Source: Calditrichota bacterium | GTDB lineage: Bacteria > Calditrichota > Calditrichia > Calditrichales > J004 | Length of the DNA: 64,000 nucleotides | Reading direction: 5' to 3' | Assembly: GCA_024277115.1 (NCBI GenBank) | Contig: JAJRVW010000222.1 | Span: 27,738 to 91,737, forward strand | In this document: positions 1 through 64,000 of the stretch, piece by piece | Numbering within the stretch: position 1 is the first letter of the stretch | How the letters are laid out: every line of letters begins with the position of its first letter | Translations under genes and position numbers: made by a program | Notes under the pieces: generated by a model | What the model was told of the DNA's origin: nothing | Databases searched by the model: none | Seen by the model: only the letters and a program-made list of their open reading frames with translations

Positions 1-2
1 CG

Positions 3-1487
3 GCAAAAAACACTATTAGTTCGTTTGTAATAAAAAACAATAAATCTATCCTTTTATCTGGAAATAAAGTAGAAAAGTTTATAAAAGAGAATAAAATAAA
101 AAGGGTGGCTACACCTTCAAAAAGCTGGTTAGGCGTTCCTTTAATAATCCATAATGAAGCGATTGGCTTAATTGTAGTACAAAGTTATAAGAGTAGTACT
201 GCCTTTACTCAAAAACACCAGGAACTAATCGAATTTGTAGCTGATCAAATTGCCTCAATTATTATCAAAGAACGAATTGAGATTAAACTGAAGGAGGCCA
301 ACAAAGAGAACCAGCAACTCCTTGTATCACTCCCTTCATCATTAATTGTAATGAACGAAAGTGAACATGTAGTTCGGTGGAACCGTGCCGCTGAAAACAA
401 TTTTGGAATAAAATGCGAAGATATATTAAATAAAAGATTGTTGGAAACTGGAATCTCATGGAATTGGTCCGCGATAACCGATGGTATTAATAAATGCCGT
501 ATCCAAAATAAGACAATCACGCTTCATGATATCCATTATAACACTCCTGCGCAAAAGAATGGTTTTTTAAATGTAATAATCAGCCCATTTGAAGAAGAAA
601 ATAAAAAGTTTCCCGGCTTCTTAATAATATGTCAGGATATCACAGAACAGAAAATATTGGAAAGTCAGTTGTCCCAGGCGCAAAAACTTGAATCTATTGG
701 ACAATTAGCTGCGGGAATTGCTCACGAAATAAATACTCCAACTCAATTCGTGGGTGATAACATTAATTTCTTAAAGGATGCTTTTACAGATTTAAATAAT
801 TTGCTCAAACAATTCCAGATTTTGAAAGAAAATATTAAAAACAAGAAAGAACCGGAAAGTATTATTACAGAAATAGATACTATTATTGAAGATATTGACT
901 TAAACTATCTGCTTGAAGAAGTACCTTTAGCAATTGAACAATCATTAGAAGGAATAGCAAGAGTTTCAAAAATAGTCCGTGCAATGAAAGAATTTTCGCA
1001 TCCTGGTGCAAAAGAAAAAACCGCTATTGATATAAACAGAGCTATTCAAAATACAATAACCGTTTGTCGTAATGAGTGGAAATATGTTTCGGAAATTGAA
1101 ACAAATTTTGCTGACTCCCTCCCGCCTGTTGCTTGCATCCCAGACGCATTTAACCAAGTTATATTAAACCTGATCATAAATGCCGCGCATGCAATCTCAG
1201 ACTCCCTCAAAACGAAAAATGAAACAAAAGGCAATATTTTTATTTCTACAAAATTGCTTAAAAATGAAGTTGAAATAACAGTTAAAGACAGCGGTACCGG
1301 TATTCCAGAAAACATTCAATCAACAATTTTCGACCCGTTTTTTACTACAAAAGAGGTCGGAAAAGGTACAGGCCAGGGTTTAGCAATTTCACATGATGTT
1401 ATTACAAAAAAACATAATGGCTCAATTAAATTTAAAACAGAGCTTAACAAAGGAACAGCCTTTGTTATCAGGCTACCATTAAATTAA
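3..1487 (+). CDS. Sensor histidine kinase (end of GAF, PAS-like, HisKA, HATPase_c); 5' end lies outside the window
   Basis: The frame of the listed ORF stays open back to nt 3, so the GTG at 105 is probably internal. ...SWLGVPLIIHNEAIGLIVVQSY resembles the end of a GAF domain. H-box ESIGQLAAGIAHEINTP; ATPase boxes NLIINAAHA, DSGTGIP, GKGTGQGLAIS. TAA stop. Confidence 0.85.
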   Translation, partial: AKNTISSFVIKNNKSILLSGNKVEKFIKENKIKRVATPSKSWLGVPLIIHNEAIGLIVVQSYKSSTAFTQKHQELIEFVADQIASIIIKERIEIKLKEANKENQQLLVSLPSSLIVMNESEHVVRWNRAAENNFGIKCEDILNKRLLETGISWNWSAITDGINKCRIQNKTITLHDIHYNTPAQKNGFLNVIISPFEEENKKFPGFLIICQDITEQKILESQLSQAQKLESIGQLAAGIAHEINTPTQFVGDNINFLKDAFTDLNNLLKQFQILKENIKNKKEPESIITEIDTIIEDIDLNYLLEEVPLAIEQSLEGIARVSKIVRAMKEFSHPGAKEKTAIDINRAIQNTITVCRNEWKYVSEIETNFADSLPPVACIPDAFNQVILNLIINAAHAISDSLKTKNETKGNIFISTKLLKNEVEITVKDSGTGIPENIQSTIFDPFFTTKEVGKGTGQGLAISHDVITKKHNGSIKFKTELNKGTAFVIRLPLN

Positions 1488-1531
1488 ACCCCGCCAAGAA
1501 TTATATCAGGTAAATAAAAAGGTAATATTAA

Positions 1532-2656
1532 ATGAACATTACTGAGGTGTACAAAAAGAAAGCTAAGATACTTTTTATTGATGATGATCAATATGTTCTT
1601 GATGGCATCAAACGTTCTCTTCACAACACAGGAGACCATTGGGAAATATCCTACATGAACGACGTTAATAATGCATATAAAAGTATTTTACATTCGGAAT
1701 ATGACATAGTCGTTTCGGATATAAAAATGCCAACAATGACTGGTCTTGAACTTCTGGAAAAAATAAAATCTGAATTAAAAGAAAAAGGTCCCGAATTTAT
1801 TATAATTACCGGTATTGAAGATAAAGAGTTAAAACGGGCAGCCCTAAACCTGGATGCAACTGACCTCTTAAACAAACCAATCCAAAAAGAGGATTTACTT
1901 GCGCGTCTAAACAACGCCATCCGGTTAAAATCATTTAAAGATAAAATTTGTGCCCAAAATGAATTATTAGAGGAACAGTTGATTCAATCACAAAAAATGG
2001 AAGTAGTTGGCCTGATGACCTCTGGTGTTGCCCATGATTTTAATAATATTTTATCTGTCATCTCAAATTACAGCCAATTATTAAAAATGTTAGCTGAAGA
2101 TAATCCTGCAATAAAAACCCGGACAGAAAAAATCCAAACGGCATCAGGACATGGGCAAAAAATTATTCAGCAATTACTGAATTTTGTAAAGAAAAAAGAT
2201 ACATCTTTTGAAAAAGTAAACCTCGATATACTTGTGGGGGAATCCATTGATTTGCTTAAAAGCACTTTGTCAAAAAAAGTTTCTATACAATTTCATCGGT
2301 TACAAAACAATTATGAAATAATGGCCGACCATACTCAAATTTTCCAAATAATTATGAACCTCTGCCTTAATGCTGCTAAAGCAATGGATAATGATGGGAC
2401 TATTTCAATCCGATTGGATAAAGAAAGTATTAATGCAGAAAATGTAGTCGTTTTGGAGATTGCCGATAATGGGCCTGGAATGGATACAACCTTTATTGAA
2501 AACATATCTTCAATAAAAACAAGTACGAACGGGACAGGGCTTGGCTTAACAATTGTCCAAAGAATAATCAAAAACCATGCTGGAACACTTAGTATTAAAA
2601 GTAAAAAGGACAAAGGAACAACTTTTACAATCGTTTTTCCAATTATAGAAAACTAA
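1532..2656 (+). CDS. Hybrid response regulator / histidine kinase (REC-HisKA-HATPase_c)
   Basis: Receiver motifs ILFIDDD, IVVSDIKMP, LLNKP. These are followed by H-box VGLMTSGVAHDFNNIL and ATPase boxes NLCLNAAKAM, DNGPGMD, GTGLGLTIV. Confidence 0.85.
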   Translation: MNITEVYKKKAKILFIDDDQYVLDGIKRSLHNTGDHWEISYMNDVNNAYKSILHSEYDIVVSDIKMPTMTGLELLEKIKSELKEKGPEFIIITGIEDKELKRAALNLDATDLLNKPIQKEDLLARLNNAIRLKSFKDKICAQNELLEEQLIQSQKMEVVGLMTSGVAHDFNNILSVISNYSQLLKMLAEDNPAIKTRTEKIQTASGHGQKIIQQLLNFVKKKDTSFEKVNLDILVGESIDLLKSTLSKKVSIQFHRLQNNYEIMADHTQIFQIIMNLCLNAAKAMDNDGTISIRLDKESINAENVVVLEIADNGPGMDTTFIENISSIKTSTNGTGLGLTIVQRIIKNHAGTLSIKSKKDKGTTFTIVFPIIEN

Positions 2657-2674
2657 GTTTTTATAGGGCACACA

Positions 2675-3886
2675 ATGAAAAATATTCTTTTTGTAGACGA
2701 CGAGCCTCATATTTTACAAGGCTTGAAAAGGATGCTTCGTCCTTTTCGCAAAGAATGGCAAATGCACTTTTGCGGCAGTGGGTCCGAAGCACTCGATTTA
2801 CTTTCGCAGAGTGAAATGGATGTGGTTGTTACCGATATGCGGATGCCTGTAATGGATGGGGCCGAACTTCTGGGTCGAGTGAAAAATTTATATCCAAATG
2901 TTGTGCGGATAATTCTATCGGGTCAATCGAATAAAGAAATGATTCTTAAATCTGTAAAACCTGCCCATCAATTTTTATCTAAGCCTTGTAATCCAGAAAA
3001 CTTAAAACAAACAATAAAAAAAGCACTTCACCTACGTGATTTACTTAAAAATAAAAAAGTAACCAACCTTATTTCTCAAATTGAGACACTTCCAAGTTTA
3101 CCGACATTATATATCGAAATAATTGATAAACTAAATAGCCAAAACTCGTCACTTTCGGATATTGCTGCCATTATAAAAAAAGATGTTTCAATGACTGCTG
3201 AGATATTAAAACTAATTAACTCCTCCTTTTTCGGATTCTCAAATAAAATTTCCAGCATCGATCAGACTGTTTCATTACTTGGAATGAATATGATCCGTAC
3301 ACTTGTGCTATCAATTAAAGTTTTTAAACAGTTTCCAAAACAAGACCAGATATCAATTTCAATAGATGAACTTTGGCAACATAGTTTTTTAGTCGGCACC
3401 TTAACTGGTATAATTGTATTTGATTTCACAAAAGAAAAAGAGCTTCAGGAACAAGCCTTTACAGTTGGACTATTGCACGATATCGGTATGATTATCCTGG
3501 CAAGCCAATTACCCCAAAAATATAAAAAAGCATATGAATATGCTTTTATAAACCAGGTTTCGATTTGTTTTGGGGAATACAAATTTTTAGGTGCTTCCCA
3601 CGCAGAGGTAGGCGCATATCTTGTTGGTTTATGGGGCTTTTCAGATCTAATTACTGAGGCAATTGCAAACCACCATTTACAAAACAATTTTAGTAATGAG
3701 GTCGATTTCATAACTTTAGCTACACATGTGGCTGATATTTTTTCTCAAAAATTACGTAATAGAAATCAGGGTCTACCTCTAGAAGAATTGCAAGATTTGA
3801 TTCGTAAAGACAAACGCTTTAAAGAAAACGAAGAACGATGGTTTAGTCTTTGTTCAAATATTTATAACAAGGATTATAATGAATAA
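2675..3886 (+). CDS. Response regulator with C-terminal HDOD domain
   Basis: Receiver motifs ILFVDDEPHIL, VVVTDMRMPVMDG, FLSKP. The C-terminal part has HDOD-like signatures (LPSLPTLYIEIIDKL, LLHDIGMIIL, HAEVGAYLVGLWG). It overlaps the next gene by 8 nt (ATGAATAA). Confidence 0.85.
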   Translation: MKNILFVDDEPHILQGLKRMLRPFRKEWQMHFCGSGSEALDLLSQSEMDVVVTDMRMPVMDGAELLGRVKNLYPNVVRIILSGQSNKEMILKSVKPAHQFLSKPCNPENLKQTIKKALHLRDLLKNKKVTNLISQIETLPSLPTLYIEIIDKLNSQNSSLSDIAAIIKKDVSMTAEILKLINSSFFGFSNKISSIDQTVSLLGMNMIRTLVLSIKVFKQFPKQDQISISIDELWQHSFLVGTLTGIIVFDFTKEKELQEQAFTVGLLHDIGMIILASQLPQKYKKAYEYAFINQVSICFGEYKFLGASHAEVGAYLVGLWGFSDLITEAIANHHLQNNFSNEVDFITLATHVADIFSQKLRNRNQGLPLEELQDLIRKDKRFKENEERWFSLCSNIYNKDYNE

Positions 3887-5015
3887 AAATATATTATTTG
3901 TAGATGATGAAGAAAATATCCTCGCCTCATATAAAAGAACATTACGTAAAGATTTTAATATTTTTACAGCTTTGGGTGGCTATGAAGGTTTAGAAATAAT
4001 TAAATCTCAAAAAACATTTGCAGTAGTTGTGAGCGATATGCAAATGCCTAAAATGAAAGGTAGTGATTTTTTAGCCCACGTAAAAAAATCTTCGCCAAAC
4101 AGTACACGTATAATGTTAACCGGTTATGCTAATATCGACAACGCTATTGATGCGGTAAACCATGGAAGTATATTTAGGTTTTTAACAAAACCGTGCTCAA
4201 CAGAGGTCTTAACCAACACACTAAATGAAGCCATACGGCAATATCAATTAATCACAGCAGAGAAAATACTCCTCGAGAAAACATTAAAAAATTCCATTAA
4301 TGTTTTAACATCCATTTTGGGGATGACTAATCCAAGTGCTTTTGGCCGTGCAAACCGTGTAAAACGGTATGTTAGCCAAATAGGGCAGCTTTTGGGGCTA
4401 AAAGAAATCTGGAAATTAGATATGGCGGCCATGCTTTCACAAATTGGCTTTGTCACACTACCACCATATATTCTCGAAAAAGTTTATAATCAGGAAATAT
4501 TATCTAAAAAGGAACAAGAAATGCTGGCAGGCCATCCAGCAATTGGTGGAGAACTAATCCAACAGATTCCTCGCCTTGAAGATGTCGCTCAAATTATTCG
4601 TTTGCAAGATTCTAATTTTGTAGACCACAGTATAAAAAACCTTTCCTCTCAAAACGAAAAATTTATTGCTTTAGGTGCACAAATCTTAAAAGTAGTACTC
4701 GGATTTGATGAGATGATTTTTAGAGGGATATCTAAACAGGCTGCAATGGCCATGTTAAAAAGGGATAAAACAAAATATAACCCACGTATTGTCGACTTAC
4801 TTGAGCATGTGCAGATTAGCGAAAAAGAAAGGATGATGAAAAATCTGCCCCTACCCCACCTAAAACCAACTATGCTCACAAATCAAAATATAATGAGTAA
4901 AAATGGAAAGATGTTAGTTTCTATAGACACAGAATTAACTGGACCGCTAATCCAACGCCTCAAGGCATATGATAAATCAGTTGGGGTTGTTCAACCAATA
5001 AAAATTTTTGTATGA
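3879..5015 (+). CDS. Response regulator with HD-GYP-like (apparently degenerate) output domain
   Basis: Receiver motifs ILFVDDEENIL, VVVSDMQMPKMKG, FLTKP. The C-terminal region has the layout of an RpfG-type HD-GYP domain. However, the usual HDxGK position reads LSQIGF and no GYP motif is visible. TGA stop. Confidence 0.7.
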   Translation: MNKNILFVDDEENILASYKRTLRKDFNIFTALGGYEGLEIIKSQKTFAVVVSDMQMPKMKGSDFLAHVKKSSPNSTRIMLTGYANIDNAIDAVNHGSIFRFLTKPCSTEVLTNTLNEAIRQYQLITAEKILLEKTLKNSINVLTSILGMTNPSAFGRANRVKRYVSQIGQLLGLKEIWKLDMAAMLSQIGFVTLPPYILEKVYNQEILSKKEQEMLAGHPAIGGELIQQIPRLEDVAQIIRLQDSNFVDHSIKNLSSQNEKFIALGAQILKVVLGFDEMIFRGISKQAAMAMLKRDKTKYNPRIVDLLEHVQISEKERMMKNLPLPHLKPTMLTNQNIMSKNGKMLVSIDTELTGPLIQRLKAYDKSVGVVQPIKIFV

Positions 5016-5405
5016 TTACCTTACAGATGCAAAAACTTCTTTTATTTTATCAATAAATGTGGGGAAAAAGAGGGGCTTCTCAAAAAAGATATCGCGGTGC
5101 TCTGTTAAAACTTCGCTAAAACCCATAGCGTGGGCCTAAACGATAAGCACTGGAATTTCTTTATATTCGGATTGTGTCATCCATTTATAAAAATCAATGC
5201 CATTCTCACCAGGCAACCCTACATCGGTTATAACCATATCAATATTCTTTTCGGCCAAAACTTTACGTGCGTCAATCGTATTCAGCACTATCTCCACCCG
5301 AAAACCTGCTTTTTCCAAAAATACTTTGCAGAGCAATCCGGCCTGATAATCATCATCGATATATAAAATAGTTTTGTTATTATTGTCCATAGTGTGATTC
5401 GCCAT
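5016..5405 (-). pseudogene. Single-domain CheY-like receiver interrupted by an in-frame TAG at 5136..5138
   Basis: The listed 89-aa ORF (5136..5405) ends ...IPVLIV then TAG. The same frame continues AHAMGFSEVLTEHRDIFFEKPLFFPTFIDKIKEVFASVR to a TAA at 5016..5018. Acidic pocket (YIDDD), phospho-Asp (MVITDVGLPG) and Lys (FEKP) are all intact. The TAG sits at the conserved Ser/Thr position. Confidence 0.7.
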
Positions 5406-5559
5406 TAAAACTTGTTGTAGTAAAAATATAGTTTTGTTATTTTCAGCTTTTTTAATACTGAAGTAGAGTTTTGTTCAAAACAAACGAAAATAACCAACTC
5501 CTGTTATCGTAACCAAATTAAATTTAATAATCTTTTTAAAATAGAAAATAAGGATTCGC

Positions 5560-8166
5560 ATGACATCCAATAAAATTCGTCAACAATTTATAGATTTCTT
5601 TAAGGATAAGCAACATACGTTTGTACCAAGCGCTTCCGTTGTCCCGTTGGACGACCCGACCCTTCTTTTTACCAATGCGGGGATGAACCAGTTTAAAGAT
5701 GTTTTTTTGGCCAAAGGGGAACGCAGTTATAAACGCGCTGCAAATTCCCAAAAGTGTATTAGGGTAAGCGGGAAACACAACGACCTGGAAGAAGTCGGGC
5801 ACGATACTTATCACCACACCTTTTTTGAAATGCTTGGCAATTGGTCCTTTGGGGATTATTACAAAAAAGAGGCCATCGCCTGGGCATGGGAACTTTTGAC
5901 CGAAGTTTGGAAATTACCCAAAGAGCGGCTTTATGCGACTGTTTTTGGCGGTGATGAAGGTGATGGGCTTGAAGCGGACACCGAAGCAGAAAAGCTATGG
6001 CAGGAAATGACAGATATTGACCACTCACATATTTTGCGTTGCAGCAAGGCCGACAATTTTTGGGAGATGGGCGCGACCGGGCCATGCGGGCCGTGTTCTG
6101 AAATCCATATTGACCTAACCCCGGACTTATCCGGAGGTAAACTGGTTAATGCCGGCGTACCGGAAGTGATTGAAATATGGAACCTGGTTTTTATCCAATA
6201 TAACCGTGATAAAAGTGGCAAGCTTTCCGATCTGCCGGCCAAACATGTGGATACAGGCGCCGGTTTTGAGCGTATTGTGGCCGTTATGCAAAATAAAAAC
6301 TCTAATTATGACACCGATGTGTTTATGCCCATCCTCGATGAAATTGGCAAACTGGTAGGCGAGGCCTATGAAAAAACAAAAGAACAAATTGCTTACCGGG
6401 TCATCGCCGATCATATCCGTATGCTTACTTTCTCTATCGCCGATGGTGGCCTACCCTCCAACGAAGGCCGTGGTTATGTGATGCGCCGTATATTAAGGCG
6501 CGCTGCGCGTTATGGGCGTAAACTTAATTTGCATGAGCCTTTTCTGTACAAACTTGTACCGGGACTGGTTGCACACATGGGCGATGCCTACCCGGAATTA
6601 AAAGAGCGCATGGATCATGTTATCAAAGTAATCCGTGCCGAAGAAGAACATTTTAACCGCACCCTGGACCGCGGGCTGGAAATTTTTGCCAAAATTGTAA
6701 ATCAGCTGGAACAAAAAAATGAAAAGACCATCCCGGGAGTTGACGTATTTAAACTTTATGATACCTTTGGTTTTCCGGTCGATTTAACAGCCCTGATGGC
6801 TGAAGAAAAAAATCTTGCCATAGATTTAGAAGGCTTTGAAAAAGAAATGAACAGTCAGCGCGAACGGGCACGGGCTGCCGCAAAATTTACGTCCCAAACC
6901 GTAAGCACCGATGCCTGGGTTGTGATGAACGCAGGTGATGATTCTGAATTCGTCGGTTACGAATATACTGAAGCCGACTCAAAAATCAGCCGCTATTACC
7001 AGGACGAGAATCATGTAAAGGTGCGCCTGATTAAAACACCTTTTTATGCAGAGTCCGGCGGGCAGGTTGGCGATAAAGGAACCATTGAGGGCGATGGGTT
7101 TAAACTAAATGTAATTGATACCCAGAAAGAAAATGATGCGATTATCCACATCTGTACACTTGATGGTGAATTTAATCCAAAATCAGATAAAATATTTGCG
7201 CGGGTTAATGAATCGGAACGCAGGCGTACACTTAAAAACCACACAGCTACGCACCTGCTGCAAGCCGCTTTACAACAAGTGCTGGGCGATCATGTTCACC
7301 AGTCCGGGTCTTTGGTAGAACCCGACCGGCTACGATTCGATTTTACCCATTTTGAAAAAGTAACAAATACAGAATTAACCGAGATCGAGCGCATAGTAAA
7401 CGAACAAATCCAAAAAGATACACACCTGGAAATAAGCCTTAAAAATATTGACGAGGCAAAGGCCGAAGGGGCCATGGCCTTATTTGGCGAAAAATACGGT
7501 GACATAGTACGAACTGTAAAAGTAGGTGATTACAGCCTGGAATTATGTGGTGGTACACATGTAAAAGGAACCGGGGAGATCGGCGCTTTTATAATCACTA
7601 CCGAAGAAGGTATTGCCGCCGGTGTGCGCCGCATCGAAGCGATAACCGGGCCTAAAGCCGTGGAATATTTCCAGAACGCCCGTAAGCGTGTTGGGGAAAT
7701 AAGCCAGCTGACAAACAGTCCCGAAAACAGTATTGCTGAAAAAGTGAAATCTTTGATAGAAGATAAAAAGGCGTTGGAAAAAGAGTTGGCACAAGCCAAA
7801 GCGGCACAATTAAGCGGCAACCTGGATGGCATCATCGATTCAGCTAAATCCATAAACGGCACGCAGGTAATCCTGCATAAGTTGGAAAATGTGGACATGA
7901 AAGCGCTTAAAGATTTGGGCGATAAAATCCGTGAAAAAGTAAAAAACACAGTCGGGCTAATTGCCTCGGTCAACGCGGACAAGCTGGCCTTTGTTGCCTT
8001 TGTAAGCGACGACCTTCTCAAAAAATATAAGGCGGGCGACCTGGTTCGTGAAGTTGCTAAAACAGCTGGCGGTGGTGGTGGCGGTAAACCACACATGGCC
8101 ACAGCAGGGGGAAAAGATGTAAGTAAATTGGATGCGGCGCTGACTCGCTTTAAAGAGCTGATTTAA
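5560..8166 (+). CDS. alaS: Alanine--tRNA ligase
   Basis: 868 aa, full length. Class II core (FTNAGMNQFK, KCIRVSGKHNDLEEVG), editing-domain HxxxH (HTATHLLQAAL) and C-terminal GGGGG(K) DHHA1-like tail. Confidence 0.97.
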   Translation: MTSNKIRQQFIDFFKDKQHTFVPSASVVPLDDPTLLFTNAGMNQFKDVFLAKGERSYKRAANSQKCIRVSGKHNDLEEVGHDTYHHTFFEMLGNWSFGDYYKKEAIAWAWELLTEVWKLPKERLYATVFGGDEGDGLEADTEAEKLWQEMTDIDHSHILRCSKADNFWEMGATGPCGPCSEIHIDLTPDLSGGKLVNAGVPEVIEIWNLVFIQYNRDKSGKLSDLPAKHVDTGAGFERIVAVMQNKNSNYDTDVFMPILDEIGKLVGEAYEKTKEQIAYRVIADHIRMLTFSIADGGLPSNEGRGYVMRRILRRAARYGRKLNLHEPFLYKLVPGLVAHMGDAYPELKERMDHVIKVIRAEEEHFNRTLDRGLEIFAKIVNQLEQKNEKTIPGVDVFKLYDTFGFPVDLTALMAEEKNLAIDLEGFEKEMNSQRERARAAAKFTSQTVSTDAWVVMNAGDDSEFVGYEYTEADSKISRYYQDENHVKVRLIKTPFYAESGGQVGDKGTIEGDGFKLNVIDTQKENDAIIHICTLDGEFNPKSDKIFARVNESERRRTLKNHTATHLLQAALQQVLGDHVHQSGSLVEPDRLRFDFTHFEKVTNTELTEIERIVNEQIQKDTHLEISLKNIDEAKAEGAMALFGEKYGDIVRTVKVGDYSLELCGGTHVKGTGEIGAFIITTEEGIAAGVRRIEAITGPKAVEYFQNARKRVGEISQLTNSPENSIAEKVKSLIEDKKALEKELAQAKAAQLSGNLDGIIDSAKSINGTQVILHKLENVDMKALKDLGDKIREKVKNTVGLIASVNADKLAFVAFVSDDLLKKYKAGDLVREVAKTAGGGGGGKPHMATAGGKDVSKLDAALTRFKELI

Positions 8167-8200
8167 AATGAACCTGCCCGTTTTACTGTATAAACTAATA

Positions 8201-8471
8201 ACCCGTTGTGCGAATTAGAATAGCATATTTGTTGATAATAGTTGTAAAACTTAAAAAGCAGGTCGTTCCTATGGAGCTTTTGCCAACATAGAAATTCATT
8301 TTTTCTACAAATAGGTCCTTCCTATCGGAATTTTTTATTTCGTCCTGTAAGGACGTTCTATTTGTAGTACAAAAATCAAAATAGTTTTCAAGAAGCTCCA
8401 TCGGAGCGGCCTATCGTAAAAATTTAGTTGAAATTATTTTGTTTCTATTTTTTCTAATTCGTACAACGGGT
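8201..8471. repeat. MITE-like ~270-bp palindromic element with 20-bp terminal inverted repeats
   Basis: acccgttgtgcgaattagaa (8201..8220) matches the reverse complement of ttctaattcgtacaacgggt (8452..8471) at 19/20. The interior is itself a nested imperfect palindrome: ctacaaatag...ctatttgtag, and ggtcgttcctatggagc vs gctccatcggagcggcc. It has no convincing coding capacity. Confidence 0.6.
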
Positions 8472-8496
8472 AAACAAATAAGAATAAACACCAAAA

Positions 8497-9069
8497 ATGA
8501 AAACCAGTAGATTAGAAGCTTTCAGCGATGGTGTACTCGCAATTATTATCACCATTATGGTGCTGGAACTAAAAGTGCCGGAGGGTGATAATTTATATGC
8601 GTTGCTTCACAAAACGCCTGTATTTATAAGTTATCTCATAAGTTTTATTTATATTGGGATTTACTGGAACAACCACCATCATCTTTTCCAAATTACGGAA
8701 AAAGTAAACGGGCGTATCCTTTGGGCCAACCTGCACCTGCTTTTTTGGCTCTCCCTTATCCCTTTTGCCACAGCCTGGATAGGCGAGAACCATCATGCAT
8801 CCGCACCTTACACACTTTACGGAATTATCTTATTAATGTGTGGCTTTGCATTTTATATCCTGCTTGGTTCTATCTTAAAACATCACGAAAAAGATTTTGC
8901 CCTGAGAGAATCGATTGGAAAAGGCATCAAAGATAAGCTTTCCCTGCTCATTTATCTTATTGGGATTATCCTTTCTTTTTATTCCTCCCTTGCAGCGACG
9001 GCATGCTATATCGGCGTAGCTATAATATGGATTATACCCGATAAAAGAGTCGAAAAAAATTATAAATAA
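8497..9069 (+). CDS. TMEM175/DUF1211 family membrane protein (putative K+ channel)
   Basis: N-terminal RLEAFSDGVLAIIITIMVLEL signature and six predicted hydrophobic helices. Confidence 0.8.
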   Translation: MKTSRLEAFSDGVLAIIITIMVLELKVPEGDNLYALLHKTPVFISYLISFIYIGIYWNNHHHLFQITEKVNGRILWANLHLLFWLSLIPFATAWIGENHHASAPYTLYGIILLMCGFAFYILLGSILKHHEKDFALRESIGKGIKDKLSLLIYLIGIILSFYSSLAATACYIGVAIIWIIPDKRVEKNYK

Positions 9070-9169
9070 TCTAAAAAAATCAGCACTAATTTTTAAGCCT
9101 TGAAATATTTTTAAAAGAATTTCCATTTTATCAAAGAAATTCTAAATCCACCAAAAGAGGAGATTAAAA

Positions 9170-9700
9170 ATGGAAAAAGGGCTTTTAGAGAAAACCGGGA
9201 AAAGTTTAGACCACTGGATAAAAGTTGTTCGGGCCACGAAAATTGAGAAGCATGGCGAGATCATCAAATTCTTAAAAGCAGAACACGGCTTTACCCACGG
9301 TTTTGCAAATTTTGTCTCGTTAAAAGCACGGGCTGCCGATGCAGCGTCATTTGATGAAAAAGATTTGATCGAGGCGCAATACAAAGGCAAAGAATCTTTG
9401 AAACCCATTTATGAACACATTTTAGGCGAAGTAAAAAAGTTTGGGGACGATGTTGAAGTTGCAACAAAAAAAGCAAATGTAAGCCTCAAAACCAAAAAAC
9501 AATTTGCCCTTGTCCAACCTTCCACAAAAACGCGGATTGACCTCGGGTTAAAATTAAAAGGAAAAGAACCGCAAGGCCGCCTTGAAAACTCCGGACCTTT
9601 TGGCGCCATGTGTACCCACCGTATAAAACTATCCCAGGTTTCTGAAGTTGACGCAGAGGTAATCAATTATCTAAAAGAAGCTTACGGGCAATCACACTAG
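9170..9700 (+). CDS. DUF4287/DUF5655 domain protein
   Basis: N-terminus ...KTGKSLDHWIKVVRATKIEKHGEIIKFLKAEHGFTHGFANFV is typical of DUF4287. TAG stop. Confidence 0.7.
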   Translation: MEKGLLEKTGKSLDHWIKVVRATKIEKHGEIIKFLKAEHGFTHGFANFVSLKARAADAASFDEKDLIEAQYKGKESLKPIYEHILGEVKKFGDDVEVATKKANVSLKTKKQFALVQPSTKTRIDLGLKLKGKEPQGRLENSGPFGAMCTHRIKLSQVSEVDAEVINYLKEAYGQSH

Positions 9701-9890
9701 CAGAAAAAGTAACCATGATTTATCGATTAAGCCAAACGTTATGAGGTTCATTATATCTCATTTGCTTCCGAAGGTGATCTTTCGCAATTTCTAAATAACA
9801 AGTGTGTAAAAAAACACCATCTAAAAGATGATTCTATCAAATCAACATTTCTAGTCAAGGGGCATCCAATGTGATTGGACAGATAAAAAC

Positions 9891-10562
9891 ATGAATCCAT
9901 TTTATCAACAAACTAAAACCTTCCAGTGGATATTTTCACTACTACTGCTCATTCCATTATTTGCCCTTATTGGCCTATGGTACAATCTGCTCTCGCAAAA
10001 TCTTTTATATTTTTTCTTAATTTTTCTATTAGGCCCAATCTTCCAATTTTGTTTTACGCCGTTTTTTAGATTAATCGGCATGTATAAATACTTGTCACCG
10101 ATGCTTCTTGTTAACAATCCCTCAAATGCAAAATATGATTTACACATGGGCACCTCATTTGATTATCTTTTTGTTCTCAGGAAAAGCCGCCCCGGTATTG
10201 AAATACGTAATAAAATATTAGCTTACTTTCTCGAGGGTTTGCTAAAAATTATAGATGAGATTGAACGAGGGTTGATCCCGGAAAATATCGAAATAAGCGG
10301 CAGTTCATATTTTTTTAGTACAAAAACAGCAAAACGTATCGGATTCGAAATTGGAAAAACCGACCTGGCTGTAAAAACAAATATTGTTATAAACTACCCT
10401 GACCTGCTGTGGATGTATTCGTTGGCCAACGGGAAAATAAAACTACCCAAACTAAGCCAGGTAAAAACGGCACGTATTAGCGGAAAAACACTCAAGGAGA
10501 ATAAAACCGTTCTTCGAAAGCTCTATCAGTATATCACAAAAAAAAGGATTCATAATGGATAG
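9891..10562 (+). CDS. Hypothetical membrane protein
   Basis: Long ORF with two N-terminal hydrophobic helices and no recognised motif. It overlaps the next ORF by 8 nt (ATGGATAG). TAG stop. Confidence 0.5.
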   Translation: MNPFYQQTKTFQWIFSLLLLIPLFALIGLWYNLLSQNLLYFFLIFLLGPIFQFCFTPFFRLIGMYKYLSPMLLVNNPSNAKYDLHMGTSFDYLFVLRKSRPGIEIRNKILAYFLEGLLKIIDEIERGLIPENIEISGSSYFFSTKTAKRIGFEIGKTDLAVKTNIVINYPDLLWMYSLANGKIKLPKLSQVKTARISGKTLKENKTVLRKLYQYITKKRIHNG

Positions 10563-10911
10563 CCCGATATTTTTTTATCTTGGATTTTCTTTTATCCTGA
10601 TGCACGAAATGGATGCGATACGTTGCCATGAGTGGCGTTTATTTCCGGGTTTGGGCTCGCTTAATGACAAATCCGGTTTTATGGTTTTCACCCTGGCGCA
10701 CATTCCGCTTTTCTATTTTCTTTTGGCGGGACTATTAGGACAACAGGACAACACCGGGCTTATCTTCGGCCTGAATGTTTTTTTTATTGCTCACTTTGTT
10801 ATGCACTTACTTTTTTTAAAGCACAAAAAAAATGAATTTAAAGATTGGCTTTCCTGGACTTTAATTGCAGGCGCTGCCTTCTTTGGTTTATTGGACATTT
10901 TAATATCCTAA
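10555..10911 (+). CDS. Hypothetical small membrane protein
   Basis: 118 aa with about 4 hydrophobic helices, apparently translationally coupled to the upstream ORF. Confidence 0.5.
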   Translation: MDSPIFFYLGFSFILMHEMDAIRCHEWRLFPGLGSLNDKSGFMVFTLAHIPLFYFLLAGLLGQQDNTGLIFGLNVFFIAHFVMHLLFLKHKKNEFKDWLSWTLIAGAAFFGLLDILIS

Positions 10912-10923
10912 TTAAAAGATAAG

Positions 10924-12020
10924 TTATTTTATAACCGAAATATATTTATAGCCGCCATTATGCCCATAAAAAAACTGTTTCTTTTCAGCATTAAACCATA
11001 AAGCAGGCCGTATTACCCAATCCGCCTCAAAAGAAATCCGTGCAATCTCTTTGGCCTGCATATCCAGGCTTATTAATGTATTGTTAACAAATTGCCACGG
11101 GCTAAAACTATCTTTTTTATTTAGCATTGTTTCCGCTGTTTGTAGCATTAATATCCCATTATCGGAAAATGCCTCGGCCACGATAATCCGTTCTTCATCG
11201 GCTAAATTAAAAACACCTGCCTTTTTATTTGATTTTAAGTCTACCAATTCCAGGTTACTTTTATCAATAAAAACAACCCGGCTACTTTGCGGGTTGAAAA
11301 CCAAACGACGCGAACGCATTGCAGATTCGAATAATTGTTCCCCTTTTTCATCCAAAACGATTGTCTTAAAACGGATTGGATCGCCCTGTTTATAGAGTGA
11401 TGCCGCAAAATATTTCTTATCGGGAGAAAGGGCAACGGCACGGATTTGCCATCCATCATAAAAGTTGTCAAAAACGATTTTATTTTGCAGCGTCCTTAAA
11501 ACAAGGTGTATACCTTGCGCAGAATAAACGCCGGTAAACAGCAGTTCAAAATCCTCTGAAACGGCGCCATAAAAGACCTGCTCTGCGTTATATTTTTCAT
11601 TTTTCAATAAACTAAAACGTCTTAGTTCCTTACCTTGTCCATCATAAACCTGAACATGATTGCCCCCATTTACGGCAACAACTTTGGTACCATTTCAGCC
11701 ACAAAAAAATCCGGGAAGCGTTCATCATAATCCCATTTTATTTTAGTTTGGGCAATTTTTACTTTTTCTTTGGAATACCAATCTATTTTAATATTCGGAT
11801 TGGCTTCTTTTTTCAACTGATAGATTAAACCATACGCATCACTTTGCACATAAAGTACATTTAAAATATTATCCTGTTGGATATCTTGCGAGGTTAAGGC
11901 CTTTCCGCTATTGGTCCAAGCCAAAACATTTACTTTTGTTTTTTCTGCATGTTCGATCGAAACCTTCTCCGAACAACCCAAAAACAAAATTGATTGCACC
12001 AAGAAAATTTTAATTTTCAT
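10924..12020 (-). pseudogene. Putative lipoprotein, reading frame broken by a 1-nt frameshift near 11673..11695
   Basis: ORF 11670..12020 starts with a lipoprotein-like signal (MKIKIFLVQSILFLGCSE). The frame of ORF 10924..11607 is open and coding-like upstream of its TTG (NGTKVVAVNGGNHVQVYDGQGKELRRFSLL). One extra A in either short A-run (gctgAAAtgg or accAAAgtt) would fuse the two ORFs. Confidence 0.55.
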
Positions 12021-12034
12021 AACATTCCGCCTTT

Positions 12035-12070
12035 CCGGGTAGAGACGCGATTAATCGCGTCTCTACCCGG
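12035..12070. repeat. Perfect 36-bp GC-rich palindrome (possible terminator hairpin without U-tract)
   Basis: ccgggtagagacgcgattaatcgcgtctctacccgg equals its own reverse complement. It lies between the stop of 12176..14551 and the start of the lipoprotein gene. Confidence 0.6.
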
Positions 12071-12175
12071 CCGATTTGTCGCGCACCCACCACAATCCGG
12101 CTGATTAATTGTGCTCCAAAATTCAATCATTAAATCACACCCCTTAAAATAATCCCCAAAATGTTTCTTACATTT

Positions 12176-14551
12176 TTAAAACCAGCGCAAGGTACTCACC
12201 CCTAAATATGTTCCCGGCCGATCCAAGCGCCAGGCTACATCCACCCGAAAAAAGCTAAGCAGCCCATTTAAAGAAACGCCTACTTCGTTATGAACCCTGT
12301 TTATATTATTATTGATATAATTCAATTTAGATTTATTTGCGGCTGAAAGCCAACTTTGACCGTGACCGCCAAAAACAATTATCCCAATATTTTTCTCCGC
12401 AAACCAGCGCCAGCCAAGAAGCTCAAAAGGCACACTGCGGAAATTATGTTCCCAAAACAGTGACCAATATTTTTCACCAATATAAGGCAGTCCTCGATTT
12501 GTTTTAAATGTACCAAAAGGCGTGAACCCTTTAAACAAGGAAGCATCCAATACTCCAAGTTTTTGGACTGGCAAATCGCCATTGACAAACCCGGCGCTAA
12601 AAAACAGATCAAGCGTATTGGGCATAAACCGGCGCTGTAAAAAGGTGCGGAAATTCCAGTTCACATTCAATTTATATTGTGTAAAAGAAAAATCGCTGGC
12701 CATAATTTGGGGATTGCTATGTTCGATTGAAAGATCGACCCGTTTTTGCCCTGCAACGCCAAATGGGACAAAACGGTTGCCCCAATGTATTTTTAAACCA
12801 AGGGAGCGCAGGTTTCCTGCATCGATATTAGGATTGGGACGTTGGCTAATATCACGCCCAAAAAGATTATAATTTGAAATTTGCGATGGTAAAGATTCAT
12901 GCTTTTCAATATTGAGCAAACCGGTAAACCGGGTATTAAATTTCCAAATTTTATGACTAAGCTTAAATGTAGCCGCCTGTTTCCAATAATAATCAAAATA
13001 GTCCTGTGCGCCTAACAGGGTTCCTACCGATGTAATCACAGGATGATAATTCTCCGATTCATAATTCATGCCGGAGCCTAAAAAATAATCAGCCTCAAAA
13101 ACAACCGGCTTTTTTTGGCCAAAAGTATACTCTAAACCGTAATTATAGCCCCAGCGTTTAATACCGGTCTTAAAAGCCAGTCCTACCTTCACCTTAAGTT
13201 TTTTGCCAATATACCCTTTATATTTAAATCCAAGATGCCCTTCTTCTACGCGGTTATAGGCCAGATCAGGCGAAAACCCCTTAAAGATTTTTGCGCCGAC
13301 ACCAATGGTATTATTATTATCTTCCTCTTCATCATCTTCAATAAGCATATCAGCCAACAAACCTTTTGGCCGGAACGCTTTTTTAAAACTATCCGTGCTA
13401 TCGATTGTGATATAGGCGGCCTCTTCCTCTTTGGTCAAAGGGATAATCTCCCTGCGCCGTGTAAAAGATGAATCCAATGCGACTGCGGCCGTATCAACAC
13501 GCACGACCCGATCATCTTTGTATAGCGAATCCGGTAAATCCACATTTACATGATAATCCGTTAAGCGCACTGAATTGCTGTATTTTATACGTGGGAAATC
13601 CATGCCCGGGAAACTGATTTTAATCTCACCAATGGCGCGCATATCAACAGGCAACCAAAATTTGCGCCCAAAATTACGGAACTGTTGCTTATAGGCCACA
13701 TTCCACTCATCAATGGGCATGGGGAAAAAGATATTCTCCGGATTGGGTTTTACGTCGATGGCCAACATGGCAAACTCTTTATTTAAAATAGAAACCGTTC
13801 CTATAAATGTTGGGTTCAAAAGCGCAGTGGGAACAAGTTCAATTACGAAAACCGTGTCCTTATCAAAAGCTTCCAGGCGCAGTAGTTTAAACTCATAAAA
13901 CTCAAATGCATCCGGGTGCGTAGGGCCAACTACACGATAATTCATAATTTTTATTTCATCATCATAAAAGTTTTCCACGTTGACGCTAAATGCAAAATTC
14001 CTGGATTTTTTAAGGTTTTTGGTTTCCCGCTGGGAGATTACCACCTCGCGCGCGCCACGTTCTTTATCCCAAAATAAATCGGAGATGCTTTCAGCAACGG
14101 ATACGATTGAGGAATCATTGGCAAGGACAACGCGGGTGTATGCTTCGGCCTTAAATGTTTTAAGTTTCGCCAGCCATTTTTGCTTATTTTTAATCACCTT
14201 GCGCATAATATTCATGGCAGGGTTTTCTGCGGTGACCACAATTGTCTCGGTCTCCAACAAAATCGGTTTTAACAATATTGAAACAGGTTTTTCCGGTGGA
14301 TGGTTAAAAGTCACATTTTTTATCGCATAACCGATATAACTTACCGCAATGTCTACGGGGAATTTTTCCACTTTTAAGATAAATTCACCGTAAACATTCG
14401 TGACCGTACCATGATAGGTCCCTACAATTTGGAGATTAGCGGCGCTTAACGGTTCGCCCGTTTTCTCATCAGCAATAAACCCTTTTATGCTTTTAGATTG
14501 GCCAAAAAGGTTTAAAGTGAAAACAATAAAAAGTAAAATATATTTTATCAC
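12176..14551 (-). CDS. CarboxypepD_reg-like domain plus DUF5686-like outer-membrane beta-barrel protein
   Basis: Signal peptide, then IKGFIADEKTGEPLSAANLQIVGTYHGTVTNVYGEFIL (carboxypeptidase regulatory-like fold). A long beta-rich C-terminus ends in aromatic residues (...TLRWF). Confidence 0.75.
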   Translation of the reverse strand: MIKYILLFIVFTLNLFGQSKSIKGFIADEKTGEPLSAANLQIVGTYHGTVTNVYGEFILKVEKFPVDIAVSYIGYAIKNVTFNHPPEKPVSILLKPILLETETIVVTAENPAMNIMRKVIKNKQKWLAKLKTFKAEAYTRVVLANDSSIVSVAESISDLFWDKERGAREVVISQRETKNLKKSRNFAFSVNVENFYDDEIKIMNYRVVGPTHPDAFEFYEFKLLRLEAFDKDTVFVIELVPTALLNPTFIGTVSILNKEFAMLAIDVKPNPENIFFPMPIDEWNVAYKQQFRNFGRKFWLPVDMRAIGEIKISFPGMDFPRIKYSNSVRLTDYHVNVDLPDSLYKDDRVVRVDTAAVALDSSFTRRREIIPLTKEEEAAYITIDSTDSFKKAFRPKGLLADMLIEDDEEEDNNNTIGVGAKIFKGFSPDLAYNRVEEGHLGFKYKGYIGKKLKVKVGLAFKTGIKRWGYNYGLEYTFGQKKPVVFEADYFLGSGMNYESENYHPVITSVGTLLGAQDYFDYYWKQAATFKLSHKIWKFNTRFTGLLNIEKHESLPSQISNYNLFGRDISQRPNPNIDAGNLRSLGLKIHWGNRFVPFGVAGQKRVDLSIEHSNPQIMASDFSFTQYKLNVNWNFRTFLQRRFMPNTLDLFFSAGFVNGDLPVQKLGVLDASLFKGFTPFGTFKTNRGLPYIGEKYWSLFWEHNFRSVPFELLGWRWFAEKNIGIIVFGGHGQSWLSAANKSKLNYINNNINRVHNEVGVSLNGLLSFFRVDVAWRLDRPGTYLGVSTLRWF

Positions 14552-14716
14552 TTTTACTCCTACAATAATACCTTGATTTTTTTGGGAATACCGGATTCGG
14601 TTTACGAGTTAAAAACTTTTGGTTTAGGTTTATTAATTCTTCGACCCTTTACATTTCAATAAAACAAACTGATAAAACACTTTTAATAGATTTGGATATT
14701 TTAAGTTAAGGTAAAA

Positions 14717-15409
14717 ATGAAAAGAATACTAACTATATCAACGGTATTAATTTGCCTCTTTTTAAGTGATCCCGCTGTGGCCCAAACGCAGACAACAAGC
14801 GTTTATGGACGCATCTTTATGCCGGCAGTCAAAAAGAAAACCCGGTCGTTTCGCGGACGTGTATACCGTAACCGCCTCTCGTCCCGTAAAAAAAGACAAA
14901 AAAACTTTACCAAACAGCGCACCAGTTTTCAGGATGTAATTATTGCGGCCTATCCTCTTTCGTTTAAAGCCAAAACAAAGCCATTGGCCAAAGCGCGTAT
15001 CCTGCAAAAAAATGCCGAATTCCGTCCACATGTATTGGCCATAACGCCCGGTACCCGCGTTGATTTTATTAACCTCGATCGGTTTTTCCATAATGTTTTC
15101 AGCTATACGCCGGGCGCAAAGTTTAATATTGGCAGACGACGCACCAATGCTGTTGTTTCGCGCACAATTAATAAAACCGGGCAAATTAAACTTTTTTGTG
15201 ATATTCACTCCCAAATGAACGCCACAATCGTCAGTTTAAAAACACCCTATTTTACACAGGCCGGAAAATCCGGTGTTTATTTATTAAAAAATCTGCCTTC
15301 GGGAAAATACCGAATTGAAGTTATTCATCCGGATTTTCCAAAAACAATAACTATTATCACTGTAAAGAAAAATGAAAAACAAGAACAGAGTTTTACATTG
15401 AGCAAGTAA
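14717..15409 (+). CDS. Secreted cupredoxin-like protein with C-terminal carboxypeptidase-regulatory-like domain
   Basis: Signal peptide. Candidate type-1 Cu ligand pattern FHNVF ... FCDIHSQM (His, Cys-x2-His-x2-Met). C-terminus GVYLLKNLPSGKYRIEVIHPDF. Confidence 0.55.
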   Translation: MKRILTISTVLICLFLSDPAVAQTQTTSVYGRIFMPAVKKKTRSFRGRVYRNRLSSRKKRQKNFTKQRTSFQDVIIAAYPLSFKAKTKPLAKARILQKNAEFRPHVLAITPGTRVDFINLDRFFHNVFSYTPGAKFNIGRRRTNAVVSRTINKTGQIKLFCDIHSQMNATIVSLKTPYFTQAGKSGVYLLKNLPSGKYRIEVIHPDFPKTITIITVKKNEKQEQSFTLSK

Positions 15410-15603
15410 ATATCTTGAAGAAAGAGACAGTTCTCTAATCTTGTATTAATCAGGGTATGCTTAAACCTTAATCATGATCTAATCCTTAGTTTTCTCTTTT
15501 TTCTATGAAAATTGAGAGCGAGTAAGAGCATGAGATAGATAATGCGTACTGAAATAAGGGCAATGCCAAAAAATTATGGAGCACATTTAAACGTTGGAAA
15601 AAA

Positions 15604-17280
15604 ATGAAATTAAACATACAAACTAAATTATTTATTACACTTGCAGGATTGACCATAATCATCCTTGGCGGCGTGCTTTTTTTAGTTACAAACACACTTA
15701 CCAAAAAGATTGAAGAAAAGGTGATAAGTGATTTTAACAATACGCAGGGCGTTTTTAAAAAGACACAATCCCTTGTCTACGAACGACTGGACGAATCCAG
15801 CTACCTGATTGGAGAGAACTCCACATTCAAAGCCAATGTAGGCCTAAACGATGCGGCCTCGGTTTATTTTAGCGTGGAAGAATTTGCCCAGTTTGCCATG
15901 GTCGACCTGTTTATTGTTACCGATCCCGATGGAAAAGTTTTGGCGCGTTTAGACGAACCGAAAAATTACGGTGACGACCTCTCAAATAAATCGACCGTTT
16001 ACAAAGCCATAAACGGTATTGAGGATTCCATTTTAACAACAGAATTATGGGGACTTGGCGCCGACATTTTTCAGATTGTTTCCAAGCCAATTTACGCGAG
16101 TGAATCCATAATTGGCACCATCACCCTTGGCACACTTTTTTCGGATGTGGAGGCCAAACAGCTCAAAGGCGAGTCTAATATTGATATAAGTATTTTTTAT
16201 AACGATCAACTCGTCGGCAGCTCGTTTGAGAACCCGCGCCGTTCGGGGATTCAGCGCCTGGTGCGTAAAAACAAGGCTGCCATTGATACGGTCATCGAGT
16301 TTTCCACACCCACGCCGGCTTTTATTGATACGCTAAAAGGGATCGAGCAATTTGTTTTTATCAGCCCGTTGGGCGTGGGCGAACGGGCATATTATGTGGC
16401 AACAATCCCAACATCGGCCGAGCTTTCCATTATAAAAAGCATACAAAAAAATATATTTATAACCGCCGCCATTTTTTTACTCATTACATTGATTTTTGCT
16501 TTCTTTCTCGGGAAAAATTTTTCGCGGCCCATTTTAAAACTGGCTGATGGAATGGACAAGGTCAAGGCCGGTAATTTGGATATCTCTGTCGCCCCATCTA
16601 CAAAAGACGAAATTGGCAGGCTTACCCAAACCTTTAATGAAATGGTCAACGGGCTGCGCGAACGGCTGCACCTGACAAAATATGTGGGCAGTCACACACT
16701 GGAAATGGTACAACAATCGTCCGGCAGCGATGTTGCCCTCGGCGGGACACGGCAAAACCTGACTGTCCTCTTCTCCGATATCCGTGGCTTTACGGCCTTT
16801 AGCGAAAACCGTGATCCCGAAGATGTGATCAACATGCTTAATCGCTATTTGGGCTTTCAGGCAGAGATCGTCGCAAAATTTGACGGCTCGGTTGATAAAT
16901 ATGTGGGCGATGAAATGTTTGCCCTTTTTACCGGAGAAAATTCCACGGAACGGGCGTTAAATTGCGCCATAGAAATCCAGAAACGGGTTATCGAGGAACA
17001 CAAAACCGATCCCGTCCCTATTTATATTGGGATCGGGATAAATTATGGGCCGGTAATTTTAGGCAACATGGGCGCCATGGACCGCATGGATTACACAGCT
17101 TTGGGTTCAACAGTCAATTTGGGCGCGCGCCTTTGTAGTAGCGCCAAGCCCGGGAAAATATTAATCCGCAAAGATTTACTGGATCAACAAACCATAAACG
17201 TAAAAAGAGGGGATTTACTCTTGATGGCTTTTAAAGGGATCACCCAAAAATTAAAAATTGTGGAGGTATTAAGTGCATAA
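15604..17280 (+). CDS. Class III adenylate/guanylate cyclase with periplasmic sensor and HAMP domains
   Basis: Two TM segments flank a ~270-aa sensor region. HAMP (ILKLADGMDKVKAGNLD...EIGRLTQTFNEMV). Cyclase core LTVLFSDIRGFTAFSE, KYVGDEMFALF, GPVILGNMG. Confidence 0.85.
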   Translation: MKLNIQTKLFITLAGLTIIILGGVLFLVTNTLTKKIEEKVISDFNNTQGVFKKTQSLVYERLDESSYLIGENSTFKANVGLNDAASVYFSVEEFAQFAMVDLFIVTDPDGKVLARLDEPKNYGDDLSNKSTVYKAINGIEDSILTTELWGLGADIFQIVSKPIYASESIIGTITLGTLFSDVEAKQLKGESNIDISIFYNDQLVGSSFENPRRSGIQRLVRKNKAAIDTVIEFSTPTPAFIDTLKGIEQFVFISPLGVGERAYYVATIPTSAELSIIKSIQKNIFITAAIFLLITLIFAFFLGKNFSRPILKLADGMDKVKAGNLDISVAPSTKDEIGRLTQTFNEMVNGLRERLHLTKYVGSHTLEMVQQSSGSDVALGGTRQNLTVLFSDIRGFTAFSENRDPEDVINMLNRYLGFQAEIVAKFDGSVDKYVGDEMFALFTGENSTERALNCAIEIQKRVIEEHKTDPVPIYIGIGINYGPVILGNMGAMDRMDYTALGSTVNLGARLCSSAKPGKILIRKDLLDQQTINVKRGDLLLMAFKGITQKLKIVEVLSA

Positions 17281-17461
17281 ACTTTTTGCCATTATAAAAA
17301 AACACAAAAATCATCCTAAACTTAATTCAGGAACAGGCCAACGGGTTTGTCATCCCCGATTTGAATATCGGGATTTTCAACCTGAACTTGTTTCAGGATC
17401 CCACCTAAAATTTAGAGTCCAAAACAAGTCCGGTTACACATCCCGGTTCTTTTATCAAGGA

Positions 17462-18667
17462 ATGACAGGCGCCTTTATCCTTTTTTGGATAATCGTATTC
17501 ACAACGCCAGCGATTTCGCAAATAGAGATAAACGGCAGCATTGATTTTGAAACATCCTATGGCGGCAAGGAATCTTCATTTGTTACAAATGAAATTGTCG
17601 AAGAATTTCGTCGTCCGCATATTGGCATTAACCAGTTTAACCTTTTTCTATTTGCCGGGATCGATGAAAACTTTTTCTTTAATGGCCGTTTGCAATGGGA
17701 TACCTGGGGCACAGGAAAATTAAACCCACTGCGCATCACACTTGCCGCCCTCTCCTGGGAGCCGGAAGATACGCCAATTAATTTTACCCTGGGACGTTTT
17801 GTAAGCCCTTTTGGGCTTTACCCACGCAGGCAGCTTGCCAGCGAGAACCTGTTTGTAAACGCCCCGCTTGCCTATGGCTATTTTATAAACATTTCCGATA
17901 AGCGCGGCTATTGGCCCAAGGCGGGCAAAGAAGGCAGTTATGGCAGTAGTGATGTGGGGCTGACCACCATCTATTTTGGCGGTTACAACACCGGGTTTAT
18001 GGCCAATTGGGTCATCGTCCCGGAATTGCTTGACCTGTCCCTTACCGTTACAAATGCCGCACCTGCCTCGCAACAAAATTTTACAAACCTGCAAAACTAT
18101 GCCATTGTTGGGCGCATGGGTTTTCAACCGGTCATCTTTTGGCAGCAGGGCATTTCGTTTAGCCACGGAAGTTTTATGCAACGCGCATCGGAAAACCTCC
18201 TTTTTGATCGATTGGAGAAGTTCCGCCAAACACTAATTGGTACGGATTTTATTGCGGCTTATGCCTATTTTGAACTCTCCGGCGAGTTTATTTACAGCAT
18301 GTGGAAAGTGCCCGCTTCCGATGCACGGGGATTTCAGGTGAACACAAAAGGTGATTTGCAAACTTATGATTTAACAAACTACAGCGCTTATATCGATTTA
18401 AAATTTGAACCACCCTTTTTAACAGGCAGTTACATCGCCGCGCGTTACGAAAAAATGATTTTTAATGATTTTACAAATCCGGTTGGAAGTACGATTTCCC
18501 GCACAAACCCTTGGGATAATAACCTGGTGCGTTACTCCGCTGCTTTCGGATATAAACTATCGCGCAATGTGCTTTTTAAATTGGCCTTTAGCGAGCAAAC
18601 TTTTGATGACAGCGCCCTTAAAAAAGAGGATTTTACTTTTCGTTCCATTTTAACGGTAAGCATGTAG
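17462..18667 (+). CDS. Putative outer-membrane beta-barrel (porin-like) protein
   Basis: The internal ATG at 17462 gives a signal peptide MTGAFILFWIIVFTTPAISQ. The sequence is beta-rich with alternating aromatics. The listed start at 17273 would overlap the cyclase stop and adds non-protein-like sequence. TAG stop. Confidence 0.5.
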   Translation: MTGAFILFWIIVFTTPAISQIEINGSIDFETSYGGKESSFVTNEIVEEFRRPHIGINQFNLFLFAGIDENFFFNGRLQWDTWGTGKLNPLRITLAALSWEPEDTPINFTLGRFVSPFGLYPRRQLASENLFVNAPLAYGYFINISDKRGYWPKAGKEGSYGSSDVGLTTIYFGGYNTGFMANWVIVPELLDLSLTVTNAAPASQQNFTNLQNYAIVGRMGFQPVIFWQQGISFSHGSFMQRASENLLFDRLEKFRQTLIGTDFIAAYAYFELSGEFIYSMWKVPASDARGFQVNTKGDLQTYDLTNYSAYIDLKFEPPFLTGSYIAARYEKMIFNDFTNPVGSTISRTNPWDNNLVRYSAAFGYKLSRNVLFKLAFSEQTFDDSALKKEDFTFRSILTVSM

Positions 18668-18681
18668 ATATAAGGAAAAAA

Positions 18682-19272
18682 ATGAATAGACGCGCTTTTC
18701 TAAAAAAATCGGCCATCACGGCCATACCTGTTATTGCCGGAAGTTTAAATACAAGTTGCGAAACGGTAAACAGTGTAAACGGTGATGAAAAGTGGATCGC
18801 TGATTTTGAAATTATGACCCAGGCCGCTCAGGCAGAGGCAAAAACAATCCGAACCTACCAGGAGGCGATTGCCACTGTTTTTGAAAGCGACCCGGCCACA
18901 CCCGATGCCGTAAAACAAACCGCCCTGCTTTATTCCAATCATCATGCGGAGCACCTGGACCTTTTTAATAAAAATTTTGCAGAGAAAAATGGTTTTCCTC
19001 AAGTTCTGGTGAGCGATGCCCAACCGGATGACCGGCTTACCGGGAAATCGGGATTTATGGAAGTCGTCGCACTCGCTTTAGAAATGGAGTTTGAAGCGGC
19101 ACAGTTCTATTTTTCACGGATGAGCGACCAGCTTACAACGCAAACCGTACGCCGGTTATTTGCCGATGTATTCCCAATGGAAGTTGGCCACATGATTGGT
19201 TTAAAGAATACTTTGGGGCAATCACCTGCCCAAGATGCAGGACTGTTTACAAATTTTAGCATTGGGTTATAA
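18682..19272 (+). CDS. Ferritin-like domain protein with twin-arginine signal
   Basis: MNRRAFLKKSAITAIPVIAG (Tat-type RRxFLK). Helical region with E/H-rich motifs (HHAEHLD, EMEFEAAQFY, EVGHM) typical of ferritin-like/DUF4439 proteins. Confidence 0.65.
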   Translation: MNRRAFLKKSAITAIPVIAGSLNTSCETVNSVNGDEKWIADFEIMTQAAQAEAKTIRTYQEAIATVFESDPATPDAVKQTALLYSNHHAEHLDLFNKNFAEKNGFPQVLVSDAQPDDRLTGKSGFMEVVALALEMEFEAAQFYFSRMSDQLTTQTVRRLFADVFPMEVGHMIGLKNTLGQSPAQDAGLFTNFSIGL

Positions 19273-19274
19273 AC

Positions 19275-20804
19275 TTAAAGGATACTTTTGGGCACCAGCC
19301 AGCGTGTCCAGGCTTTGAACCTTTTCCACCATCCAGCCTTCGAGTCCGGATTAGATTCCAACGTCGTTTCCCAGGCATTTTCCGGTAAAAATTCTTCATC
19401 CATAACTTTTAAAAGATTTTCGGATACCTTTTTTGAATCCATGATCACCACACATTCCGTATTTAAGTTGGCGCTGCGTGGGTCCAGGTTAAAAGTACCG
19501 ATAACCGCAATATGTCCATCAACGACCATGGATTTGGCATGAAGCCCAAAGGTGGGCGTGTAATCCAATTTCTTTTGCAGGGCGCTGGTCATCACTTTGT
19601 AGCGCACAGCTGCGTCGGGCCGGAATTCATAAATCTTTACGCCTGCTTTTAAAAGATCGTCCCGGTTGCGTTGGTAGCCGTTAAAAGCCTCCAAATTGTC
19701 TGTCGAGGCCAGGCTGTTTGTGAGGATGCGTATCTTCACACCCCGTTTTACCGCATCCTTAAAAAGTTTTTGACTTAGTTTGGTTGTGATCAGATAAGGC
19801 GACTGGATCGTTACAGATGATTTTGCATTCTGGATCAATTCGATCAACGCATCGGTAGAAAGTCCACCGCCACTTAAGCCCTGGCTTCCACTGTTTTTGC
19901 CCGGATCGTCCGAGACATAGCGGATGCTGTCCAACCATTGCAGGCTGCCGGATTCCTGGATTGCCTTAAACCCTTGCGGGATATTTTTAACTTTTTGGCG
20001 CACCTGTGGCCAGTAATTTTCCGGGTCGCAGGCATATTGATGCAACCAGTCAAACATAACCTCGGGATGTAAATCCATCTCCTCTACATCCACCAGCTCG
20101 GTGATGGGCCGGCTTAATTCATCTTGCCAAAACTCTTCAAAGGAATGCTGCACGTCCGCAGAAATGCCGCCAAGCAGTAAAACATCGCGGTCCCTGAAAT
20201 TATATTCGTGGTCATAGTCAAAATACTCATCAGCGATATTACGTCCGCCGGTTATTACAATCTTGCCATCCACAATAAAGGTTTTATTGTGCATGCGCTG
20301 GTTAAACCCACGGAAATTTGTAGTTAAGTTGGTAATTTTCGAGATAATGTTTTTACCGATATTTGCGCTGGGATTATAAATTTTAACTTCGATATTTCTG
20401 TGGGAATCCAAGGCTACAATATCCTCCGGCTCGGCATCCACCAGCAAATCGTCCAGCAATAACCGGATTTTCACACCGCGTTCCGCCGCACGTAAAAGAT
20501 AATCGATGGCAATTAAACCCACATTATCCGTTGAGAAAATAAAATACTGAATATCGATGGTTTTCTCGGCATACTCACTCAACCAGGCACGGGACACCAT
20601 GGCCATGTCACCCTCTTCCAGGCTAAACACACCTGTTTTTGTGGCCATTAAATCTGCCACCGGCGCTAATTGGTCGGCGAGGGTAATTGTTGTATCACGA
20701 TGGATTTCCGCACAGAAATCATGATCATACGGCTTAAATACACGTTTAGTGGATGAACATCCAATTAAGAAAATTAAAGTTATCGCTGTTACTATTTTTT
20801 TCAT
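19275..20804 (-). CDS. Phospholipase D family lipoprotein (two HKD motifs)
   Basis: Lipoprotein signal (LIFLIGCSS). HKD motifs HNKTFIVDGKIVITGGRNI and HAKSMVVDGHIAVIGTFNLDPRS. Confidence 0.85.
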   Translation of the reverse strand: MKKIVTAITLIFLIGCSSTKRVFKPYDHDFCAEIHRDTTITLADQLAPVADLMATKTGVFSLEEGDMAMVSRAWLSEYAEKTIDIQYFIFSTDNVGLIAIDYLLRAAERGVKIRLLLDDLLVDAEPEDIVALDSHRNIEVKIYNPSANIGKNIISKITNLTTNFRGFNQRMHNKTFIVDGKIVITGGRNIADEYFDYDHEYNFRDRDVLLLGGISADVQHSFEEFWQDELSRPITELVDVEEMDLHPEVMFDWLHQYACDPENYWPQVRQKVKNIPQGFKAIQESGSLQWLDSIRYVSDDPGKNSGSQGLSGGGLSTDALIELIQNAKSSVTIQSPYLITTKLSQKLFKDAVKRGVKIRILTNSLASTDNLEAFNGYQRNRDDLLKAGVKIYEFRPDAAVRYKVMTSALQKKLDYTPTFGLHAKSMVVDGHIAVIGTFNLDPRSANLNTECVVIMDSKKVSENLLKVMDEEFLPENAWETTLESNPDSKAGWWKRFKAWTRWLVPKSIL

Positions 20805-20857
20805 TTTAATCTCTTTTTGCTAATATCATATTTTGAATCTGTTTCCAAGACTTCTTT

Positions 20858-21394
20858 TTACCCTTTGCACATTTCATAAAGTTTGTTTACGGTCCGCCAA
20901 TTCCGGCCGGTTGCCCTTACTTTTAATTTTCTTTCCAAAGTATTATTGTCCAGTTTGGATTTTCCTGCACCGGCAGGCAAGTACATATAAATATGCCCGT
21001 CCTTAAACACAATTTCATCTTGCGGGGTTTTAAGCTTTTCAATTTCATCGAGAGGTATAAGGGGAGGTTTTTCTGCCAGAAAAACAACAAACAAGCGGTT
21101 CAGTTCACGTTCTCCTTTAAAAGGCAGATCATCAATAATACTTTTTATTTCATCTTTATTGCGTATCTGGACCGGTACATCAAAGCCATACCTCTGCTTG
21201 ATGGCTTCTTCAATACGTGCAATTAATTTTAACCGGTCCGGTTCATCGGATTTAAAAACCACATTCCCGCTTTGGATGTAGGTTTGCACCGCATCAAAAC
21301 CCAACGATTCATAAAGTTGTTTTAACTCGGCCATTTTAATCAGCTTTTGGCCGCTTACATTAATACCACGCAATAGGGAAATATATGCTGTCAT
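20858..21394 (-). CDS. DUF1697 domain protein
   Basis: N-terminus YISLLRGINVSGQKLIKMAELKQLYESLGF...IQSGNVVF matches the DUF1697 signature. Confidence 0.8.
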   Translation of the reverse strand: MTAYISLLRGINVSGQKLIKMAELKQLYESLGFDAVQTYIQSGNVVFKSDEPDRLKLIARIEEAIKQRYGFDVPVQIRNKDEIKSIIDDLPFKGERELNRLFVVFLAEKPPLIPLDEIEKLKTPQDEIVFKDGHIYMYLPAGAGKSKLDNNTLERKLKVRATGRNWRTVNKLYEMCKG

Positions 21395-21482
21395 TTATAA
21401 ACTCTGGGAGGAAGTTGGTGTTTTAGGTTGAGTAAATCTAACCGACGGGGTGCGAACAGGCAAATATTTAACGGTTTTTATT

Positions 21483-21530
21483 AAAAGAAGAAAGCCCTGT
21501 TCGGGTAGACAGAACAAGGCCTTCTTTTTG
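21483..21530 (-). terminator. Intrinsic terminator-like hairpin downstream of 21549..22139
   Basis: gaaagccctgttc / gaacaaggccttc stem (11 of 13 bp) with T-rich runs on both strands. Confidence 0.5.
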
Positions 21531-21548
21531 AGGGGAAAATAAAGAGGT

Positions 21549-22139
21549 TTAATCAGCGATGGCATAACCAAAAATAAGCGAAATACGGTTCCCTTTTGGG
21601 TTGGTTGTAAAAACCAGGTTTATGGGGATACTTACGCCACTGTAATTAATAGATTTGCCGACTGCTATGGTGAGCGCTGAAAGGATGGGTTCCACTTTCT
21701 TTCCATCCTCTTTGACTTTTTCCAACTCGTCCATGCCTAACATCAAATTGGGCCCTAATCCAAACTCAATCCCATTCGGCAAACGGATACCCATTGCAAG
21801 CGTTACGCTCGGGATTAACTTTCCATACTCTACGCCGGCAACCATCGGGACAGCCTCGATTATAAAAGAAGGGCCGCCACCTTTAGGAACGATCTGATAT
21901 TCAAAATGCCAACCAAACTGACTAAGAGTCGTACCAATCCCAACCTTGTCCAACTTATTTACAAGCTCGCCCTGGCCCGGGATGTAGGTTATGCCCAGGC
22001 GCGGCCCACTTAAATTGCGCTCGCGAAACTCAACCGGCGTGTCATAATCAAATGATTGTGCCGAAAGGGGAACGATAAGAAACAGGGCTAAAATAATCCC
22101 TAAAAAAAGTGATTTAAAAGTTCTTGATTTGACTAACAT
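21549..22139 (-). CDS. Hypothetical outer-membrane beta-barrel protein
   Basis: Signal peptide (LFLGIILALFLIVPLSAQS). Gly/aromatic-rich beta pattern. No named motif recognised. Confidence 0.5.
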   Translation of the reverse strand: MLVKSRTFKSLFLGIILALFLIVPLSAQSFDYDTPVEFRERNLSGPRLGITYIPGQGELVNKLDKVGIGTTLSQFGWHFEYQIVPKGGGPSFIIEAVPMVAGVEYGKLIPSVTLAMGIRLPNGIEFGLGPNLMLGMDELEKVKEDGKKVEPILSALTIAVGKSINYSGVSIPINLVFTTNPKGNRISLIFGYAIAD

Positions 22140-22335
22140 AATTTCCTCCTATGATTTTTGAATTAGTAAAAACTAATTTTATTTGTAGCCCGGTTTGTCA
22201 GGCTAATGTTAAATATTGTCAAAGTTTTGTTAAACATTTGAATCCCAATAAACAGCTCAGACATTTCTTTCTGCACACAAAAGCGATTATGGGAACGATA
22301 ATAATCATAAAGCGAACCCACCAGAATCAAATACA

Positions 22336-22931
22336 TTACACCCACATCCACTGAAAACCTTTGAAGGCAACCCACCCCAAAACGGCTCCCGGGGCCAAAT
22401 CATAAAAATAGTGTTGTTTTGTATAGAGGGCGCTTAAGGCAATGAGCAGCGGGAAAATCCAGGCCCAGGGCGCAAGAAAAGGCGCATTGTAAATTAAATG
22501 CAGGGATGTTAAAGTCGCGACACTCACATGCATACTCGGGAAACAATTGGAACGCGCGTCGATACTTTGTACCAATTTTAAAAACCGGACGCTCACACTT
22601 TTACTTTTTGGCAATTCACGCCAATGGTGCGGCGTTACAACCGGCACGAGGATAAAAAAGGCCATTTGCATGAGCATCAGCATAAAAAACTGATCGCCAT
22701 ATAATTAAACTGGCGCATATCCTGAACCACATAAATAAGCAAAACAATAACCGGGTAATACAAGCCCGAATAAACATAAACCCAGCCCGGCCTCATTTTA
22801 AAAAATGCGTCGATGCGCGTGGCCTTAAACTCACGCGCTTCCCGGAAACTGTTTTTTTGCGTCCAGAAATAGAACTGGTAGATACCGATGATCAGGATAA
22901 TTGTAATTAAAAAACAAACCAGGTAATCCAT
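22336..22931 (-). pseudogene. PAP2-superfamily membrane phosphatase/transferase split by a frameshift at a T6 run
   Basis: ORFs 22677..22931 and 22336..22683 overlap by 7 nt. PAP2-like motifs FPSMHVSVA and HYFYD lie in the downstream part. On the coding strand ...ATC AGT TTTTTT ATG CTG..., one extra T (plus-strand A-run 22684..22689) would join AISFF-MLMLMQMAFFIL. Confidence 0.6.
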
Positions 22932-23044
22932 TGAATCCTCCTAAGAATTAATCAAACATTCAGGAGAAAAATAGGTTATCCGCACAGAGGGGATGTCAGG
23001 AAAATGTAATTGTGATGTAAAAAATTGTAAGGGGATTATTTGGA

Positions 23045-23737
23045 TTACTTTAAAAACTTATAACCTGAGCCGTGCATGGTCAGTAAATGCTCCGGATTGG
23101 CCGGGTCGTCTTCAATTTTTTTACGCAGGTTTAAGATTAAATTATCGACCGTACGTGTTGTGGGGAAAACATCATAGCCCCAAACCTCGTTTAAAAGTTG
23201 ATCACGCGATACCACCTCGCCTTCATGCTCAATAAAAAAGCGGATCACCTCAAACTCCTTTGAGGAAAGTTTGACCGGCTCACTGTTTTTATAAGCCTCG
23301 AGGCGTTTAAAATCGAGCGTGATATTGCCAAAGGTAAAAGCGTTTAATTTTTGAGAAAGACCCGTGGACCGGCGCAACAAGGCTTTTACCCGTGCCAACA
23401 ACTCGCGGATACTTGGCGGTTTGGTTACATAGTCATCCGCGCCAAGCTCCAATAACAGCACTTTGTCGATTTCATCTTGTTTGCTGGAAAGGATAAGAAT
23501 TGGTGTCACAACTTCATTTTTACGCAGATCGCTGCAAATATCTTTTCCGTTTTTGCCTGGCAACATTAAATCCAAAATGATCAGGTCAATATCCGTTTGC
23601 AGGGCTTTTTCGTAGCCTTCAAGGCCATCGCTTGCCGAAATAAGGTTGTAGTGTTCTTCTTCAAAACTGGCCTGCAAAGCTTGTAATATAGCCGGATCGT
23701 CTTCGATAATTAAAATAGTGCTCATCAGTATCTCCAT
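23045..23737 (-). CDS. OmpR/PhoB-family response regulator
   Basis: Receiver (ILIIEDDPAIL, LIILDLMLPGKNG, YVTKP) plus winged-helix output (LSSKEFEVIRFFIEHEGEVVSRDQLL...VDNLILNLRKKIE). The alternative ATG at 23725 has a GGAG 6 nt upstream. Confidence 0.9.
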   Translation of the reverse strand: MEILMSTILIIEDDPAILQALQASFEEEHYNLISASDGLEGYEKALQTDIDLIILDLMLPGKNGKDICSDLRKNEVVTPILILSSKQDEIDKVLLLELGADDYVTKPPSIRELLARVKALLRRSTGLSQKLNAFTFGNITLDFKRLEAYKNSEPVKLSSKEFEVIRFFIEHEGEVVSRDQLLNEVWGYDVFPTTRTVDNLILNLRKKIEDDPANPEHLLTMHGSGYKFLK

Positions 23738-23740
23738 TGC

Positions 23741-26215
23741 TTATTTTATATTAAGGGGAAAACTTAAAATAAAAACGGTCCCTTCGCCCAATTTGCTTTC
23801 AACCTCAATTGTCCCTTTGTGCGCCTTTACTACATGGGCAACCAAACTTAACCCCAACCCCACACCACCGGAACTTTGGACACTTTCATCCTGCGAACGA
23901 TAAAATGTATCAAAGATGTGCTGCTGATCCTCGTTCGAAATTCCAATGCCCATATCGGCAATTTTAATAATCACGTGGCCATCTTTCAATTCTGTAGATA
24001 TGTGTATTTCTTTTTGTTTATCAGAATACTTAATCGAGTTCGTCAGAACATTTATAAAACCCGAACAAAGCGCATCTTCGTCGGCAGATAAAATTATATC
24101 TTTTTCTAAAAAGTCGGTTTTAACTCTAAATTGACGTTGCTTAAACTGATAATCCATTAGGTGCAGGACATCTTTTAGCACCTTGTTTAAACTGATTTCC
24201 CTAAAATTATAAGCCGTGTTTCCTCGTTCAATCTTTGAAAAATCCAATACGTTTTTTATTAAACGCGAGAGTCGTGCACTTTCGCCTTCAATAATTTTTA
24301 AATATTCTTTTTGTTTTTCTTTTGGGATATTTTCTTTTTCAGCCAATAACTCGGCAAACATTTTGATGGAAGTTAGCGGCGATTGCAAATCATGCGAAAC
24401 ACCGGAGACGAAATAGGATTTTAGACGGTTGAGCTCGTTTAACCTTTCTGTTTCAAGATTTTTTAACAGAAGCTGTTTTTGAAGCTCTGTTCTTTGCAAG
24501 GCCAAACCAAGTTGAATTCCAATTGTTTTTAAAAGGTCTATATCTTCGAGCGTAAATTTTTGCCCGGACTTTTTACGGCCCAAAATCAACATCCCGATTA
24601 TTTCTGCCGTTGGGGATTTTAACGGGACTATCAAACATTTACCGGCTATCTTTAAATTTTTCTTATCCAGCGCTTCAAACGGAATGCCTGATTCCAACAT
24701 ATTAAAATAACTTAAAACAGCCTTTGATGAGTTTTGCGCATAAACAACCAAATCGTCGATTATCTCCCCGGGAAATCGGCCAAAATTTTTACTTGCTGAT
24801 ATTTCCCACACACCTTGTTCGTTTTTTATATAAAATCCGGAAAATTTCACCTGCAATAAATCGTCTATCCGGCGGATTGTCATTTGTACGATGCTTTCTT
24901 TATCCAGGCTTGTGTTTAATTCCTGTGTAAATTTTTGTTGTGCAAGACGATAATTATAACGCACCCTGAAAAATTTCTGATCAACCATTTTTTGCAGAAA
25001 ACGGCGTAGGGGTTCAAATATCAACGGTGTTAGGATGGCCGCCACTACCGTTGTAACCAGCGATGACTCTACTGTAATAAAACCAATAAACAAAACAGAA
25101 AGTCCAACCAGCGCGGCATACATCACCAAAAGGATTAATGCTGTGAAAAAATAAACCGAGCTTCTACGGAAAATATGGTCAATATCGAAAACATGGTATT
25201 TCACAATCGCGATACTAAAAGTAACCGGGACAATTAACATTACAAGAACAATTGTAAACTCTGGAACGATTAAATCAACCGAGAAAACCTGAGGTAGCTG
25301 CCACAAAAAAACAAACGCCGGCGGCCCAATCGCCAGACCAAAAACGACCCAGCGTATCTGCCTGCGCTCCGATTCCTCCTGCGCATGAATTGAAGAATGA
25401 AAAATATTTGCCACGCCAAAGGTCATAGCCACGGCAAAATAGAGGCGGTTTAAATTAAATGCGGTTAGAAGGTGGTTAAACCAATCAAGCGAAACAGTGG
25501 AAGAAGCCATCAGGAACGTACCGCAAAGCGTAATGGCCAATGCCGTCGAGAAACCATATAAAAGATAGCTTAGCTTTTTTAAATTTTGCCATTTATAACG
25601 CGGGAAAACAAAACTTAGATGGATAAATAACGAAGGCACAAAAGCATAGGCAATAAAGAAAAACAATCGTGTAAACTGCCCGATACTAAACTCCCCGGCA
25701 GAATATGTTCCCCATGTTGAGGTGATTATAATTGCCGTCCCAACAGAAGCCCAATGCCAAACATTGGCCATTACAAGTTCCGGGCGTTTGTAGATGACAA
25801 AAACCCCAAAAATAAAAAAGATCAGCCCTACAATGGTTTGGGCGGTGTTATCGATCCAATTATAGTAAAAAGGAAGTTCGATTTTTAAATGGATTTGCTG
25901 CCCATGACGAAGGACTAAAAAGGAAACAATATCACCTTCTGAATAGGAATCCAGGACAAATTCAATCTCTTCTTTGGAGGAAATAGCATGGCCTGCAATG
26001 GCAATAAGTTTGTCCCCCGTTGCAAAATATTTGGTTAGTCCGGGCGAGATAATTTTATTTACATACAACCCGTCTTTTTCCACATTAAAAGAAATATGTT
26101 TTTCGGGGCTGAGGCCGGCCTTTTGTATAATCCGGGTGAGCCCAAGGATGCAAATAATAAGGAGTAAAAAATCTACAACAAATATACGGGAAAGTTTTTT
26201 CCTTAAGTCGTCCAT
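23741..26215 (-). CDS. Sensor histidine kinase (PDZ-like, multi-TM, GAF-like, HisKA, HATPase_c)
   Basis: N-terminal PDZ-like segment (GDKLIAIAGHAISSKEEIEFVL). About 8 hydrophobic helices. H-box YFVSGVSHDLQSPLTSI. ATPase boxes NVLTNSIKYS, DMGIGIS, GGVGLGLSLV. Confidence 0.85.
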   Translation of the reverse strand: MDDLRKKLSRIFVVDFLLLIICILGLTRIIQKAGLSPEKHISFNVEKDGLYVNKIISPGLTKYFATGDKLIAIAGHAISSKEEIEFVLDSYSEGDIVSFLVLRHGQQIHLKIELPFYYNWIDNTAQTIVGLIFFIFGVFVIYKRPELVMANVWHWASVGTAIIITSTWGTYSAGEFSIGQFTRLFFFIAYAFVPSLFIHLSFVFPRYKWQNLKKLSYLLYGFSTALAITLCGTFLMASSTVSLDWFNHLLTAFNLNRLYFAVAMTFGVANIFHSSIHAQEESERRQIRWVVFGLAIGPPAFVFLWQLPQVFSVDLIVPEFTIVLVMLIVPVTFSIAIVKYHVFDIDHIFRRSSVYFFTALILLVMYAALVGLSVLFIGFITVESSLVTTVVAAILTPLIFEPLRRFLQKMVDQKFFRVRYNYRLAQQKFTQELNTSLDKESIVQMTIRRIDDLLQVKFSGFYIKNEQGVWEISASKNFGRFPGEIIDDLVVYAQNSSKAVLSYFNMLESGIPFEALDKKNLKIAGKCLIVPLKSPTAEIIGMLILGRKKSGQKFTLEDIDLLKTIGIQLGLALQRTELQKQLLLKNLETERLNELNRLKSYFVSGVSHDLQSPLTSIKMFAELLAEKENIPKEKQKEYLKIIEGESARLSRLIKNVLDFSKIERGNTAYNFREISLNKVLKDVLHLMDYQFKQRQFRVKTDFLEKDIILSADEDALCSGFINVLTNSIKYSDKQKEIHISTELKDGHVIIKIADMGIGISNEDQQHIFDTFYRSQDESVQSSGGVGLGLSLVAHVVKAHKGTIEVESKLGEGTVFILSFPLNIK

Positions 26216-26270
26216 ACCAGAAATGTAAGGATTTATATCGTTTTTGGATAGTAAAAAATTATATGGTTAA

Positions 26271-26989
26271 ATGGCGGGTAGGAGCTGACTCCTGTTAGCA
26301 AATATTAATTTAGACCATAACCTGTTGAAGGATGGTTTGCGCACTTGGGAAAGTGCCTCTACCTTCAGGCCAGGCACAGTAATACATATCAAAACGTACT
26401 TTGGAAACCACACTTACCGGCATCTGCATATTTTTCCCGGCAGATGATTCCTTCCGCATCTCGGATTCAACAAAAAAAGGTAGGAGCTGACTCCTGTCAG
26501 CGAATATTAATTTAGACCATAACCTGCGGAAGGATGATTTGCGCACTTGGGAAAGTGCTTCTACCTTCAGGCCAGGCACAGTAATACATATCAAAACGTA
26601 CTTTGGAAACCACGCCTACCGGCATCTGCATATTTTTCCCGGCAGATGATTCCTTCCGCCTATCGGATTCAACAAAAAAGGTAGGCGCTGACTCCTGTCA
26701 GCGAATATTAAATTTATATCATAACCTGCTGAAGGATGGTTTGCGCACTTAGGAAAGTGCTCCTACCTTCAGGCCAGGCGCTGTAATACATTTCAAAACG
26801 TACTTTGGAAACCACGCTTGCCGGCAGATGATTCCTTCCGCCTATCGGATTCAACAAAAAAGGTAGGAGCTGACTCCTGTCAGCGAATATTAATTTAGAC
26901 CATAACCTGCTGAAGGATGGTTTGCGCGCTTAGGAAAGTGCTCCTGCATTATAGATTCTCTCGCTTTGGAAAGCGCTCCTACCCGCCAT
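26271..26989. repeat. Tandem array of ~200-bp non-coding units (about 3.6 copies) bracketed by a 15-bp inverted repeat
   Basis: Units begin with ggtagg at 26277, 26479, 26680 and 26862 (periods 202, 201, 182). atggcgggtaggagc (26271..26285) is the exact reverse complement of gctcctacccgccat (26975..26989). Conserved hairpins occur in every unit. Confidence 0.9.
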
Positions 26990-26996
26990 CGGCAAG

Positions 26997-28457
26997 TTAT
27001 TCCCAGGTGGTGCCTTCGCGTGTATCTTTTAGGGTTATGCCCAATTCTGTAAGCTTATTTCGTATTTCATCGGCCAGGGCAAAGTTTTTCTCCGCGCGTA
27101 GTTGTGCCCGTAAACTGATCAATAATTCCATTACACCGTCCATTTTATCAGAGGAAGTTTCCTCTTTCTCAAAACTCTCCGGCAATAAACCCAGCACATC
27201 ATCTAAAAGGGATTTTAAAACGGATGTCAGTTTTTCCAGCGTTGGGACTGATAACTTATCAGGCTCGCGTTCAATCCAGGAAGCTGTTTTTTTGATAAAA
27301 TCAAATGTGGCCGCAATAGCGCGCGGTGTGTTAAAATCATCATCCATCGCCTCTTGAAAAGCAGCTTCATAAGCTTCAATCTCTTTTTCAAAAGCGTCGT
27401 CTGTTTTTTCGGATAAAGCTTTGGAAGTAAAAACCTTTTCCACAACCGTATATATTTTTTGCAACCCTTTTTCTGCCGCTTGCAGTGCTGTTTCGCTAAA
27501 ATCGAGCGTGGCGCGGTAATGACTGGTTAAAATAAAAAATCGAATAGCCAGTGGCGGATAGCTCTCTAAGGCCGCTTTTAAGGTTTTAAAATTCCCCAGC
27601 GATTTGCCCATTTTCACACCATCGACATTGACCATATTATTGTGCATCCAGTACTTCACAAAAGGTTTGCCATTGGCCGCCTCACTTTGGGCAATTTCCG
27701 ATTCATGATGCGGGAATTTGTTTTCCATACCGCCACCGTGGATATCGAAAGTCTCGCCCAAATATTTGTTGGACATGCAGGAGCATTCCAAATGCCAGCC
27801 GGGATAGCCTTTGCCCCAGGGACTGTTCCAGCGCATCAGATGGGTTGGATCGGCTTTTTTCCAGAGGGCAAAATCCGCCGCGTTGCGTTTATCGCTTTTT
27901 ACCTCAACACGGTGCCCTTCACGCATTTCATCCACCGAGCGGCCAGATAGCTTGCCATAATCCTTAAACTTTTCCACCTCAAAATAAACATTGCCATCGG
28001 CCTCGTAGGCATACCCTTTTTCCATCAAAGTTTGGATCATCTCCACTTGCTCCGGGATATGACCGGATGCCCGCGGTGAAATATCCGGGCGCAACACATT
28101 TAAAACATCCATGTCCTCAAAATAACTTCGGGTATAATTTTCAACCACTTCCATCGGCTCCAATCGCTCCAACCGGGCCTGCTCGGCAATTTTATCTTCG
28201 CCCTCGTCCGCGTCACTTTGCAGATGGCCCACATCGGTAATATTTTGAACATAGCGCACCTTATACCCCAAATGCCTGAAATAACGCACGATCACATCAA
28301 AGCTGATGTAACTTTTGGCATGGCCCAAATGCGAATCGCCATAAACCGTTGGCCCGCATACATAAATGCCTACAAAACCCGGGTTGATGGGAACAAATTC
28401 TTCTTTTTTACGAGAGAGCGTGTTGTATAAAACCAGATTGTTTTCTTTTAAGCCCAT
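26997..28457 (-). CDS. cysS: Cysteine--tRNA ligase
   Basis: Class I HIGH (GDSHLGHA) and KMSKS (KMGKSLGN) motifs. Full length, 486 aa. Confidence 0.97.
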
Positions 28458-28459
28458 GA

Positions 28460-29431
28460 TTATTTTATCGCTTCCTGTACTATTTTTTCAACTAATTTTT
28501 CAAAGCTATATCCCGCCTCTTTGGCCGCCTTTGGGAATAAACTTGTTTCGGTCATGCCCGGTAATGTGTTAGCCTCCAATATATTCAGCCGATTCTCTTC
28601 ATCCACCAAAAAATCAATCCGTGCGTAACCTTTGCAGCCTAACAGTCCGTACATTTTGCAAGCATAGTCTTGTATTTTTTCCGTTATTTTTTGATCTAAT
28701 TGTGCGGGCACCTCATAGCTGCTCATGCCCGGCGTATATTTGCATTCGTAATCGTACATATCGTGTGTTGGTTTGATATGCACCAAAGGCAACGCTTGCC
28801 CGTCCAACACACCGGCCGCAATTTCTTTACCAGAGATAAATTCCTCGATTAAAACTTTTTTTCCATATTCAAAGGCAAATTTAAGGGCCTCTTCCATTTT
28901 GTCATCATTTTGTAAAACCGTATGTCCCAACGACGAGCCACCATCAGCCGGTTTAACAATCACCGGGAAATTCAGTTCTTTTAAATTGATTGTTTCATCG
29001 GCGTTGCGGACAGCAATTGATTTTGCTGTGGGCAGGCAGGCTTGCAGCAAAATCATCTTGGAAATCTCTTTATCCATGGCAAGCATGCAGGCCATAGCGC
29101 TCGATCCGGTATATTTTATTTTTAAAGTATCGAGTAAGGTTTGGACCACGCCATTTTCACCATCGCCGCCATGCAGGCCATTAAAAACCAGATCAATGTT
29201 TAACTGGGAGAGTAAAAACAGCTTTGCGTACAGGCCATGCTTTTCTTCAAAACCAGGCATGTTTCCGGGACGAATCTCCAGATCGGCCACAAGTTTTTGC
29301 AAAGGGAGCCCGGTATCGATTGCAAAGACTTTGTGCCCTAATTTCCTCAGGGCATCAACTATATTTTTACCTGAATCCAAAGAGACATCCCGTTCGGGAG
29401 ATGTCCCGCCCAATAAAACGGCTATTTTCAT
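28460..29431 (-). CDS. ddl: D-alanine--D-alanine ligase
   Basis: An internal Met gives the canonical N-terminus MKIAVLLGGTSPERDVSL. ATP-grasp motifs are present. The longer listed ORF would overlap the glnS 3' end. Confidence 0.92.
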   Translation of the reverse strand: MKIAVLLGGTSPERDVSLDSGKNIVDALRKLGHKVFAIDTGLPLQKLVADLEIRPGNMPGFEEKHGLYAKLFLLSQLNIDLVFNGLHGGDGENGVVQTLLDTLKIKYTGSSAMACMLAMDKEISKMILLQACLPTAKSIAVRNADETINLKELNFPVIVKPADGGSSLGHTVLQNDDKMEEALKFAFEYGKKVLIEEFISGKEIAAGVLDGQALPLVHIKPTHDMYDYECKYTPGMSSYEVPAQLDQKITEKIQDYACKMYGLLGCKGYARIDFLVDEENRLNILEANTLPGMTETSLFPKAAKEAGYSFEKLVEKIVQEAIK

Positions 29432-29477
29432 ATTCTTTTCTTTATGGTATTGCAGAGACAAAATGCATCCCCACGGT

Positions 29478-31166
29478 TTATCCGTTTTTCTTCGCCCAGC
29501 TATCGCGTAAACCGACCGTTTTATTAAATATAGGTGCACCCGGCTTGGAATCCACCGAATCAACGAAAAAATAACCTTGGCGTAAAAACTGAAAATACAT
29601 GCCGGCCTGCGCATCTTTTAAACTCGGCTCGGTTTTGGCCGTAATCACTTTTAACGAATCAGGGTTAAGGCATTCCTCAATCTCACCTTTATCCGGTTCC
29701 GGCTCGGTAAAAAGATGATCATATAAACGCACTTCGGCATTGTATGCATGCTCGATTGAAACCCAGTGCAATGTCCCTTTAACTTTGCGCCCATCATCCG
29801 ACCAGCCACCACGGGTTGCCGGATCGTATGAGCAACGCAATTCTATAATTTTGCCGTTTTCATCCTTGATCACATCCGTACAGGTGATGTAGTAAGCATG
29901 TTTTAAACGCACTTCTTTGCCCGGGGCCAGGCGGAAATATTTACGAGGCGCGTCTTCCATAAAATCATTGCGCTCAATATAAATCTCCCGGGAGAATGGT
30001 ACAGTCCGCTTGCCGGCGCTTTCATCCTCAGGATTATTGACGGCTTCCAATTCTTCCGTTTGGCCTTCGGGATAATTTTCAATCACAACTTTAATGGGGT
30101 CCAAAACAGCCATTACACGCAGGGCCCGTTTGTTCAGGTCCTCCCGTAAACTTGCATAAAGTTGGGCAATATCCACGAGGCTATTGGCCTTTGCCACGCC
30201 CACGCCATCACTAAAGTTACGGATCGCTTCCGGTGTATAACCCCGTCTGCGCAGTCCTGCAATTGTAGGCATTCGCGGATCGTCCCAGCCTGTAACAAAC
30301 TTATCCTGTACAAGTTTTAATAACTTACGCTTGCTCATAACTGTGTAGGATAAATTCAGCCGGGCAAATTCAATCTGCCGTGGATGGTGGATGCCAAGCT
30401 GCTCTACAAACCAATTATACAAAGGCCGATGGTCTTCAAATTCCAAAGTGCAGATGGAATGGCTGATGCCCTCGATTGAATCGGACTGGCCATGCGCCCA
30501 ATCGTACATGGGGTAAATTTTCCATTTGTCGCCCGTACGGTGGTGGTGCACTTTTAAGATACGGTACATAACCGGGTCGCGCATATTTAGGTTTGGTGAG
30601 GACATATCAATTTTTGCCCGTAAAACTTTTGAGCCTTCATCAAACTCGCCACGGGTCATTTTTTCAAACAGTTCCAAATTCTCCTCAACAGAACGGTCAC
30701 GATACGGGCTGTTTTTTCCGGGCTTGGTTAAGGTGCCCCGATATTCCCGGATTTCTTCGGCATTCAAATCTTCCACATAAGCCTTGCCCGCTTTTATAAG
30801 CTGGATGGCATAAGCATGTAATTGGTCAAAATAATCTGAAGCATAAAACTCTGTTTCGCCCCAATCAAATCCAAGCCATTTCACATCTTCTTTTATGGAA
30901 CGGACATATTCGTCTTCTTCCTTGCTGGGATTTGTATCATCGAAACGTAAATTGCACACGGCATTGTACGACTCGGCCAATCCAAAATTTAAACAAATGG
31001 ATTTTGCATGACCAATGTGCAGGTAGCCGTTGGGTTCCGGTGGAAAACGGGTGTGTACTTTTTTATATTGCCCCGCTTTCAAATCTTCTTCAATAAAAGT
31101 ACGGATGAAGTTTGATGGGGATTTAGTTTCTTCGTTTGTCGTATTTTTTTCGTTCATTTTACTCAT
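29478..31166 (-). CDS. glnS: Glutamine--tRNA ligase
   Basis: [17 protein letters not shown] (HIGH) and VMSKRKL (KMSKS). The C-terminal anticodon-binding beta-barrels are present. Start chosen at MSKMNEKN; the upstream ATG at 31253 is also possible. Confidence 0.94.
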
Positions 31167-31270
31167 TGTTTTTTTTGGGTTAAAACCCTGATTATTAGAG
31201 TTAAGTTTATCACCTCGCCATTTATGACAGGGATACCATGGCCTATAGAACAATGTCTTTAGCCCAACAT

Positions 31271-32719
31271 TTACACATATTTTTCCAAAGCCTGCTGTAC
31301 AAAACTACACACTTTTTCTTTACCAAAAACATCGATGACCAAAGGTAAGTCCGGGCCGGATTCTGCGCCTGTCAGCGCCACACGCACCGGTTTCCATAGG
31401 AAGGGGCCTTTGATCCCTTTTTCTTTTTGGATTTCTTTCATCACGGGCTTAAACGCATCTGAGTCAAGGTGGCCCAATGTATTAACTTTTTCTAAAAATG
31501 TTTCCAGAACTGCGCGGGCCGTTTCTTCTTTTAAAATATCCAGGGCTTCCTTCTCGTCAATTTCCAACACATCATTGATAAATATTTTGGCTGCCGTTTT
31601 AACATCGGTGGCTTTCTCGATACGTTTCTGCACAGCAAGGCAAATTTTTGCAGTCTTCTCCTTGTCTGAAGTATCAATGCCGGCATCTTCTAAAAAGGGT
31701 TGTAAAAATTCAACCAATTGCCCTTCATCCAAAGTACGGATATAATAGCCGTTCATCCATTCCAGTTTGGAAATATCAAAAACAGCGCCGGCCTTATTTA
31801 CCCGTTCCAGCGAAAAAGCTTCAATTAGTTCTTCCATGCTAAATATTTCCTGATCCGTTCCATCGCCGGGGCTCCAACCAATAAGCGCCACAAAATTTAC
31901 TAAAGCCTGCGGTAAAAATCCTTTGCTACGATAATCCTCCACGGCCACATCGCCCTGCCGTTTACTCAACTTGGAACGGTCTTCATTTAATAAAAGGGGC
32001 AGATGGGCAAACTGCGGTAAATCCCATCGAAAAAACTGGTACAGTAAAACATGTTTGGGCGTGCTTGGCAACCATTCTTCACCACGGATAACATGGGTTA
32101 TTTTCATAAGATGGTCATCCACAACATTGGCCAGGTGGTATGTTGGGAAACCATCACTTTTTAAAATGACCTGATCGTCCAGAACTTCATTCTGAAAAAC
32201 AACTTCGCCACGAACAATGTCATTTACGATAGTTTCACCTGTCTGTGGCACTTTTAGGCGAACCACATATTGATCCGTTTTCATCCTTTGCTCAGCTTTG
32301 TCTTTTGGATAATCACGATAACGGCCATCATATTTTGGGTCCTGGCCGGCAGCAATCTGCTCTTCGCGCATTTTTTCCAATTCTTCGGATGTGGCAAAAC
32401 AAGGGTAGGCTTTGTCTTCGTCCATCAATTGCTGCACATATTTTTTATAAATATCCAGGCGTTTCGATTGTTTATAAGGGCCATAATCGCCCGGATTGTC
32501 AATGCTTTCATCAAAAGAAATCCCGGGCCATTCCATCGTATCGATCAGGTTTTCGATAGCCCCTTCTACAAAACGCGCCTGGTCAGTATCTTCGATACGC
32601 AACACACACGTACCATTATTTTTTTTTGCAAACAGGTAATTATACAGCGCCGTTCTTAAACTCCCAATATGCACAAACCCGGTCGGGCTTGGCGCAAACC
32701 TTACACGAACATCAGACAT
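31271..32719 (-). CDS. gltX: Glutamate--tRNA ligase
   Basis: [19 protein letters not shown] (HIGH-type) and KLSKRQG (KMSKS). 482 aa. Confidence 0.96.
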
Positions 32720-33332
32720 TTTTTTTCACTCTCTTTTTTAAAATATATTTATAGATCAAAAAACCGCCAACCAGCAATACGGTCAAAATAATGACTATTT
32801 TATTATACTGGCTGATTATAGCCGTAATATTTTCCCAGTTCACACCCAAAACATAACCGGCATACATTAAAAGCCCGTTCCAGACCAGCGCACTGATCGA
32901 AGCTAAAATTAACACCCAAACCCAGCTCAGTTTAAATATCCCGGCAAAAAGCGAGATAACGCTACGTGTTCCACTAAGAAAACGATTGGCAACAATTACC
33001 CAATAACCATATTTGGCAAACCATACTTCAATTTTTTCGATACGCTCAAAGCCAAAAATTTTAGCGCGCTTTTCATTGGAGATAAACTCCTTACCTAACT
33101 TTGAGCCGATCAGGTACATGGTAAAAAAACCAATCACACTACCTGATGTTGTAGAAAGCCAGACACCGGTAAAACTTAGCTTGCCCGTTGTTATCAGATA
33201 CGCGCCAATCACTGTAACCGTATCGCCGGGGATAGGCGGAAAGGTATTTTCCACAAATGCACTGGCAAACAGGATCAGGTAAGCGATTATCGGATCAACC
33301 TGGGAAATAATATTTTCGATATAATCAATCAT
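32712..33332 (-). CDS. DedA family membrane protein
   Basis: FVENTFPPIPGDTV motif and later GYWVIVANRFLSGTRSVISLFAG, both typical of DedA/SNARE-associated proteins. Confidence 0.85.
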   Translation of the reverse strand: MIDYIENIISQVDPIIAYLILFASAFVENTFPPIPGDTVTVIGAYLITTGKLSFTGVWLSTTSGSVIGFFTMYLIGSKLGKEFISNEKRAKIFGFERIEKIEVWFAKYGYWVIVANRFLSGTRSVISLFAGIFKLSWVWVLILASISALVWNGLLMYAGYVLGVNWENITAIISQYNKIVIILTVLLVGGFLIYKYILKKRVKKNV

Positions 33333-33362
33333 AAGCCTAAAGCTAACAAATATTTTAGAATT

Positions 33363-33400
33363 AAAAAAACCTTCAAGGCAAAAATTACAGCCTTGAAGGT
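33363..33400 (-). terminator. Rho-independent terminator downstream of queA
   Basis: Perfect 11-bp stem accttcaaggc / gccttgaaggt with a 10-nt loop, followed on the minus strand by a run of T. Confidence 0.75.
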
Positions 33401-33448
33401 CAATGTGTTTATAAGTATTACTTAGGACAAAAATTTAAGCCCACAAGC

Positions 33449-34480
33449 CTAGTAAATAAACATTGCATCGCCATAACTGTGAAAGCGGTATTTTTGCTTG
33501 ACCGCTTTTTTGTAGGCCTTCATCATTGTGTCTTTATCAGAAAACGCACAAGACAATAAGAAAAGTGTAGAGCCCGATACATGGAAATTTGTAATCAGTG
33601 CATCAACCACTTTAAAGGTATAAGGCGGATGGATATATTTATCCGTCCATCCCGAATTTGCCTTTACAAATTTATCGACCGTGGCAACCGTTTCCAGCAC
33701 ACGTACGGTTGTTGTGCCTACTGCGACTATCCGGCCACCTTTGCGCTTCACTTCATTGATTTGCTCTTCCGATTCACGCGACAACTCATAATATTCAGAA
33801 TCCATCTGGTGACGGCCTAAATCTTCAACCTGTATCGGACGAAAAGTGCCAAGGCCAACATGCAATGTTAAAGGAATTATTTTAACTCCTTTGGCTTTCA
33901 ACTTTTCCAGTAAATCTTCGGTAAAATGCAAACCAGCTGTTGGGGCAGCTACCGCGCCAATTTTCTGCGCATAAACGGTTTGGTATTTTTCTTTATCAAG
34001 CTCTTCGGCTTCCCTCTTGATATACGGCGGTAAAGGCGATTTACCTACTCTGCCGATCAGGTTAAAAAAGTCTTCGCCATTATAATCGAAACGGACTACG
34101 CGGCCACCTGAGGTTGTGTTGTCAATAACATCACAACCCAAATCGTCGGTAATCTGGATACGGTTGCCCACACGTACTTTCCGTGCTGGTTTTACCAAAA
34201 CTTCCCACATGGTAGATGCAAGTTGCCTCAAAAGAAGCAGTTCAACCTTTGCATCTGTTTTATCTTTTACACCAAAGATGCGCGCCGGAAAAACTTTTGT
34301 TTCGTTCACCACCAACGCATCGCCCTCTTTAAAATAATCAACAATATCTTTGAAAATCTTATCTTCAAGAGTGGAGTCCTTCCGATTGACGACCATGAGT
34401 TTGGACTCATCACGCACATCCACGGGATATTGCGCAACCAGTTTCTTGGGTACGTCAAATTGTATTTCAGAAAGTTTCAT
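33449..34480 (-). CDS. queA: S-adenosylmethionine:tRNA ribosyltransferase-isomerase
   Basis: Full-length QueA pattern (FDVPKKLVAQYP, PLPPYIKR, VAAPTAGLHFT, GTTTVR, FHSYGDAMFI). It ends in TAG. Confidence 0.95.
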   Translation of the reverse strand: MKLSEIQFDVPKKLVAQYPVDVRDESKLMVVNRKDSTLEDKIFKDIVDYFKEGDALVVNETKVFPARIFGVKDKTDAKVELLLLRQLASTMWEVLVKPARKVRVGNRIQITDDLGCDVIDNTTSGGRVVRFDYNGEDFFNLIGRVGKSPLPPYIKREAEELDKEKYQTVYAQKIGAVAAPTAGLHFTEDLLEKLKAKGVKIIPLTLHVGLGTFRPIQVEDLGRHQMDSEYYELSRESEEQINEVKRKGGRIVAVGTTTVRVLETVATVDKFVKANSGWTDKYIHPPYTFKVVDALITNFHVSGSTLFLLSCAFSDKDTMMKAYKKAVKQKYRFHSYGDAMFIY

Positions 34481-34505
34481 AATATTTACTCCTACTTACT
34501 TTGTT

Positions 34506-35534
34506 TTAAAATAAGGACTGCTGATTAAGCGGCCCCTGTTGTTTTCCTTTTGTCAGGCCAAAATGTTCGTACGCAATCTGCGTCACCATCCGCCCGCGTG
34601 AGGTACGCTTTATAAACCCTTGCTGAATCAGGAAAGGTTCGTAAACTTCCTCTATTGTATCACTCTCTTCGCTTACTGCAACTGCGATTGTATTTAGGCC
34701 AACCGGCCCGCCCTGGTATTTTTCGATAATGGTCAGCAAGATACGCTTATCCATGTCATCCAGGCCTTTACTGTCTACATCCAACCTTTTCAGGGCATCG
34801 TCTGCAACAGCTTTTGTGATTTTGTTTTCTGCTAACACCTGCGCAAAATCCCGCACCCGTCGTAACAGACGGTTTGCAATACGGGGTGTCCCGCGCGATC
34901 TACGGGCAATTTCCATCGCCCCTTCTTTTTCGATCTCAATATTTAAAATTTTTGCCGAACGTATTATTATCGTGAACAACTCTTCAGGAAAATAATAATC
35001 CATCCGCAGCACTACACCAAAACGTGCCCGCATCGGCGCGGTTAAAAGTCCTGCCCGGGTTGTTGCGCCCACCAGGGTAAAAGGTTCCAAATTAAGTTGA
35101 ACCGATCTCGCGCTAGGCCCTTTATCGATGATAATATCAATATGAAAATCTTCCATTGCCGAGTATAAATATTCTTCTACAACACTGTTCACCCGGTGGA
35201 TTTCATCGATAAAAAGAACATCTTTTTCCTGCAAATTTGTAAGCAACCCGGCTAAATCGCCCGGCCTTTCCAACACCGGCCCGGATGTCGATTTTATATC
35301 AACGCCCAGTTCCCGGCTTAAAATCAACGCCAGGGTTGTTTTGCCAAGCCCCGGTGGCCCGTAAAGCAAAACATGGTCCAGCGCTTCGCCCCTCTGTTTG
35401 GCCGCTTCAATAAAAATAGCCAGGTTTTCCTTAACTTTTTCCTGCCCGATAAAATCACTTAATTTGTGTGGGCGCAGGCTGATCTCAATTTCATCATCTT
35501 CCGATAAATGATCGGGTGTAATAAGATCGTTCAT
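34506..35534 (-). CDS. ruvB: Holliday junction branch migration helicase RuvB
   Basis: Walker [10 protein letters not shown], Walker B LFIDEIHR, sensor and winged-helix regions. Confidence 0.97.
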
Positions 35535-35539
35535 AAAAG

Positions 35540-36136
35540 TTAAATTACCTGTAAGGCCTGTTTTAATAAATCTTCAACAATCTTTAATTTTTCGGTTTTC
35601 TGCGCTTTTTCAATCGCTTTATTTGCCGCAATCCGTGTATACCCAAGCGACATTAGCGCCATCATCGCTTCTTGTTCAACACCGTTCAAAGTCTTTTCTG
35701 TACGATTTATTCCCTGGCCGGCCGTTACTTCTAACTTTCCAAATTTATCTTGCAGCTCCACCACAAGCCGTTGCGCCGTCTTCTTGCCAACCCCGGAAAT
35801 TGTATTTAAAGTCTTCTCATCGCCCGTCTGGATCGCATGTATCAGCTCATCGGGCGTTAATCCTGATAAAATTGTTTGGGCGAGTTTTGGCCCGATCCCG
35901 GAAATAGAAAGCAGGCTTAGGAAGACCTCTCTTTCCCGTACCTCAAAAAAACCGTACAACTGTAAAACATCTTCACGTACATGAAGATAGCTCATCAATT
36001 TTATCTTGTCACCCGCCTGGGGAATATGTTTAAAGGTAGATAAAGATATTTTAAGGAGATAACCAACGCCACTAACATCCAGTACAACTTCTGTAGGTTT
36101 TTTAGAATCTATAATCCCATTTATATATTAATACAT
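35540..36136 (-). CDS. ruvA: Holliday junction DNA-binding protein RuvA, with in-frame TAA as codon 3 (36128..36130)
   Basis: The listed ORF (TTG at 35998) lacks the OB-fold N-terminus. The same frame upstream reads ATG TAT TAA TAT ATA AAT GGG... = [30 protein letters not shown]. This is the canonical RuvA N-terminus. The ATG (36134..36136) overlaps the ruvC stop as TAATG. Confidence 0.8.
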
Positions 36137-36642
36137 TAAATTTTAACTAACCCTTTTGCTTCCATTTGCATACGGTGCATCTGGCACAAAGCAACCGCCA
36201 ACGCATCCGATGCGTCTTCGGGGGTGATCTTTTCTTTTACCTTAAGAATATTACTTACCATAAAATTTACCTGGCTTTTTGAGGCCGCGCCATTGCCAAC
36301 CACCGACATTTTTACTTCCCTCGCGGTAAACTCACCGATAGATGCATTGTTCTTTGTTGCTGCTACAATTGCCGCCCCGCGTGCATGCCCCATTACAATA
36401 GCTGTCTTAACATTATCCGCATAAAAAATATCTTCGATCGCCACACGGTTGGGCTTATATTCCGCAATAATGGCATCCAGTGATTCAAAAATAACTGTCA
36501 GGCGATCGGCCAGGCTATTTTTAGGCTTGGTCCGGATATGACCGTATTTAATCAACTTTGGGTTATTAGCCTTTACTTCAATAATACCATACCCGGTCGT
36601 ATTTAATCCCGGATCGATACCAAGAATTATAAAGCAGTCCAT
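36136..36642 (-). CDS. ruvC: Crossover junction endodeoxyribonuclease RuvC
   Basis: ILGIDPGLNTTGYGII and the catalytic acidic residues. The start overlaps the yebC stop by 1 nt (TAATG). Confidence 0.93.
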   Translation of the reverse strand: MDCFIILGIDPGLNTTGYGIIEVKANNPKLIKYGHIRTKPKNSLADRLTVIFESLDAIIAEYKPNRVAIEDIFYADNVKTAIVMGHARGAAIVAATKNNASIGEFTAREVKMSVVGNGAASKSQVNFMVSNILKVKEKITPEDASDALAVALCQMHRMQMEAKGLVKI

Positions 36643-37394
36643 TATTCGCCTAAAATTCTTTCCATCTCGCTGTCATCAATATCAAAATTGGCGTACACAT
36701 TTTGGATGTCGTCATGATCGTCAATTTGTTCCATCAGCTTCATCAGCTTCTCAGCATCTTTGCCCGTAACTTCAACTGTATTTTTAGGGATCATAGTCAC
36801 TTCGGCAGAAGCAATTTCAATATTTTTTTCTTCAAGTTCAGCGCGTACCTGATTAAAATCTTCAAACGAAGTATAGATCACAAACTCATCGTCGTTGGTT
36901 TCCATATCCTCGGCGCCACTTTCGATGGCCAGCTCCAACAATTCATCTTCCGAGTTATTTTCCCTGGCAACAGAGATCATCCCTTTGCGTTCAAACATCC
37001 ACGCCACACTGCCATTTTCACCAAGGTTACCGCCCGATTTACTGAGCATGAAGCGTACTTCGGCAACCGTTCGGTTTTTATTGTCTGTCACGGCATCCAT
37101 ATAAACCGCTACACCGCCGGGGCCGTAACCCTCGTACACAACATCTTCATAAACCACACCCGGTAAATCGCCTGTCCCTTTTTTAATCGCATTATCGATG
37201 TTCTTAGCGGGCATATTAGCGCTCTTTGCAGAGTTCACCGCTGCACGTAACCTCGGGTTCATGTCCGGATCGCCACCACCAACACGGGCAGCAACCGTTA
37301 ATTCTTTTATAAGTTTTGTAAATACCTTACCTCTTGCGGCATCTACCTTTGCTTTTTTATGTTTTATTGAATGCCATTTAGAATGACCTGACAT
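36642..37394 (-). CDS. YebC/PmpR family DNA-binding transcriptional regulator
   Basis: MSGHSKWHSIKHKKAKVDAARGKVFTKL is the family signature. 250 aa. Confidence 0.93.
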   Translation of the reverse strand: MSGHSKWHSIKHKKAKVDAARGKVFTKLIKELTVAARVGGGDPDMNPRLRAAVNSAKSANMPAKNIDNAIKKGTGDLPGVVYEDVVYEGYGPGGVAVYMDAVTDNKNRTVAEVRFMLSKSGGNLGENGSVAWMFERKGMISVARENNSEDELLELAIESGAEDMETNDDEFVIYTSFEDFNQVRAELEEKNIEIASAEVTMIPKNTVEVTGKDAEKLMKLMEQIDDHDDIQNVYANFDIDDSEMERILGE

Positions 37395-37634
37395 TTAGAA
37401 CTCCTCCAACTATTCATTAAACGCACCCGTAAAACTGTATCAATTGAGTGACAGCAACCTCAGTCAGCGCTATATTATATTTAATAAGATTTATTAATCC
37501 CTGAACGAACAAGTGAGTTTGGTATAAAAAATATTTAAGAGGGCAAAAATACGAAAATAAGGCGGGTTTTCCAAAAAATAATTATTCAGGAAAATCGATC
37601 AATATAAGTTCTCTAGTAAATACAAACAAGAGGT

Positions 37635-38579
37635 TTATGTTATTTTATTTTTTTTTAATTCTTCTTCAAAAAACGGAATGGTTTTCTTAAGCCCTTCTTC
37701 AAGCAAGATTGTGGGCTGCCAGTTTAGTTTTTCTTTGGCCAAAGAAATATCCGGTTGGCGCTGTGTAGGATCATCTGCCGGAAGCGGTTTATGGATTATT
37801 TTAGATTTAGCCCCGGTTAGGTCAATAACTTTTTCGGCCAGGGCTTTAATTGTAAATTCATTTGGGTTGCCAATATTTACCGGCCCGATAAAATCTTCGG
37901 CCTGCATCATCTTAATGGCGCCATCCACGAGATCATCCACATATTGAAAAGAGCGTGTTTGCAAGCCTTCCCCGTAGATGGTGATATCTTTGTTTTGAAG
38001 TGCCTGGACAATAAAATTACTCACAACACGCCCGTCATTTAGCGCCATGCGCGGACCATAGGTGTTAAAAATCCGGATAATTTTTATATCAACTTTATTC
38101 TGGCGGTAATAATCCATCATCAAAGTTTCCGAAACCCTTTTCCCTTCATCATAACAACTACGGATACCTATCGGGTTTACATTCCCCCAGTAGTCCTCGG
38201 TTTGCGGGTGGACTTTAGGATCGCCATAAACCTCGCTTGTGCTGGCCTGCATTAATCGCGCATTAACACGCTTGGCCATCCCCAGCATATTTATTGTGCC
38301 CATAACGCTGGTTTTAATTGTCTTTACAGGATTATATTGATAATGGACCGGGGAGGCGGGGCAGGCAAAATTATAAATCTGGTCCACTTCAAGCATGATC
38401 GGTTCGGATACATCATGGCGGACAAGTTCAAAATTCCAGTGGTCGATTAAATGGCGTATATTGTTTTTTGAACCGGTAAAAAAATTATCTATACAAATTA
38501 CATCATGCCCTTGTTCAATAAAGTGTTCACATAAATGTGATCCTATAAATCCTGAACCGCCTGTTACCAAAATACGCAT
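37635..38579 (-). CDS. UDP-glucuronate decarboxylase (UDP-xylose synthase-like SDR)
   Basis: [16 protein letters not shown] Rossmann motif. [10 protein letters not shown], the SxnYGDP/YxxxK catalytic pattern, and the [12 protein letters not shown] tail are typical of UXS. Confidence 0.88.
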
Positions 38580-38595
38580 TATTATCCCCGCCTTA

Positions 38596-39792
38596 TTATT
38601 TAATCTTGTTCAGTGCCTGCGATAAATCGTTGATAATATCAACCGGGTCTTCGATACCCACCGAAAGCCGAACAAGGTTTTCAGTGATTCCAACCGCCTC
38701 AAGGTCTTCCGGTGAATAAGTTGAATGGGTCATTGAAGCCGGATGTTCAATTAAAGAATCCACATCGCCCAAGCTTACAGCAAGCGTTATTAACTCAACT
38801 GAGTCCATCATCTTTTCGCCCGCTTTTCGCCCGCCTTTAACTTCAAATGAAATCATTCCGCCAAATCCCGACATTTGGCTTTTGGCCAGCTGGTGCTGTG
38901 GGTGTGCTGTTAAACCGGGATACATCACCCGTTCTACCTTTGGATGAAATTGTAAATACTTGGCAATCTGCAATGCATTCTCCTGATGTTTTTCCATGCG
39001 GATGGCCAGGGTTTTCAATCCACGTACAAGCAACCAGGCGTTTAACGGGCTGATCACACCACCAATATCACGAAGGATGCCCATGCGTAAATTGCCAATA
39101 AACTCTTCATCGGCGATGGCAACACCGGCAACCGTATCGCCATGGCCACCAATATATTTTGTTGCCGAATGCACAACGATTGACGCGCCAAGCTCTAATG
39201 GTCTTTGAAAATAAGGGGTTGCAAAAGTGTTGTCCACAACAACCGGGATGCCGTGTTTTTTGCCAATTTTAGCACAGGCCTCAATATCAACAATGGACAT
39301 AGTGGGATTAGCGGGCGTTTCGATATAAATCAAACGTGTATTTTTATCAATGGCATCTTCTATATTTTTAAGATGGGTCGCATCCACTTCGCGTGCTTCG
39401 ATATTCCAGCGCGGTAGTGTTTCAGAAAACAGTTGATGCGATCCGCCATAAAGTGTATCCGAGGAAACAAAGTTGTCGCCCGATTTACATAAAGCGAGGA
39501 CAACACTGGATATGGCAGCCATGCCCGAACTAAAAGCCAGCGCCGCTTCGCCACCTTCCAAAAACGCCATCTCTTTTTCCAGGGCTTCTTGCGTAGGATT
39601 GCTGATACGTGTATAAACATAGCCTTTTCTTTCACCTGTAAAAATTTCGGCACCGGCCTTCGCGCTTTCAAATGCAAAGGTTGAGGTTTGATAGATTGGC
39701 TTCCCGACTGAACCAGTCGCAGGATCGTAACCACCTGCGCCGTGTACACATAATGTTGAAATCTTTAACTTTTTTGTGTTTCCTTTTGTCAT
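38596..39792 (-). CDS. PLP-dependent Cys/Met-metabolism enzyme (methionine gamma-lyase / O-acetylhomoserine sulfhydrylase-like)
   Basis: Start at [27 protein letters not shown]-lysine motif [11 protein letters not shown]. The family cannot be subdivided by eye. Confidence 0.85.
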
Positions 39793-39934
39793 GATTACCT
39801 CATAGAATAAATAATTATTACTTTTTAATCCGTAACTTACTGTCTTAAAATTAATCAAAAAACTAAACGATGTCACAGTTACTTTAGCTTTGTTCGACAC
39901 CTGTAAATAGTTTAGCTTCTGCTAAGTTAAACAA

Positions 39935-39965
39935 TTAACCCGGATTATGCATTAGCCGGGATTAA
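39935..39965. promoter_or_regulatory. Imperfect palindrome in the divergent promoter region (candidate Rrf2 operator)
   Basis: ttaacccggatt-ATGCAT-tagccgggattaa. The arms are complementary with a 1-nt offset. It lies 32 bp upstream of the first Rrf2 gene and ~145 bp upstream of the divergent Cys/Met gene. Confidence 0.3.
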
Positions 39966-39996
39966 AAGAATCCATTCACTTAATAAAGGAGAACGA

Positions 39997-40422
39997 ATGC
40001 TTTCAAGCAGTACTGTTTATGCAATTAGGGCATGTATTTATGTTGCCGCCCATAAAAACGAAAATTATATTTCAATTTCTACTATTGCAGAAAAGCTTGA
40101 AATATCGTTTCACTTTTTAACAAAAATTTTACAAAAACTCACCCAGATAAACCTAATGACATCCTACCGGGGTCCAAATGGTGGCGTCGCGTTTACAAGG
40201 CCAACAGATAAAATATTTCTGATCGATATTGTAGATGCTGTGGAGACACACCCCATTTTTAGCCAATGCCTTTTGGGCATACCCGGATGTGGTACAGGCA
40301 AACCATGCCCCCTTCATGAAGATTGGGGACCAATCCGTGAACAATTGCGGGCAAAGTTTGAGAACACAAATCTTGCAGACCTGGCAAATAAAGTTAGTAG
40401 TTTTAACGAGCGGCTACTCTAA
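39997..40422 (+). CDS. Rrf2 family transcriptional regulator (copy 1)
   Basis: N-terminal wHTH (YAIRACIYVA...ISISTIAEKLEISFHFLTKILQKL). Cys cluster C-x6-C-x5-C (CLLGIPGCGTGKPCPLH). Confidence 0.85.
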   Translation: MLSSSTVYAIRACIYVAAHKNENYISISTIAEKLEISFHFLTKILQKLTQINLMTSYRGPNGGVAFTRPTDKIFLIDIVDAVETHPIFSQCLLGIPGCGTGKPCPLHEDWGPIREQLRAKFENTNLADLANKVSSFNERLL

Positions 40423-40450
40423 CTTGTGAGATAAGTAACTTTATTGCATT

Positions 40451-40474
40451 TAATCTTAATTTATTTTAAGATTA
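40451..40474. promoter_or_regulatory. Perfect 9-bp inverted repeat between the two Rrf2 genes
   Basis: taatcttaa-tttatt-ttaagatta. The stem is AT-only, so it could be an operator or a weak terminator. Confidence 0.3.
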
Positions 40475-40506
40475 AGGGATACGAATACCTTTAGGAGTCA
40501 AGAAGA

Positions 40507-40935
40507 ATGTTATCCAATGCTGCAATATATGGAGTTCGTGGTTTAATTTATCTTTCATCACAAACTGAACGAAAATTTATCCCCATCTCTGAAATCTCAA
40601 AAAAACTAAATATTTCATTCCATTTTTTAACCAAAATATTCCAGAAATTTACCAAGAAGAATATCCTTATGTCCAGCCGGGGCCCGCAAGGCGGAATTAG
40701 TTTTAACAAACCGGCAAGTCGAGTGACTGTTTATGAAATAGTGGAAATTATAGATGGACATGATGTTTTTGACAAGTGTGTTCTGGGCCTCCCGGGTTGT
40801 GGTGCCCTCGAACCTTGCCCCATGCACGAAAATTGGAGCCGGGTTAAGGATGAAATAAAAACACAATTTGAAGAAACAACCATTAAAGAGCTGGCTGATA
40901 AGTTAAGCAGGCGAAATGAAATTTTTAGAATTTAA
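40507..40935 (+). CDS. Rrf2 family transcriptional regulator (copy 2)
   Basis: Paralogous to copy 1 (YGVRGLIYLS...IPISEISKKLNISFHFLTKIFQKF; CVLGLPGCGALEPCPMH). Confidence 0.85.
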   Translation: MLSNAAIYGVRGLIYLSSQTERKFIPISEISKKLNISFHFLTKIFQKFTKKNILMSSRGPQGGISFNKPASRVTVYEIVEIIDGHDVFDKCVLGLPGCGALEPCPMHENWSRVKDEIKTQFEETTIKELADKLSRRNEIFRI

Positions 40936-41284
40936 TTTTTGAATTAATTGTCTCAATAAGTATATCCCGTTCGAAGGGCTTGTTTAATATAGTTGTATTT
41001 TGAGGTAAATTTTCCACCGCTATTTTTTCCTGCCCAAATGCAGAAACAACAATAATCGGGATTTGTGTATTTGTCTTCCGAACTTCCCTTGTTAAACTTA
41101 ATCCGTCCATCTCGGGCATTTGAATATCGGTCATCACCAAATCAAAAGTATCACGCTCAAAAGATTTAAGTGCAGAACGGCCATTCTTTGCAAAGGTAAT
41201 TTTAAAACCTTCGCCTCTCAGGAATAACTCGACCATTTTTTGAATATTTGGATCGTCGTCTACAAAAAGTATTTTATTTCCCAT
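40925..41284 (-). CDS. Single-domain CheY-like response regulator
   Basis: ILFVDDDPNI, LVMTDIQMPEMDG, IIVVSAFG, LNKPF. The 3' end overlaps the convergent Rrf2 gene by 11 nt. Confidence 0.85.
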   Translation of the reverse strand: MGNKILFVDDDPNIQKMVELFLRGEGFKITFAKNGRSALKSFERDTFDLVMTDIQMPEMDGLSLTREVRKTNTQIPIIVVSAFGQEKIAVENLPQNTTILNKPFERDILIETINSKIKF

Positions 41285-41451
41285 AATAATTGAAAAATCT
41301 TCCTTAACAATCCATCCCGTCCTTAGGCCTTTCCTATTCTTTTAGATTAACATGAGTTTGATATAAAATATTTTCAACAGAATAAATTTAGTGGAATTAC
41401 TGAAAACCCTATGTATACTTGATCATCGAACCCAGTATAGTTTAACTCTGT

Positions 41452-42066
41452 TTATTCCTGCAATGCAAGGTTTTCCAGAAAATGATCCAAAGTTGTAAAA
41501 AATTTGGCCAACGGAAAACCTACCACATTAGAATAGCTCCCGTTAATTTTATCTATCAGCATTGCTCCCTGCCCCTGGATGGCATACGCGCCGGCTTTAT
41601 CCATAGGCTCGCCCGTATTAACATAAGCCCATATTTCATCAGTATGAAGTGTACGCATCGTCACATCCGTTGTGCAGGTTTGGACAATCGTTTTATCATA
41701 TTTTAATAAAAACAAACCAAAAGCCGTATGTACCTGATGCGTTTTCCCGGACAACACCTCTAACATCTCAAAAGCATGCTGCTCATTTTCGGGCTTACCA
41801 AATGTTTTATTGCCGATTGTTACAATCGTATCAGCAGAAATCACCAAATGGCCGGGATATTTTTCAGCCACCTTTTGCCCCTTTTGCCGCGCAATTTCCT
41901 GTGTTAATAAAATTGGATCAGCATTCTTGACAGCCGCTTCGTCAACATCACTTGGAATAACCTTAAACTTTATCCCGGTACTATTTAATAGCTCAAACCG
42001 TCGTGGTGATGCGGATGCCAAAATAACATCCAAATGTTCCAGATTAGTAATAAGGGAAAAGATCAT
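41452..42066 (-). CDS. maf: Maf-like nucleoside triphosphate pyrophosphatase
   Basis: ILASASPRRFELL, ISADTIV, DKAGAYAIQG motifs. Confidence 0.88.
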   Translation of the reverse strand: MIFSLITNLEHLDVILASASPRRFELLNSTGIKFKVIPSDVDEAAVKNADPILLTQEIARQKGQKVAEKYPGHLVISADTIVTIGNKTFGKPENEQHAFEMLEVLSGKTHQVHTAFGLFLLKYDKTIVQTCTTDVTMRTLHTDEIWAYVNTGEPMDKAGAYAIQGQGAMLIDKINGSYSNVVGFPLAKFFTTLDHFLENLALQE

Positions 42067-42895
42067 GATGCGCTCCTATGTAAATTGCACAAAGTCCAAT
42101 AAACATATCTATTTTTAATAAAAAACTCACCTTACCAAGCCATGCAGGGTCGTTCTTAAACCACAGCAATACAGAAACAAAAAACAAGACGACGGCCACA
42201 CCCGGTAAGACGATATAAATATAATAAATATTAAATTGACTTAACACAAAAGGAGCAAATAAAAACAGGATTAATAGAAAAAAAATAACATTAATCAGCA
42301 TGATTGATTTTCTTTTCCCAAAATGCCCGGCAAAAGTTACAGCGCCCTTCGATAAATCACCTTGAACGTCTTGCAGGTCTTTTAAAATTTCACGCCCAAA
42401 ATGGAATAAAAAGGCGAAAACAGCCGGGACTATACCCGCCGCCCAATCACCAATCGCCGCCGCGCCAAAAATAAATGCAAGGCCGGAGACGAGGCTTACA
42501 ATAAAGTTCCCTGCCAAAATGGTCCGTTTAAAATAGGCGCTATAAAAGTAGAGTGTACATATTGAAAAAACGGCAATCGTGAAAAGAAATAAATCTTGCA
42601 GTACAATTATCAGCAGGGCAAAAATATTTATAACAAAATAAGCGCGCCAGGCATCTTTTAAAGATATTTTCCCGGAGGGCAAAATCCGTTTTGGCTTATT
42701 GATTGCATCAATTTCAATATCATAAATATCGTTAATCGTATTAGCGGCTCCTGTAATCAAACCGGCGGAAATAATTGCCAAAACCAGCATTTGCGAAAAC
42801 TGAAAATGAGGGGACAATGAAGCCGCAATCAACACAGAAATCCCGGCAATTAACACATTTAACGGGCGCATCAGTTTAATAATATTTACAACCAT
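42044..42895 (-). CDS. UbiA family prenyltransferase (DGGGP-synthase-like)
   Basis: About 8 TM helices. First Asp-rich motif NDIYDIEIDAINKPKRILPSG and second motif KDLQDVQGD. Confidence 0.8.
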   Translation of the reverse strand: MVVNIIKLMRPLNVLIAGISVLIAASLSPHFQFSQMLVLAIISAGLITGAANTINDIYDIEIDAINKPKRILPSGKISLKDAWRAYFVINIFALLIIVLQDLFLFTIAVFSICTLYFYSAYFKRTILAGNFIVSLVSGLAFIFGAAAIGDWAAGIVPAVFAFLFHFGREILKDLQDVQGDLSKGAVTFAGHFGKRKSIMLINVIFFLLILFLFAPFVLSQFNIYYIYIVLPGVAVVLFFVSVLLWFKNDPAWLGKVSFLLKIDMFIGLCAIYIGAHHDLFPYY

Positions 42896-43807
42896 TTATC
42901 CAATCCCCAGATGTACAAAGTCAATTTTTTCACCTGTGGCCACCCCAACCGGCATAAAAGGTGTATTAAATGCAAAACCGACCTCACCTTTTTTATCAAT
43001 TAGTATAATTCCACCATCACCGGCAACTCTGCTGCGCATATAATCCACTGCCCCGGATGCAGCCTTATGCGGAGCGTTTCCCAATTTAATCCGGTCGATG
43101 GCTTCACGCGCTAATTGCACTTTTAAAATTCCTTCGCCCCAACCGGTACACGCCACACCGGCAATCAAATCATCTGCAAAAAAACCGGCGCCAACAATTG
43201 GACAATCGCCCACGCGACCGGCCATTTTATAAGGCGTACCACCCGTCGAGGTACCTGCAACAATTTCGCCCCGGCTGTTAATTACAACCGCGCCCACCGT
43301 ATCCGATGGCTTTTTTGTCTCGAAAAATGACTTTATATTTACCTTGTCCTGCCCCGCTAATTTTTTAAACCGATTTTTTTCACGGCCAATTAACATGTCT
43401 TCAGTTTTTATAAACGCCACACCTTGTTCCTTCGCAAAACCCGATGCGCCTTTCCCCACCAAAAGCAGATGCTCTGTTTTAGTACGGACAAGATTGGCCA
43501 CCTCGATGGGATTCTGTACATTTTGGATTGCAGCCACGGCGCCAACGCTTAAATCCGAACCAACCATAATAGCTGCATCCATCTCGACCTCGCCCATTTT
43601 ATTTAAAAACGATCCTTTCCCGGCATCAAAAACAGGATTGTCCTCCAGGTTTTTTATAATAGCCAAAACCGCTTGAACAGGGTCATCCGTATTAAGTAAT
43701 ATTTTTTGACCAATTTTCAGGGCGGATTTTATACCGGAAAGGTGAGGTTGGTGTAATGGTTTTGGAATATCCCATGCCCCGCCGTGGATGATAATTTTAG
43801 GGACCAT
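42896..43807 (-). CDS. Isoaspartyl peptidase / L-asparaginase (Ntn hydrolase)
   Basis: HGGAWDIP, autoprocessing site DTVGAVV, TSTGG and GAGFFAD motifs. Confidence 0.88.
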   Translation of the reverse strand: MVPKIIIHGGAWDIPKPLHQPHLSGIKSALKIGQKILLNTDDPVQAVLAIIKNLEDNPVFDAGKGSFLNKMGEVEMDAAIMVGSDLSVGAVAAIQNVQNPIEVANLVRTKTEHLLLVGKGASGFAKEQGVAFIKTEDMLIGREKNRFKKLAGQDKVNIKSFFETKKPSDTVGAVVINSRGEIVAGTSTGGTPYKMAGRVGDCPIVGAGFFADDLIAGVACTGWGEGILKVQLAREAIDRIKLGNAPHKAASGAVDYMRSRVAGDGGIILIDKKGEVGFAFNTPFMPVGVATGEKIDFVHLGIG

Positions 43808-44555
43808 TTTTCTTGTTTTTTTGAGACGAAATTTTTTCCACCCGCTTTAATAAGGCCGACAATTTCTTTTGTACTTCTACAGAATTGGACGTATCATTTA
43901 AAGCCTTCTTAAACAACTTCGCCACTTTTTCGTTTTTTTGCGCGGGATAAAAAAAGATATTATCCTTGCCGGCATCGCGGGTTTTTATCAACCCTTTATC
44001 CGCGAGGGCAGCCAGCCGGGTTTGCAATTCTTTGGCAGAAGTTTCATCTTTTAACCCCTCAGAAAGATATAATCCATCGATGCGCTGCGGCGCTTTTGCC
44101 CAAAGTTTTTCCAAAATTAAAAACTGCCCATCCGGGATCAGATAATCTGTGGCTTTTAGTTCAAATAATTTATCGATTTCGAGTTGTTTGGCGGCAATAC
44201 TGGCAGCAAAAAACGCCATGGCCATAACCGGCGCAAAACTGTCTGAACGCGGCCTGCCCATCCCCTGATCAAGTTTATCCTGTACATTACGTGGCGTATA
44301 ATACGAGCTGGAACGTGTATCAACCTCAAACGGATTATTGGATGGCTTTGGCATAGAAATTACATTCTTGGGGATTGTTTTTTTTACAGGAAAAATGAGT
44401 TGCAGGGCAAGGGTATCTTTTTGTAAGAACAGCGTACTGTCAATCGATGCACGTTTAAGGGAATCTATTTTTGATGAATCAGCGAGAGAAATGTTTGTAG
44501 AATCCTGACCAAAAACGAAGGAAGCCGACAACAAAACTAAAATAAGGTTTTTCAT
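43797..44555 (-). CDS. Hypothetical secreted protein
   Basis: The internal ATG gives signal peptide MKNLILVLLSASFVFGQ. The longer listed ORF would overlap the gatB 3' end. No motif recognised. Confidence 0.5.
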   Translation of the reverse strand: MKNLILVLLSASFVFGQDSTNISLADSSKIDSLKRASIDSTLFLQKDTLALQLIFPVKKTIPKNVISMPKPSNNPFEVDTRSSSYYTPRNVQDKLDQGMGRPRSDSFAPVMAMAFFAASIAAKQLEIDKLFELKATDYLIPDGQFLILEKLWAKAPQRIDGLYLSEGLKDETSAKELQTRLAALADKGLIKTRDAGKDNIFFYPAQKNEKVAKLFKKALNDTSNSVEVQKKLSALLKRVEKISSQKNKKNGP

Positions 44556-44601
44556 AAATGCCCTTTCCCCCGGCCATTGTCTTGATTTTATTTTATACTT
44601 A

Positions 44602-46038
44602 TTACCCCAGCTTCTTGCGCAAAATCTCATTTGTTTGCCTTGGATCGGCCTTGCCTTTGGAAGCTTTCATTACTGAACCCACAAAAAAGCCAATAAGTTT
44701 CATTTCACCGTTTTTATAGCGTTCCACCTGTGCCGGATTTTCTGCAAGCACCTGGTCAATCAGCTTATCCAGCTCGCTGCTATCCGAGATTTGCGAGAGC
44801 CCTTCCTGCTCAATGATTTGCGCAACACTTAGGTCAGATTCGACCATTTTCTCAAAAACAGTTTTTGCCGCACTGCCGCTTATTGTTTTTTCTTCGATGG
44901 ACTTTAATAAATCGGATAACCTTGTCGGCGTAACACTAAGCTTGCCAATCTCAACTTTTTGTTGATTGACCAGGCGCATCACCTCGCCCATTATCCAGTT
45001 GCTTGCCAGTTTTGCATTGGCTACATTTTTAACGGTTGCCTCAAAATAGTCGGCCACCTCTTTGGACGCGGTCAATACCTCCGCATCATATTCGGGGATT
45101 TTATACTGCGACACAAAGCGGTTACTTTTTGCGTCAGGCAATTCGGGCAAGGCTTGATAAATGTCATCCAGCCAAAGTTGTTCAATTATTACCGGCACAA
45201 GATCGGGATCGGGGAAATAGCGATAATCATGCGAGTCTTCTTTACCACGCATGGATTTGGCCACATTTTTAACCGGGTCCCACAAAAGTGTTTCCTGTAA
45301 AATAGTTCCGCCATCCTCAAGGATATATTTTTGGCGTTTAATTTCATATTCCAAAGCACGTTCCACATTGCGGATGGAGTTCATATTTTTAAGCTCGGCT
45401 TTGGTACCAAGCTCTTTTTGTCCTACCGGACGCAGGCTGATATTGGCATCGCAGCGCAAACTGCCCTCGTCCATATTCCCATCACAAATGCCGAGGTAGC
45501 GCACAAGTTGACGTATTTTTGTAAGATAGGCGGCGGCTTCTTTGGGCGAGCGCATATCCGGCTCGCTTACAATCTCGATAAGCGGCGTACCACAACGGTT
45601 TAGGTCAATCAGCGTTTCATTTTTACTGACATAACTTTCATCATGTACAGATTTCCCTGCATCTTCTTCCATGTGGATGCGTGTAATGCCGATGCGTTTT
45701 TCCGTACCATCCACATTTATATCCAAATAGCCATGTTCGCAAATGGGCTCGTCAAACTGTGAAATTTGATACGCTTTGGGCGAATCGGGATAAAAATAGT
45801 TTTTACGGGCAAATGTATTTATACGGTTAATTTGCGAGTTTGTAGCAAAGCCCATTTTGATGGCATACTCGACCACCTTTTTATTGAGAACGGGCAATAC
45901 GCCGGGCATCCCCAGGCAAACCGGGCAAACCTGCGAATTGGGTTCGGCACCAAATTGCGTACTGCACCCGCAAAATATTTTTGAATTTGTTGAAAGTTGG
46001 GCGTGTACCTCAAGCCCAATTACGACTTCGTAGTTCAT
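44602..46038 (-). CDS. gatB: Asp/Glu-tRNA amidotransferase subunit B
   Basis: [19 protein letters not shown]...[12 protein letters not shown], and the C-terminal YqeY-like tail. Confidence 0.96.
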
Positions 46039-46207
46039 TTTAATCTCTTACATAAATAGATTTTATTTTTATTATCCTGCACAAATATAGAACAGACTGA
46101 TCAAATCCAATTAAAAACCATAGGGATAATTAAAGCTATAAATGATTTGCCCCTTTAAAATCGTGGGATTCAAAAAACAAATAATTAATGAATCGAGTAT
46201 AAACAAG

Positions 46208-46760
46208 TTCCCCCTTAACGAAGGGGGTTAGGGGGTTGTCCATTACTACTAGAAAGTCCATTTATTAGGGGCTTATCCTACTCCTCAGAGCTTCAATCTT
46301 ATCAGCTATAACTTGGAGTGTACCATCTATTTGTTTTATTACATAATGCCCGTCAAAACGGATTATTTCTAATCCAATCTCCCTCAAGATACTTTCTCTC
46401 TGCAAATCATATTTTTGTTTTCCATCGTGGGTAATTCCATCTATTTCAATTACCAGATGTAATTTGCTACAATAAAAATCAACTATATAATTATCAATGG
46501 GTTTTTGCCTTGTAAACTTACACCCAAGCAGCTGACTGTTTTTAAGATGTTTCCAAAGTAACCGTTCGCCGAATGTAGCATTCTTTCTTAGCTCTTTGGC
46601 ACGTTCTTTTAGTTTTGTATTATAGTAGATTTTCAATTGATGAATGAATTATTATTTATTTAAATACTTCTCAATTTCAAATTTAATTTTAAAATTGACC
46701 TTTCAAGATACTCCTTTACCGTCGTCTGACAACCCCCTAGCCCCCTTTGTTAAGGGGGAA
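46208..46760. mobile_element. DUF559 endonuclease cassette bounded by 33-bp inverted repeats
   Basis: ttcccccttaacgaagggggttagggggttgtc (46208..46240) matches the reverse complement of gacaaccccctagccccctttgttaagggggaa (46728..46760) at 31/33. Each arm contains its own ccccctt/aaggggg hairpin. The interior looks AT-rich relative to the flanks. Confidence 0.5.
46265..46636 (-). CDS. DUF559 (Vsr-like) endonuclease domain protein
   Basis: ERLLWKHLKNSQLLGCKFTRQKPIDNYIVDFYC...LVIEIDGITH...D..RESILREIGLEIIRF is the DUF559 pattern. Confidence 0.8.
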   Translation of the reverse strand: MKIYYNTKLKERAKELRKNATFGERLLWKHLKNSQLLGCKFTRQKPIDNYIVDFYCSKLHLVIEIDGITHDGKQKYDLQRESILREIGLEIIRFDGHYVIKQIDGTLQVIADKIEALRSRISP

Positions 46761-46770
46761 TTGATTCTTT

Positions 46771-48183
46771 TTATAATTTTTCTATAAAAGTGCCCAAATC
46801 AAAAAGGGCCTGCTCGTTAAAAGCCCTGGCCTGAAGCTGAAGCCCAAAAGGCATTCTGTTGGAATGCATCCCGGCAGGAATACTAATCCCGCAAATGCCG
46901 GCCAGGTTTGCCGAAACAGTATAAATATCCTGTAAATACATGGAAAGCGGGTCATCGGATTTCTCGCCAATCTTAAAAGCAGTGGTTGGCGTAGTTGGCG
47001 ATAAAATTACATCACATTTTTTGAAAGCCGTATCAAAATCATTTTTTAATAAACGACGGACCTGCTGTGCTTTTTTATAATAGGCATCGTAGTAGCCGGC
47101 AGAGAGCACATAAGTACCCAATAAAATACGCCGTTGTACCTCCTCACCAAATCCTTCGCTACGCGTTTTTTCATACATATCGGTCAAGCCCGTCCCTTCA
47201 TCGATACGCATACCATAATGCACCCCGTCAAAGCGAGAGAGATTGGACGACGCTTCGGCTGTGGCAATAATATAATAAATGGCGATGGCATATTCGGCCG
47301 TAGCAAGATCAATCTCCACAAGTTCCGCGCCCTTTTCTTTTAAGCGGTCGGTAATCTGTACTATCCGGGATTTAATTTCCGGATCGAGACCATCGGCAAA
47401 ATACTGTTTTGGGAGGCCAATTTTTAAACCGGTAACACTACTGTTTTTTTGATTAATATAATCGGGTACGGTAATATCCGCAGAAGTAGAATCCAACACA
47501 TCATGCCCGGCAATGGCATTTAACACAAAAGCCGTATCTTGGGTAAAATTGCCAAATATTCCAATCTGGTCCAGCGAAGACGCAAAAGCGACAAGCCCGT
47601 AACGGGATAATCGCCCATAAGAAGGTTTTAATCCCACTGTGCCTGTAAAAGAAGCAGGCTGCCTAACCGAACCACCCGTATCACTGCCCAGCGCTATATC
47701 AGCGCAACCCGTTGCAACCGCTACTGCCGAGCCGCCACTGGAACCACCAGGTACCATTTCCGGGTTATGGGGATTTTTAACCGGGCCAAAAGCTGAGTTT
47801 TCGTTGGAAGAGCCCATAGCAAACTCATCAAGATTGGTTTTTCCAATGATGAGGGCATCTTCGGTTTTCAGTTTTGTTACCACCGTTGCATTATACGGCG
47901 ATTTAAACTCACCAAGGATTTTACTTCCGCAAGTGGTGATTTCATCTTTAATATTTATGTTGTCTTTAATGGCAATAACCAAACCGGCCAGTGCGCCAAC
48001 CTTTTCACCGGCCTTAATTTTACGATCAATCTAGACTGCTTTTAAACGAGTTTTTTCCGGGAAGGTGTTTAAAAAAATATTTAAACATTTATTTTCTTCA
48101 ATCTTTTCAAAGCAATCATTTAGATGATTAACCGCCGAAAGTTTACCGTTTTTAATGGCCTGGACAATTTCTGTTGCCTGCAT
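46771..48183 (-). CDS. gatA: Asp/Glu-tRNA amidotransferase subunit A, with in-frame TAG at 48031..48033
   Basis: The listed ORF begins at an internal TTG (GLVIAIKDN). The same frame upstream reads MQATEIVQAIKNGKLSAVNHLNDCFEKIEENKCLNIFLNTFPEKTRLKAV*IDRKIKAGEKVGALAG from the ATG at 48181..48183. This is the normal GatA N-terminus. Amidase signature GGSSGGSAVAVA is present. Confidence 0.85.
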
Positions 48184-48187
48184 TCAT

Positions 48188-48412
48188 TTACTCGCTCTTA
48201 GGGGTATCATCTTCTTTTTTTGAATTATCGACCTTATCCTCTTTAAGCGGCGCATTAATATCCAACTCGCTCTGAATATCCTGCGAGGCCCGTTTAAACT
48301 CGTTAATCCCTTTGCCCAGACCTTTGGCCAGTTCCGGTAATTTTTTTGAACCAAAAACCAGGAGAATAATAAATAAGATCACCAGCAATTCTGTTGTTCC
48401 TATTCCAAACAT
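48188..48412 (-). CDS. tatA: Twin-arginine translocase TatA/E family protein
   Basis: MFGIGTTELLVILFIILLVFGSKKLPELAKGLGKGINEFKRA is the canonical TatA pattern. Confidence 0.88.
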   Translation of the reverse strand: MFGIGTTELLVILFIILLVFGSKKLPELAKGLGKGINEFKRASQDIQSELDINAPLKEDKVDNSKKEDDTPKSE

Positions 48413-48467
48413 TTTACACCACCTTTTTTATATTAAATTTATAGTCCGTTCTAAAAAAACCAATGCG

Positions 48468-48546
48468 GTCATTTCGAGTTGTTTTTATAACAAAGAATCC
48501 CATGTTTATAAGGTTAGATGGGATACTTCCCTTCGCTCAGCATGAC
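48468..48546. repeat. ~80-bp nested palindromic (REP/MITE-like) element between pssA and tatA
   Basis: Outer arms gtcatttcgag / ctcagcatgac (imperfect). Inner perfect hairpin atcccat (48497..48503) / atgggat (48518..48524). The 12-mer ctcagcatgaca recurs at 57802..57813. Confidence 0.5.
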
Positions 48547-48564
48547 AAACAGATGTCTCCCTTG

Positions 48565-49383
48565 TTAACCCTGATTTTCATCGTCTTTATTTTGCTGTTT
48601 GCTAACGGGCCGTTTGTTCTGATCCGTTTTATTGTGTGGCCTTTTACCCGATCGCTGAACACGTTTTTCTTTATATTTTTGACGTGTTTCTGTTGTCTTT
48701 ACAAATAATGAATTTACGAGGCCACCACCAAGATATAAGAGCATCGTAGGAAAAACCAGCAAATACGGAAATATTAAAATACCAATACCCAAAACAACCA
48801 GGAAAGCCAGAAATAATTTATGTTTTACATTTCCCTTTATGGATACCTTTGCCACACCATAGCGGACATTGCTTACCATTAAGAGTGAAACAAAAATTGT
48901 AAGCGCCATTAAAACCCGTGGAAATGGTTCACCATCAAAGTAATTTTCCACCAAAACGATATAACTGATAAGTGTGATCGCACCCGCTGGAATAGGCAAT
49001 CCGTTAAAATGGGTTTTGGTAAACCCGCTTAACTGCACATTAAAACGCGCCAGGCGGATACTGCCAAAAAGCAAGGGCATAAAACTGAATAAAAATCCGA
49101 CGTTATCAAGATGGATAAAATAATATTGATAAATAAGCACCGACGGCGCAACCCCGAAAGAAACAACATCAGCCAGGGAATCGTACTCCACACCAAATTT
49201 ACTGGAGGAATTAGTAATACGCGCCACCTTGCCATCGATGGCATCTAAAAAGGCAGCAAGTCCAATCATCCACGCGGCCATAATAAAATCTTGCTTAACC
49301 GCAAAAAACATGGACATATAACCGGCCAGCATATTACCAACCGTAAATGAGTTCGGTACGATCGAACGTGAAATCCGTATCAC
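48565..49383 (-). CDS. pssA: CDP-diacylglycerol--serine O-phosphatidyltransferase
   Basis: CDP-alcohol phosphatidyltransferase motif DAIDGKVARITNSSSKFGVEYDSLADVV. Multiple TM helices and a basic C-terminal tail. Confidence 0.88.
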   Translation of the reverse strand: MIRISRSIVPNSFTVGNMLAGYMSMFFAVKQDFIMAAWMIGLAAFLDAIDGKVARITNSSSKFGVEYDSLADVVSFGVAPSVLIYQYYFIHLDNVGFLFSFMPLLFGSIRLARFNVQLSGFTKTHFNGLPIPAGAITLISYIVLVENYFDGEPFPRVLMALTIFVSLLMVSNVRYGVAKVSIKGNVKHKLFLAFLVVLGIGILIFPYLLVFPTMLLYLGGGLVNSLFVKTTETRQKYKEKRVQRSGKRPHNKTDQNKRPVSKQQNKDDENQG

Positions 49384-50024
49384 TGATACTCCCCTATTAT
49401 TGTGACGCCACTTTTGACTTTCTCTTTCAATTTAACATTTATTTTTACAGAAAGGGGAAAATATAAATCCACCCGCGAGCCATATCGGATGAGGCCAAAA
49501 CGTTTGCCAACCGTGGCAATATCGCCCTGCTTTACATGATACACAATCCGCCTGGCAATGAGGCCGGCAATCTGCTTAAACATCAACTTCCCTTTTGCGG
49601 CATTAATCCCGATGATCGTCCGCTCATTCTCAACATCTGCTTCTTCGGCAAAGGCGGCCAAAAATTTGCCCGGCGCATAATTGACATAATCCACCTCGCC
49701 CGAGATAGGAAAGCGGTTAACATGTACATTAAATACAGACATAAAAATGGAGACACGTTGCACTTTTTCCTTAAAATATTCGTTTTCCTCAACTTCATCA
49801 ATTTTTATGATTGTGCCATCGGCAGGCGCGATTATTGCGTTTTCACTTGTTGGCGTATCCCTTTCCGGGTCACGAAAAAAGAAAAAGTGAAAAATAAAAA
49901 CGGCCATTATTACATCTGCCAAAATTAATAAAGCGGTAATTTCAAATGTGTACCCAAGTATTGCCACTATGGCAACAATTACACCCGTCCAGATAATTAT
50001 AGGAATTCCATCTTTTGCGATCAT
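49380..50024 (-). CDS. psd: Phosphatidylserine decarboxylase (short form)
   Basis: VHVNRFPISG and the self-cleavage-type motif YGSRVD. Overlaps pssA by 4 nt. Confidence 0.88.
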   Translation of the reverse strand: MIAKDGIPIIIWTGVIVAIVAILGYTFEITALLILADVIMAVFIFHFFFFRDPERDTPTSENAIIAPADGTIIKIDEVEENEYFKEKVQRVSIFMSVFNVHVNRFPISGEVDYVNYAPGKFLAAFAEEADVENERTIIGINAAKGKLMFKQIAGLIARRIVYHVKQGDIATVGKRFGLIRYGSRVDLYFPLSVKINVKLKEKVKSGVTIIGEYQ

Positions 50025-50087
50025 TAAAACCTCATTTATATAAAACTAATTTTCTTAATAAATACTAGGCATTTTCTTTTCCAATAT

Positions 50088-51383
50088 TTACTTCAGGCCA
50101 ACCTTGTCAAAAATATAACCAACCTTACTTAACCTTTTATCAATCGAGCACAGGTCATCAATTTCAGTTTCGGTCAAGGCCTCTTTTAAGTCAGAATCAG
50201 CTTTTAACAGCTTGGAAAATTCTGTCTTTTCATCCCAGCATTTCATTGCATTGCGCTGCACCATGCGGTATGCTTTTTCCCGGCTTACGCCTTTTTGAGT
50301 TAGGGCCAGCAATACAACCTGCGAGCTAAACAACCCATTTGTTTTTTGCAGGTTAGCCAACATATTTTCGGGGAAAACATTTAAATTGGCAATCAGCCCT
50401 TCCGCCTTTTTTAACATATAATAAAGCAGCATGGTGCTGTCCGGCATAATAATGCGCTCCACCGAAGAATGTGAAATATCACGCTCATGCCACAAAGCGA
50501 CATTTTCCATGGCCGTATGTGCATTGCCCCGCAGAAGCCTGGCCATCCCGCTAAGCTGCTCGCTGATGATCGGGTTTTTTTTATGGGGCATGGCCGATGA
50601 GCCTTTTTGCCCTTTCGAGAAACCTTCTTCGGCTTCCAAAACTTCAGTCCGTTGCAGGTGCCTGATTTCCACAGCGATTTTTTCAATGGTTGCACCGATC
50701 AATGCCATGGTGGACATATAATGCGCATGCCGGTCGCGCTGTAAAACCTGCGTGGAAATATTTGCCGATTTTAGCCCAAGCTTGAGGCAAACATAATCCT
50801 GAACCTGCGGGTCCAAATGATCATAGGTGCCTACAGCGCCGGAAATTTGACCAACGCGGATTGTCTCAATGGCGGCCTTCAGCCTTTCACGCTGGCGGAT
50901 AAGTTCATCATACCAAACAGCCAGTTTTAAACCAAATGTAATCGGCTCGGCATGTATGCCATGCGATCGGCCAATTTGGATCGTATCCTTAAACTCGATG
51001 GCGCGCCGGCCAACAGTTTTAATTAATCCTTCCAAAGCTGTGGAGATCAGTTTGCCTGCACGTACCAGTTGCACGGCCAAAGCTGTATCCAACACATCGG
51101 AAGAGGTAAGTCCATAATGGATATAGCGCGCCGATGGCCCAACATACTCGGCAACATTAGTTAAAAAGGCAATCACATCATGCTTAACTTCTGCTTCAAT
51201 TTCCAAAATCCGGCCTGTCTCAAAATCTGCTTTTTCTTTTATCGATTTTAAATCTTCATCCGGGACGATCCCCAATTGATTATTTGCCTCACAGGCTGCG
51301 ACTTCGATTTCCAACCAAATGGAGAAGCGTTCTTTGTCCATCCAGATTTTTTCAATTTCAGGCAATGAATAGCGTGCGATCAT
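50088..51383 (-). CDS. purB: Adenylosuccinate lyase
   Basis: Fumarate-lyase signature SSAMPHKKNP. N-terminus MIARYSLPEIEKIW. 431 aa. Confidence 0.96.
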   Translation of the reverse strand: MIARYSLPEIEKIWMDKERFSIWLEIEVAACEANNQLGIVPDEDLKSIKEKADFETGRILEIEAEVKHDVIAFLTNVAEYVGPSARYIHYGLTSSDVLDTALAVQLVRAGKLISTALEGLIKTVGRRAIEFKDTIQIGRSHGIHAEPITFGLKLAVWYDELIRQRERLKAAIETIRVGQISGAVGTYDHLDPQVQDYVCLKLGLKSANISTQVLQRDRHAHYMSTMALIGATIEKIAVEIRHLQRTEVLEAEEGFSKGQKGSSAMPHKKNPIISEQLSGMARLLRGNAHTAMENVALWHERDISHSSVERIIMPDSTMLLYYMLKKAEGLIANLNVFPENMLANLQKTNGLFSSQVVLLALTQKGVSREKAYRMVQRNAMKCWDEKTEFSKLLKADSDLKEALTETEIDDLCSIDKRLSKVGYIFDKVGLK

Positions 51384-51425
51384 TTTTTATTTATTCCTAA
51401 GTCTCTCATCAAATTTTAAGAAAAA

Positions 51426-52604
51426 TTACTTTCTTTTTTCCAGGATTATTTCAATCGGTATAAGCGTGCCGTCGCGCCAAACTTTTAATTTAAGCACATC
51501 GCCAACTTTAAGGTATTCCGTGCTCATCGCGGCATCAACTGACGCATCATCCTTTACGGGAAACCCGTTTATTTCCACCAGTACGTCGCCCAGTTCAATC
51601 CCTGCTTTTTCCGCCGGGCTGCGACGTGTTATATTGGAAACAAAAACACCTTCCTGCTTGGGATAGCCCAGCTCGTGCGCTACAACGCGGTTCATCGGGC
51701 TAAGGCTTAACCCGACCCAAAAATTACGGTCAATTTTATTATTTTTTAAGCCTACAACAATTTCTTTTATACGGTTTATCGGGATCGCAAAACCAATCCC
51801 CACCGAACCCGAAGTGTATTGATCGCCCGTATAAATAAAGGTGTTCATGCCGATCACCTCGCCGGCGGCATTTACCAGCGGTCCGCCACTGTTGCCCGTG
51901 TTGATCGAAGCATCGGTCTGGATCATATCCTGATAAATACGTCTTTCCTCAACCCGGCCAAAATCCCGGTCAATCGCGCTGATTACCCCCACTGTAACTG
52001 TCGGTTTACTTCTTTTAAAAAGGCCGAAGGGGTTACCAAGGGCAATGGCCCATTCACCAATAAGCAGATCATTGGAATTACCCATTTTTAATGAAGGAAA
52101 TGTGTGGCCATCAACTTTCAACAAGGCAATATCCGAAACAACATCCTGGCCGATTAATCGCGCGGGATACTCTTTTCCATCTGATGTATTGACGGTAATT
52201 TCCACACCATGACCGGCAACGTGGTCGTTGGTAACAATGTAGCCGTCTTCAGAAATAATAAACCCCGATCCCAGCGATTCCACTTTTTCCTGATAGATTT
52301 GATCGCGATAAATCTCGGGAAAAAACCGTTTAAAAAATGGATCGGCACGGCGCACGCGGTTACGGATTTTAGTCACGTTGACCGAAACAACCGCCGGACT
52401 AACTTTTCGGACAGCCTCGGTAATTGCCGTGGTACGGCTTTCAAAAATCCTGTCGTTTAACGCTTCGGCATGTTTTTGAACAGGCTCTGTGGTTACCACT
52501 GAATCAATCTGATTTTGCGATGTTTCATTCTTAACACCGCAAGCGATAAAAAAGCTACAAATTAATACAAGCAACATATTTCTGATTGAAGTTAATTTAT
52601 CCAT
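51426..52604 (-). CDS. HtrA/DegP-family serine protease with one PDZ domain
   Basis: Catalytic triad context [23 protein letters not shown]-terminal PDZ ([16 protein letters not shown]). Confidence 0.88.
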
Positions 52605-53241
52605 ATATTTTTTTATAATCGGCTAAAAACGTATCAATGCCTTTATCTGTTAAAGGGTGTTTTAACATTTGTTCGATTACTTTAAACGGGATTGTTGCAA
52701 CGTCCGCACCCATCATTGCAGCTTCAACCAGGTGCATCGGGTGCCGTACACTGGCAACAAGCACTTCGGTTTCAAAAGCATAATTGCCAAAAATCTGGAC
52801 AATCTCGCCAATCAGGTCCATGCCATTGGAAGAAATATCATCCAGCCTGCCCACAAACGGGCTTACATAACTAGCCCCTGCCCGGGCAGCAAACAAGGCT
52901 TGCGGCGAGCTGAAAACCAAAGTTACATTTGTTTTAATACCTTCGGATGAAAGGACTTTTACCGCTTTCATGCCATCTTTGGTCATCGGGATTTTTACAA
53001 CGATATTTTTATGGATTTTAACCAGTTCGCGCGCTTCTTTAAGCATGCCGTCCGTATCAAGCGAAAGGACCTCGGCGCTTACCGGGCCATCCACAATGGC
53101 ACAAATTTGTTTATAAATTTCAGTTGGGTCGCCACCTTCTTTGGCCAACAGGCTCGGGTTTGTTGTCACACCATCCAATACGCCGATGCTGTTTGCTTCT
53201 TTGATTTGCTCAATATTTGCTGTATCGATAAAAAATTTCAT
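52597..53241 (-). CDS. tal: Fructose-6-phosphate aldolase / transaldolase (short type)
   Basis: [16 protein letters not shown]...GVTTNPSL, Schiff-base Lys context VVKIPMT, and SPFVGRLDD. Confidence 0.9.
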
Positions 53242-53253
53242 GGCAAACTCCTT

Positions 53254-54003
53254 TTAATAATAAATTTTTTCAAGAAAAAGCCCCCGCGCCGGGGCTGTAT
53301 ATTTTATAGCGCTTCTATCTTGTGAATTAATAATTTCCCTGTATTCGGCAAAGTTAATTTTACCCTGACCAAGCTGTACAAGCAAACCAACGATAGCCCG
53401 CACCATTCCGTACAAAAATCGATTTGCCTGTATTTCGTATACCCAAAAATCTTTTTCTTTAAACCAGCGGGAATTAAATATTTCGCACACGTATGTTTTA
53501 ACGTCACTTCCCGATTTACAAAAAGTTTTAAACTCACTTAGCCCCAAAAGCTCATTTGCCGCTATTTGCATAAGTGTAAAATTAAGGGAATAAGGAAGAT
53601 ACCAGGAATATTTTCTATTTATTGCCGTTGGCTGCTCAGAAATATAATAGCGATATAACCTTTTTTTTGCATCAAACCGTGCATGGAATTGTGCCGGGCA
53701 CGTTTCAATTTTTTTTACAACAATATCATTTTCCAAAATACCATTTAATGAATTCTGAACCTTTTTTATTGCCCGTTGTACATCTTCGCCCTTTTCAAAC
53801 TCGGGTAAATCACAATGTGCTGTCTGATTTCTGGCATGCACACCCGCATCGGTACGACCGGAACCATACAAAACAGTAGGCTTTTTTGTGATTATCTTTA
53901 GGGCATTTTCTAATTCGCCCTGAACCGTTTTATCTTTTTTTTGCAACTGCCAACCGGCGTACAAAGTACCGTCATATTCTATGGTAAGTTTTATTCTTGG
54001 CAT
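53254..54003 (-). CDS. truA: tRNA pseudouridine(38-40) synthase
   Basis: IEYDGTLYAGWQLQ and catalytic GSGRTDAGVHA motif. Confidence 0.93.
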   Translation of the reverse strand: MPRIKLTIEYDGTLYAGWQLQKKDKTVQGELENALKIITKKPTVLYGSGRTDAGVHARNQTAHCDLPEFEKGEDVQRAIKKVQNSLNGILENDIVVKKIETCPAQFHARFDAKKRLYRYYISEQPTAINRKYSWYLPYSLNFTLMQIAANELLGLSEFKTFCKSGSDVKTYVCEIFNSRWFKEKDFWVYEIQANRFLYGMVRAIVGLLVQLGQGKINFAEYREIINSQDRSAIKYTAPARGLFLEKIYY

Positions 54004-54082
54004 TAAAATAGATAATTAAAAAGGAATTGTTGAATATACTTTTTTTCCTGATTCTTTTCAAGGAAACCCGTTTTCCAGGCAA

Positions 54083-54107
54083 TAAAAAAGGCTGCCATAA
54101 GCAGCCT
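54083..54107 (-). terminator. Rho-independent terminator downstream of ccmF
   Basis: aggctgc-cataa-gcagcct stem-loop, followed on the minus strand by TTTTTTATT. Confidence 0.65.
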
Positions 54108-54161
54108 GATTTTAAAACCTTTTAGAAAGAACCTTTAAATTAGCAAAAGAGTAGATTGCTT

Positions 54162-56381
54162 TTAAAGCCTTTGTTTTTTTGTCCTGTGGACTATTGTTAT
54201 TATAAAGCCAACAAAGAGAAGGATTGTACCCAACCACAAAATATTGATCAATGGTTTTTTTGAGATTTCAGCAGCAAGCATCTCTTTTCCAACAGTTCCT
54301 TTTTTACCTTCTTTTGGTGAGATGGCCAATACAAGAATTTGTTCTTCTACCGACAAACCATCAATTAAAACCTGGCGATTTGTTCCCAAAAACGCGGCAG
54401 GTAAATTTTCACGATCTTTGCCAATAACTTTTATACCGGGTTTAATACTTTCCAAAATCTTACCATCTTTATCCAAAATATCCAACTTGGCGAGGATAGT
54501 CATATTACCGGCACCCATTTCATGCATGTTCATTTCATATTCATTAAAACGGATTTGATACTCCTCGAACGGCACGGTTGTCGCTTTTTTAATTTTAACC
54601 TTATCCATCGATACATCTTCTTCCGGTTTGATTATCTGGATAGGCGCAATATATAAATCTTCCAAAATGGAATTTGTTACTGATGGCGCGATCATGTAAG
54701 CCTTGCTATATTCGCTCCAATAAAAACGGGCAAAGGCCCCATCTTCGCCATTGATGGTTAACATCACTTTATCTTTACCATTTGCGGCAGTTTCTTTTCC
54801 ATTGTATTGGATATTGTAACCCAATACCGATGATGTCTCACCAATGGGAAGAGAGACTTTTTGGGACTGGTCATAAACCGAAGATGTAATAATCCCGATA
54901 AACATAAAACCGACGCCGACATGCACCAGGTAGCCCCCAAAAGCATAACTCTTTTTTGAGACCATCTGATATATTATTTGTCCATTGGCCAAAATTACAA
55001 AAACGGCAGATGTACTAATCATTAAAGGTATAAGATCGCGCATGCCCAATAAATACATTACTCCACCTATAATTAGAGAAGCAATAAAGTGGACAGTGAG
55101 GCTTTTAATCTTTGCCACATTATCCCGTTTCCAACTAAATACCGGGGCAAGGGCAATAAGAAAACTAAGTAAAATCGCCAATGGCCCGCTTATTTTATTA
55201 TAAGCATCAGGCCCGACACTACCGGCATTATCCTGAAACCAGGCAGATAAAATTGGCCAGGATGTACCAACCAAAGTAAATGTGGCCAGTAAAAGAATGA
55301 GCATCATGCCAAAAGCCATAAATAACTCACGCGTAAAAAAGCCTGTATCAAGATTGCTTCCCTTAACACCTTGTACCCTAAATATGTAGGTTATAAAACC
55401 AATACCAGCGAATAAGAACAAGAATCCCATCAGATAAAGCTCCAACTCGGATTCGCCAAAAGAGTGCACTGAAAAATCTGTTAGTACGCCACTTCGAGTG
55501 AGAAAGGTGCCGTACAATACGAGTACAAAAGTGGTGATGGCCAGAAACAGGTTGAGTCGTTTCATACCGCCCTGCCTGCGCTGGATAACCATACCGTGGA
55601 ACAGGACTAAAGAGACAAGCCAGGGAATCAATGAGCTGTTTTCGACCGGGTCCCATCCCCAGTACCCGCCCCAGCCTAAAGTTGTATAGGCCCAGTATCC
55701 GCCTAAAATAATCCCGGCACCAAGCGAGAGCGCTACATAAAGTGCATAAGGATAAACGGCTTTGATCCAGTCATCATGCTTATTACGGATTAGCGCTGCC
55801 ATCGCAAACGAAAAAAGGATCATGGTAGACGAGTAACCAGAGAACAAAATAGGTGGGTGAATAACCATAAAAGGATCTTGCAACAAAGGGTTTAATCCGC
55901 TTCCATCAAGAGGGATAACACCCTGTTGAAAACCAAACGGGTTTACATCCCATACATACATAAATGGGTTTTTCTTTATCAAAATTAAAACGATAAAGGC
56001 CTGGATCAAGCCCATAAAACTCATCACAAGCGGCTCTTCTTCCTTACGGCTACGGATAATAACTATGCCATAAATGGAGCCGAAAATCAGCCATAAAAGA
56101 AAGGTACCTTCTTGCCCGGCCCAAAAAGTAGAAACCAGATAGTATAAGGATAAGCTTCGTGAGGAATAAGAGAAAACATATACCCATTCAAAATGATGGG
56201 TTATAATACCGTACATTAAAATTATGCCTTGGACTAAAATCAAGGCAGAGGCTGTATAAAACCCGTTTCGTGCTATTTTTAACATCATCTCTTCTTCCCG
56301 CAGGTAGTAGAGATAATACGATGCAATACTAACGAGAAGTATTACAAAAGTTACAGAGGTTAAAGTTATGCCTAAAATCAT
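54162..56381 (-). CDS. ccmF: Cytochrome c maturation heme lyase subunit CcmF/NrfE family
   Basis: WWD motif WGGYWGWDPVENSSL. Many TM helices. 739 aa. Overlaps ccmE by 4 nt. Confidence 0.88.
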   Translation of the reverse strand: MILGITLTSVTFVILLVSIASYYLYYLREEEMMLKIARNGFYTASALILVQGIILMYGIITHHFEWVYVFSYSSRSLSLYYLVSTFWAGQEGTFLLWLIFGSIYGIVIIRSRKEEEPLVMSFMGLIQAFIVLILIKKNPFMYVWDVNPFGFQQGVIPLDGSGLNPLLQDPFMVIHPPILFSGYSSTMILFSFAMAALIRNKHDDWIKAVYPYALYVALSLGAGIILGGYWAYTTLGWGGYWGWDPVENSSLIPWLVSLVLFHGMVIQRRQGGMKRLNLFLAITTFVLVLYGTFLTRSGVLTDFSVHSFGESELELYLMGFLFLFAGIGFITYIFRVQGVKGSNLDTGFFTRELFMAFGMMLILLLATFTLVGTSWPILSAWFQDNAGSVGPDAYNKISGPLAILLSFLIALAPVFSWKRDNVAKIKSLTVHFIASLIIGGVMYLLGMRDLIPLMISTSAVFVILANGQIIYQMVSKKSYAFGGYLVHVGVGFMFIGIITSSVYDQSQKVSLPIGETSSVLGYNIQYNGKETAANGKDKVMLTINGEDGAFARFYWSEYSKAYMIAPSVTNSILEDLYIAPIQIIKPEEDVSMDKVKIKKATTVPFEEYQIRFNEYEMNMHEMGAGNMTILAKLDILDKDGKILESIKPGIKVIGKDRENLPAAFLGTNRQVLIDGLSVEEQILVLAISPKEGKKGTVGKEMLAAEISKKPLINILWLGTILLFVGFIITIVHRTKKQRL

Positions 56382-56749
56382 GTTTGTGCCCCTTCTCCCT
56401 CATATTTTGAGGGGCATTTGACAAGAATGTTTTTTGCATGGAATTTGCCGTCTTTGAATTGTCCCTGGCAAACAACTTCTATAGCCTGGTCAAAATTACC
56501 GGGCTTAGCGCCATCATAAACAACATCTATTTTACGGCCTTGTTCATCCTGCAACGTAAATTTGAAAATATTCTCTTCCACGTCAAAGTTGGCCTCTCCA
56601 ACACGTTGGCCTTTTACCTGTACCGATTCACCCGATTCTATAGCTTCCGAAATGGAAACATAGGGTGTGATGGAACCATCAAATGAACTTATTGAGAATA
56701 TTGCAAATGCAACAATTATCACAGTCCCAATAATATATTTAGTTTTCAT
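56378..56749 (-). CDS. ccmE: Heme chaperone CcmE, Cys-type (CxxxY) variant
   Basis: N-terminal anchor, then an OB-fold (VQVKGQRV...). The C-terminal heme-attachment site reads LVKCPSKYE (C-x3-Y) instead of the usual H-x3-Y. Confidence 0.85.
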   Translation of the reverse strand: MKTKYIIGTVIIVAFAIFSISSFDGSITPYVSISEAIESGESVQVKGQRVGEANFDVEENIFKFTLQDEQGRKIDVVYDGAKPGNFDQAIEVVCQGQFKDGKFHAKNILVKCPSKYEGEGAQT

Positions 56750-56882
56750 TGTTCTACCTCTCTTTTGGTCATATTGTATGTGCTTTTAAGTGCAGGTTGT
56801 GCCTATCTTGCGCAAATAATTCTCTGCAATTTTTTAGCGCCCACAAAATGACAATTAATTTGTACACTCATTGCTTTATTTT

Positions 56883-57011
56883 TTAATCGGCTAGTCTTTC
56901 ATCTATTTGTTTTTTTAATTGGCTTATTTTGCCTTGCAATGATAAAAGGTACCCGAAAATCCCCGCCCAAACAATTAAAATAATACCTAATACAACATAA
57001 ATATCCGACAT
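56883..57011 (-). CDS. ccmD: Small membrane protein, CcmD-like (absent from the ORF track)
   Basis: ATG at 57009..57011 directly follows the ccmC stop (TAAATG). It translates to MSDIYVVLGIILIVWAGIFGYLLSLQGKISQLKKQIDERLAD (42 aa, one TM helix plus a charged tail). Position and size match CcmD. Confidence 0.6.
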   Translation of the reverse strand: MSDIYVVLGIILIVWAGIFGYLLSLQGKISQLKKQIDERLAD

Positions 57012-57695
57012 TTAATTCTCCTGATTAACTAATTTTTGAAAATTCATTTTTATACGGATGAGTGACTTTTTTAAGTGCATCATCCAGAAAAAGACAATGG
57101 TAAACCCACCCAAAGAAGATAAGAAAACAGTCAGCATTTTTGCATCCATTTTCATCTTAGCTTCCTGGTTGATTAATGGATCGGGGTGCAATGATTCATA
57201 AACACGTGGGATTATAAAAATAAAAAATGGTACGGTCACAAAAGCTAAAATAGAATACACCGCCGATAACCGCGCTTTGGTTTCTTCGACCTCGACTGCC
57301 GAGCGTAACGAAAAATAAGCGCCGTAAATAAGTAACAAAATAAAAATAGAGGTTTGGCGCGGGTCCCAGTTCCAATACGCGCCCCAGCTCTCTTTGGCCC
57401 ATAAAGCGCCTGTTACCGTGGCCAGCAAACAAAATATTATCCCCAGTTGGCTTGCAGCTTCCGCGTAATAATCAAAAAGAATATTACGTTTGCGCAAATA
57501 GAGAACGCTGTAAAAGGCACCGAGGAAAAAGGCCACAACTGTAACCCAGGCCACCGGTACATGAAAATACATTACCCGAGTAAACTCCCCAAGCCCTTTG
57601 GCCAGCGGCGCATAGAGGTAGGCCCCGATAATTACAAGGCTTAAGAAAATAAAGAGAAGCCCCTGCCATGTGTATTTTAAAATTTTGTTGTTCAT
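57012..57695 (-). CDS. ccmC: Heme exporter protein CcmC
   Basis: WWD motif WGAYWNWDPRQTS. Six TM helices. Confidence 0.9.
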   Translation of the reverse strand: MNNKILKYTWQGLLFIFLSLVIIGAYLYAPLAKGLGEFTRVMYFHVPVAWVTVVAFFLGAFYSVLYLRKRNILFDYYAEAASQLGIIFCLLATVTGALWAKESWGAYWNWDPRQTSIFILLLIYGAYFSLRSAVEVEETKARLSAVYSILAFVTVPFFIFIIPRVYESLHPDPLINQEAKMKMDAKMLTVFLSSLGGFTIVFFWMMHLKKSLIRIKMNFQKLVNQEN

Positions 57696-57850
57696 TCCAT
57701 TAAACCCTTTTTTCTAATTTGTATATTTGATCATTCTAAGCAAAGTGTAACTAAAAATAAAAAGAATGCTTCCCCCAAAATAGCCGCGGGACAAGTTATT
57801 TCTCAGCATGACACAATCTTACAATCTTTCATTCTTCCAATAATAAACTC

Positions 57851-58510
57851 CTAGTCGTTCCAGATAAAATCAAAAAGCATAATGGCCGCGGTAGAAACAA
57901 TCACACAATAGGCAAAAAGCGCTTGTATCTCCGGTACCAAAATATCCAAACTTTCAGATTTGAATGCAATGCGTGTGGCGCTTATTCCCAAAATCAATAC
58001 AGGCAATAAAATCGGAAAGGCCATAACACTAAACAATGCCCCGCGCGACGATGCCTTGGCGATCAGTGCAGCAACAATCGTTCCAGCTGCCGAAAGCCCG
58101 AATGCCCCCAATGCAACCGTCACCAAAAACAAAGGGAAATTTTTAACCTCAAAATTAAAAACGCCTACATAAAGCGGTGTTACAATTATCAAAACGGCCG
58201 CAAGCAAAACAAGGTTAAAGAGAAACTTACCTAATAAAATATCTGTCGGGCCGGCAATTAACTTTAAAGTATCCGCCGTGTTGGCTTCCTCTTCCTTTAA
58301 AAAAACGTGGGAGAAACCGGACATGGACGAGAATAAAATAATGATCCACAACATGGCGGCTAAAATATCGTCGGAAATGGAAAAATTACCAATGGAAAAG
58401 GACACTGCCGTTAAGGTGACCACAGCAAACAACAAGATTGAATTAATGGCCGCTTTGGAGCGTAGTTCCTGCTTAAAATCTTTTCGGAAAATTGTAAGGC
58501 TGTTACGCAT
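57851..58510 (-). CDS. ccmB: Heme exporter permease CcmB
   Basis: 219 aa with six TM helices, lying between ccmA and ccmC. Overlaps ccmA by 8 nt. TAG stop. Confidence 0.82.
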   Translation of the reverse strand: MRNSLTIFRKDFKQELRSKAAINSILLFAVVTLTAVSFSIGNFSISDDILAAMLWIIILFSSMSGFSHVFLKEEEANTADTLKLIAGPTDILLGKFLFNLVLLAAVLIIVTPLYVGVFNFEVKNFPLFLVTVALGAFGLSAAGTIVAALIAKASSRGALFSVMAFPILLPVLILGISATRIAFKSESLDILVPEIQALFAYCVIVSTAAIMLFDFIWND

Positions 58511-59117
58511 CGATTTGCACCACCTTATCCGCCAGGGCTAAATCCTGCTCGTCATTTGTCGCAAAAATAAGGATTTTTCCCTCCTTTTGTTTTTTCATAA
58601 TTTCATATACTTTCGCCACACCGTCCTTATCCAGATTGGACGTGGGCTCGTCTAAAAATAAAATATCCGGCGTGGACATTAAAGCGAAGGCATATTTTAA
58701 CCGCTGTTTCATACCCGACGAGTATGCTTTTACAGGATCGTGCGCCCGCCCTTTTAAGCCGACCTGTGCAATTAAACTAAAAATTTTGGCCGAGGGCTCT
58801 TTAATGGATTTTAAACCCGCCACAAAATTAAGGTTTTCAAAAGCGGTCAGTTCATCATAAAGCTGTAAATAAGGCCCGACAAGGGAAAAATGATTTTTAA
58901 ACATTTCCGGTTCTATAATATTTCCATTTTGCGTAAAGCGTACCGTCCCCTTATCCGCGCGCGAAAGGCCGCACAAAATACGGATTAGCGTTGTTTTACC
59001 GGAGCCGTTATGCCCGGTTAGCGCCACACTTTCCCCTTTATTTATTTCAAAAGAAATGTTTTTCAGGATTTGCTTTCCGGAGAATGCTTTTTCGATATTT
59101 TGAACTAAGAGCTGCAT
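58503..59117 (-). CDS. ccmA: Heme exporter ABC ATPase CcmA
   Basis: Start at MQLLVQNIEKAF. Walker A GHNGSGKTT, signature YSSGMKQRL, Walker B ILFLDEP. Confidence 0.85.
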   Translation of the reverse strand: MQLLVQNIEKAFSGKQILKNISFEINKGESVALTGHNGSGKTTLIRILCGLSRADKGTVRFTQNGNIIEPEMFKNHFSLVGPYLQLYDELTAFENLNFVAGLKSIKEPSAKIFSLIAQVGLKGRAHDPVKAYSSGMKQRLKYAFALMSTPDILFLDEPTSNLDKDGVAKVYEIMKKQKEGKILIFATNDEQDLALADKVVQIDA

Positions 59118-59367
59118 AATTACTTTTCGATGTTTTAATTCATGTAATATACAAAATGTAATCATCCAATTCATATTTTATTTGGAGAGATTTTGAATGC
59201 GAAATTGAATTTTTTTTTATAAAAACGATCCAAAGCCCTAAAACCAAAAAACCCCGACAATCTAATTGCCGGAGTATCGGAAACCTGCATGCTACTCCTC
59301 TTGGGTTTCAAAAGGGGGGGAAAATATTCTTGATTAAAAAATACTGTTGTTAAAACAATAAGAAATC

Positions 59368-60153
59368 TTATTTGATCTTAGCCCAAGATGCGATTTGCTT
59401 AATGGTTTTATCTATTTCTTTTTGTACATCGGAAATACTAATCTTATCCTTTTCTGAGAAATAATGGTTTGTATCAATTATGTAATTTTTTTCTTGTCTA
59501 AACCCTTCATCGCCCGTCCTTGTAATCACTACTGTTGGAAGTGAGGATAAATTTTCTAATCCATAATTATTCAATTTTGTGTTAATAAATACTAAGTATT
59601 TTTTATTATTTTGCAAATTACTGTTTTCAGGATTAATTGTATGTCGTCTATGCCCGGTAGGAAAATAGAATTTTATGATATCACCCTTACAAATCGGCGA
59701 ATATTTATTAAGGCTATTATGAACCCGCATTGTATATTCAAATAAGACAGAAGTTACCTGTCCTTCTATTATTTCTTTCTTAATTCGTTTTTGTTGAATG
59801 ATTTTTCCAATAACAAGATGTGGCCCCCAATAGATGTCAAATAATCGTTTATCAGCTTTTTTACTCGAATATGCATAGTCAATTTTTTCAGGCCCAGTAA
59901 AAATCCAGTCTCCAAAAGACTTTATCAAAGTGGATTTAATGGGATTTTTTACCCTTAATAAAAAACTCAAACCTGTTAATTGTTTTTTTGCTCTAATACT
60001 AAGTTTTTTATATTCAGCGGGTGTTAAATATTGCGTAATACGTTTGTATTCAATTAGTTCTTTTGAATCCTTTTCACTCTCTAAAAATTTGTTCTGCCCT
60101 GCAATACTTGCTACATACAATAAAATAGACGTTAAAAAAGCTAATTTTTTCAT
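59368..60153 (-). CDS. Hypothetical secreted protein (AT-rich orphan)
   Basis: Signal peptide MKKLAFLTSILLYVASIAGQ. No recognisable motif. The gene looks clearly more AT-rich than its neighbours (not computed). Confidence 0.5.
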   Translation of the reverse strand: MKKLAFLTSILLYVASIAGQNKFLESEKDSKELIEYKRITQYLTPAEYKKLSIRAKKQLTGLSFLLRVKNPIKSTLIKSFGDWIFTGPEKIDYAYSSKKADKRLFDIYWGPHLVIGKIIQQKRIKKEIIEGQVTSVLFEYTMRVHNSLNKYSPICKGDIIKFYFPTGHRRHTINPENSNLQNNKKYLVFINTKLNNYGLENLSSLPTVVITRTGDEGFRQEKNYIIDTNHYFSEKDKISISDVQKEIDKTIKQIASWAKIK

Positions 60154-60217
60154 TTTTACTCAGCTGTTAGAGTAAGATTACTTTTGCTTAGTTAAGCACA
60201 ATTCCGACAATGAAACA

Positions 60218-62571
60218 CTATTTTATCAACAAAACCTTTTGGCTTTGGCTGTATTGCCCGGATTTTACCTGAACAAAATAGAGGCCGGAACTGATGTATT
60301 TTCCCAAAGATGAATGACCGTCCCATTTAACAAAATGCCAACCGGCCTGTTGACGGGCAAAGTTTTGTACCCATGTTTCACGGCCCATCATGTCAAAAAT
60401 AGTGAGCGTTACATTCTGGGTTTTGGGCAAACTATATTTTATGACCAACTCCCCGTTAAACGGATTGGGGTAGGAGTTGACTTTGAACGAAGCCGGTAGG
60501 TTGCCCCCGTCTTCAATAGCAGTCGGGGCGTTGCTTTCAGCAGGCGTCGGGCTTAAAAACCCCCAATTTGTACTACCATCGGGTTTACGCCCAAAAGAAA
60601 CATCCGCCGTTTGTGCGCCAAAGGTGAGCGAATCAACAATCGAAATACCATCGGGGGCGGTTAAGGCCAAAAATTCACCGGACGCGCTCAGTTTAAAATT
60701 TGTATGCAAAGGCCCTTGCGCCTGGTCTTCGTCACACCAGATAAGTAAAAAGCCCTTGGCTGCAAGCAAGGACGAATCCTGAGGGAAAGTCCATTTTTGT
60801 AAATTATCATTTTTATCGCTCAGATAATAGCCGGCCAGGTCAACCGCTTCATCGGATGCATTATATAGCTCGACCCAATCGTCAAACTCGCCCGCCTCGT
60901 CCGCCTGGCTTGCATTGTTTTTTGCCAGAAATTCATTGATAAATATCTGCCCTTTCCCGCTTCCGGGCACAGCGATTTTTATTTTTTCCAAACGGGGATA
61001 TGTTTGCGGCTTGCCGGCACTGTCTTCGGCAAAAATAATAAACGCCATCGAGCCATCCACGCCCAAAGGTGGCAAAGTAATTTCCCAACGATCGGCATCT
61101 TCCACACGTTTACTGCCCAAAACAGGCCGGAATAAAAAGGGGGATTTATGGACTTGCGCCTGTCCGTTTAAAAGATATTGCAGCTCCACTTTTTTTAACC
61201 CCGCCCCGGCAAACAATGCAGCCGTGATTTTTATGCTGTCCCCAACTGCCGGACGCTTGGGGAAATAGTGCACATTATAAATATTGGGGCTGGTGTTTTT
61301 ATAATCCAGTTGCCCGATAATGGACTGGTTGCGCTGAATGACAAATTCCCGAATACCTTTTTTTACATGGCCCGGGTTGGAATAATTTTCGGAGAATGAA
61401 CCACGAAAATCATCATCGGTGAAACCATAATCTTTGGTGCGGAAGGTATCGGCCAGGGCGGCGTCAAGGATCATATTATACAAACTGTCCAGGCGGTTTT
61501 CCCAAAGGGGCAGCGCATAAACATTTTGGTTGTAAAAGGAAATAAAATGGCTGTATAAATCCCTAAATTGGTCATTGGCAAGCACACGCTCGGTGAGAGG
61601 CCGGTAATTCTCATAAATTTTAGGCCAGGCATAAATATCGGCTGTGGCCCAGTCAACATTAAACCAATCAATGCCCATAATATTGTCATAATCGTAAGGG
61701 ATCAGGTAAAACCGGTCCTGCTCAGGCTGATGGTACAAATAATAATTATTAACGTTGGACCAGTAATCGTCCCAACTGCCCAGCAAAACATTCATGGCCA
61801 TATATTTTAACAGGGCCGGCACGTCCAAATCTTTTTCCAACGCATCGGCAAAGGCGCCATCGGAGGTTTTGTTGATCGTGTAGATCAGGTCGGCCAACTG
61901 GCCATAATCATCCTCGGTTTTATTCCGCTTAAGCTCGTAAACCCGCCGGTCGCCTTGTATATGTTTATAATCGTCCGGGTTATCACCTCGATAGTTGAGG
62001 TCCGCGGGCCACAAACATTTCCAGAGATTGCGGGATTCATCCACAAAATTTTTCTTTAAAAACTCTTTGTCATAATGCTCCACGGAAATATACAGGCCGT
62101 AATACACCACATTTATGTAGATTTTTGCATGGGCCGCGCGCGATGTTTTCATACCGATCTGCCCAAAGAAATCCCAGGCCAGTTTAGAGCGGATAATAGA
62201 GGGATCGTTATGTTCGCCATTAAGGTTGAGTTTATCAACACCATAAAATTCACGGCCATCGATAAAATATTCAAAATCCAGTTTAAACGATTTTTTTGTG
62301 CTGCGCGGGAGGTATTGCCACGCAGGCGAAAACCAACCGAGTCGATTATCTCATCGATAAAGGCATTTTTAAAATGAACGGTGGCAAAATGGAGCGAGTC
62401 ACTTTGCTGGTTTTCTTCGCGGTATAAAAAGTCCAGCACTTCGGGCGCCGTGGTGATATGTATCTCGGCAAGCTGGGAATCATCATACAGCTTCCAACTA
62501 TTATCCTGGGTAAATGATAAGCCTGACGAGGCTAAAATTAGTATGAATACCTGAAAATATTTCAATCCCAT
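60218..62571 (-). pseudogene. CotH-family protein with lamin-tail (LTD) and T9SS C-terminal sorting domains, split by a frameshift at an A7 run
   Basis: ORFs 62149..62571 and 60218..62152 overlap. After GFRLRGNTSRAAQ the alternative frame reads KKSFKLDFEYFIDGREFYGVDKLNLNGEHNDPSIIRSKLAWDFFGQIGMKTSRAAHAKIYIN, which is continuous CotH sequence. One extra A (plus-strand T-run 62291..62297) restores the frame. LTD (IFINEFLA...DDWVELYN) and T9SS tail (SYPNPFNGELVIKYSLPK...KVLLIK) are present. Confidence 0.7.
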
Positions 62572-62742
62572 TCCTTTAATTTATAGGTGAGTTCCACACC
62601 GACCTTAAACAAAAAAATCGAAACGGCGCTTCATCTTTCTCATTCTTTATTGGTGTAAATATTTTTAAAAGACAGAGAATCAGATGTATAAGTTTGTTTA
62701 TTATCGTTTTCTGTTTTTTGTAAACTATTGGTTCCTGGCAAA

Positions 62743-62769
62743 GATGCTATCGCTCAAGGCGATGGCATC
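62743..62769 (-). terminator. Hairpin downstream of the DUF4139 gene (possible terminator, weak U-tract)
   Basis: gatgctatcgc-tcaag-gcgatggcatc, an 11-bp stem with one G-U pair. Confidence 0.35.
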
Positions 62770-62792
62770 CTTATTAAAGCTTAAAGATCGTT

Positions 62793-64000
62793 TTACTCCA
62801 AGCCATAAATACGGAGATTGGCAGGAAAATCAATTTTAAATTTTAAGGGAAGTGACTTTTGTTCTCCGGGCTTAACCTTAACCTTCCAAACCAATTTCGG
62901 GTTCTCCCCTTTTTTCTTGTTTTCCCTCTTTGGCGCAATCACTTCGATATTAATTTTTTCGTTCATCGCCAGTGGTAACTGATCGATGATTGTAATTTCT
63001 TCTTCGCTCCTGCGATTATTGGTAATAATTATTTCATAATCGTAGGTAATCTGCCTGTCTCCACCTAAAAGGCCTTTAGTTTCAGAAAATTTATTTTTCA
63101 GCTTTTTCTCAATTTTTATGCCATCATCAATTCCCAGGGCAAGCTCCATTGTATCGCTTGGTACGATTGTATTTATTAAGGTGCGGTTGACAAAATCGTT
63201 TTCCATAAAAACATTTATCTCCCCGGCTAATAAAGGGAATTCATTCTGATTGATTACTTTACCCTTTAAATAAACTTTTTCGACCACTTTTGGAACAGCC
63301 GTGTACTCAAAAGAGATGGGTTGCCGCCTTACATCGATTGTAATTTTATGTGATGTATTATCGCTGGGAATCGTGTTTTTTGTTTTTAGTTCAAATGTTG
63401 TGGAGAGGTCTTTGGCCTTCACATTACTGTATAATGATTTTTTCGTTGAGTTTAATGATAAGCCATCAACATAATATGCGGTACTATTTGCAACACTTTT
63501 TCTAAGAAACGGCCTCTGCGCCGTTACAATAATTTCATCCGATTCCATCGCGGATTCCTCCATTTGGACCAGCATATTGGCCGTGTGTTTGTTGTACACC
63601 TCCATTTTTATTTGTGTATCCTGATAACCGATATAAGTTACTTTTACCGTATAATTTTTTGCAGGAACATTGGCAATGTAAAATCGACCATCCCGATCGG
63701 TAGAAATACCCAAAAGCGAACCGGTTAAAACAATATTAACGCCGACAAGTGGTTCACCGGTAGCTGCATCGCTTACATATCCGGCGATTGCCCCCTTCCC
63801 ATCCGGCAAGCCCCAGTTTTGATCATAATCAACCTGAATATTTGAATTACTGATACTTCGGATATTTTTCTTTTTATTTTTTTGGGGAAGCGGCCGCACA
63901 TCCAAAAACCAGTCTTCCAGTTTTGGCAATGATTTAACCGAAACAGGGTCGACCGTTGAAAAGGTAAGCTTTACATCGTTCCAATCTTCCCCTGTTGTTT
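62793..64000 (-). CDS. DUF4140/DUF4139 (MuiA-like) protein with inserted CarboxypepD_reg-like domain; 5' end outside window
   Basis: The frame is open to the window end (…TGEDWNDVKLTFSTVDPVSVKSLPKLEDW…). Inserted domain GAIAGYVSDAATGEPLVGVNIVLTGSLLGISTDRDGRFYIANVPAKNYTV. The C-terminal part (FEYTAVPKVVEKVYLK..., ITYDYEIIITNNRRSEEEITIIDQLP) is DUF4139-like. Confidence 0.7.
   Translation of the reverse strand, partial: TTGEDWNDVKLTFSTVDPVSVKSLPKLEDWFLDVRPLPQKNKKKNIRSISNSNIQVDYDQNWGLPDGKGAIAGYVSDAATGEPLVGVNIVLTGSLLGISTDRDGRFYIANVPAKNYTVKVTYIGYQDTQIKMEVYNKHTANMLVQMEESAMESDEIIVTAQRPFLRKSVANSTAYYVDGLSLNSTKKSLYSNVKAKDLSTTFELKTKNTIPSDNTSHKITIDVRRQPISFEYTAVPKVVEKVYLKGKVINQNEFPLLAGEINVFMENDFVNRTLINTIVPSDTMELALGIDDGIKIEKKLKNKFSETKGLLGGDRQITYDYEIIITNNRRSEEEITIIDQLPLAMNEKINIEVIAPKRENKKKGENPKLVWKVKVKPGEQKSLPLKFKIDFPANLRIYGLE

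Follow-up and report, generated by a model that had tools for sequence, protein, structure and literature searches.

Known examples of stop codon recoding include pyrrolysine at TAG, the recoding of TAG in some phages, and genetic codes 4 and 25 for TGA. Premature stops can also be left by mutation, and a defect of MutY or MutM (8-oxoG repair) yields a G:C>T:A spectrum. Artefacts of the types G>T and C>A, arising from guanine oxidation in library preparation, have also been documented (Costello et al. 2013, PMC3616734). Here, we analyzed a 64-kb stretch of DNA, in the following called the window, from a draft assembly of an uncultured member of the Calditrichota, in which three otherwise intact genes are each interrupted by a single stop codon. 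The results suggest that these stops originated from errors of the assembly or from damage of very recent date, and they give no indication of an unusual genetic code.

Interrupted and frameshifted genes in the window

As stated in the original prediction, gatA, ruvA and a receiver gene each contain exactly one in-frame stop. All three genes lie on the minus strand, and the family models align across the interruptions.

46771..48183, minus strand: gatA, 470 codons with one interruption; TIGR00132 aligns across the stop with 622 bits
48031..48033, minus strand: TAG inside gatA at codon 51; GAG>TAG, G>T on the coding strand
35540..36136, minus strand: ruvA, 198 codons, interrupted at codon 3; matched by TIGR00084 and by RuvA_N, HHH_5 and RuvA_C
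36128..36130, minus strand: TAA inside ruvA at codon 3; GAA>TAA, G>T on the coding strand
5016..5390, minus strand: single-domain CheY-like receiver, 124 codons with one interruption; PF00072 aligns across the stop
5136..5138, minus strand: TAG inside the receiver at codon 85; TCG>TAG, C>A on the coding strand

Residues 8-469 of the gatA product align to positions 3-462 of the 466 positions of TIGR00132. An intact GatA orthologue of 474 aa (P0001) is encoded on the related sequence L001 and has 94% amino acid identity to the window gatA. Codon 51 is GAG (Glu) in L001, and the surrounding 480-nt stretch shows only 3 differences. In 40 homologues the corresponding column is occupied by Glu (17), Asp (8), Ala (5), Asn (4) and other residues. 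A second suspicious window-specific change in gatA, R322H, affects a column in which Arg is invariant (40/40 homologues). The gene had been described as essential, which is too strong: GlnRS is also encoded in the window (29478..31253), and thus at most Asn-tRNA would depend on GatCAB.

The ruvA product aligns over residues 1-196 to the complete TIGR00084 model (positions 1-202 of 202), and all three domains, RuvA_N, HHH_5 and RuvA_C, were found. Its ATG shares 1 nt with the stop codon of ruvC (TAATG). The gene starts with ATG TAT TAA TAT ATA in the window and with ATG TAT GAA TAT ATA in L001. The single in-frame TAA was found as predicted, but it sits at codon 3 and does not split the gene in the middle. 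For the receiver, residues 13-116 align to positions 1-105 of PF00072, and an intact protein of 124 aa (P0122) has 89% amino acid identity. Codon 85 lies in a near-invariant column (motif LIVSAHA) with Ser in all 14 homologues shown, and is TCG in L002 and L003.

Three 1-nt frameshifts were confirmed as well. All of them are -1 deletions in homopolymers (A7, T6 and A3), and the stops represent a lesion class distinct from these indels, as had been argued before.

10924..12020, minus strand: hypothetical gene with a -1 frameshift near 11693-11698; A3 in the window, A4 in L002
22336..22931, minus strand: PAP2 phosphatase gene with a -1 frameshift in the T6 run 22684..22689; T7 in L020
60218..62571, minus strand: CotH-family gene (CotH model), TAG-terminated, with a -1 frameshift in the A7 run 62291..62297

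The 370-aa orthologue of the hypothetical gene in L002 matches two window reading frames in an alignment with a 1-nt gap, and addition of one A results in a single ORF of 365 aa. In the PAP2 gene, residue 3 of the downstream ORF, where the Pfam PAP2_3 match begins, already corresponds to position 70 of the model. The gene is intact in L020 (198 aa), and one additional T restores the window ORF. Likewise, the downstream ORF of the CotH gene matches the CotH model from its residue 1, which corresponds to model position 63; A8 instead of A7 would give a single 784-aa ORF, as judged from the window sequence itself. The overlap of ddl (28460..29614) and glnS (29478..31253) was considered as a further frameshift and rejected, because the Pfam domains begin ~63-65 residues in, and the overlap is just an over-long ORF call.

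In total, 6 of the 62 window genes are disrupted by three stops and three frameshifts, corresponding to about one gene-breaking lesion per 10 kb. Among genes comparable with relatives, 4/39 are disrupted in the window and 0/39 in the closest relatives (p = 0.058); when the outgroup was added, the ratio was 4/39 to 0/75 (p = 0.012). Sequences of relatives come from contigs of JGI 3300082588 and from GCA_008501795.1. The lesions occur regardless of gene importance, in core as well as accessory genes (gatA, ruvA, receiver, PAP2, CotH and the hypothetical gene). Two observations concern other genes of the window. The DUF559 ORF of the window encodes a protein with 86% identity to that of its counterpart in L004, and an 824-aa histidine kinase has only distant relatives (25-44% identity) in the metagenome and genome collections scanned.

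Stop codon usage and the genetic code

The 62 window genes are terminated by TAA (50), TAG (7) and TGA (5). TAA predominates, as had been noted, with a share of 81% (50/62) in place of the 85% given originally. All five TAG terminators named in the original prediction, those of the genes ending at 33449, 57851, 9700, 10562 and 18667, were confirmed, and two further TAG-terminated genes were found, 8195..8401 and the CotH gene, which ends at 60218. One example illustrates genuine termination at TAG:

9170..9700, plus strand: gene truly ended by TAG; the L002 orthologue has the same length of 176 aa, the same C-terminus and TAG

TAG and TGA terminators coincide with the C-termini of orthologues. 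A global reassignment of TAG, previously regarded as unlikely, is excluded, since TAG is still a normal terminator at C-termini common to orthologues.

The stops could in principle be real and decoded, with the help of a suppressor tRNA or of release factors of reduced activity, through programmed read-through or owing to a partial change of the code. The one argument for decoding is the presence of single stops in three genes that are under selection and intact in all other respects. Against it, 7 genes are terminated by TAG and 50 by TAA, at the same C-termini as in orthologues, and none of the three stop codons has been lost as a terminator. The interrupting stops are conserved in no relative; at each site that L001 to L006 cover, they have a sense codon. 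Nor does a single amino acid fit: TAG takes the place of Glu in gatA and of the near-invariant Ser in the receiver, so that the two TAGs would need two meanings, and TAA in ruvA takes the place of Glu. Programmed read-through would call for a conserved stop with a conserved stimulatory context or structure, and these stops are not conserved. Two different stop codons are involved, and neither tRNA genes nor Rfam families were found within the 64-kb window. The stops are followed by A, G and T, respectively (TAG-A, TAG-G and TAA-T), and these are not among the known leaky termination contexts of E. coli. Decoding of the stops is thus extremely unlikely. The suggestion of suppression or read-through found nothing in its favour. 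The standard bacterial code applies to this organism, without recoding, and in all likelihood the stops are not decoded. A combined scenario, in which oxidative mutagenesis generated majority nonsense alleles in a natural population and gatA and ruvA stay functional because TAG and TAA are read through at a low level, by a suppressor tRNA or leaky termination with its genes elsewhere in the genome, is hardly credible either.

Mutation spectrum and selection

Each of the three stops results from one G:C>T:A transversion (GAG>TAG in gatA, GAA>TAA in ruvA, TCG>TAG in the receiver). The closest relatives, with 85-94% nucleotide identity, have the sense codons GAG, GAA and TCG at the respective sites. 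Transversions of this type account for 28% of all single-base routes to a nonsense codon if a uniform spectrum is assumed and for ~12% with the lineage's own synonymous spectrum, and the probability that three of three stops are G:C>T:A is accordingly 0.022 and 0.0019, respectively. Judged by the base changes, this uniformity points to one specific process of damage or error as the probable source.

Window-specific G:C>T:A changes were compared with those of the sister lineage and tended to be non-synonymous more often. In the three-taxon comparison, 10 non-synonymous (two stops included) and 21 synonymous changes were counted versus 4 and 27 in the sister (p = 0.064), and the four-taxon comparison gave 4/0 versus 5/12 (p = 0.021). 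For the other substitution classes the non-synonymous share did not differ between window and sister (p = 0.39). Window-specific substitutions were not in excess overall (115 non-synonymous and 573 synonymous versus 109 and 610), and neither were G:C>T:A changes in the window as a whole (31 versus 31 polarised, 347 versus 334 unpolarised). Hence, any layer of errors can only be thin, with no more than about 1 per 2.5-3 kb. The G:C>T:A differences did not cluster significantly (p = 0.27 and 0.15). Local groups were seen, three such differences within 57 nt at the ruvA stop and two within 55 nt at the gatA stop. A comparison of near-identical segments comprised just three segments with 11 differences, too small a sample to judge.

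On the window branch, gatA acquired 10 non-synonymous and 28 synonymous changes (sister lineage 7/26) and the receiver 1 and 20 (sister lineage 2/14). These similar counts indicate that both genes were under selection until the lesion appeared. Apart from the stops, purifying selection is normal, which suggests that the lesions are very recent or artefactual. A decaying pseudogene would show relaxed selection and several lesions; here, each gene has one stop, and R322H in gatA is the sole hint of decay. The coding density of the window is normal and signs of genome decay were not seen.

Very recent loss-of-function alleles at majority frequency, for example in a MutY/MutM-type mutator, under oxidative stress or after a bottleneck, are possible, though less probable than consensus errors. 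The purely G:C>T:A nonsense spectrum would fit a MutY/MutM defect, and the ratio of nonsense to frameshift lesions (3:3) is nearer to natural pseudogene spectra than to long-read error. The homopolymer differences lack the bias that sequencing error predicts. R322H adds a window-specific change at an invariant Arg, and the presence of GlnRS may render GatCAB partly dispensable. Translation of ruvA might start at an ATA or ATT codon close by and so avoid the stop at codon 3, and most of the solved RuvA structures align from residue 5 onward only. Other results speak against real alleles. Six of 62 genes are broken, including core genes, yet the non-synonymous load is not raised and the coding density is normal. 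A mutator burst with three stops should leave ~25 additional missense changes of the G:C>T:A type in the window, where no more than a handful is seen. Selection should purge the gatA and ruvA stops first, but the lesions look blind to importance. A second assembly with these alleles was not found in the databases searched.

Co-occurring strains may also have been merged base by base during assembly, generating codons of no real cell. The gatA region is indeed a mosaic, in which the first ~480 nt share about 99% identity with L001 whereas sequence further on is nearer to L004, and several related strains occur within one metagenome. The TAG of gatA, however, lies well inside the L001-like block and not at a junction, and the alleles observed (GAG/GAT; TCG/TCT; GAA) supply no T or A from which mixing could create a stop. 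Such chimeras are therefore very unlikely as the source of the stops.

Origin of the lesions and comparison with known systems

Consensus-level errors of a damaged-guanine type in a draft MAG are the favoured origin of the stops, with a probability of about 0.6. Sequence error or heterogeneity of the population, named at the outset as the leading explanation, has kept this position. The lesions are unique to one assembly, blind to gene importance and accompanied by lesions of another class, the three -1 homopolymer deletions. According to this model, three independent single-base G:C>T:A substitutions, peculiar to one draft assembly, would stem from 8-oxoG-like guanine damage or G/T miscalls, and the damaged or miscalled bases may have become consensus owing to low effective template coverage. 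We infer that the lesions were introduced in vitro or in silico rather than in the cells.

Several observations do not sit easily with consensus error. With a thin error layer and few extra missense changes, three stops are somewhat above expectation. The contig of 112 kb speaks against very low coverage, and R322H could equally mean true decay of gatA. A long-read error profile, the first idea, was weakened as a source: intergenic homopolymer runs showed no systematic shortening in the window compared with relatives.

The main value of these results lies in quality control. Truncated genes predicted from this assembly should not be taken as evidence of gene loss or recoding. The truncated products of gatA (403 aa, P0002) and the receiver (89 aa, P0148) are already present in protein databases. 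The phenomenon itself is ordinary. If the lesions were real, they would be a record of an environmental mutator or an oxidatively stressed population.

Systems with codon reassignment or natural suppression share with this locus the in-frame stops within conserved genes. In contrast to such systems, the same codons serve here as normal terminators, two stop codons and differing amino acids are involved, and the stops occur in one assembly only. Bacterial nonsense and frameshift pseudogenes and MutY/MutM lineages resemble the locus in their inactivating single-nucleotide lesions of genes that are otherwise intact, G:C>T:A changes and homopolymer slippage. Here, however, missense changes are not raised, second lesions are missing (with the possible exception of R322H), the coding density is normal and core genes are affected. 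Sequencing artefacts of 8-oxoG are defined by a bias in read orientation, usually have a low allele fraction and reach the consensus only if effective coverage is very low or few template molecules were amplified, and they do not account for the three homopolymer deletions. They share with this locus stops that are exclusively G:C>T:A, the confinement to one data set and the apparently unselected nature of the changes, which affect conserved residues and core genes alike.

Three genes with a single in-frame stop

The genes gatA, ruvA and the one encoding a CheY-like receiver each carry one premature in-frame stop, as the original prediction had stated, and no further stops or frameshifts were found in any of the three.

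Genes of the window interrupted by a stop
46771..48183, minus strand: gatA, TAG at 48031..48033 (codon 51)
5016..5390, minus strand: receiver, TAG at 5136..5138 (codon 85)
35540..36136, minus strand: ruvA, TAA at 36128..36130 (codon 3); the ruvA ATG overlaps the ruvC stop

When the stop was masked, curated family models aligned across every one of these positions: TIGR00132 in gatA (622 bits, model positions 3-462 of 466), PF00072 in the receiver (1-105 of 111) and TIGR00084 in ruvA (1-202 of 202). The receiver belongs to four consecutive receiver-domain genes (1532..5390) in a dense signalling cluster, comprising a hybrid kinase, an HDOD/HD protein, an HD_5 (HD-GYP-like) protein and the interrupted single-domain receiver. 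Homologues of GatA and the receiver come almost all from Calditrichota/Calditrichaeota metagenome-assembled genomes (MAGs). The protein collection already holds the truncated GatA (P0002, 403 aa) and the truncated receiver (P0148, 89 aa), both from one NCBI contig (112,141 nt), which shows that the stops belong to the deposited record and do not stem from extraction of the window.

If the stop in gatA were real, the earliest re-start would be a TTG giving 403 aa, six residues before the AIKDN lysine. In ruvA the first canonical in-frame start after the stop is found only at codon 47. Codons 5, 8 and 9 are ATA and ATT, and most solved structures of RuvA can be aligned only from residue 5 onwards, so that the ruvA stop is the lesion likeliest to be tolerated. 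gatA and gatB are retained in the same genome as adjacent GlnRS and GluRS genes (29478..32719), the GlnRS being a tRNA-synt_1c protein with Gln-type C-terminal domains. GatCAB would thus be needed at most for Asn-tRNA, to which its role is probably limited.

A separate observation concerns a 202-nt tandem unit (26277..26942; 3.4 copies, 90% matches) flanked by cysS (26997..28457) and a PDZ-GAF histidine kinase gene (23741..26215). Copies occur at the same place in the related contig L020. The unit starts with GGTAGGAGC, and a complementary GCTYCTACC follows ~80 nt further on. Even at E<=1 the repeat matched no Rfam family, and its fold z-score was only -2.5 on the plus and -1.7 on the minus strand. 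A 94-aa ORF within it (26310..26594) had no Pfam match and is probably spurious.

Codons at the stop positions and the genetic code

Near relatives were represented by five contigs of JGI metagenome 3300082588 (L001, L002, L003, L004 and L020), which show synteny with the window and 85-94% nucleotide identity to it. As outgroup we used GCA_008501795.1, a MAG at greater distance, along with its Logan assembly (L005, L006). The signalling cluster is conserved in L002 and L006. None of the relatives shares any of the three stops. The gatA TAG is GAG in L001, surrounded by a 480-nt stretch in which the two sequences show only three differences, the receiver TAG is TCG in L002 and L003, and the ruvA start ATG TAT TAA is ATG TAT GAA in L001. 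The receiver column is Ser in 14/14 aligned homologues (motif LIVSAHA). In gatA the residue at the corresponding column varies and is acidic in most homologues (E17, D8, A5, N4, others). Consequently, TAG would have to be read as Glu in one gene and as Ser in another, and TAA as Glu too. Suppression or read-through, raised previously in case the stops were real, is unsupported by this mixture of residues and by stops that occur in no relative, and we consider it highly improbable.

The 62 listed genes of the window end in TAA (50), TAG (7) or TGA (5). TAG and TGA stops match orthologue C-termini where orthologues are available, the stop codon of the orthologue sometimes being different. The five TAG-terminated genes named in the original prediction were correct, and with seven such terminators, those with available orthologues at matching C-termini, and the premature stops absent from relatives, its view that a global TAG reassignment is unlikely was borne out. 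TAA accounts for 81% of the window's terminators and for 65-85% of those in relatives (L001, L002, L005, L006) at only ~41% G+C, the value of the window, and this preference appears to be a lineage trait. No tRNA genes were found and no Rfam families were matched in the window. The genetic code is the standard bacterial one, and reassignment, pyrrolysine-like recoding and conserved programmed read-through are ruled out as far as the window allows.

Substitution class, frameshifts and selection

Each of the three stops is a G:C>T:A transversion. This class accounts for 28% of possible single-step nonsense changes given the codon composition of the genes compared, and for only ~12% when weighted by the synonymous spectrum of the window lineage; the probability of 3/3 is 0.022 and 0.0019, respectively. 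The stops do not resemble a draw from the ordinary mutational input of the lineage. Polarisation of 7,910 aligned codons (window, near relative, outgroup) gave 115 non-synonymous and 573 synonymous changes specific to the window, 109 and 610 specific to the relative, and no excess of total G:C>T:A (31 vs 31). A general noise layer is absent from the window sequence. Window-specific G:C>T:A changes were 10 non-synonymous (2 stops included) to 21 synonymous, compared to 4:27 in the relative (p=0.064), and a four-genome comparison round gatA-gatB gave 4:0 vs 5:12 (p=0.021). Other substitution classes had no similar non-synonymous shift (p=0.39), and tests for a global excess and for spatial clustering of G:C>T:A changes were both negative. 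These small numbers fit a thin unselected layer specific to G:C>T:A, ~1 change per 2.5-3 kb, with the stops as its visible tip.

The three frameshifts noticed earlier are real, every one being a 1-nt deletion in a homopolymer.

Frameshifted genes of the window
10924..12020: hypothetical gene, A3 vs A4 in L002
22336..22931: PAP2 gene, T6 vs T7 in L020
60218..62571: CotH gene, A7; one 784-aa ORF if A8

Among comparable genes, 4/39 were disrupted in the window and 0/39 in near relatives (p=0.058), or 0/75 once the outgroup was added (p=0.012). About 1 gene in 10 is affected in the window, core and accessory genes alike.

On the window branch, non-synonymous and synonymous changes number 10 and 28 in gatA and 1 and 20 in the receiver. 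Both match the sister lineage, indicating purifying selection until the stop arose. R322H in gatA (47218..47220; CAT vs CGT in L001) alters a column that is Arg in 40/40 homologues (motif DGVRYG) and is possibly a second inactivating change; it is a G>A transition and not a G>T transversion. The first ~480 nt of gatA (47825..48304) are ~99% identical to L001 and ~75% to L004, and later parts are nearer L004. This mosaic points to recombination among strains that co-occur, or possibly to a mixing of strains in the assembly; a chimeric assembly as source of the lesions seems very improbable to us. Between gatA and gatB lies a 123-aa DUF559 gene (46265..46636, Vsr-like endonuclease fold), present in L004 at 86% aa identity and missing from L001, where gatA and gatB overlap. 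L005 has a 357-aa ORF without Pfam match at this spot, and the junction seems to be a site of variable insertion within the lineage.

Origin of the lesions

Consensus errors in a draft MAG would account for the stops and the homopolymer deletions, and the substitution class would point to damaged guanines or G/T miscalls. We regard a consensus artefact as the most economical reading, at a probability of roughly 0.6, because these are minimal lesions, found in this assembly alone, blind to gene importance, without signs of decay and located beside homopolymer deletions. Library artefacts of the oxidative G>T/C>A type are on record (PMC3616734). However, they seldom become consensus, the 112-kb contig speaks against very low coverage, and intergenic homopolymers show no systematic length deficit in the window compared with its relatives. 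Real, very recent alleles, for example in a mutator of the MutY/MutM type or in a population after a bottleneck, are the main rival, in our view a less probable one; they would require core-gene knockouts at majority frequency without the expected missense load. Exotic readings are unsupported, and the pattern is an ordinary one of draft-assembly lesions or very recent knockouts, with one useful detail, the G:C>T:A nature common to all three stops.

Follow-up and report, generated by a model that had tools for sequence, protein, structure and literature searches.

REP- and BIME-type repeats have long been known from Pseudomonas and E. coli. REPs often number more than 100 per genome and are dispersed, and some families are clustered at a few loci. 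A REP of the GTAG super-family is a short palindrome with a terminal GTAG tag, or a near variant of it, at one end (PMC3733652). GTAG-1 REPs occur in Pseudomonas, Xanthomonas, Thauera and Thioalkalivibrio (Di Nocera et al. 2013, PMC3733652; Nunvar et al. 2010, PMC2817692), and the REPs associated with RAYTs (REP-associated tyrosine transposases) in Table 1 of Nunvar 2010 (PMC2817692) include Pent2 GTAGGAGCCAGCTTGCTGGCGAA, Pent1 TGTAGGAGCGGATTCATCCGCGAT and Xcam GTAGGAGCGCGCTCGCGCGCGA. In a BIME, oppositely oriented REPs are combined with two different spacers and the modules stand head to tail (PMC2817692). BIMEs are further characterised by the binding of DNA gyrase, IHF or Pol I. The cited REP studies did not include the phylum Calditrichota in their surveys, and the one REP-like motif that the Caldithrix genome paper describes is a different, 18-nt palindrome.

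The locus described here lies in a 64-kb window, the whole stretch of Calditrichota DNA that was analysed. It occupies the gap between the gene for CysS (26997-28457, minus strand) and the gene for a PDZ-GAF-HisKA-HATPase kinase (23741-26215, minus strand), which is followed by an OmpR-type regulator. The gap contains one strong tandem array at 26277-26942, to which Tandem Repeats Finder assigns a period of 202, 3.4 copies, 90% matches, 4% indels and a score of 1030. The units start with GGTAGG at 26277, 26479, 26680 and 26862, and their lengths are 202, 201 and 182. In the alignment of the units, the third is shorter by exactly 20 nt, adjoining CCGG, and the fourth departs from the others after about 85 nt. 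The sequence atggcgggtaggagc at 26271-26285 returns as its exact reverse complement at 26975-26989, while by estimate only about 0.06 perfect 15-bp inverted repeats within 1 kb would be expected per 64 kb. The original prediction had described the geometry correctly: the array was recovered by Tandem Repeats Finder and the unit starts and lengths by direct reading, an identity of about 90-95% had been given for the units, the 20-nt loss had been placed at ccgg, the divergence of unit 4 had been set after about 80 bp, and the 15-bp inverted repeat can be read directly in the sequence. The copy number in the window comes from a short-read assembly and its exact figure is uncertain. The array is not an assembly artefact, because the independent assembly of the sister strain L029 also has at least two units. 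A coding reading of the open reading frames 26310-26594 and 26917-27357 was rejected: they lie inside the repeats, whose period lengths are not divisible by 3, and 20 nt are deleted from unit 3.

The array is likely to be a BIME-like cluster made of REP-type elements with GTAG heads, because its inverted pairs follow the published REP format and are arranged in head-to-tail modules whose number varies between strains. It is best read as a set of locally amplified extragenic palindromes rather than as a riboswitch or a new family of RNA genes. The whole intergenic region from the kinase to cysS (26216..26996) can be described as a BIME-like mosaic of three full modules of about 200 bp and one truncated, cysS-proximal module. 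An expansion of a genome-wide REP/BIME-like element had been proposed earlier as one of three explanations. The arm format, the head-to-tail modules and the strain-variable number speak for it, but the evidence does not reach as far as "genome-wide": no further copy lies in the 64-kb window, the exact core has none in the species-representative genomes, and the one additional context belongs to another phylum.

Each unit contains a hairpin-rich domain of about 88 nt, which consists of two inverted palindromes with their heads outward. The palindrome on the plus strand, REP-a, reads GTAG-GA-GCTGAC-TCCT-GTCAGC-GAA, and that on the minus strand, REP-b, reads GTAG-GA-GCACTT-TCCC-AAGTGC-G(A/C)A. 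In the basic arm of 22-25 nt, a GTAG head is followed by GA, which stays unpaired, and by a stem of 6 bp that opens with GC; the loop is TCCN and the tail is of the GAA type. Two different arms are placed head-outward about 40 nt apart in each dimer. The arm motif GTAGGAGCNNNNTCCNNNNNGC, with at most two mismatches, occurs nine times in the window against 0.36 expected; all nine copies are inside the array, and no further ones were found outside it in the 64 kb. The nine arms fit GTAGGAGC-N4-TCCN-N4-GC in alternating orientation. All are headed GTAG, with one degenerate copy GCAG, and the same heads are present in the strains L001 and L029 and in L013, a Candidatus Schekmanbacteria-like contig.

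The REP-a arms are located on the plus strand at 26277..26299 in unit 1 (GGTAGGAGCTGACTCCTGTTAGC, with a G-T pair in the stem), 26479..26501 in unit 2 (GTAG-GA-GCTGAC-TCCT-GTCAGC, then GAA), 26680..26702 in unit 3 (head GGTAGGCGC) and 26862..26884 in unit 4 (a match to the arm motif). The REP-b arms are located on the minus strand at 26341..26362 (GTAGAGGCACTTTCCCAAGTGC, forming the head-outward inverted dimer with REP-a of unit 1), 26543..26564 (GTAGAAGCACTTTCCCAAGTGC), 26745..26766 (GTAGGAGCACTTTCCTAAGTGC) and 26926..26947 (GCAGGAGCACTTTCCTAAGCGC, its head degenerated to GCAG), in units 1 to 4 respectively. The REP-c arm (26961..26982, minus strand, GTAGGAGCGCTTTCCAAAGCGA) is found 14 nt past the cysS stop codon. 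It is orthologous to L001 7476-7497, and the stem change between them, from C-G to T-A, is compensatory. It had been stated earlier that every unit keeps the same hairpins. This stands for GCTGAC-TCCT-GTCAGC overall, with GTTAGC and hence a G-T pair in unit 1. It fails for CATCTGC...GCAGATG, which occurs in units 1 and 2 only: it is missing from unit 3 because the 20-nt deletion took its 5' arm, and unit 4 is without the segment carrying it.

The long spacers of the units are themselves degenerate copies of the arms. In unit 1, a degenerate copy of REP-c lies at 26396..26418 (minus strand, GGTAAGTGTGGTTTCCAAAGTAC; equivalents 26598-26620 and 26800-26822) and a degenerate fragment of REP-a at 26439..26455 (minus strand, GGAAGGAATCATCTGCC; equivalents 26641-26657 and 26823-26839). 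The latter fragment is still intact in strain L029 as GAAGGAGTCAGCTCC. A terminator-like T7 run follows the inverted dimer directly on the minus, gene-sense strand (26472..26478), with equivalent T6 runs at 26674-26679 and 26856-26861; on the plus strand these are the A6-7 runs that precede units 2-4. Read in the sense of the genes, the order is c, then three times the series b, inverted a, T-run, a fragment and c', and finally b and inverted a. A block lying after the last arm and before the start codon of the kinase (26247..26267, minus strand, CCATATAATTTTTTACTATCC) is conserved in the window, L001 and L029. It lies outside the repeats and is a possible kinase promoter.

The likeness to GTAG-1 REPs extends to the head GTAGGAGC, the unpaired GA, the GC that opens a short stem and the 3-nt GAA/GAT tail on the opposite side. 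The arms of 22-25 nt are likewise extragenic, downstream of coding regions between co-directional genes, and they are grouped into inverted dimers whose GTAG ends face outward and whose spacers measure 20-100 bp. Heterodimers of arms with unlike stems, and G-T pairs in the stems, are known from both. Of the features by which a GTAG-1 REP is recognised, the GTAG tag, the unpaired dinucleotide, the 3-bp opposite motif and the extragenic placement were found here. However, the stems in the window are AT-richer (GCTGAC, GCACTT) than those of the proteobacterial repeats, and the loops have 4 nt (TCCN) where 2-3 nt are usual. What speaks against this assignment is a copy number that appears low, where tens to hundreds of REPs per genome are the classical figure: a single locus was seen in the 64-kb window, and some 70 kb of Calditrichota loci from relatives contain no further arms. 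REPs of this class also have a cognate RAYT, a Y1/HUH tyrosine transposase, whose gene the same REPs flank. The RAYT motif (Y..NP + HUH) was absent from the window and the loci when sought by regular expression in six frames, which is a weak test covering less than 2% of a genome.

The arrangement of the modules resembles that of E. coli BIME-2 and atypical BIMEs and of the BIMEs of Stenotrophomonas and Xanthomonas, which share opposed REPs, two spacers, head-to-tail modules, module numbers that vary between strains, and modified or degenerate REPs within the cluster. The present module differs in its size of about 200 bp and in its four REP-derived pieces (b, inverted a, a fragment and degenerate c), which is not the simple Y-s-Z2-l plan, and also in the T6-7 run that every module has after the dimer. 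REPINs (Bertels and Rainey 2011, PMC3116915) are similar in that two inverted REPs and their spacer fold as one large hairpin and in their presence/absence polymorphism between close relatives. In contrast, a REPIN population comprises numerous dispersed copies that are nearly identical and are passed on vertically together with a single RAYT, while here there is one locus in 64 kb and one arm is common to two phyla.

Comparison of the strains shows one module in L001, at least two in L029 and about four in the window, with flanking proteins that are 96% identical; the figure for L029 is a lower bound, as its contig ends inside the array. Length polymorphism between strains, by which BIMEs are recognised, is therefore seen in these three. 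In relatives at 84%, no such element follows cysS, and nhmmer found no dispersed copies in any of the compared loci except L001, L029 and the L013 family. Judged from these comparisons, the element is conserved no further than the strains of one species-level clade. A second GTAG-headed palindrome is present at non-orthologous loci in the window and in L001.

Outside Calditrichota, the REP-a arm together with its A/T run recurs in the Schekmanbacteria-like contig L013 over 31 nt with 97% identity. This site lies between a sigma-factor gene and pepA, so that here, as between cysS and the kinase in the window, L001 and L029, the element follows a coding region and is flanked by genes of the same direction. 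Its partner, GTAGGAGCCATCTCCAGATGGCGAT, is another arm, which shares the format and has the structure GTAG-GA-(GCCATC-TCCA-GATGGC)-GAT. The L013 element is absent from relatives at 86% and 63% with the same synteny. It is not visible in a 70% relative, the contig of which stops about 100 nt past the gene. The exact 19-nt core has no real copy among 185,579 species-representative genomes: the eight single matches, in unrelated taxa, are all consistent with chance, and one of them that was checked is inside GC-rich coding sequence. A metagenome scan with the same core gave 12 matches, and L013 is the one real copy among them. Neither arm matched any of the viral contigs, plasmids or phages scanned, and nor did the array.

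The array might also be explained by a purely local tandem duplication of a complex terminator or 3'-UTR structure of cysS, arising by slippage or unequal crossing-over, unrelated to mobile REPs and with GTAG heads that are incidental. We regard this as unlikely. It agrees with the single locus in 64 kb, the lack of matches in representative genomes and of a RAYT motif, the terminator-like sites at the unit ends on the gene-sense strand and the single-module ancestral state in L001. However, it does not account for the same arm, with head and tail, after a different gene in another phylum and missing from the relatives of that organism, nor for the head GTAGGAG, TCCN loop and GAA/GAT tail that recur in at least four arms whose stems differ. 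The format identical to published REPs and the second GTAG palindrome, at non-orthologous sites in two genomes related at 96%, also argue against it.

It is also conceivable, with a rather low probability, that the dimer with its U-tract is a horizontally mobile "terminator cassette". A small non-coding element, or a REP-RAYT system, would then cross phyla and be kept for ending or stabilising transcripts. This idea arises because the arm with its T-run is found downstream of housekeeping genes in two unrelated phyla (Calditrichota and Schekmanbacteria-like) and is absent from close relatives in both. Like intrinsic (Rho-independent) terminators, three unit ends have a GC-containing stem followed by U6-7 on the gene-sense strand; three sites match the terminator consensus, by consensus match only, against 1.4 expected in shuffles. 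Two stems come into question, an alternative hairpin AGGAG-UCAG-CUCCU and the helix of 7-9 bp that closes the dimer. Intrinsic terminators are simple hairpins, whereas this is a branched domain of 88 nt, repeated and variable in number. The resemblance of the minus-strand unit ends to terminators, pointed out in the original prediction, is borne out at these three sites, but the dimer at the kinase-proximal end of the array and the single dimer of L001 have no T-run directly after them. A terminator-like role would be compatible with what REPs are thought to do.

The folding of the units is relevant to a further proposal, that they are tandem small-RNA genes, each unit of about 200 nt giving its own transcript, possibly antisense from the plus strand, with a four-helix domain. 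The two heads of a dimer pair (GGTAGGAGC/GCTCCTACC), and therefore the dimer folds as the branched domain of about 88 nt noticed earlier. The GGUAGGA/UCCUACC head helix encloses both arm hairpins, and the minimum free energy of the dimers ranges from -24 to -45 kcal/mol. The need for the two heads to pair could partly account for their resemblance to the heads of Pseudomonas REPs. On the plus strand the domains are more stable than shuffles (z -1.8 to -2.7), and the whole array reaches z of about -5 on both strands. The counts of wobble pairs and mismatches (14 G-U and 9 mismatches on the plus strand, 4 G-U and 19 mismatches on the minus strand) lean to a plus-strand RNA, and one hairpin of L013 has a wholly different stem with a similar loop. 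However, the strand asymmetry falls to about 7 against 4 when independent events are counted, which is not decisive. The seven Calditrichota copies resemble one another too closely for a covariation test, P2 and P4 hardly varying, and no double compensatory change was seen among them. Promoters are not enriched per unit (one weak sigma-70-type site against 2.2 expected), conservation stays within one species-level clade with 1 to 4 copies, and conserved hairpins are equally expected of REPs recognised as DNA.

The search for known RNA families points in the same direction. Rfam 15 at the gathering threshold gave no match in the window, L001, L002, L003 or L013, and a permissive scan (E<10) of 26100-27100 returned only noise (FopS, VIS1, U6, glmS and EBER2, E 3.5-8.2). 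ARAGORN finds no tRNA- or tmRNA-like cloverleaf in the window. A CsrA/RsmA sponge with GGA motifs in its loops was rejected, as Rfam gives no Csr/Rsm family match; both strands are rich in GGA because the heads are AGGAG/CUCCU. A self-cleaving ribozyme at the three-way junction was also rejected, since the core of a hammerhead, twister or pistol ribozyme is lacking and Rfam gives no match. Small-RNA genes, the first of the earlier explanations, are thus very doubtful; for the more remote variant, structured antisense RNAs from the plus strand, the asymmetry of wobble pairs hints at most.

The remaining proposal, a repeated cis-regulatory leader or attenuator of the kinase and response regulator operon, is highly improbable: the array does share the strand of the kinase and adjoin it on the upstream side, and its terminator-like hairpins could attenuate read-through, but kinase orthologues at 63-65% identity keep the order kinase-regulator-PAP2 behind a plain AT-rich upstream region with different neighbours and no such element, the closest strain has a single module, the same arm is found downstream of an unrelated gene in another phylum, and the conserved block at the kinase start falls outside the repeats.

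The history of the BIME-like cluster can be read from the strains. The ancestral state, kept in L001, is one module of arm c, arm b and inverted arm a. In the lineage of the window, this module and degenerate arm fragments have been reiterated head to tail to about four copies. The amplification may have come about through unequal recombination, or slippage, between arms repeated in the same direction; alternatively, a RAYT may have acted on the arms, a route proposed for BIMEs. From the anatomy of the locus and the established behaviour of REPs, the array may be co-transcribed with the ddl-cysS genes. Each dimer with its U6-7 tract could then serve as a terminator and as a barrier to 3'-exonucleases, so that the cysS message would be ended and stabilised by the dimers and the downstream kinase operon would be insulated. 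The latter would then start at its own conserved promoter-like block.

The array is hereby removed from the list of candidate new structured RNAs and gains a concrete identity. If this is confirmed genome-wide, the GTAG-headed REPs of the Pseudomonas type and their BIME-like clusters would extend to Calditrichota, a deep-branching phylum. The near-identical arm in the Schekmanbacteria-like genome is a small but concrete hint of movement of the repeats, or of the enzymes that spread them, between phyla. The array can be used as a strain marker, because its copy number differs among strains, and it appears to break short-read assemblies, because the L029 contig ends within it. For the organism itself, the array probably sets the end of the cysS transcript, and hence the independence of expression of the neighbouring kinase operon.

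On the gene-sense strand, cysS (26997-28457, minus strand) is the upstream neighbour of the array, with ddl and glnS further upstream; on the other side is the gene for a PDZ-GAF-HisKA-HATPase kinase (23741-26215, minus strand), which is followed by an OmpR-type regulator. Tandem Repeats Finder places it at 26277-26942 with a period of 202, 3.4 copies, 90% matches and a score of 1030, the single outstanding tandem array across the whole 64-kb window. The four units open with GGTAGG at 26277, 26479, 26680 and 26862. Their alignment gives a mean column identity of 83%; unit 3 has a clean deletion of 20 nt, and unit 4 departs from the others beyond about 85 nt. An exact 15-nt inverted repeat (26271-26285 and 26975-26989) was read in the sequence of 26216-26996. 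The tandem array of the original prediction is therefore real in all these respects. Of the hairpins said to be kept in every unit, the first deviates in unit 1 by a G-T pair in the stem, and CATCTGC/GCAGATG is present in units 1 and 2 only.

The domain of about 88 nt in the repeat gives a branched fold on either strand, with the closing helix GGUAGGA/UCCUACC. As DNA, it consists of two short palindromes, inverted with their heads outward: REP-a (GTAG-GA-GCTGAC-TCCT-GTCAGC-GAA, plus strand) and REP-b (GTAG-GA-GCACTT-TCCC-AAGTGC-G(A/C)A, minus strand). A third arm, REP-c (GTAGGAG(C/T)GCTT-TCCA-AAGC(G/A), minus strand), is located 14 nt past the cysS stop and shows a compensatory C-G to T-A change between the window and the near-identical strain L001. 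Nine sites in the window match GTAGGAGC-N4-TCCN-N4-GC at two or fewer mismatches, versus 0.36 expected, and all nine are within the array. The "spacer" of about 110 nt is composed of a degenerate REP-a fragment (GGAAGGAATCATCTGCC in the window, kept intact as GAAGGAGTCAGCTCC in a second strain, L029) and a degenerate REP-c, GGTAGGCGTGGTTTCCAAAGTAC. The gene-sense order is c, then three times b, inverted a, T6-7, a fragment and c', then b, inverted a, the ATAATTTTTTACTA block and the kinase start.

These arms were compared with the GTAG-tagged repetitive extragenic palindromes (REPs) defined by Di Nocera et al. 2013 (PMC3733652). In GTAG-1 and GTAG-2 an unpaired dinucleotide separates GTAG from the stem-loop, whose opposite flank has a conserved 3-bp motif; G-T pairs are common in the stems. 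The repeats commonly form dimers, often heterodimers, with GTAG outside and 20-100 bp apart, and most are located 3' of genes, where the flanking ORFs are unidirectional or convergent (PMC3733652). REPs associated with tyrosine transposases (RAYTs) include GTAGGAGCCAGCTTGCTGGCGAA, TGTAGGAGCGGATTCATCCGCGAT and GTAGGAGCGCGCTCGCGCGCGA (Table 1 of Nunvar et al. 2010, PMC2817692). BIMEs are built of head-to-tail modules, each with inverted REPs and two different spacers, and differ extensively in length between strains (PMC2817692). The array arms agree with published REPs in the head GTAGGAGC, in the frame, where GC opens a short stem, and in the GAA/GAT tail, and the array shares with BIMEs its architecture and inter-strain polymorphism. 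The array is probably BIME-like: a cluster of REP-type palindromes with GTAG heads whose copy number varies between strains.

Among the classical criteria for REPs are a high copy number and a cognate RAYT. The original prediction had included a local expansion of a genome-wide REP/BIME-like element; arm format, architecture and strain polymorphism agree with it, but there is no additional copy in the rest of the window or in about 70 kb of sequence from related Calditrichota. No match to the unit was found in plasmid and phage collections, and a scan of 185,579 representative genomes with the 19-nt REP-a core gave eight single matches at chance level and no real copy. It is mainly this low dispersal that keeps our confidence from being higher. 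It is not disqualifying, since clustering at a small number of loci is described for some GTAG families (PMC3733652).

By its CysS the window belongs to Calditrichota. In L001 (a JGI contig) CysS is 96% identical and the gene order is the same, and the cysS-kinase gap is just 236 bp, with one domain of about 88 nt and a short piece of GGGTAGGAG and hairpin directly past the cysS stop. L029, another strain from the same sample (kinase 96% identical), carries two or more full units, and its contig stops inside the array. The element is not at cysS in two relatives with 84% identical CysS, where other genes lie downstream. Two loci with kinase orthologues at 63-65% retain the kinase-regulator-PAP2 order and have plain AT-rich sequence upstream of the kinase, without the element. 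With a unit profile (nhmmer), matches in all retrieved loci are confined to the window, L001, L029 and one further contig family, that of L013. By this sequence comparison the element is young, variable in copy number between strains and bound to neither cysS nor the kinase. The two CysS relatives share a different non-coding block 3' of cysS (L002 about 7640-7840, L003 about 7625-7785), TGGCATAAAAAATGCA…GAGTTAGGTCGTTGGTTGAGAGGG…CCCTCTC and then a T-run, without an Rfam match; its closing helix and U-tract suggest a small RNA or complex terminator.

A metagenome collection was scanned with the 19-nt REP-a core, and of 12 matches only L013 extends past the seed (AAAAAATGTAGGAGCTGACTCCTGTCAGCGAAT…GCCATCTGGAGATGGCTCCTAC). 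Its REP-a is nearly identical, A/T run included, and is paired with another arm built to this format, GTAGGAGCCATCTCCAGATGGCGAT. The element follows a sigma-70-family gene by about 90 nt and precedes pepA. All three share one strand, and the T-run is on the gene-sense strand as in the window. The sigma factor is closest to proteins of Candidatus Schekmanbacteria (63% identity), a phylum separate from Calditrichota, and the MerR-sigma-PepA synteny occurs also in a named Schekmanbacteria assembly. The element is not at the sigma-pepA site in relatives at 86% and 63%, and a 21-kb Schekmanbacteria locus has no arm of this kind; in a 70% relative the contig stops about 100 nt past the gene and the gap is unreadable. 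Its presence in two phyla and in different gene contexts, with close relatives of both lacking it, fits a mobile repeat rather than a vertically inherited regulator. The Schekmanbacteria-like relative L024 (4250-4480), without the GTAGGAGC dimer, has several other strong palindromes in this gap (CCCCGTCTTTAGACGGGG, CATTCCTGCCTGCCGGCAGGCAGGCAGGAATC, CCACGCCTTTAGGCGGGG), apparently a hotspot where palindromes insert.

The three sites from the terminator scan all lie at the ends of units on the minus (gene-sense) strand, compatible with the resemblance to terminators noted in the original prediction. These sites, the T-runs and the place downstream of co-directional genes point to the gene-sense strand. 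Wobbles and mismatches counted by cells favour the plus strand (14 G-U and 9 mismatches vs 4 and 19), a bias of only about 7 to 4 as independent events. The promoter consensus scan found one weak site vs 2.2 expected. RAYT-like proteins were not found by a motif scan of the window and the retrieved loci in six frames, a weak test. The readings as a mobile "terminator cassette" or REP-RAYT system that crosses phyla, or as expressed antisense sRNAs, appear quite unlikely. The ddl-cysS message would carry the array at its 3' end, where dimer and U-tract could end transcription and bar 3'-exonucleases. Both effects are established for enterobacterial REPs. The kinase operon would begin at the conserved block 26247-26267. 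This block, CCATATAATTTTTTACTATCC (minus strand; L001 7650-7668, L029 about 368-392), lies outside the repeats, between the last arm and the kinase start codon, is kept in all three strains and includes TATAAT/CATAAT; it is a possible promoter of the kinase operon.

Being young, strain-variable and tied to neither gene, the element is excluded as a conserved riboswitch, leader or sRNA. The sRNA-gene and kinase-leader readings of the original prediction are not supported, with the element missing from the distant relatives. No Rfam family reached its gathering score in the window, only noise (E 3.5-8.2) came from 26100-27100 under permissive settings, and ARAGORN found no tRNA or tmRNA. The seven Calditrichota copies are too alike for covariation: helices P2 and P4 are nearly invariant, and no double compensatory change occurs.

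Other palindromes were observed in the window. A perfect palindrome, CCGGGTAGAGACGCGA-TTAA-TCGCGTCTCTACCCGG, lies at 12031-12070 between two minus-strand ORFs; its GTAG-headed hairpin is also found directly past the glnS stop in L001 (4890-4913) and is absent from the orthologous glnS-ddl gap of the window. Matches to the 24-nt pattern GTAGAGACGCGATTNATCGCGTCT, in which 23 bases are specified, are present in 50 IMG/VR contigs that have no protein similarity to the window. The 115 copies extracted, up to 10 per 12 kb, have unconserved flanks and a GC of 37 to 60%; some form regular 448-bp arrays (L071) and some lie inside long ORFs (L042). A literature search gave no match to the exact sequence; it appears to represent a GTAG-tagged repeat family that is widespread and undescribed. 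Nested inverted repeats at 8260-8412 (outer pair AGGTCGTTCCTATGGAGCTT / AAGCTCCATCGGAGCGGCCT, inner pair CTACAAATAGGTCCTTCCTATCGGA / TCCTGTAAGGACGTTCTATTTGTAG), in the gap between plus-strand ORFs 5560-8166 and 8497-9069, give four copies of a motif of about 17 nt in two orientations and may be another REP-like doublet. A 33-nt inverted repeat, TTCCCCCTTAACGAAGGGGGTTAGGGGGTTGTC (46208-46240 and 46728-46760, 94% complementary, 487 nt between arms), may represent the termini of a small, non-autonomous mobile element.

The array is a real feature of an ordinary kind, probably of a GTAG-headed REP class that has no description from Calditrichota in the literature compared.

Follow-up and report, generated by a model that had tools for sequence, protein, structure and literature searches.

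The third codon of ruvA in a Calditrichia-like MAG is an in-frame TAA, which very probably represents an unprogrammed, single-base change from GAA (Glu) in an otherwise intact gene. Such a stop belongs among ordinary point nonsense changes or base errors and calls for no new reading of the genetic code. A recent nonsense allele and a wrong consensus base are about equally likely as its origin, and the data fit both equally well.

Start and reading frame of ruvA

ruvA is the third of five consecutive genes, yebC, ruvC, ruvA, ruvB and queA, which occupy the minus strand at 33.4-37.4 kb of the window, i.e. of the whole 64-kb stretch of DNA that was analysed. The gene order is identical in L081, a JGI metagenome contig that is the closest relative of the window and the sole close one (~90% nucleotide identity overall). 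ruvA thus has the neighbours that are characteristic of it, namely ruvB and, as is often the case, ruvC. The features of the cluster that are needed below are the following.

36642..37394, minus strand: yebC (TACO1/YebC family), 250 aa; its stop overlaps the ruvC ATG as TAATG; Pfam families are taken from the L081 ortholog
36136..36642, minus strand: ruvC, 168 aa, intact; its stop is the TAA at 36138..36136
36134..36138, minus strand: TAATG overlap of the ruvC stop (36138..36136) and the ruvA start ATG (36136..36134); the sequence is the same in L081
36128..36130, minus strand: in-frame TAA, codon 3 of ruvA; GAA (Glu) in L081
36125..36133, minus strand: TAT TAA TAT, the stop between identical Tyr codons; the ancestral sequence is TAT GAA TAT
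35540..36136, minus strand: full ruvA frame, 198 codons plus stop, with RuvA_N OB fold, HhH domain II and RuvA_C; codon 3 is the sole interruption
35540..35998, minus strand: 152-aa ORF from TTG 35998..35996, with an ATG next to it at 35995..35993; residues 1-46 are missing
36109..36120, minus strand: out-of-frame mini-ORF, ATG GGA TTA TAG, which does not enter the ruvA frame
34506..35534, minus strand: ruvB, 342 aa, intact; its ATG lies 5 nt past the ruvA stop
33449..34480, minus strand: queA, fifth gene of the cluster

The yebC product is 96.4% identical to its L081 counterpart at the amino acid level, over the full length. A second copy of ruvA was sought in the window and none was found, and a scan for promoters and terminators around the ruvA stop yielded signals at background level.

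Read from 36136, the ruvA frame begins ATG TAT TAA TAT ATA AAT GGG ATT ATA GAT, which translates as MY*YINGIID; past the stop at codon 3 it remains open for 195 more codons, up to the TAA at 35542..35540. An initial annotation of this DNA had described the TAA as the third codon of ruvA, downstream of a TAATG-coupled start, and its coordinates all proved correct when checked against the sequence: the TAA is at 36130..36128 and the ATG at 36136..36134, the same TAATG coupling joins yebC to ruvC, and the only ruvA ORF with a canonical start is indeed the one that begins at TTG 35998, which encodes 152 aa and removes 46 residues. Both overlaps are ordinary cases of TAATG stop-start coupling within an operon, and the one between ruvC and ruvA is identical in L081. 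What sets the latter apart is that ribosomes here reach a start codon with a stop two codons on.

The same annotation had held that ATG 36136..36134 is the authentic start, and hence that the TAA is a true in-frame stop. This claim is borne out by three comparisons. First, L081 starts at the same TAATG, and its protein begins MYEYINGII. Second, an ATG, GTG or TTG is aligned to 36136..36134 in every one of 41 orthologous loci taken from GTDB species genomes. Third, solved RuvA chains match the reconstructed protein (E = 1e-39), with residue 1 aligned to residue 1 and residue 5 to residue 5. Since L081, the orthologous loci and the solved structures all begin there, the ATG within TAATG is the authentic ruvA start. 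Orthologs that initiate downstream, with the same truncated N-terminus, had been suggested as a check, and none was found. The other possibility raised at the time, a 1-nt deletion in the GGG run (36118..36116) that would bring the out-of-frame ATG at 36120..36118 into the ruvA frame, did not survive the comparison and was rejected: GGG and frame agree between L081 and the window, and the out-of-frame ATG was created solely by a synonymous AAC to AAT difference.

Codon 3 in orthologs and in the nearest relative

A single codon is to be judged against orthologs, chance being the wrong test. Past the stop, the frame matches RuvA proteins of Calditrichota/Calditrichia MAGs. The best match, P0001 (JGI, 198 aa), is encoded by L081 and is 99% identical over the 195 residues past the stop; when the window frame is taken through the stop, identity with P0001 is 98.5% over 198 residues, and the stop is one of three mismatches. 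P0001 carries RuvA_N (PF01330), HHH_5 (HhH domain II, PF14520) and RuvA_C (PF07499), that is, the three-domain architecture of RuvA, subunit A of the Holliday junction branch migration complex. Its N-terminus reads MYEYINGII, and the other 11 full-length proteins retrieved (P0002-P0008 among them) begin MFEY, MFDY or MYEF. The acidic pin of the RuvA OB fold, Glu55-Asp56, the role of which is described in PMC8881015, is present as well: residues 54-56 of the reconstructed protein are R-E-D, collinear with the E. coli numbering. What is missing from the RuvA of the window is an uninterrupted full-length ORF, owing to the TAA at codon 3.

Codon 3 is a sense codon in all 41 orthologous loci, where it specifies Gly (24 loci), Ala (7), Ser (5), and Glu or Asp (5). 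A stop at this position was found in none of these 41 genome loci and in none of the 12 closest full-length proteins; among the sequences compared it is unique to the window.

From yebC to queA, the window and L081 are collinear, with 3,943 nt aligned and zero gaps, and the two ruvA genes are 97.3% identical. At the ruvA start, L081 reads TTTAATGTATGAATATATAAACGGG and the window TTTAATGTATTAATATATAAATGGG. Codons 1-4 of the L081 gene are ATG TAT GAA TAT; since L081 reads GAA at the collinear site, the window stop corresponds to a single GAA to TAA change, one G-to-T substitution (C to A at 36130 on the + strand). The stop aside, the two genes differ by 13 synonymous and 2 non-synonymous substitutions and by no indels (dN/dS 0.04), which is similar to the neighbour genes (dN/dS 0.02-0.12). 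Even codons 4-46, which lie between the stop and the first downstream start, still look coding, with 5 synonymous differences to 1 non-synonymous. Because the rest of ruvA shows no decay, the stop must be either very recent or an error. The other 19 genes common to the window and L081 reach full length in the window and contain neither a stop nor a break of the frame, which shows the TAA to be an isolated event in an assembly that is not prone to errors in general.

Similarity to L081 varies along the cluster. Between window 33450-37400 and L081 8743-12685, which differ by no indels, identity is strongly mosaic and lies anywhere from 81% to 99% when taken per 150 nt. A block of 95-99% identity (about 36570-35220) takes in ruvA together with the 5' part of ruvB, and the ruvB/queA junction (window 34620-34245) is 98-99% identical. 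Synonymous divergence (dS) is 0.10 for ruvA, 0.36 for ruvC, 0.34 for ruvB and 0.79 for yebC. This mosaic pattern suggests recent homologous recombination between the lineages of the window and of L081.

Decoding at and downstream of the stop

An in-frame stop within a conserved and otherwise intact ruvA is what one might expect of programmed recoding, in which the TAA would be reassigned or read through by design, or a frameshift or 1-nt indel (the GGG deletion included) would restore the frame. Nothing else speaks for it, however, and its probability is close to nil. Stop-codon reassignment and programmed readthrough were rejected on two grounds. On the one hand, the codon-3 stop is not conserved in any relative compared, L081 having GAA. 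On the other hand, TAA is the dominant terminator of the window, since 41 of the 50 ORFs with 150 aa or more end in it, yebC, ruvC and ruvA itself among them, and there is no accompanying structure: the predicted fold of the 116-nt region at the ruvA start is no more stable than those of shuffled controls (z = +0.71). Across the 64-kb window no Rfam family was matched, and no tRNA gene, suppressor or other, was found. As to programmed ribosomal frameshifting, a shift from the start into the RuvA frame is impossible because each of the two other frames runs into a stop within 10 codons of the ATG (TGT ATT AAT ATA TAA and GTA ... TTC TAA); this candidate was rejected since there is no open frame from which to rejoin and since RuvA is encoded in frame 0 from beginning to end. 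L081, moreover, has an identical GGG run and frame, and the out-of-frame ATG stems from a synonymous change. Recoding and frameshifting are refuted as far as sequence can tell, and the codon-3 TAA would appear to be neither a decoded nor a regulatory feature.

A less demanding proposal is that the TAA is real and that a small amount of working RuvA arises by leaky decoding near the start. Three routes can be envisaged: (a) a stop-hop, in which fMet-Tyr-tRNA would leave the TAT of codon 2 and re-pair with the TAT of codon 4, to give a 196-aa protein that begins MY-INGII...; (b) a restart after termination at codon 5, 8 or 9, which are the near-cognate ATA, ATT and ATA; (c) readthrough of the TAA by a near-cognate tRNA. 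The sequence offers some encouragement, in that matched Tyr codons flank the stop (TAT TAA TAT, 36133..36125), ribosomes would come by TAATG coupling and terminate just 6 nt past the start, and ruvA shows no further decay. Yet the flanking TATs are ancestral (TAT GAA TAT in L081), which makes the motif accidental, and the stop is absent from every relative compared; expected yields are about 1% or less, there is no stimulatory RNA structure, and a recent mutation or an assembly error explains the lack of decay equally well. In E. coli, a T after TAA makes for a strong terminator context, and dipeptidyl-tRNA is prone to drop-off, both of which also count against leaky decoding. All in all, the proposal is unlikely.

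Two published findings speak for leaky decoding. Matched codons around a stop gave hops in synthetic E. coli constructs (reviewed in PMC5009743), and no natural in-frame stop-hop was known at the time of that 2016 review by Atkins and colleagues. Initiation at AUA and AUU in E. coli reaches 0.02-3% of the AUG level (bioRxiv 10.1101/063800). As reviewed in PMC5009743, the synthetic stop-hop sites of Weiss, Dunn, Atkins and Gesteland (1987) resemble the ruvA site in that 9 nt could specify a single Tyr, and ruvA does have matched take-off and landing codons. Unlike those sites, the window motif is accidental and unconserved (L081 has TAT GAA TAT and the others have TTT GAA TAT and similar), and it spans codons 2-4, so that the nascent chain would be a dipeptide. 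That the TAA is real and that a hop from codon 2 to codon 4, or a restart at ATA or ATT, keeps up a low, useful level of near-full-length RuvA is highly improbable; if it were true, ruvA would be a natural in-frame stop-hop.

The remaining way around the stop would be to start downstream of it. According to this idea, the product initiated at TTG 35998 (152 aa) or at ATG 35995 (151 aa) would be a functional, shortened RuvA, made by internal initiation or by a restart of the lacI type. The 152-aa ORF is the only canonical one, its product is on record (P0009) for what is evidently the source contig, an NCBI contig of 112,141 nt, and a GGTGA lies 10-13 nt upstream of the TTG and ATG codons. A precedent exists in lacI, in which translation restarts at internal starts after early stops (Platt 1972 and Steege 1977, as cited in PMC3694819), and ruvA resembles it in having an early stop with in-frame TTG and ATG codons downstream, at positions 47 and 48. 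The likeness ends there, since lacI restart fragments keep a folded core, whereas the RuvA fragment would lack most of the OB-fold core domain. Indeed, residues 1-46, which make up most of OB-fold domain I, are gone and P0009 has no RuvA_N Pfam match, while domains I and II together form the tetramer and junction-binding core (PMC8881015). Furthermore, the full-length homologs retrieved all start at the upstream ATG (a few shorter listed products were left out), and codons 4-46 still look coding in the comparison with L081. A functional shortened RuvA hence has only the slightest of chances. By analogy with lacI, a fragment of 152 or 151 aa could result from a restart at TTG 35998 or ATG 35995; it would keep the acidic pin (E55-D56) but probably not a folded barrel. 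The recorded 152-aa 'RuvA' is an ORF-calling artefact downstream of the stop. For annotation purposes the locus should be labelled as a ruvA that contains an internal stop (pseudogene or sequence error), the 152-aa call having the effect of hiding the codon-3 stop.

Nature of the stop, and further features of the window

Within the preferred explanation, an unprogrammed single-base change, I tentatively give a little under an even chance to a loss-of-function allele that arose very recently in the population sampled, and slightly less to a wrong base in the assembly consensus. A 15-billion-protein collection has the source contig and its products just once, and the TAA is without independent confirmation: exact-protein look-ups with the 152-aa product and with RuvC retrieved no other contig carrying the same strain's copy, a DNA pattern across the stop, with N at the variable base, had no match in metagenome contigs, and protein-guided scans found nothing closer than 76% in metagenome contigs and nothing closer than 71% in genome contigs.

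A consensus base error in a MAG would look much like what is seen here, an isolated substitution in one assembly, within an AT-rich stretch and with clean neighbours. What differs from such a case is that the 19 other compared genes are free of lesions, so that the assembly error rate is evidently low.

Turning to the nonsense allele, RuvA belongs to the core repair proteins that are broadly conserved, and because of this a null ruvA in the dominant genome of a population would be somewhat unexpected. ruvA is nevertheless dispensable in E. coli, and its loss would, by analogy, be tolerable in principle. A parallel is the ruvA of Wolbachia, which has been described as under relaxed selection while RecG is retained (PMC4224334). 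The window gene is like an ordinary nonsense allele or a young pseudogene in having a single in-frame stop, a disabling lesion as judged against its intact orthologs; RuvAB function partly overlaps that of RecG, so that the loss of ruvA is tolerable. It differs in that it shows no sign of relaxed selection or of further degradation, and in that its host is a free-living Calditrichia-like bacterium rather than an endosymbiont. If ruvA is a real pseudogene here, it would thus be a very young one.

Should the TAA be real, ribosomes arriving from ruvC by coupling would initiate at the TAATG and terminate after Met-Tyr (fMet-Tyr). Full-length RuvA would then not be made, trace leakage aside, and ~590 nt of ruvA mRNA would be left untranslated. 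Since this untranslated stretch directly precedes ruvB, the ATG of which is 5 nt past the ruvA stop, polarity on ruvB may ensue. The population would in that case carry a fresh ruvA-null allele, which would be mildly interesting given the mosaic identity to L081.

Two further features of the window lie outside the cluster. The 780-nt gap between cysS (26997..28457) and an 824-aa ORF (23741..26215), the L081 counterpart of which is a PDZ/GAF/HisKA sensor kinase, is filled by a tandem array (window 26271-26950, gene strand minus) of four copies of a ~95-nt element with a 202-nt period. In L081 the gap is 236 nt long and holds one copy of this element. Each copy, read on the gene strand, forms three hairpins, which are closed by AAGGTAGGAG...CTCCTACC and precede a T run; the 5 copies showed no compensatory changes, and the element matched no Rfam family. 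Finally, window 39997-40932 contains two adjacent genes for Rrf2-family regulators, which are paralogs of ~46% identity and are both conserved in L081.

Follow-up and report, generated by a model that had tools for sequence, protein, structure and literature searches.

In several bacteria, including Thermus, Deinococcus and Bdellovibrio, the GatCAB amidotransferase coexists with both GlnRS and AsnRS, and its role there is the tRNA-dependent synthesis of asparagine (PMC4206432). The stretch of DNA analysed here (64,000 nucleotides of a contig from the metagenome-assembled genome of an uncultured Calditrichota, hereafter the window) likewise holds glnS together with gatA and gatB in one genome. 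The GatA encoded in the window resembles the bacterial GatCAB subunits of solved structure, those of Aquifex (3h0l), S. aureus (2df4) and the P. aeruginosa Asn-transamidosome (4wj3), in its full-length homology, its catalytic triad and the proximity of gatB. Unlike these bacterial genes, however, the window gatA has its reading frame interrupted at codon 51, and a cassette encoding a DUF559 protein separates gatA from gatB.

Reduced GatCAB function has been described in mycobacteria, where hypomorphic gatCAB mutants show increased Gln>Glu and Asn>Asp mistranslation and increased tolerance to rifampicin (PMC7541841). The gatA lesion in the window, if real and leaky, would likewise lower amidotransferase activity. 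The comparison is nonetheless limited: mycobacteria lack GlnRS and AsnRS (PMC7541841), whereas the window encodes GlnRS, and the window allele carries no sign of being real or selected.

A second class of precedent is technical, namely gene breaks caused by consensus errors in draft and metagenome-assembled genomes. The window resembles such cases in that its gene-breaking changes are private and involve single bases, all of the substitutions are G:C>T:A, one deletion falls in a run of seven T residues, and no evolutionary sign of decay is seen. It differs in containing few indel errors, and the likeness is drawn from the assembled sequence rather than from reads. Oxidative G>T/C>A artefacts and homopolymer indels are both known from the sequencing-methods literature.

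Identity and ancestral state of the interrupted gatA

On the minus strand, the gatA frame opens with an ATG at 48183..48181, runs through 50 sense codons to the TAG at 48033..48031, and continues through a further 419 sense codons to a TAA at 46773..46771 (Table 1). A list of open reading frames splits it into a 50-aa ATG-initiated frame (48031..48183) and a 403-aa TTG-initiated frame (46771..47982). The original prediction had placed the start of the listed gene at this internal TTG and had recovered a normal N-terminus from the upstream ATG, interrupted by the TAG; its coordinates, frame and gene identity all proved correct. With the stop rendered as X, the read-through protein scores 622.2 bits against TIGR00132 (cutoff 481.1), and residues 8 to 469 match positions 3 to 462 of the 466-position model, leaving the homology unbroken across the stop. 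By score and by near end-to-end coverage the gene belongs to the GatA family, its one departure being the TAG at codon 51. The 50 residues ahead of the stop agree at 49 of 50 positions with the protein of the closest relative (P0001), and the open frame upstream of the stop is, on this comparison, not due to chance. The Lys-Ser-Ser triad of the amidase signature (K73, S148 and S172) is invariant in a 25-sequence alignment and aligns with the solved GatA chains; we take these residues to be the equivalents of K79, S154 and S178 of S. aureus. The gene contains no stop or frameshift other than the TAG at codon 51, so that the earlier claim of an otherwise undamaged gatA is borne out both by translation and by comparison with relatives.

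Table 1. Features of the window discussed in the text (positions in the 64,000-nt window; L081 to L085 are loci of relatives).
Feature	Position	Strand	Description
Receiver gene (stand-alone), in-frame TAG	stop 5136..5138; gene 5016..5390	minus	TCG in L083 and L084
370-aa hypothetical gene, 1-nt deletion	11690..11702	minus	Split into ORFs 11670..12020 and 10924..11607
198-aa PAP2 gene, 1-nt deletion	22684..22689	minus	Split into ORFs 22677..22931 and 22336..22683
cysS	26997..28457	minus	In aminoacyl-tRNA synthetase cluster 26997..32719
glnS (glutamine--tRNA ligase)	29478..31253	minus	TIGR00440, 765.8 bits (cutoff 425.8), model 1-524/524
gltX (bacterial-type GluRS)	31271..32719	minus	Adjoins glnS
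ruvA, TAA at codon 3	stop 36128..36130; gene 35540..36136	minus	GAA in L081
gatB	44602..46038	minus	Intact; NF004014, 763 bits, residues 1-477
Insertion relative to L081	46041..46776		736 bp, between gatA and gatB; BLAST breakpoints
DUF559 gene	46265..46636		Within the gatA/gatB insertion; DUF559 match
gatA	46771..48183	minus	470 codon positions, codon 51 a stop, terminal TAA; identified by TIGR00132 and relatives
gatA codon 51, in-frame TAG	48031..48033	minus	Coding-strand G>T (C>A in plus-strand terms)
gatA codon 33	48085..48087	minus	TGT (Cys), GGT (Gly) in L081; private G>T
tatA	48188..48412	minus	Directly upstream of gatA; protein 100% identical to that of L081

The best database matches to the gatA product all come from uncultured Calditrichota. 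The two closest relatives, loci L081 and L082, are uncultured Calditrichota from JGI sample 3300082588, L082 representing a separate strain from the same sample. The L081 protein (P0001, 474 aa) is 94% identical to the window GatA and carries Glu at the position of the stop; over 561 nt around the site the two DNAs are 99% identical, with TAG in the window facing GAG in L081. The L082 protein (P0121) also has Glu at codon 51, again with G as the first base of the codon. The observation that the TAG lies one substitution away from GAG was therefore apt, since GAG is what L081 has. Among 23 full-length aligned homologues, codon 51 encodes E, D, N, T or I, and a stop in none (0/23). These comparisons make the TAG a G>T substitution in a GAG glutamate codon, private to the window.

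Database records add little from outside this group of contigs. A 403-aa NCBI protein (P0002), encoded on a 112-kb contig, is 100% identical to the listed window ORF and is evidently the source record's own shortened gatA gene call. A GatA protein search of a genome collection returned, among the matches listed, proteins of 50-57% identity from other phyla. No independent assembly of the same population was found in the collections searched. A DNA pattern across the stop that allowed any base (N) at the variable position matched nothing in a metagenome collection from which the L081 contig is also absent. Exact-protein look-ups of P0002 and of the window gatB and ccmA products returned no record, and that of TatA returned the L081 contig only.

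The substitution pattern of gatA gives no sign of decay. Codons unique to the window lineage comprise 22 synonymous and 5 nonsynonymous changes, compared with 46/15 in L081 and 48/31 in L082, and the corresponding figures for window-unique codons of gatB are 26 and 3. The window-unique gatA sites are mostly third-position transitions, G:C>T:A accounting for 3 of the 35 polarised window-unique substitutions in the three-way alignment. The features of an established pseudogene are absent: constraint is not relaxed, and there is a single disrupting lesion. Judged by these codon counts, gatA is clearly under purifying selection in the window lineage and in both relatives. Constraint has thus persisted to near the present, and the stop must therefore be either extremely recent or not biological. 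Moreover, gatA is kept across Calditrichota, a strong conservation that argues for a gene that is probably still needed in the clade.

Two further features of the gene were observed. gatA is a recombination mosaic (47825..48304 against the rest), its first ~360 nt being 97-100% identical to L081 and 64-84% identical to L082, while the remaining part is about 83-98% identical to L081 and L082 alike. At codon 322 (47217..47219) a private R322H change puts His (CAT) in a position that is otherwise invariant, all 23 other aligned homologues having Arg.

Companion lesions and the substitution spectrum

Gene-by-gene comparison covered 42 genes with counterparts in three syntenic JGI loci (23 in L081, 14 in L083 and 5 in L085). 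Private gene-breaking single-base lesions occur in 5 of the 42 genes in the window and in none of the 42 in the relatives. That the gatA stop is one of five such lesions is the most informative fact of this analysis, and it is a point that the original prediction did not contain.

Two of the companion lesions are stop codons. In ruvA, the RuvA_N model matches over its full length (1-61/61) across the stop, at residues 1 to 62, and the ORF finder reports the gene merely as a 152-aa TTG-initiated fragment. In the stand-alone receiver gene, the Response_reg model likewise spans the stop (IPVLIV*AHAMGF), which replaces a Ser found in 15 of 15 homologues; the source record calls an 89-aa stump (P0150). 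The remaining two are single-nucleotide deletions. In the hypothetical gene, the window reads GTGGC-TGAAATGG against GTAGCACAAAATGG in the 370-aa gene of L083, and the PAP2 gene has a run of six T residues where L085 has seven. A chimeric codon arising from the mixing of strains was considered and rejected for the stop codons, as no relative has a gatA codon 51 beginning with T or a receiver Ser codon with A at its second position.

All three nonsense changes are G:C>T:A (GAG>TAG in gatA, GAA>TAA in ruvA and TCG>TAG in the receiver gene). This class makes up 27% of the possible stop-creating single-base changes in the window genes, giving p ~0.02 for three out of three under a uniform spectrum; the outcome is even less likely than this figure, because real mutation spectra favour transitions. 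Changes of the G:C>T:A class arise from 8-oxoG damage during library preparation and from cross-talk between the G and T channels, and they are also the in vivo signature of unrepaired 8-oxoG. A second private G>T lies within gatA itself, where codon 33, 54 nt upstream of the stop, encodes a Cys seen in no homologue; the two private G>T changes, which lie on one strand, sit in a 480-nt tract with one other difference from L081.

The signature does not extend to the window as a whole. Among ~1,900 real differences from L081, the directional spectrum is symmetric (G>T 85 against T>G 101; C>A 73 against A>C 92), no broad excess of G>T/C>A was found relative to L081 or L082, and the nonsynonymous share of G>T is ordinary (10/56). 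Pervasive homopolymer error was rejected, nearly all 1-nt gaps being paired alignment artefacts; uncompensated coding indels number only two in the window. Since there is no overall excess of G>T/C>A, any layer of error must be thin. Its size can be gauged from the nonsense yield: a random G:C>T:A change would create a stop in about 8.4% of cases, and three stops therefore imply a few dozen G:C>T:A changes in the 64 kb.

We infer a technical cause rather than a real mutation: the gatA TAG is probably a consensus or base-call error, or a minor variant captured by the assembly. Under this reading, the GAG>TAG change would most likely be absent from the working gatA of the dominant organism, and the TAG would stem from a miscalled or oxidatively damaged base or from a rare variant that became the consensus where coverage was low. 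It would be part of a thin layer of assembly defects, each of a single base, that also hit ruvA, the receiver gene, the PAP2 gene and the hypothetical gene. The cell would make a normal 470-aa GatA with Glu51, and its ribosomes would behave normally. In favour of such an error stand the unconserved stop, the broken state of 5 of 42 genes, the uniform G:C>T:A class of the nonsense changes (3/3), the paired G>T changes in gatA, the deletion in a T7 run and the lack of decay. Against it, short-read assemblers normally need several concordant reads, and substitution errors in a consensus are rare unless coverage is very low. The symmetric overall spectrum, the ordinary nonsynonymous fraction of G>T and the limited extent of homopolymer errors also count against it, and loss of GatA might be survivable with GlnRS present.

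Several other candidate lesions were rejected. The ORF at 20858..21394 starts at a normal DUF1697 N-terminus, and that at 12176..14551 has a typical beta-barrel ending, "RWF"; the gene at 23741..26215 is intact in comparison with P0171 and is preceded by non-coding sequence; an indel at 41293 falls ahead of the true start codon (ATG). The difference in ccmD is due to an insertion in L081 and is not a lesion of the window. No Pfam model matches the ORF at 62149..62571, which lies upstream of the CotH gene, and a frameshift there is unproven. The window ccmD (56886..57014) is an ordinary short gene, and L081 has a 143-aa version (871..1302) with a ~300-bp N-terminal insertion flanked by duplicated junction sequence. 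After the DUF5686 outer-membrane gene, the intergenic segment 12020..12176 is open in frame for 52 codons; its translation, of the '...GRDAINRVST...' type, points away from coding sequence and towards a hairpin or REP-like repeat.

Competing accounts of the stop codon

The strongest alternative, which we regard as possible but on balance unlikely, is a real nonsense mutation that arose very recently in the population or cell sampled, making gatA a fresh pseudogene or a strong hypomorph. Its loss would be tolerated by virtue of GlnRS, together with AsnRS and/or an asparagine synthetase possibly encoded elsewhere in the genome, and the G:C>T:A stops would come from unrepaired oxidative damage, for example in a MutY/MutM-deficient or long-dormant lineage. 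How far GatA is needed bears directly on this account. The original prediction had treated GatA as normally indispensable where GatCAB supplies Asn-tRNA and/or Gln-tRNA, a premise that is weakened for Gln-tRNA by the full-length glnS in the window and that holds at most for Asn-tRNA or asparagine. The glnS product carries the Pfam domains tRNA-synt_1c, 1c_C and 1c_C2, and its best-scoring model is the Deinococcus-type NF011291 (GlnRS/YqeY-fusion), matched over positions 5-560 of 769; unlike that type, the window GlnRS lacks the YqeY extension. As a full-length glnS is present, Gln-tRNA-Gln can be made directly and GatCAB is not needed for it. GatCAB would thus be required at most for Asn-tRNA-Asn or for tRNA-dependent asparagine synthesis. 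Neither an asnS nor a second gatA was seen among the window genes. The synthetase cluster that contains cysS, glnS and gltX (26997..32719) also includes ddl in between.

The presence of full-length glnS therefore speaks for a tolerated loss, as do the coexistence of GatCAB with GlnRS and AsnRS in several bacteria (PMC4206432) and the tolerance of many gatCAB mutations by mycobacteria (PMC7541841). The three stops all belong to the 8-oxoG mutation class, and assemblers usually report majority alleles. Set against this are the purifying selection on gatA and its retention across Calditrichota, which mark the gene as one that matters in the clade, and the lack of an asnS in the window. Five fresh breaks in 42 genes without a rise in dN/dS would in addition require a very recent burst, and the window-unique gatA changes, mostly transitions with 3/35 G:C>T:A, do not look like the product of a mutator.

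It is improbable that a real stop is bypassed by a near-cognate or suppressor tRNA of the ochre type (reading UAG and UAA), or by context-dependent leakiness of UAG-A, yielding some full-length GatA. The premature stops are all UAR (UGA 0/3), an A follows the gatA stop, and position 51 is variable (E, D, N, T, I), so that an inserted residue would probably be tolerated. However, most G:C>T:A nonsense paths yield UAR anyway, and suppression cannot account for the two frameshifts. The stop is absent from all orthologues and is therefore not a programmed recoding site; nor is there a stimulatory structure downstream, the 121 nt at and after the stop folding with an MFE of -22.5 kcal/mol where shuffled sequences average -22.3 (z = -0.06). 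The 64-kb window contains no tRNA gene, and an Rfam search of it gave no match. Among 65 likely genes, TAA ends 50, TAG 8 and TGA 7, and an efficient UAR suppressor would be costly with such usage. TAG also terminates normally: it ends at least four genes 2-9 residues past the end of the matched Pfam model, namely queA (match ending at residue 342/343, model 322/322), a DUF5655 gene (residue 174/176, model 108/109), ccmB (CcmB match, residue 210/219, model 209/215) and a gene for a T9SS-tail protein (Por_Secre_tail match, residue 640/644, model 73/75). The original prediction had offered three candidate explanations without choosing among them: a base-call or assembly error, a nonsense mutation or a variant within the population, and read-through, whether tolerated or programmed; the first two gain from the private G>T and the four other lesions, whereas read-through loses from the unconserved stop and from the normal termination at TAG.

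Quite improbable, too, is a reading with real stops, in which a recent burst of 8-oxoG-type G:C>T:A changes, following for example MutY/MutM loss or long dormancy in sediment, was survived with a leaky gatA UAG and strongly reduced GatCAB activity. If this were so, the effect would be confined to Asn decoding or asparagine synthesis, as GlnRS is present, and the outcome would be Asn>Asp mistranslation. Mistranslation of the Asn>Asp type is adaptive in mycobacterial gatCAB mutants (PMC7541841).

The source record annotates a shortened GatA, which would be functional through re-initiation at the TTG at 47982. We consider this highly improbable. The 403-aa ORF does keep the Lys-Ser-Ser triad and the remaining amidase fold, but the TTG lies six residues ahead of the catalytic Lys73, and the 20 nt upstream of it contain no purine-rich Shine-Dalgarno-like motif. 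The 66 missing residues are conserved in all homologues and align to ordered GatA structure from residue 5-6 onward (2df4, 4wj3), and none of the 120 best matches is so short, save the source record's own call. On this comparison, a functional 403-aa GatA appears unlikely.

Reassignment of TAG to an amino acid, by an alternative code or pyrrolysine, would fit the two in-frame TAGs of gatA and the receiver gene, both of which are intact apart from the stop, but has next to no chance of being right: it is effectively refuted by the genuine TAG terminators of queA, the DUF5655 gene, ccmB and the T9SS-tail gene, the two TAGs replace different residues (Glu and Ser) for which the relatives use ordinary sense codons, the same window has a TAA lesion and two frameshifts, and neither a tRNA nor a pyl gene was seen in it.

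Implications for annotation and the surrounding genes

With a technical error as the preferred reading, the locus serves mainly as a caution, since a housekeeping gene interrupted by an in-frame stop in a metagenome-assembled genome resembles a recoding candidate. Near-identical relatives expose it as a private one-base change with companion gene-breaking changes on the same contig. There is no departure from known biology, and nonsense codons private to a single draft assembly are commonplace. The public record lists shortened products of 403 aa for gatA and of 89 aa for the receiver gene, and three further genes (ruvA, the PAP2 gene and the 370-aa gene) are broken in its sequence; such broken gene calls could mislead analyses of pathways or completeness. 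Were the changes real, they would point to a lineage that is a natural mutator through oxidative damage and whose amidotransferase is crippled, but nothing requires such a reading. As by-products, the analysis provides a list of the affected genes and, through gatA, gatB and glnS, documents the coexistence of GlnRS and GatCAB genes in a Calditrichota lineage.

In the gene neighbourhood, gatB is 96% identical to its L081 orthologue and has no stops, and gatC was not seen among the window ORFs scanned. In L081, which lacks the insertion between the two genes, gatA and gatB overlap by 4 nt. Inactivation of gatA by the insertion carrying the DUF559 gene was rejected as an explanation: L082 has the same 46041..46776-type insertion and yet an intact gatA, and the insertion is therefore unrelated to the gatA stop. 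The insertion has the look of a small cassette, either mobile or polymorphic. It also holds a G-rich hairpin, and DUF559 has a Vsr-like endonuclease fold.

The interval from cysS to a PDZ/GAF histidine-kinase gene contains a tandem repeat with a 202-nt unit (26277..26942; 3.4 copies, 90% match), which overlaps a 94-aa ORF without a Pfam match.
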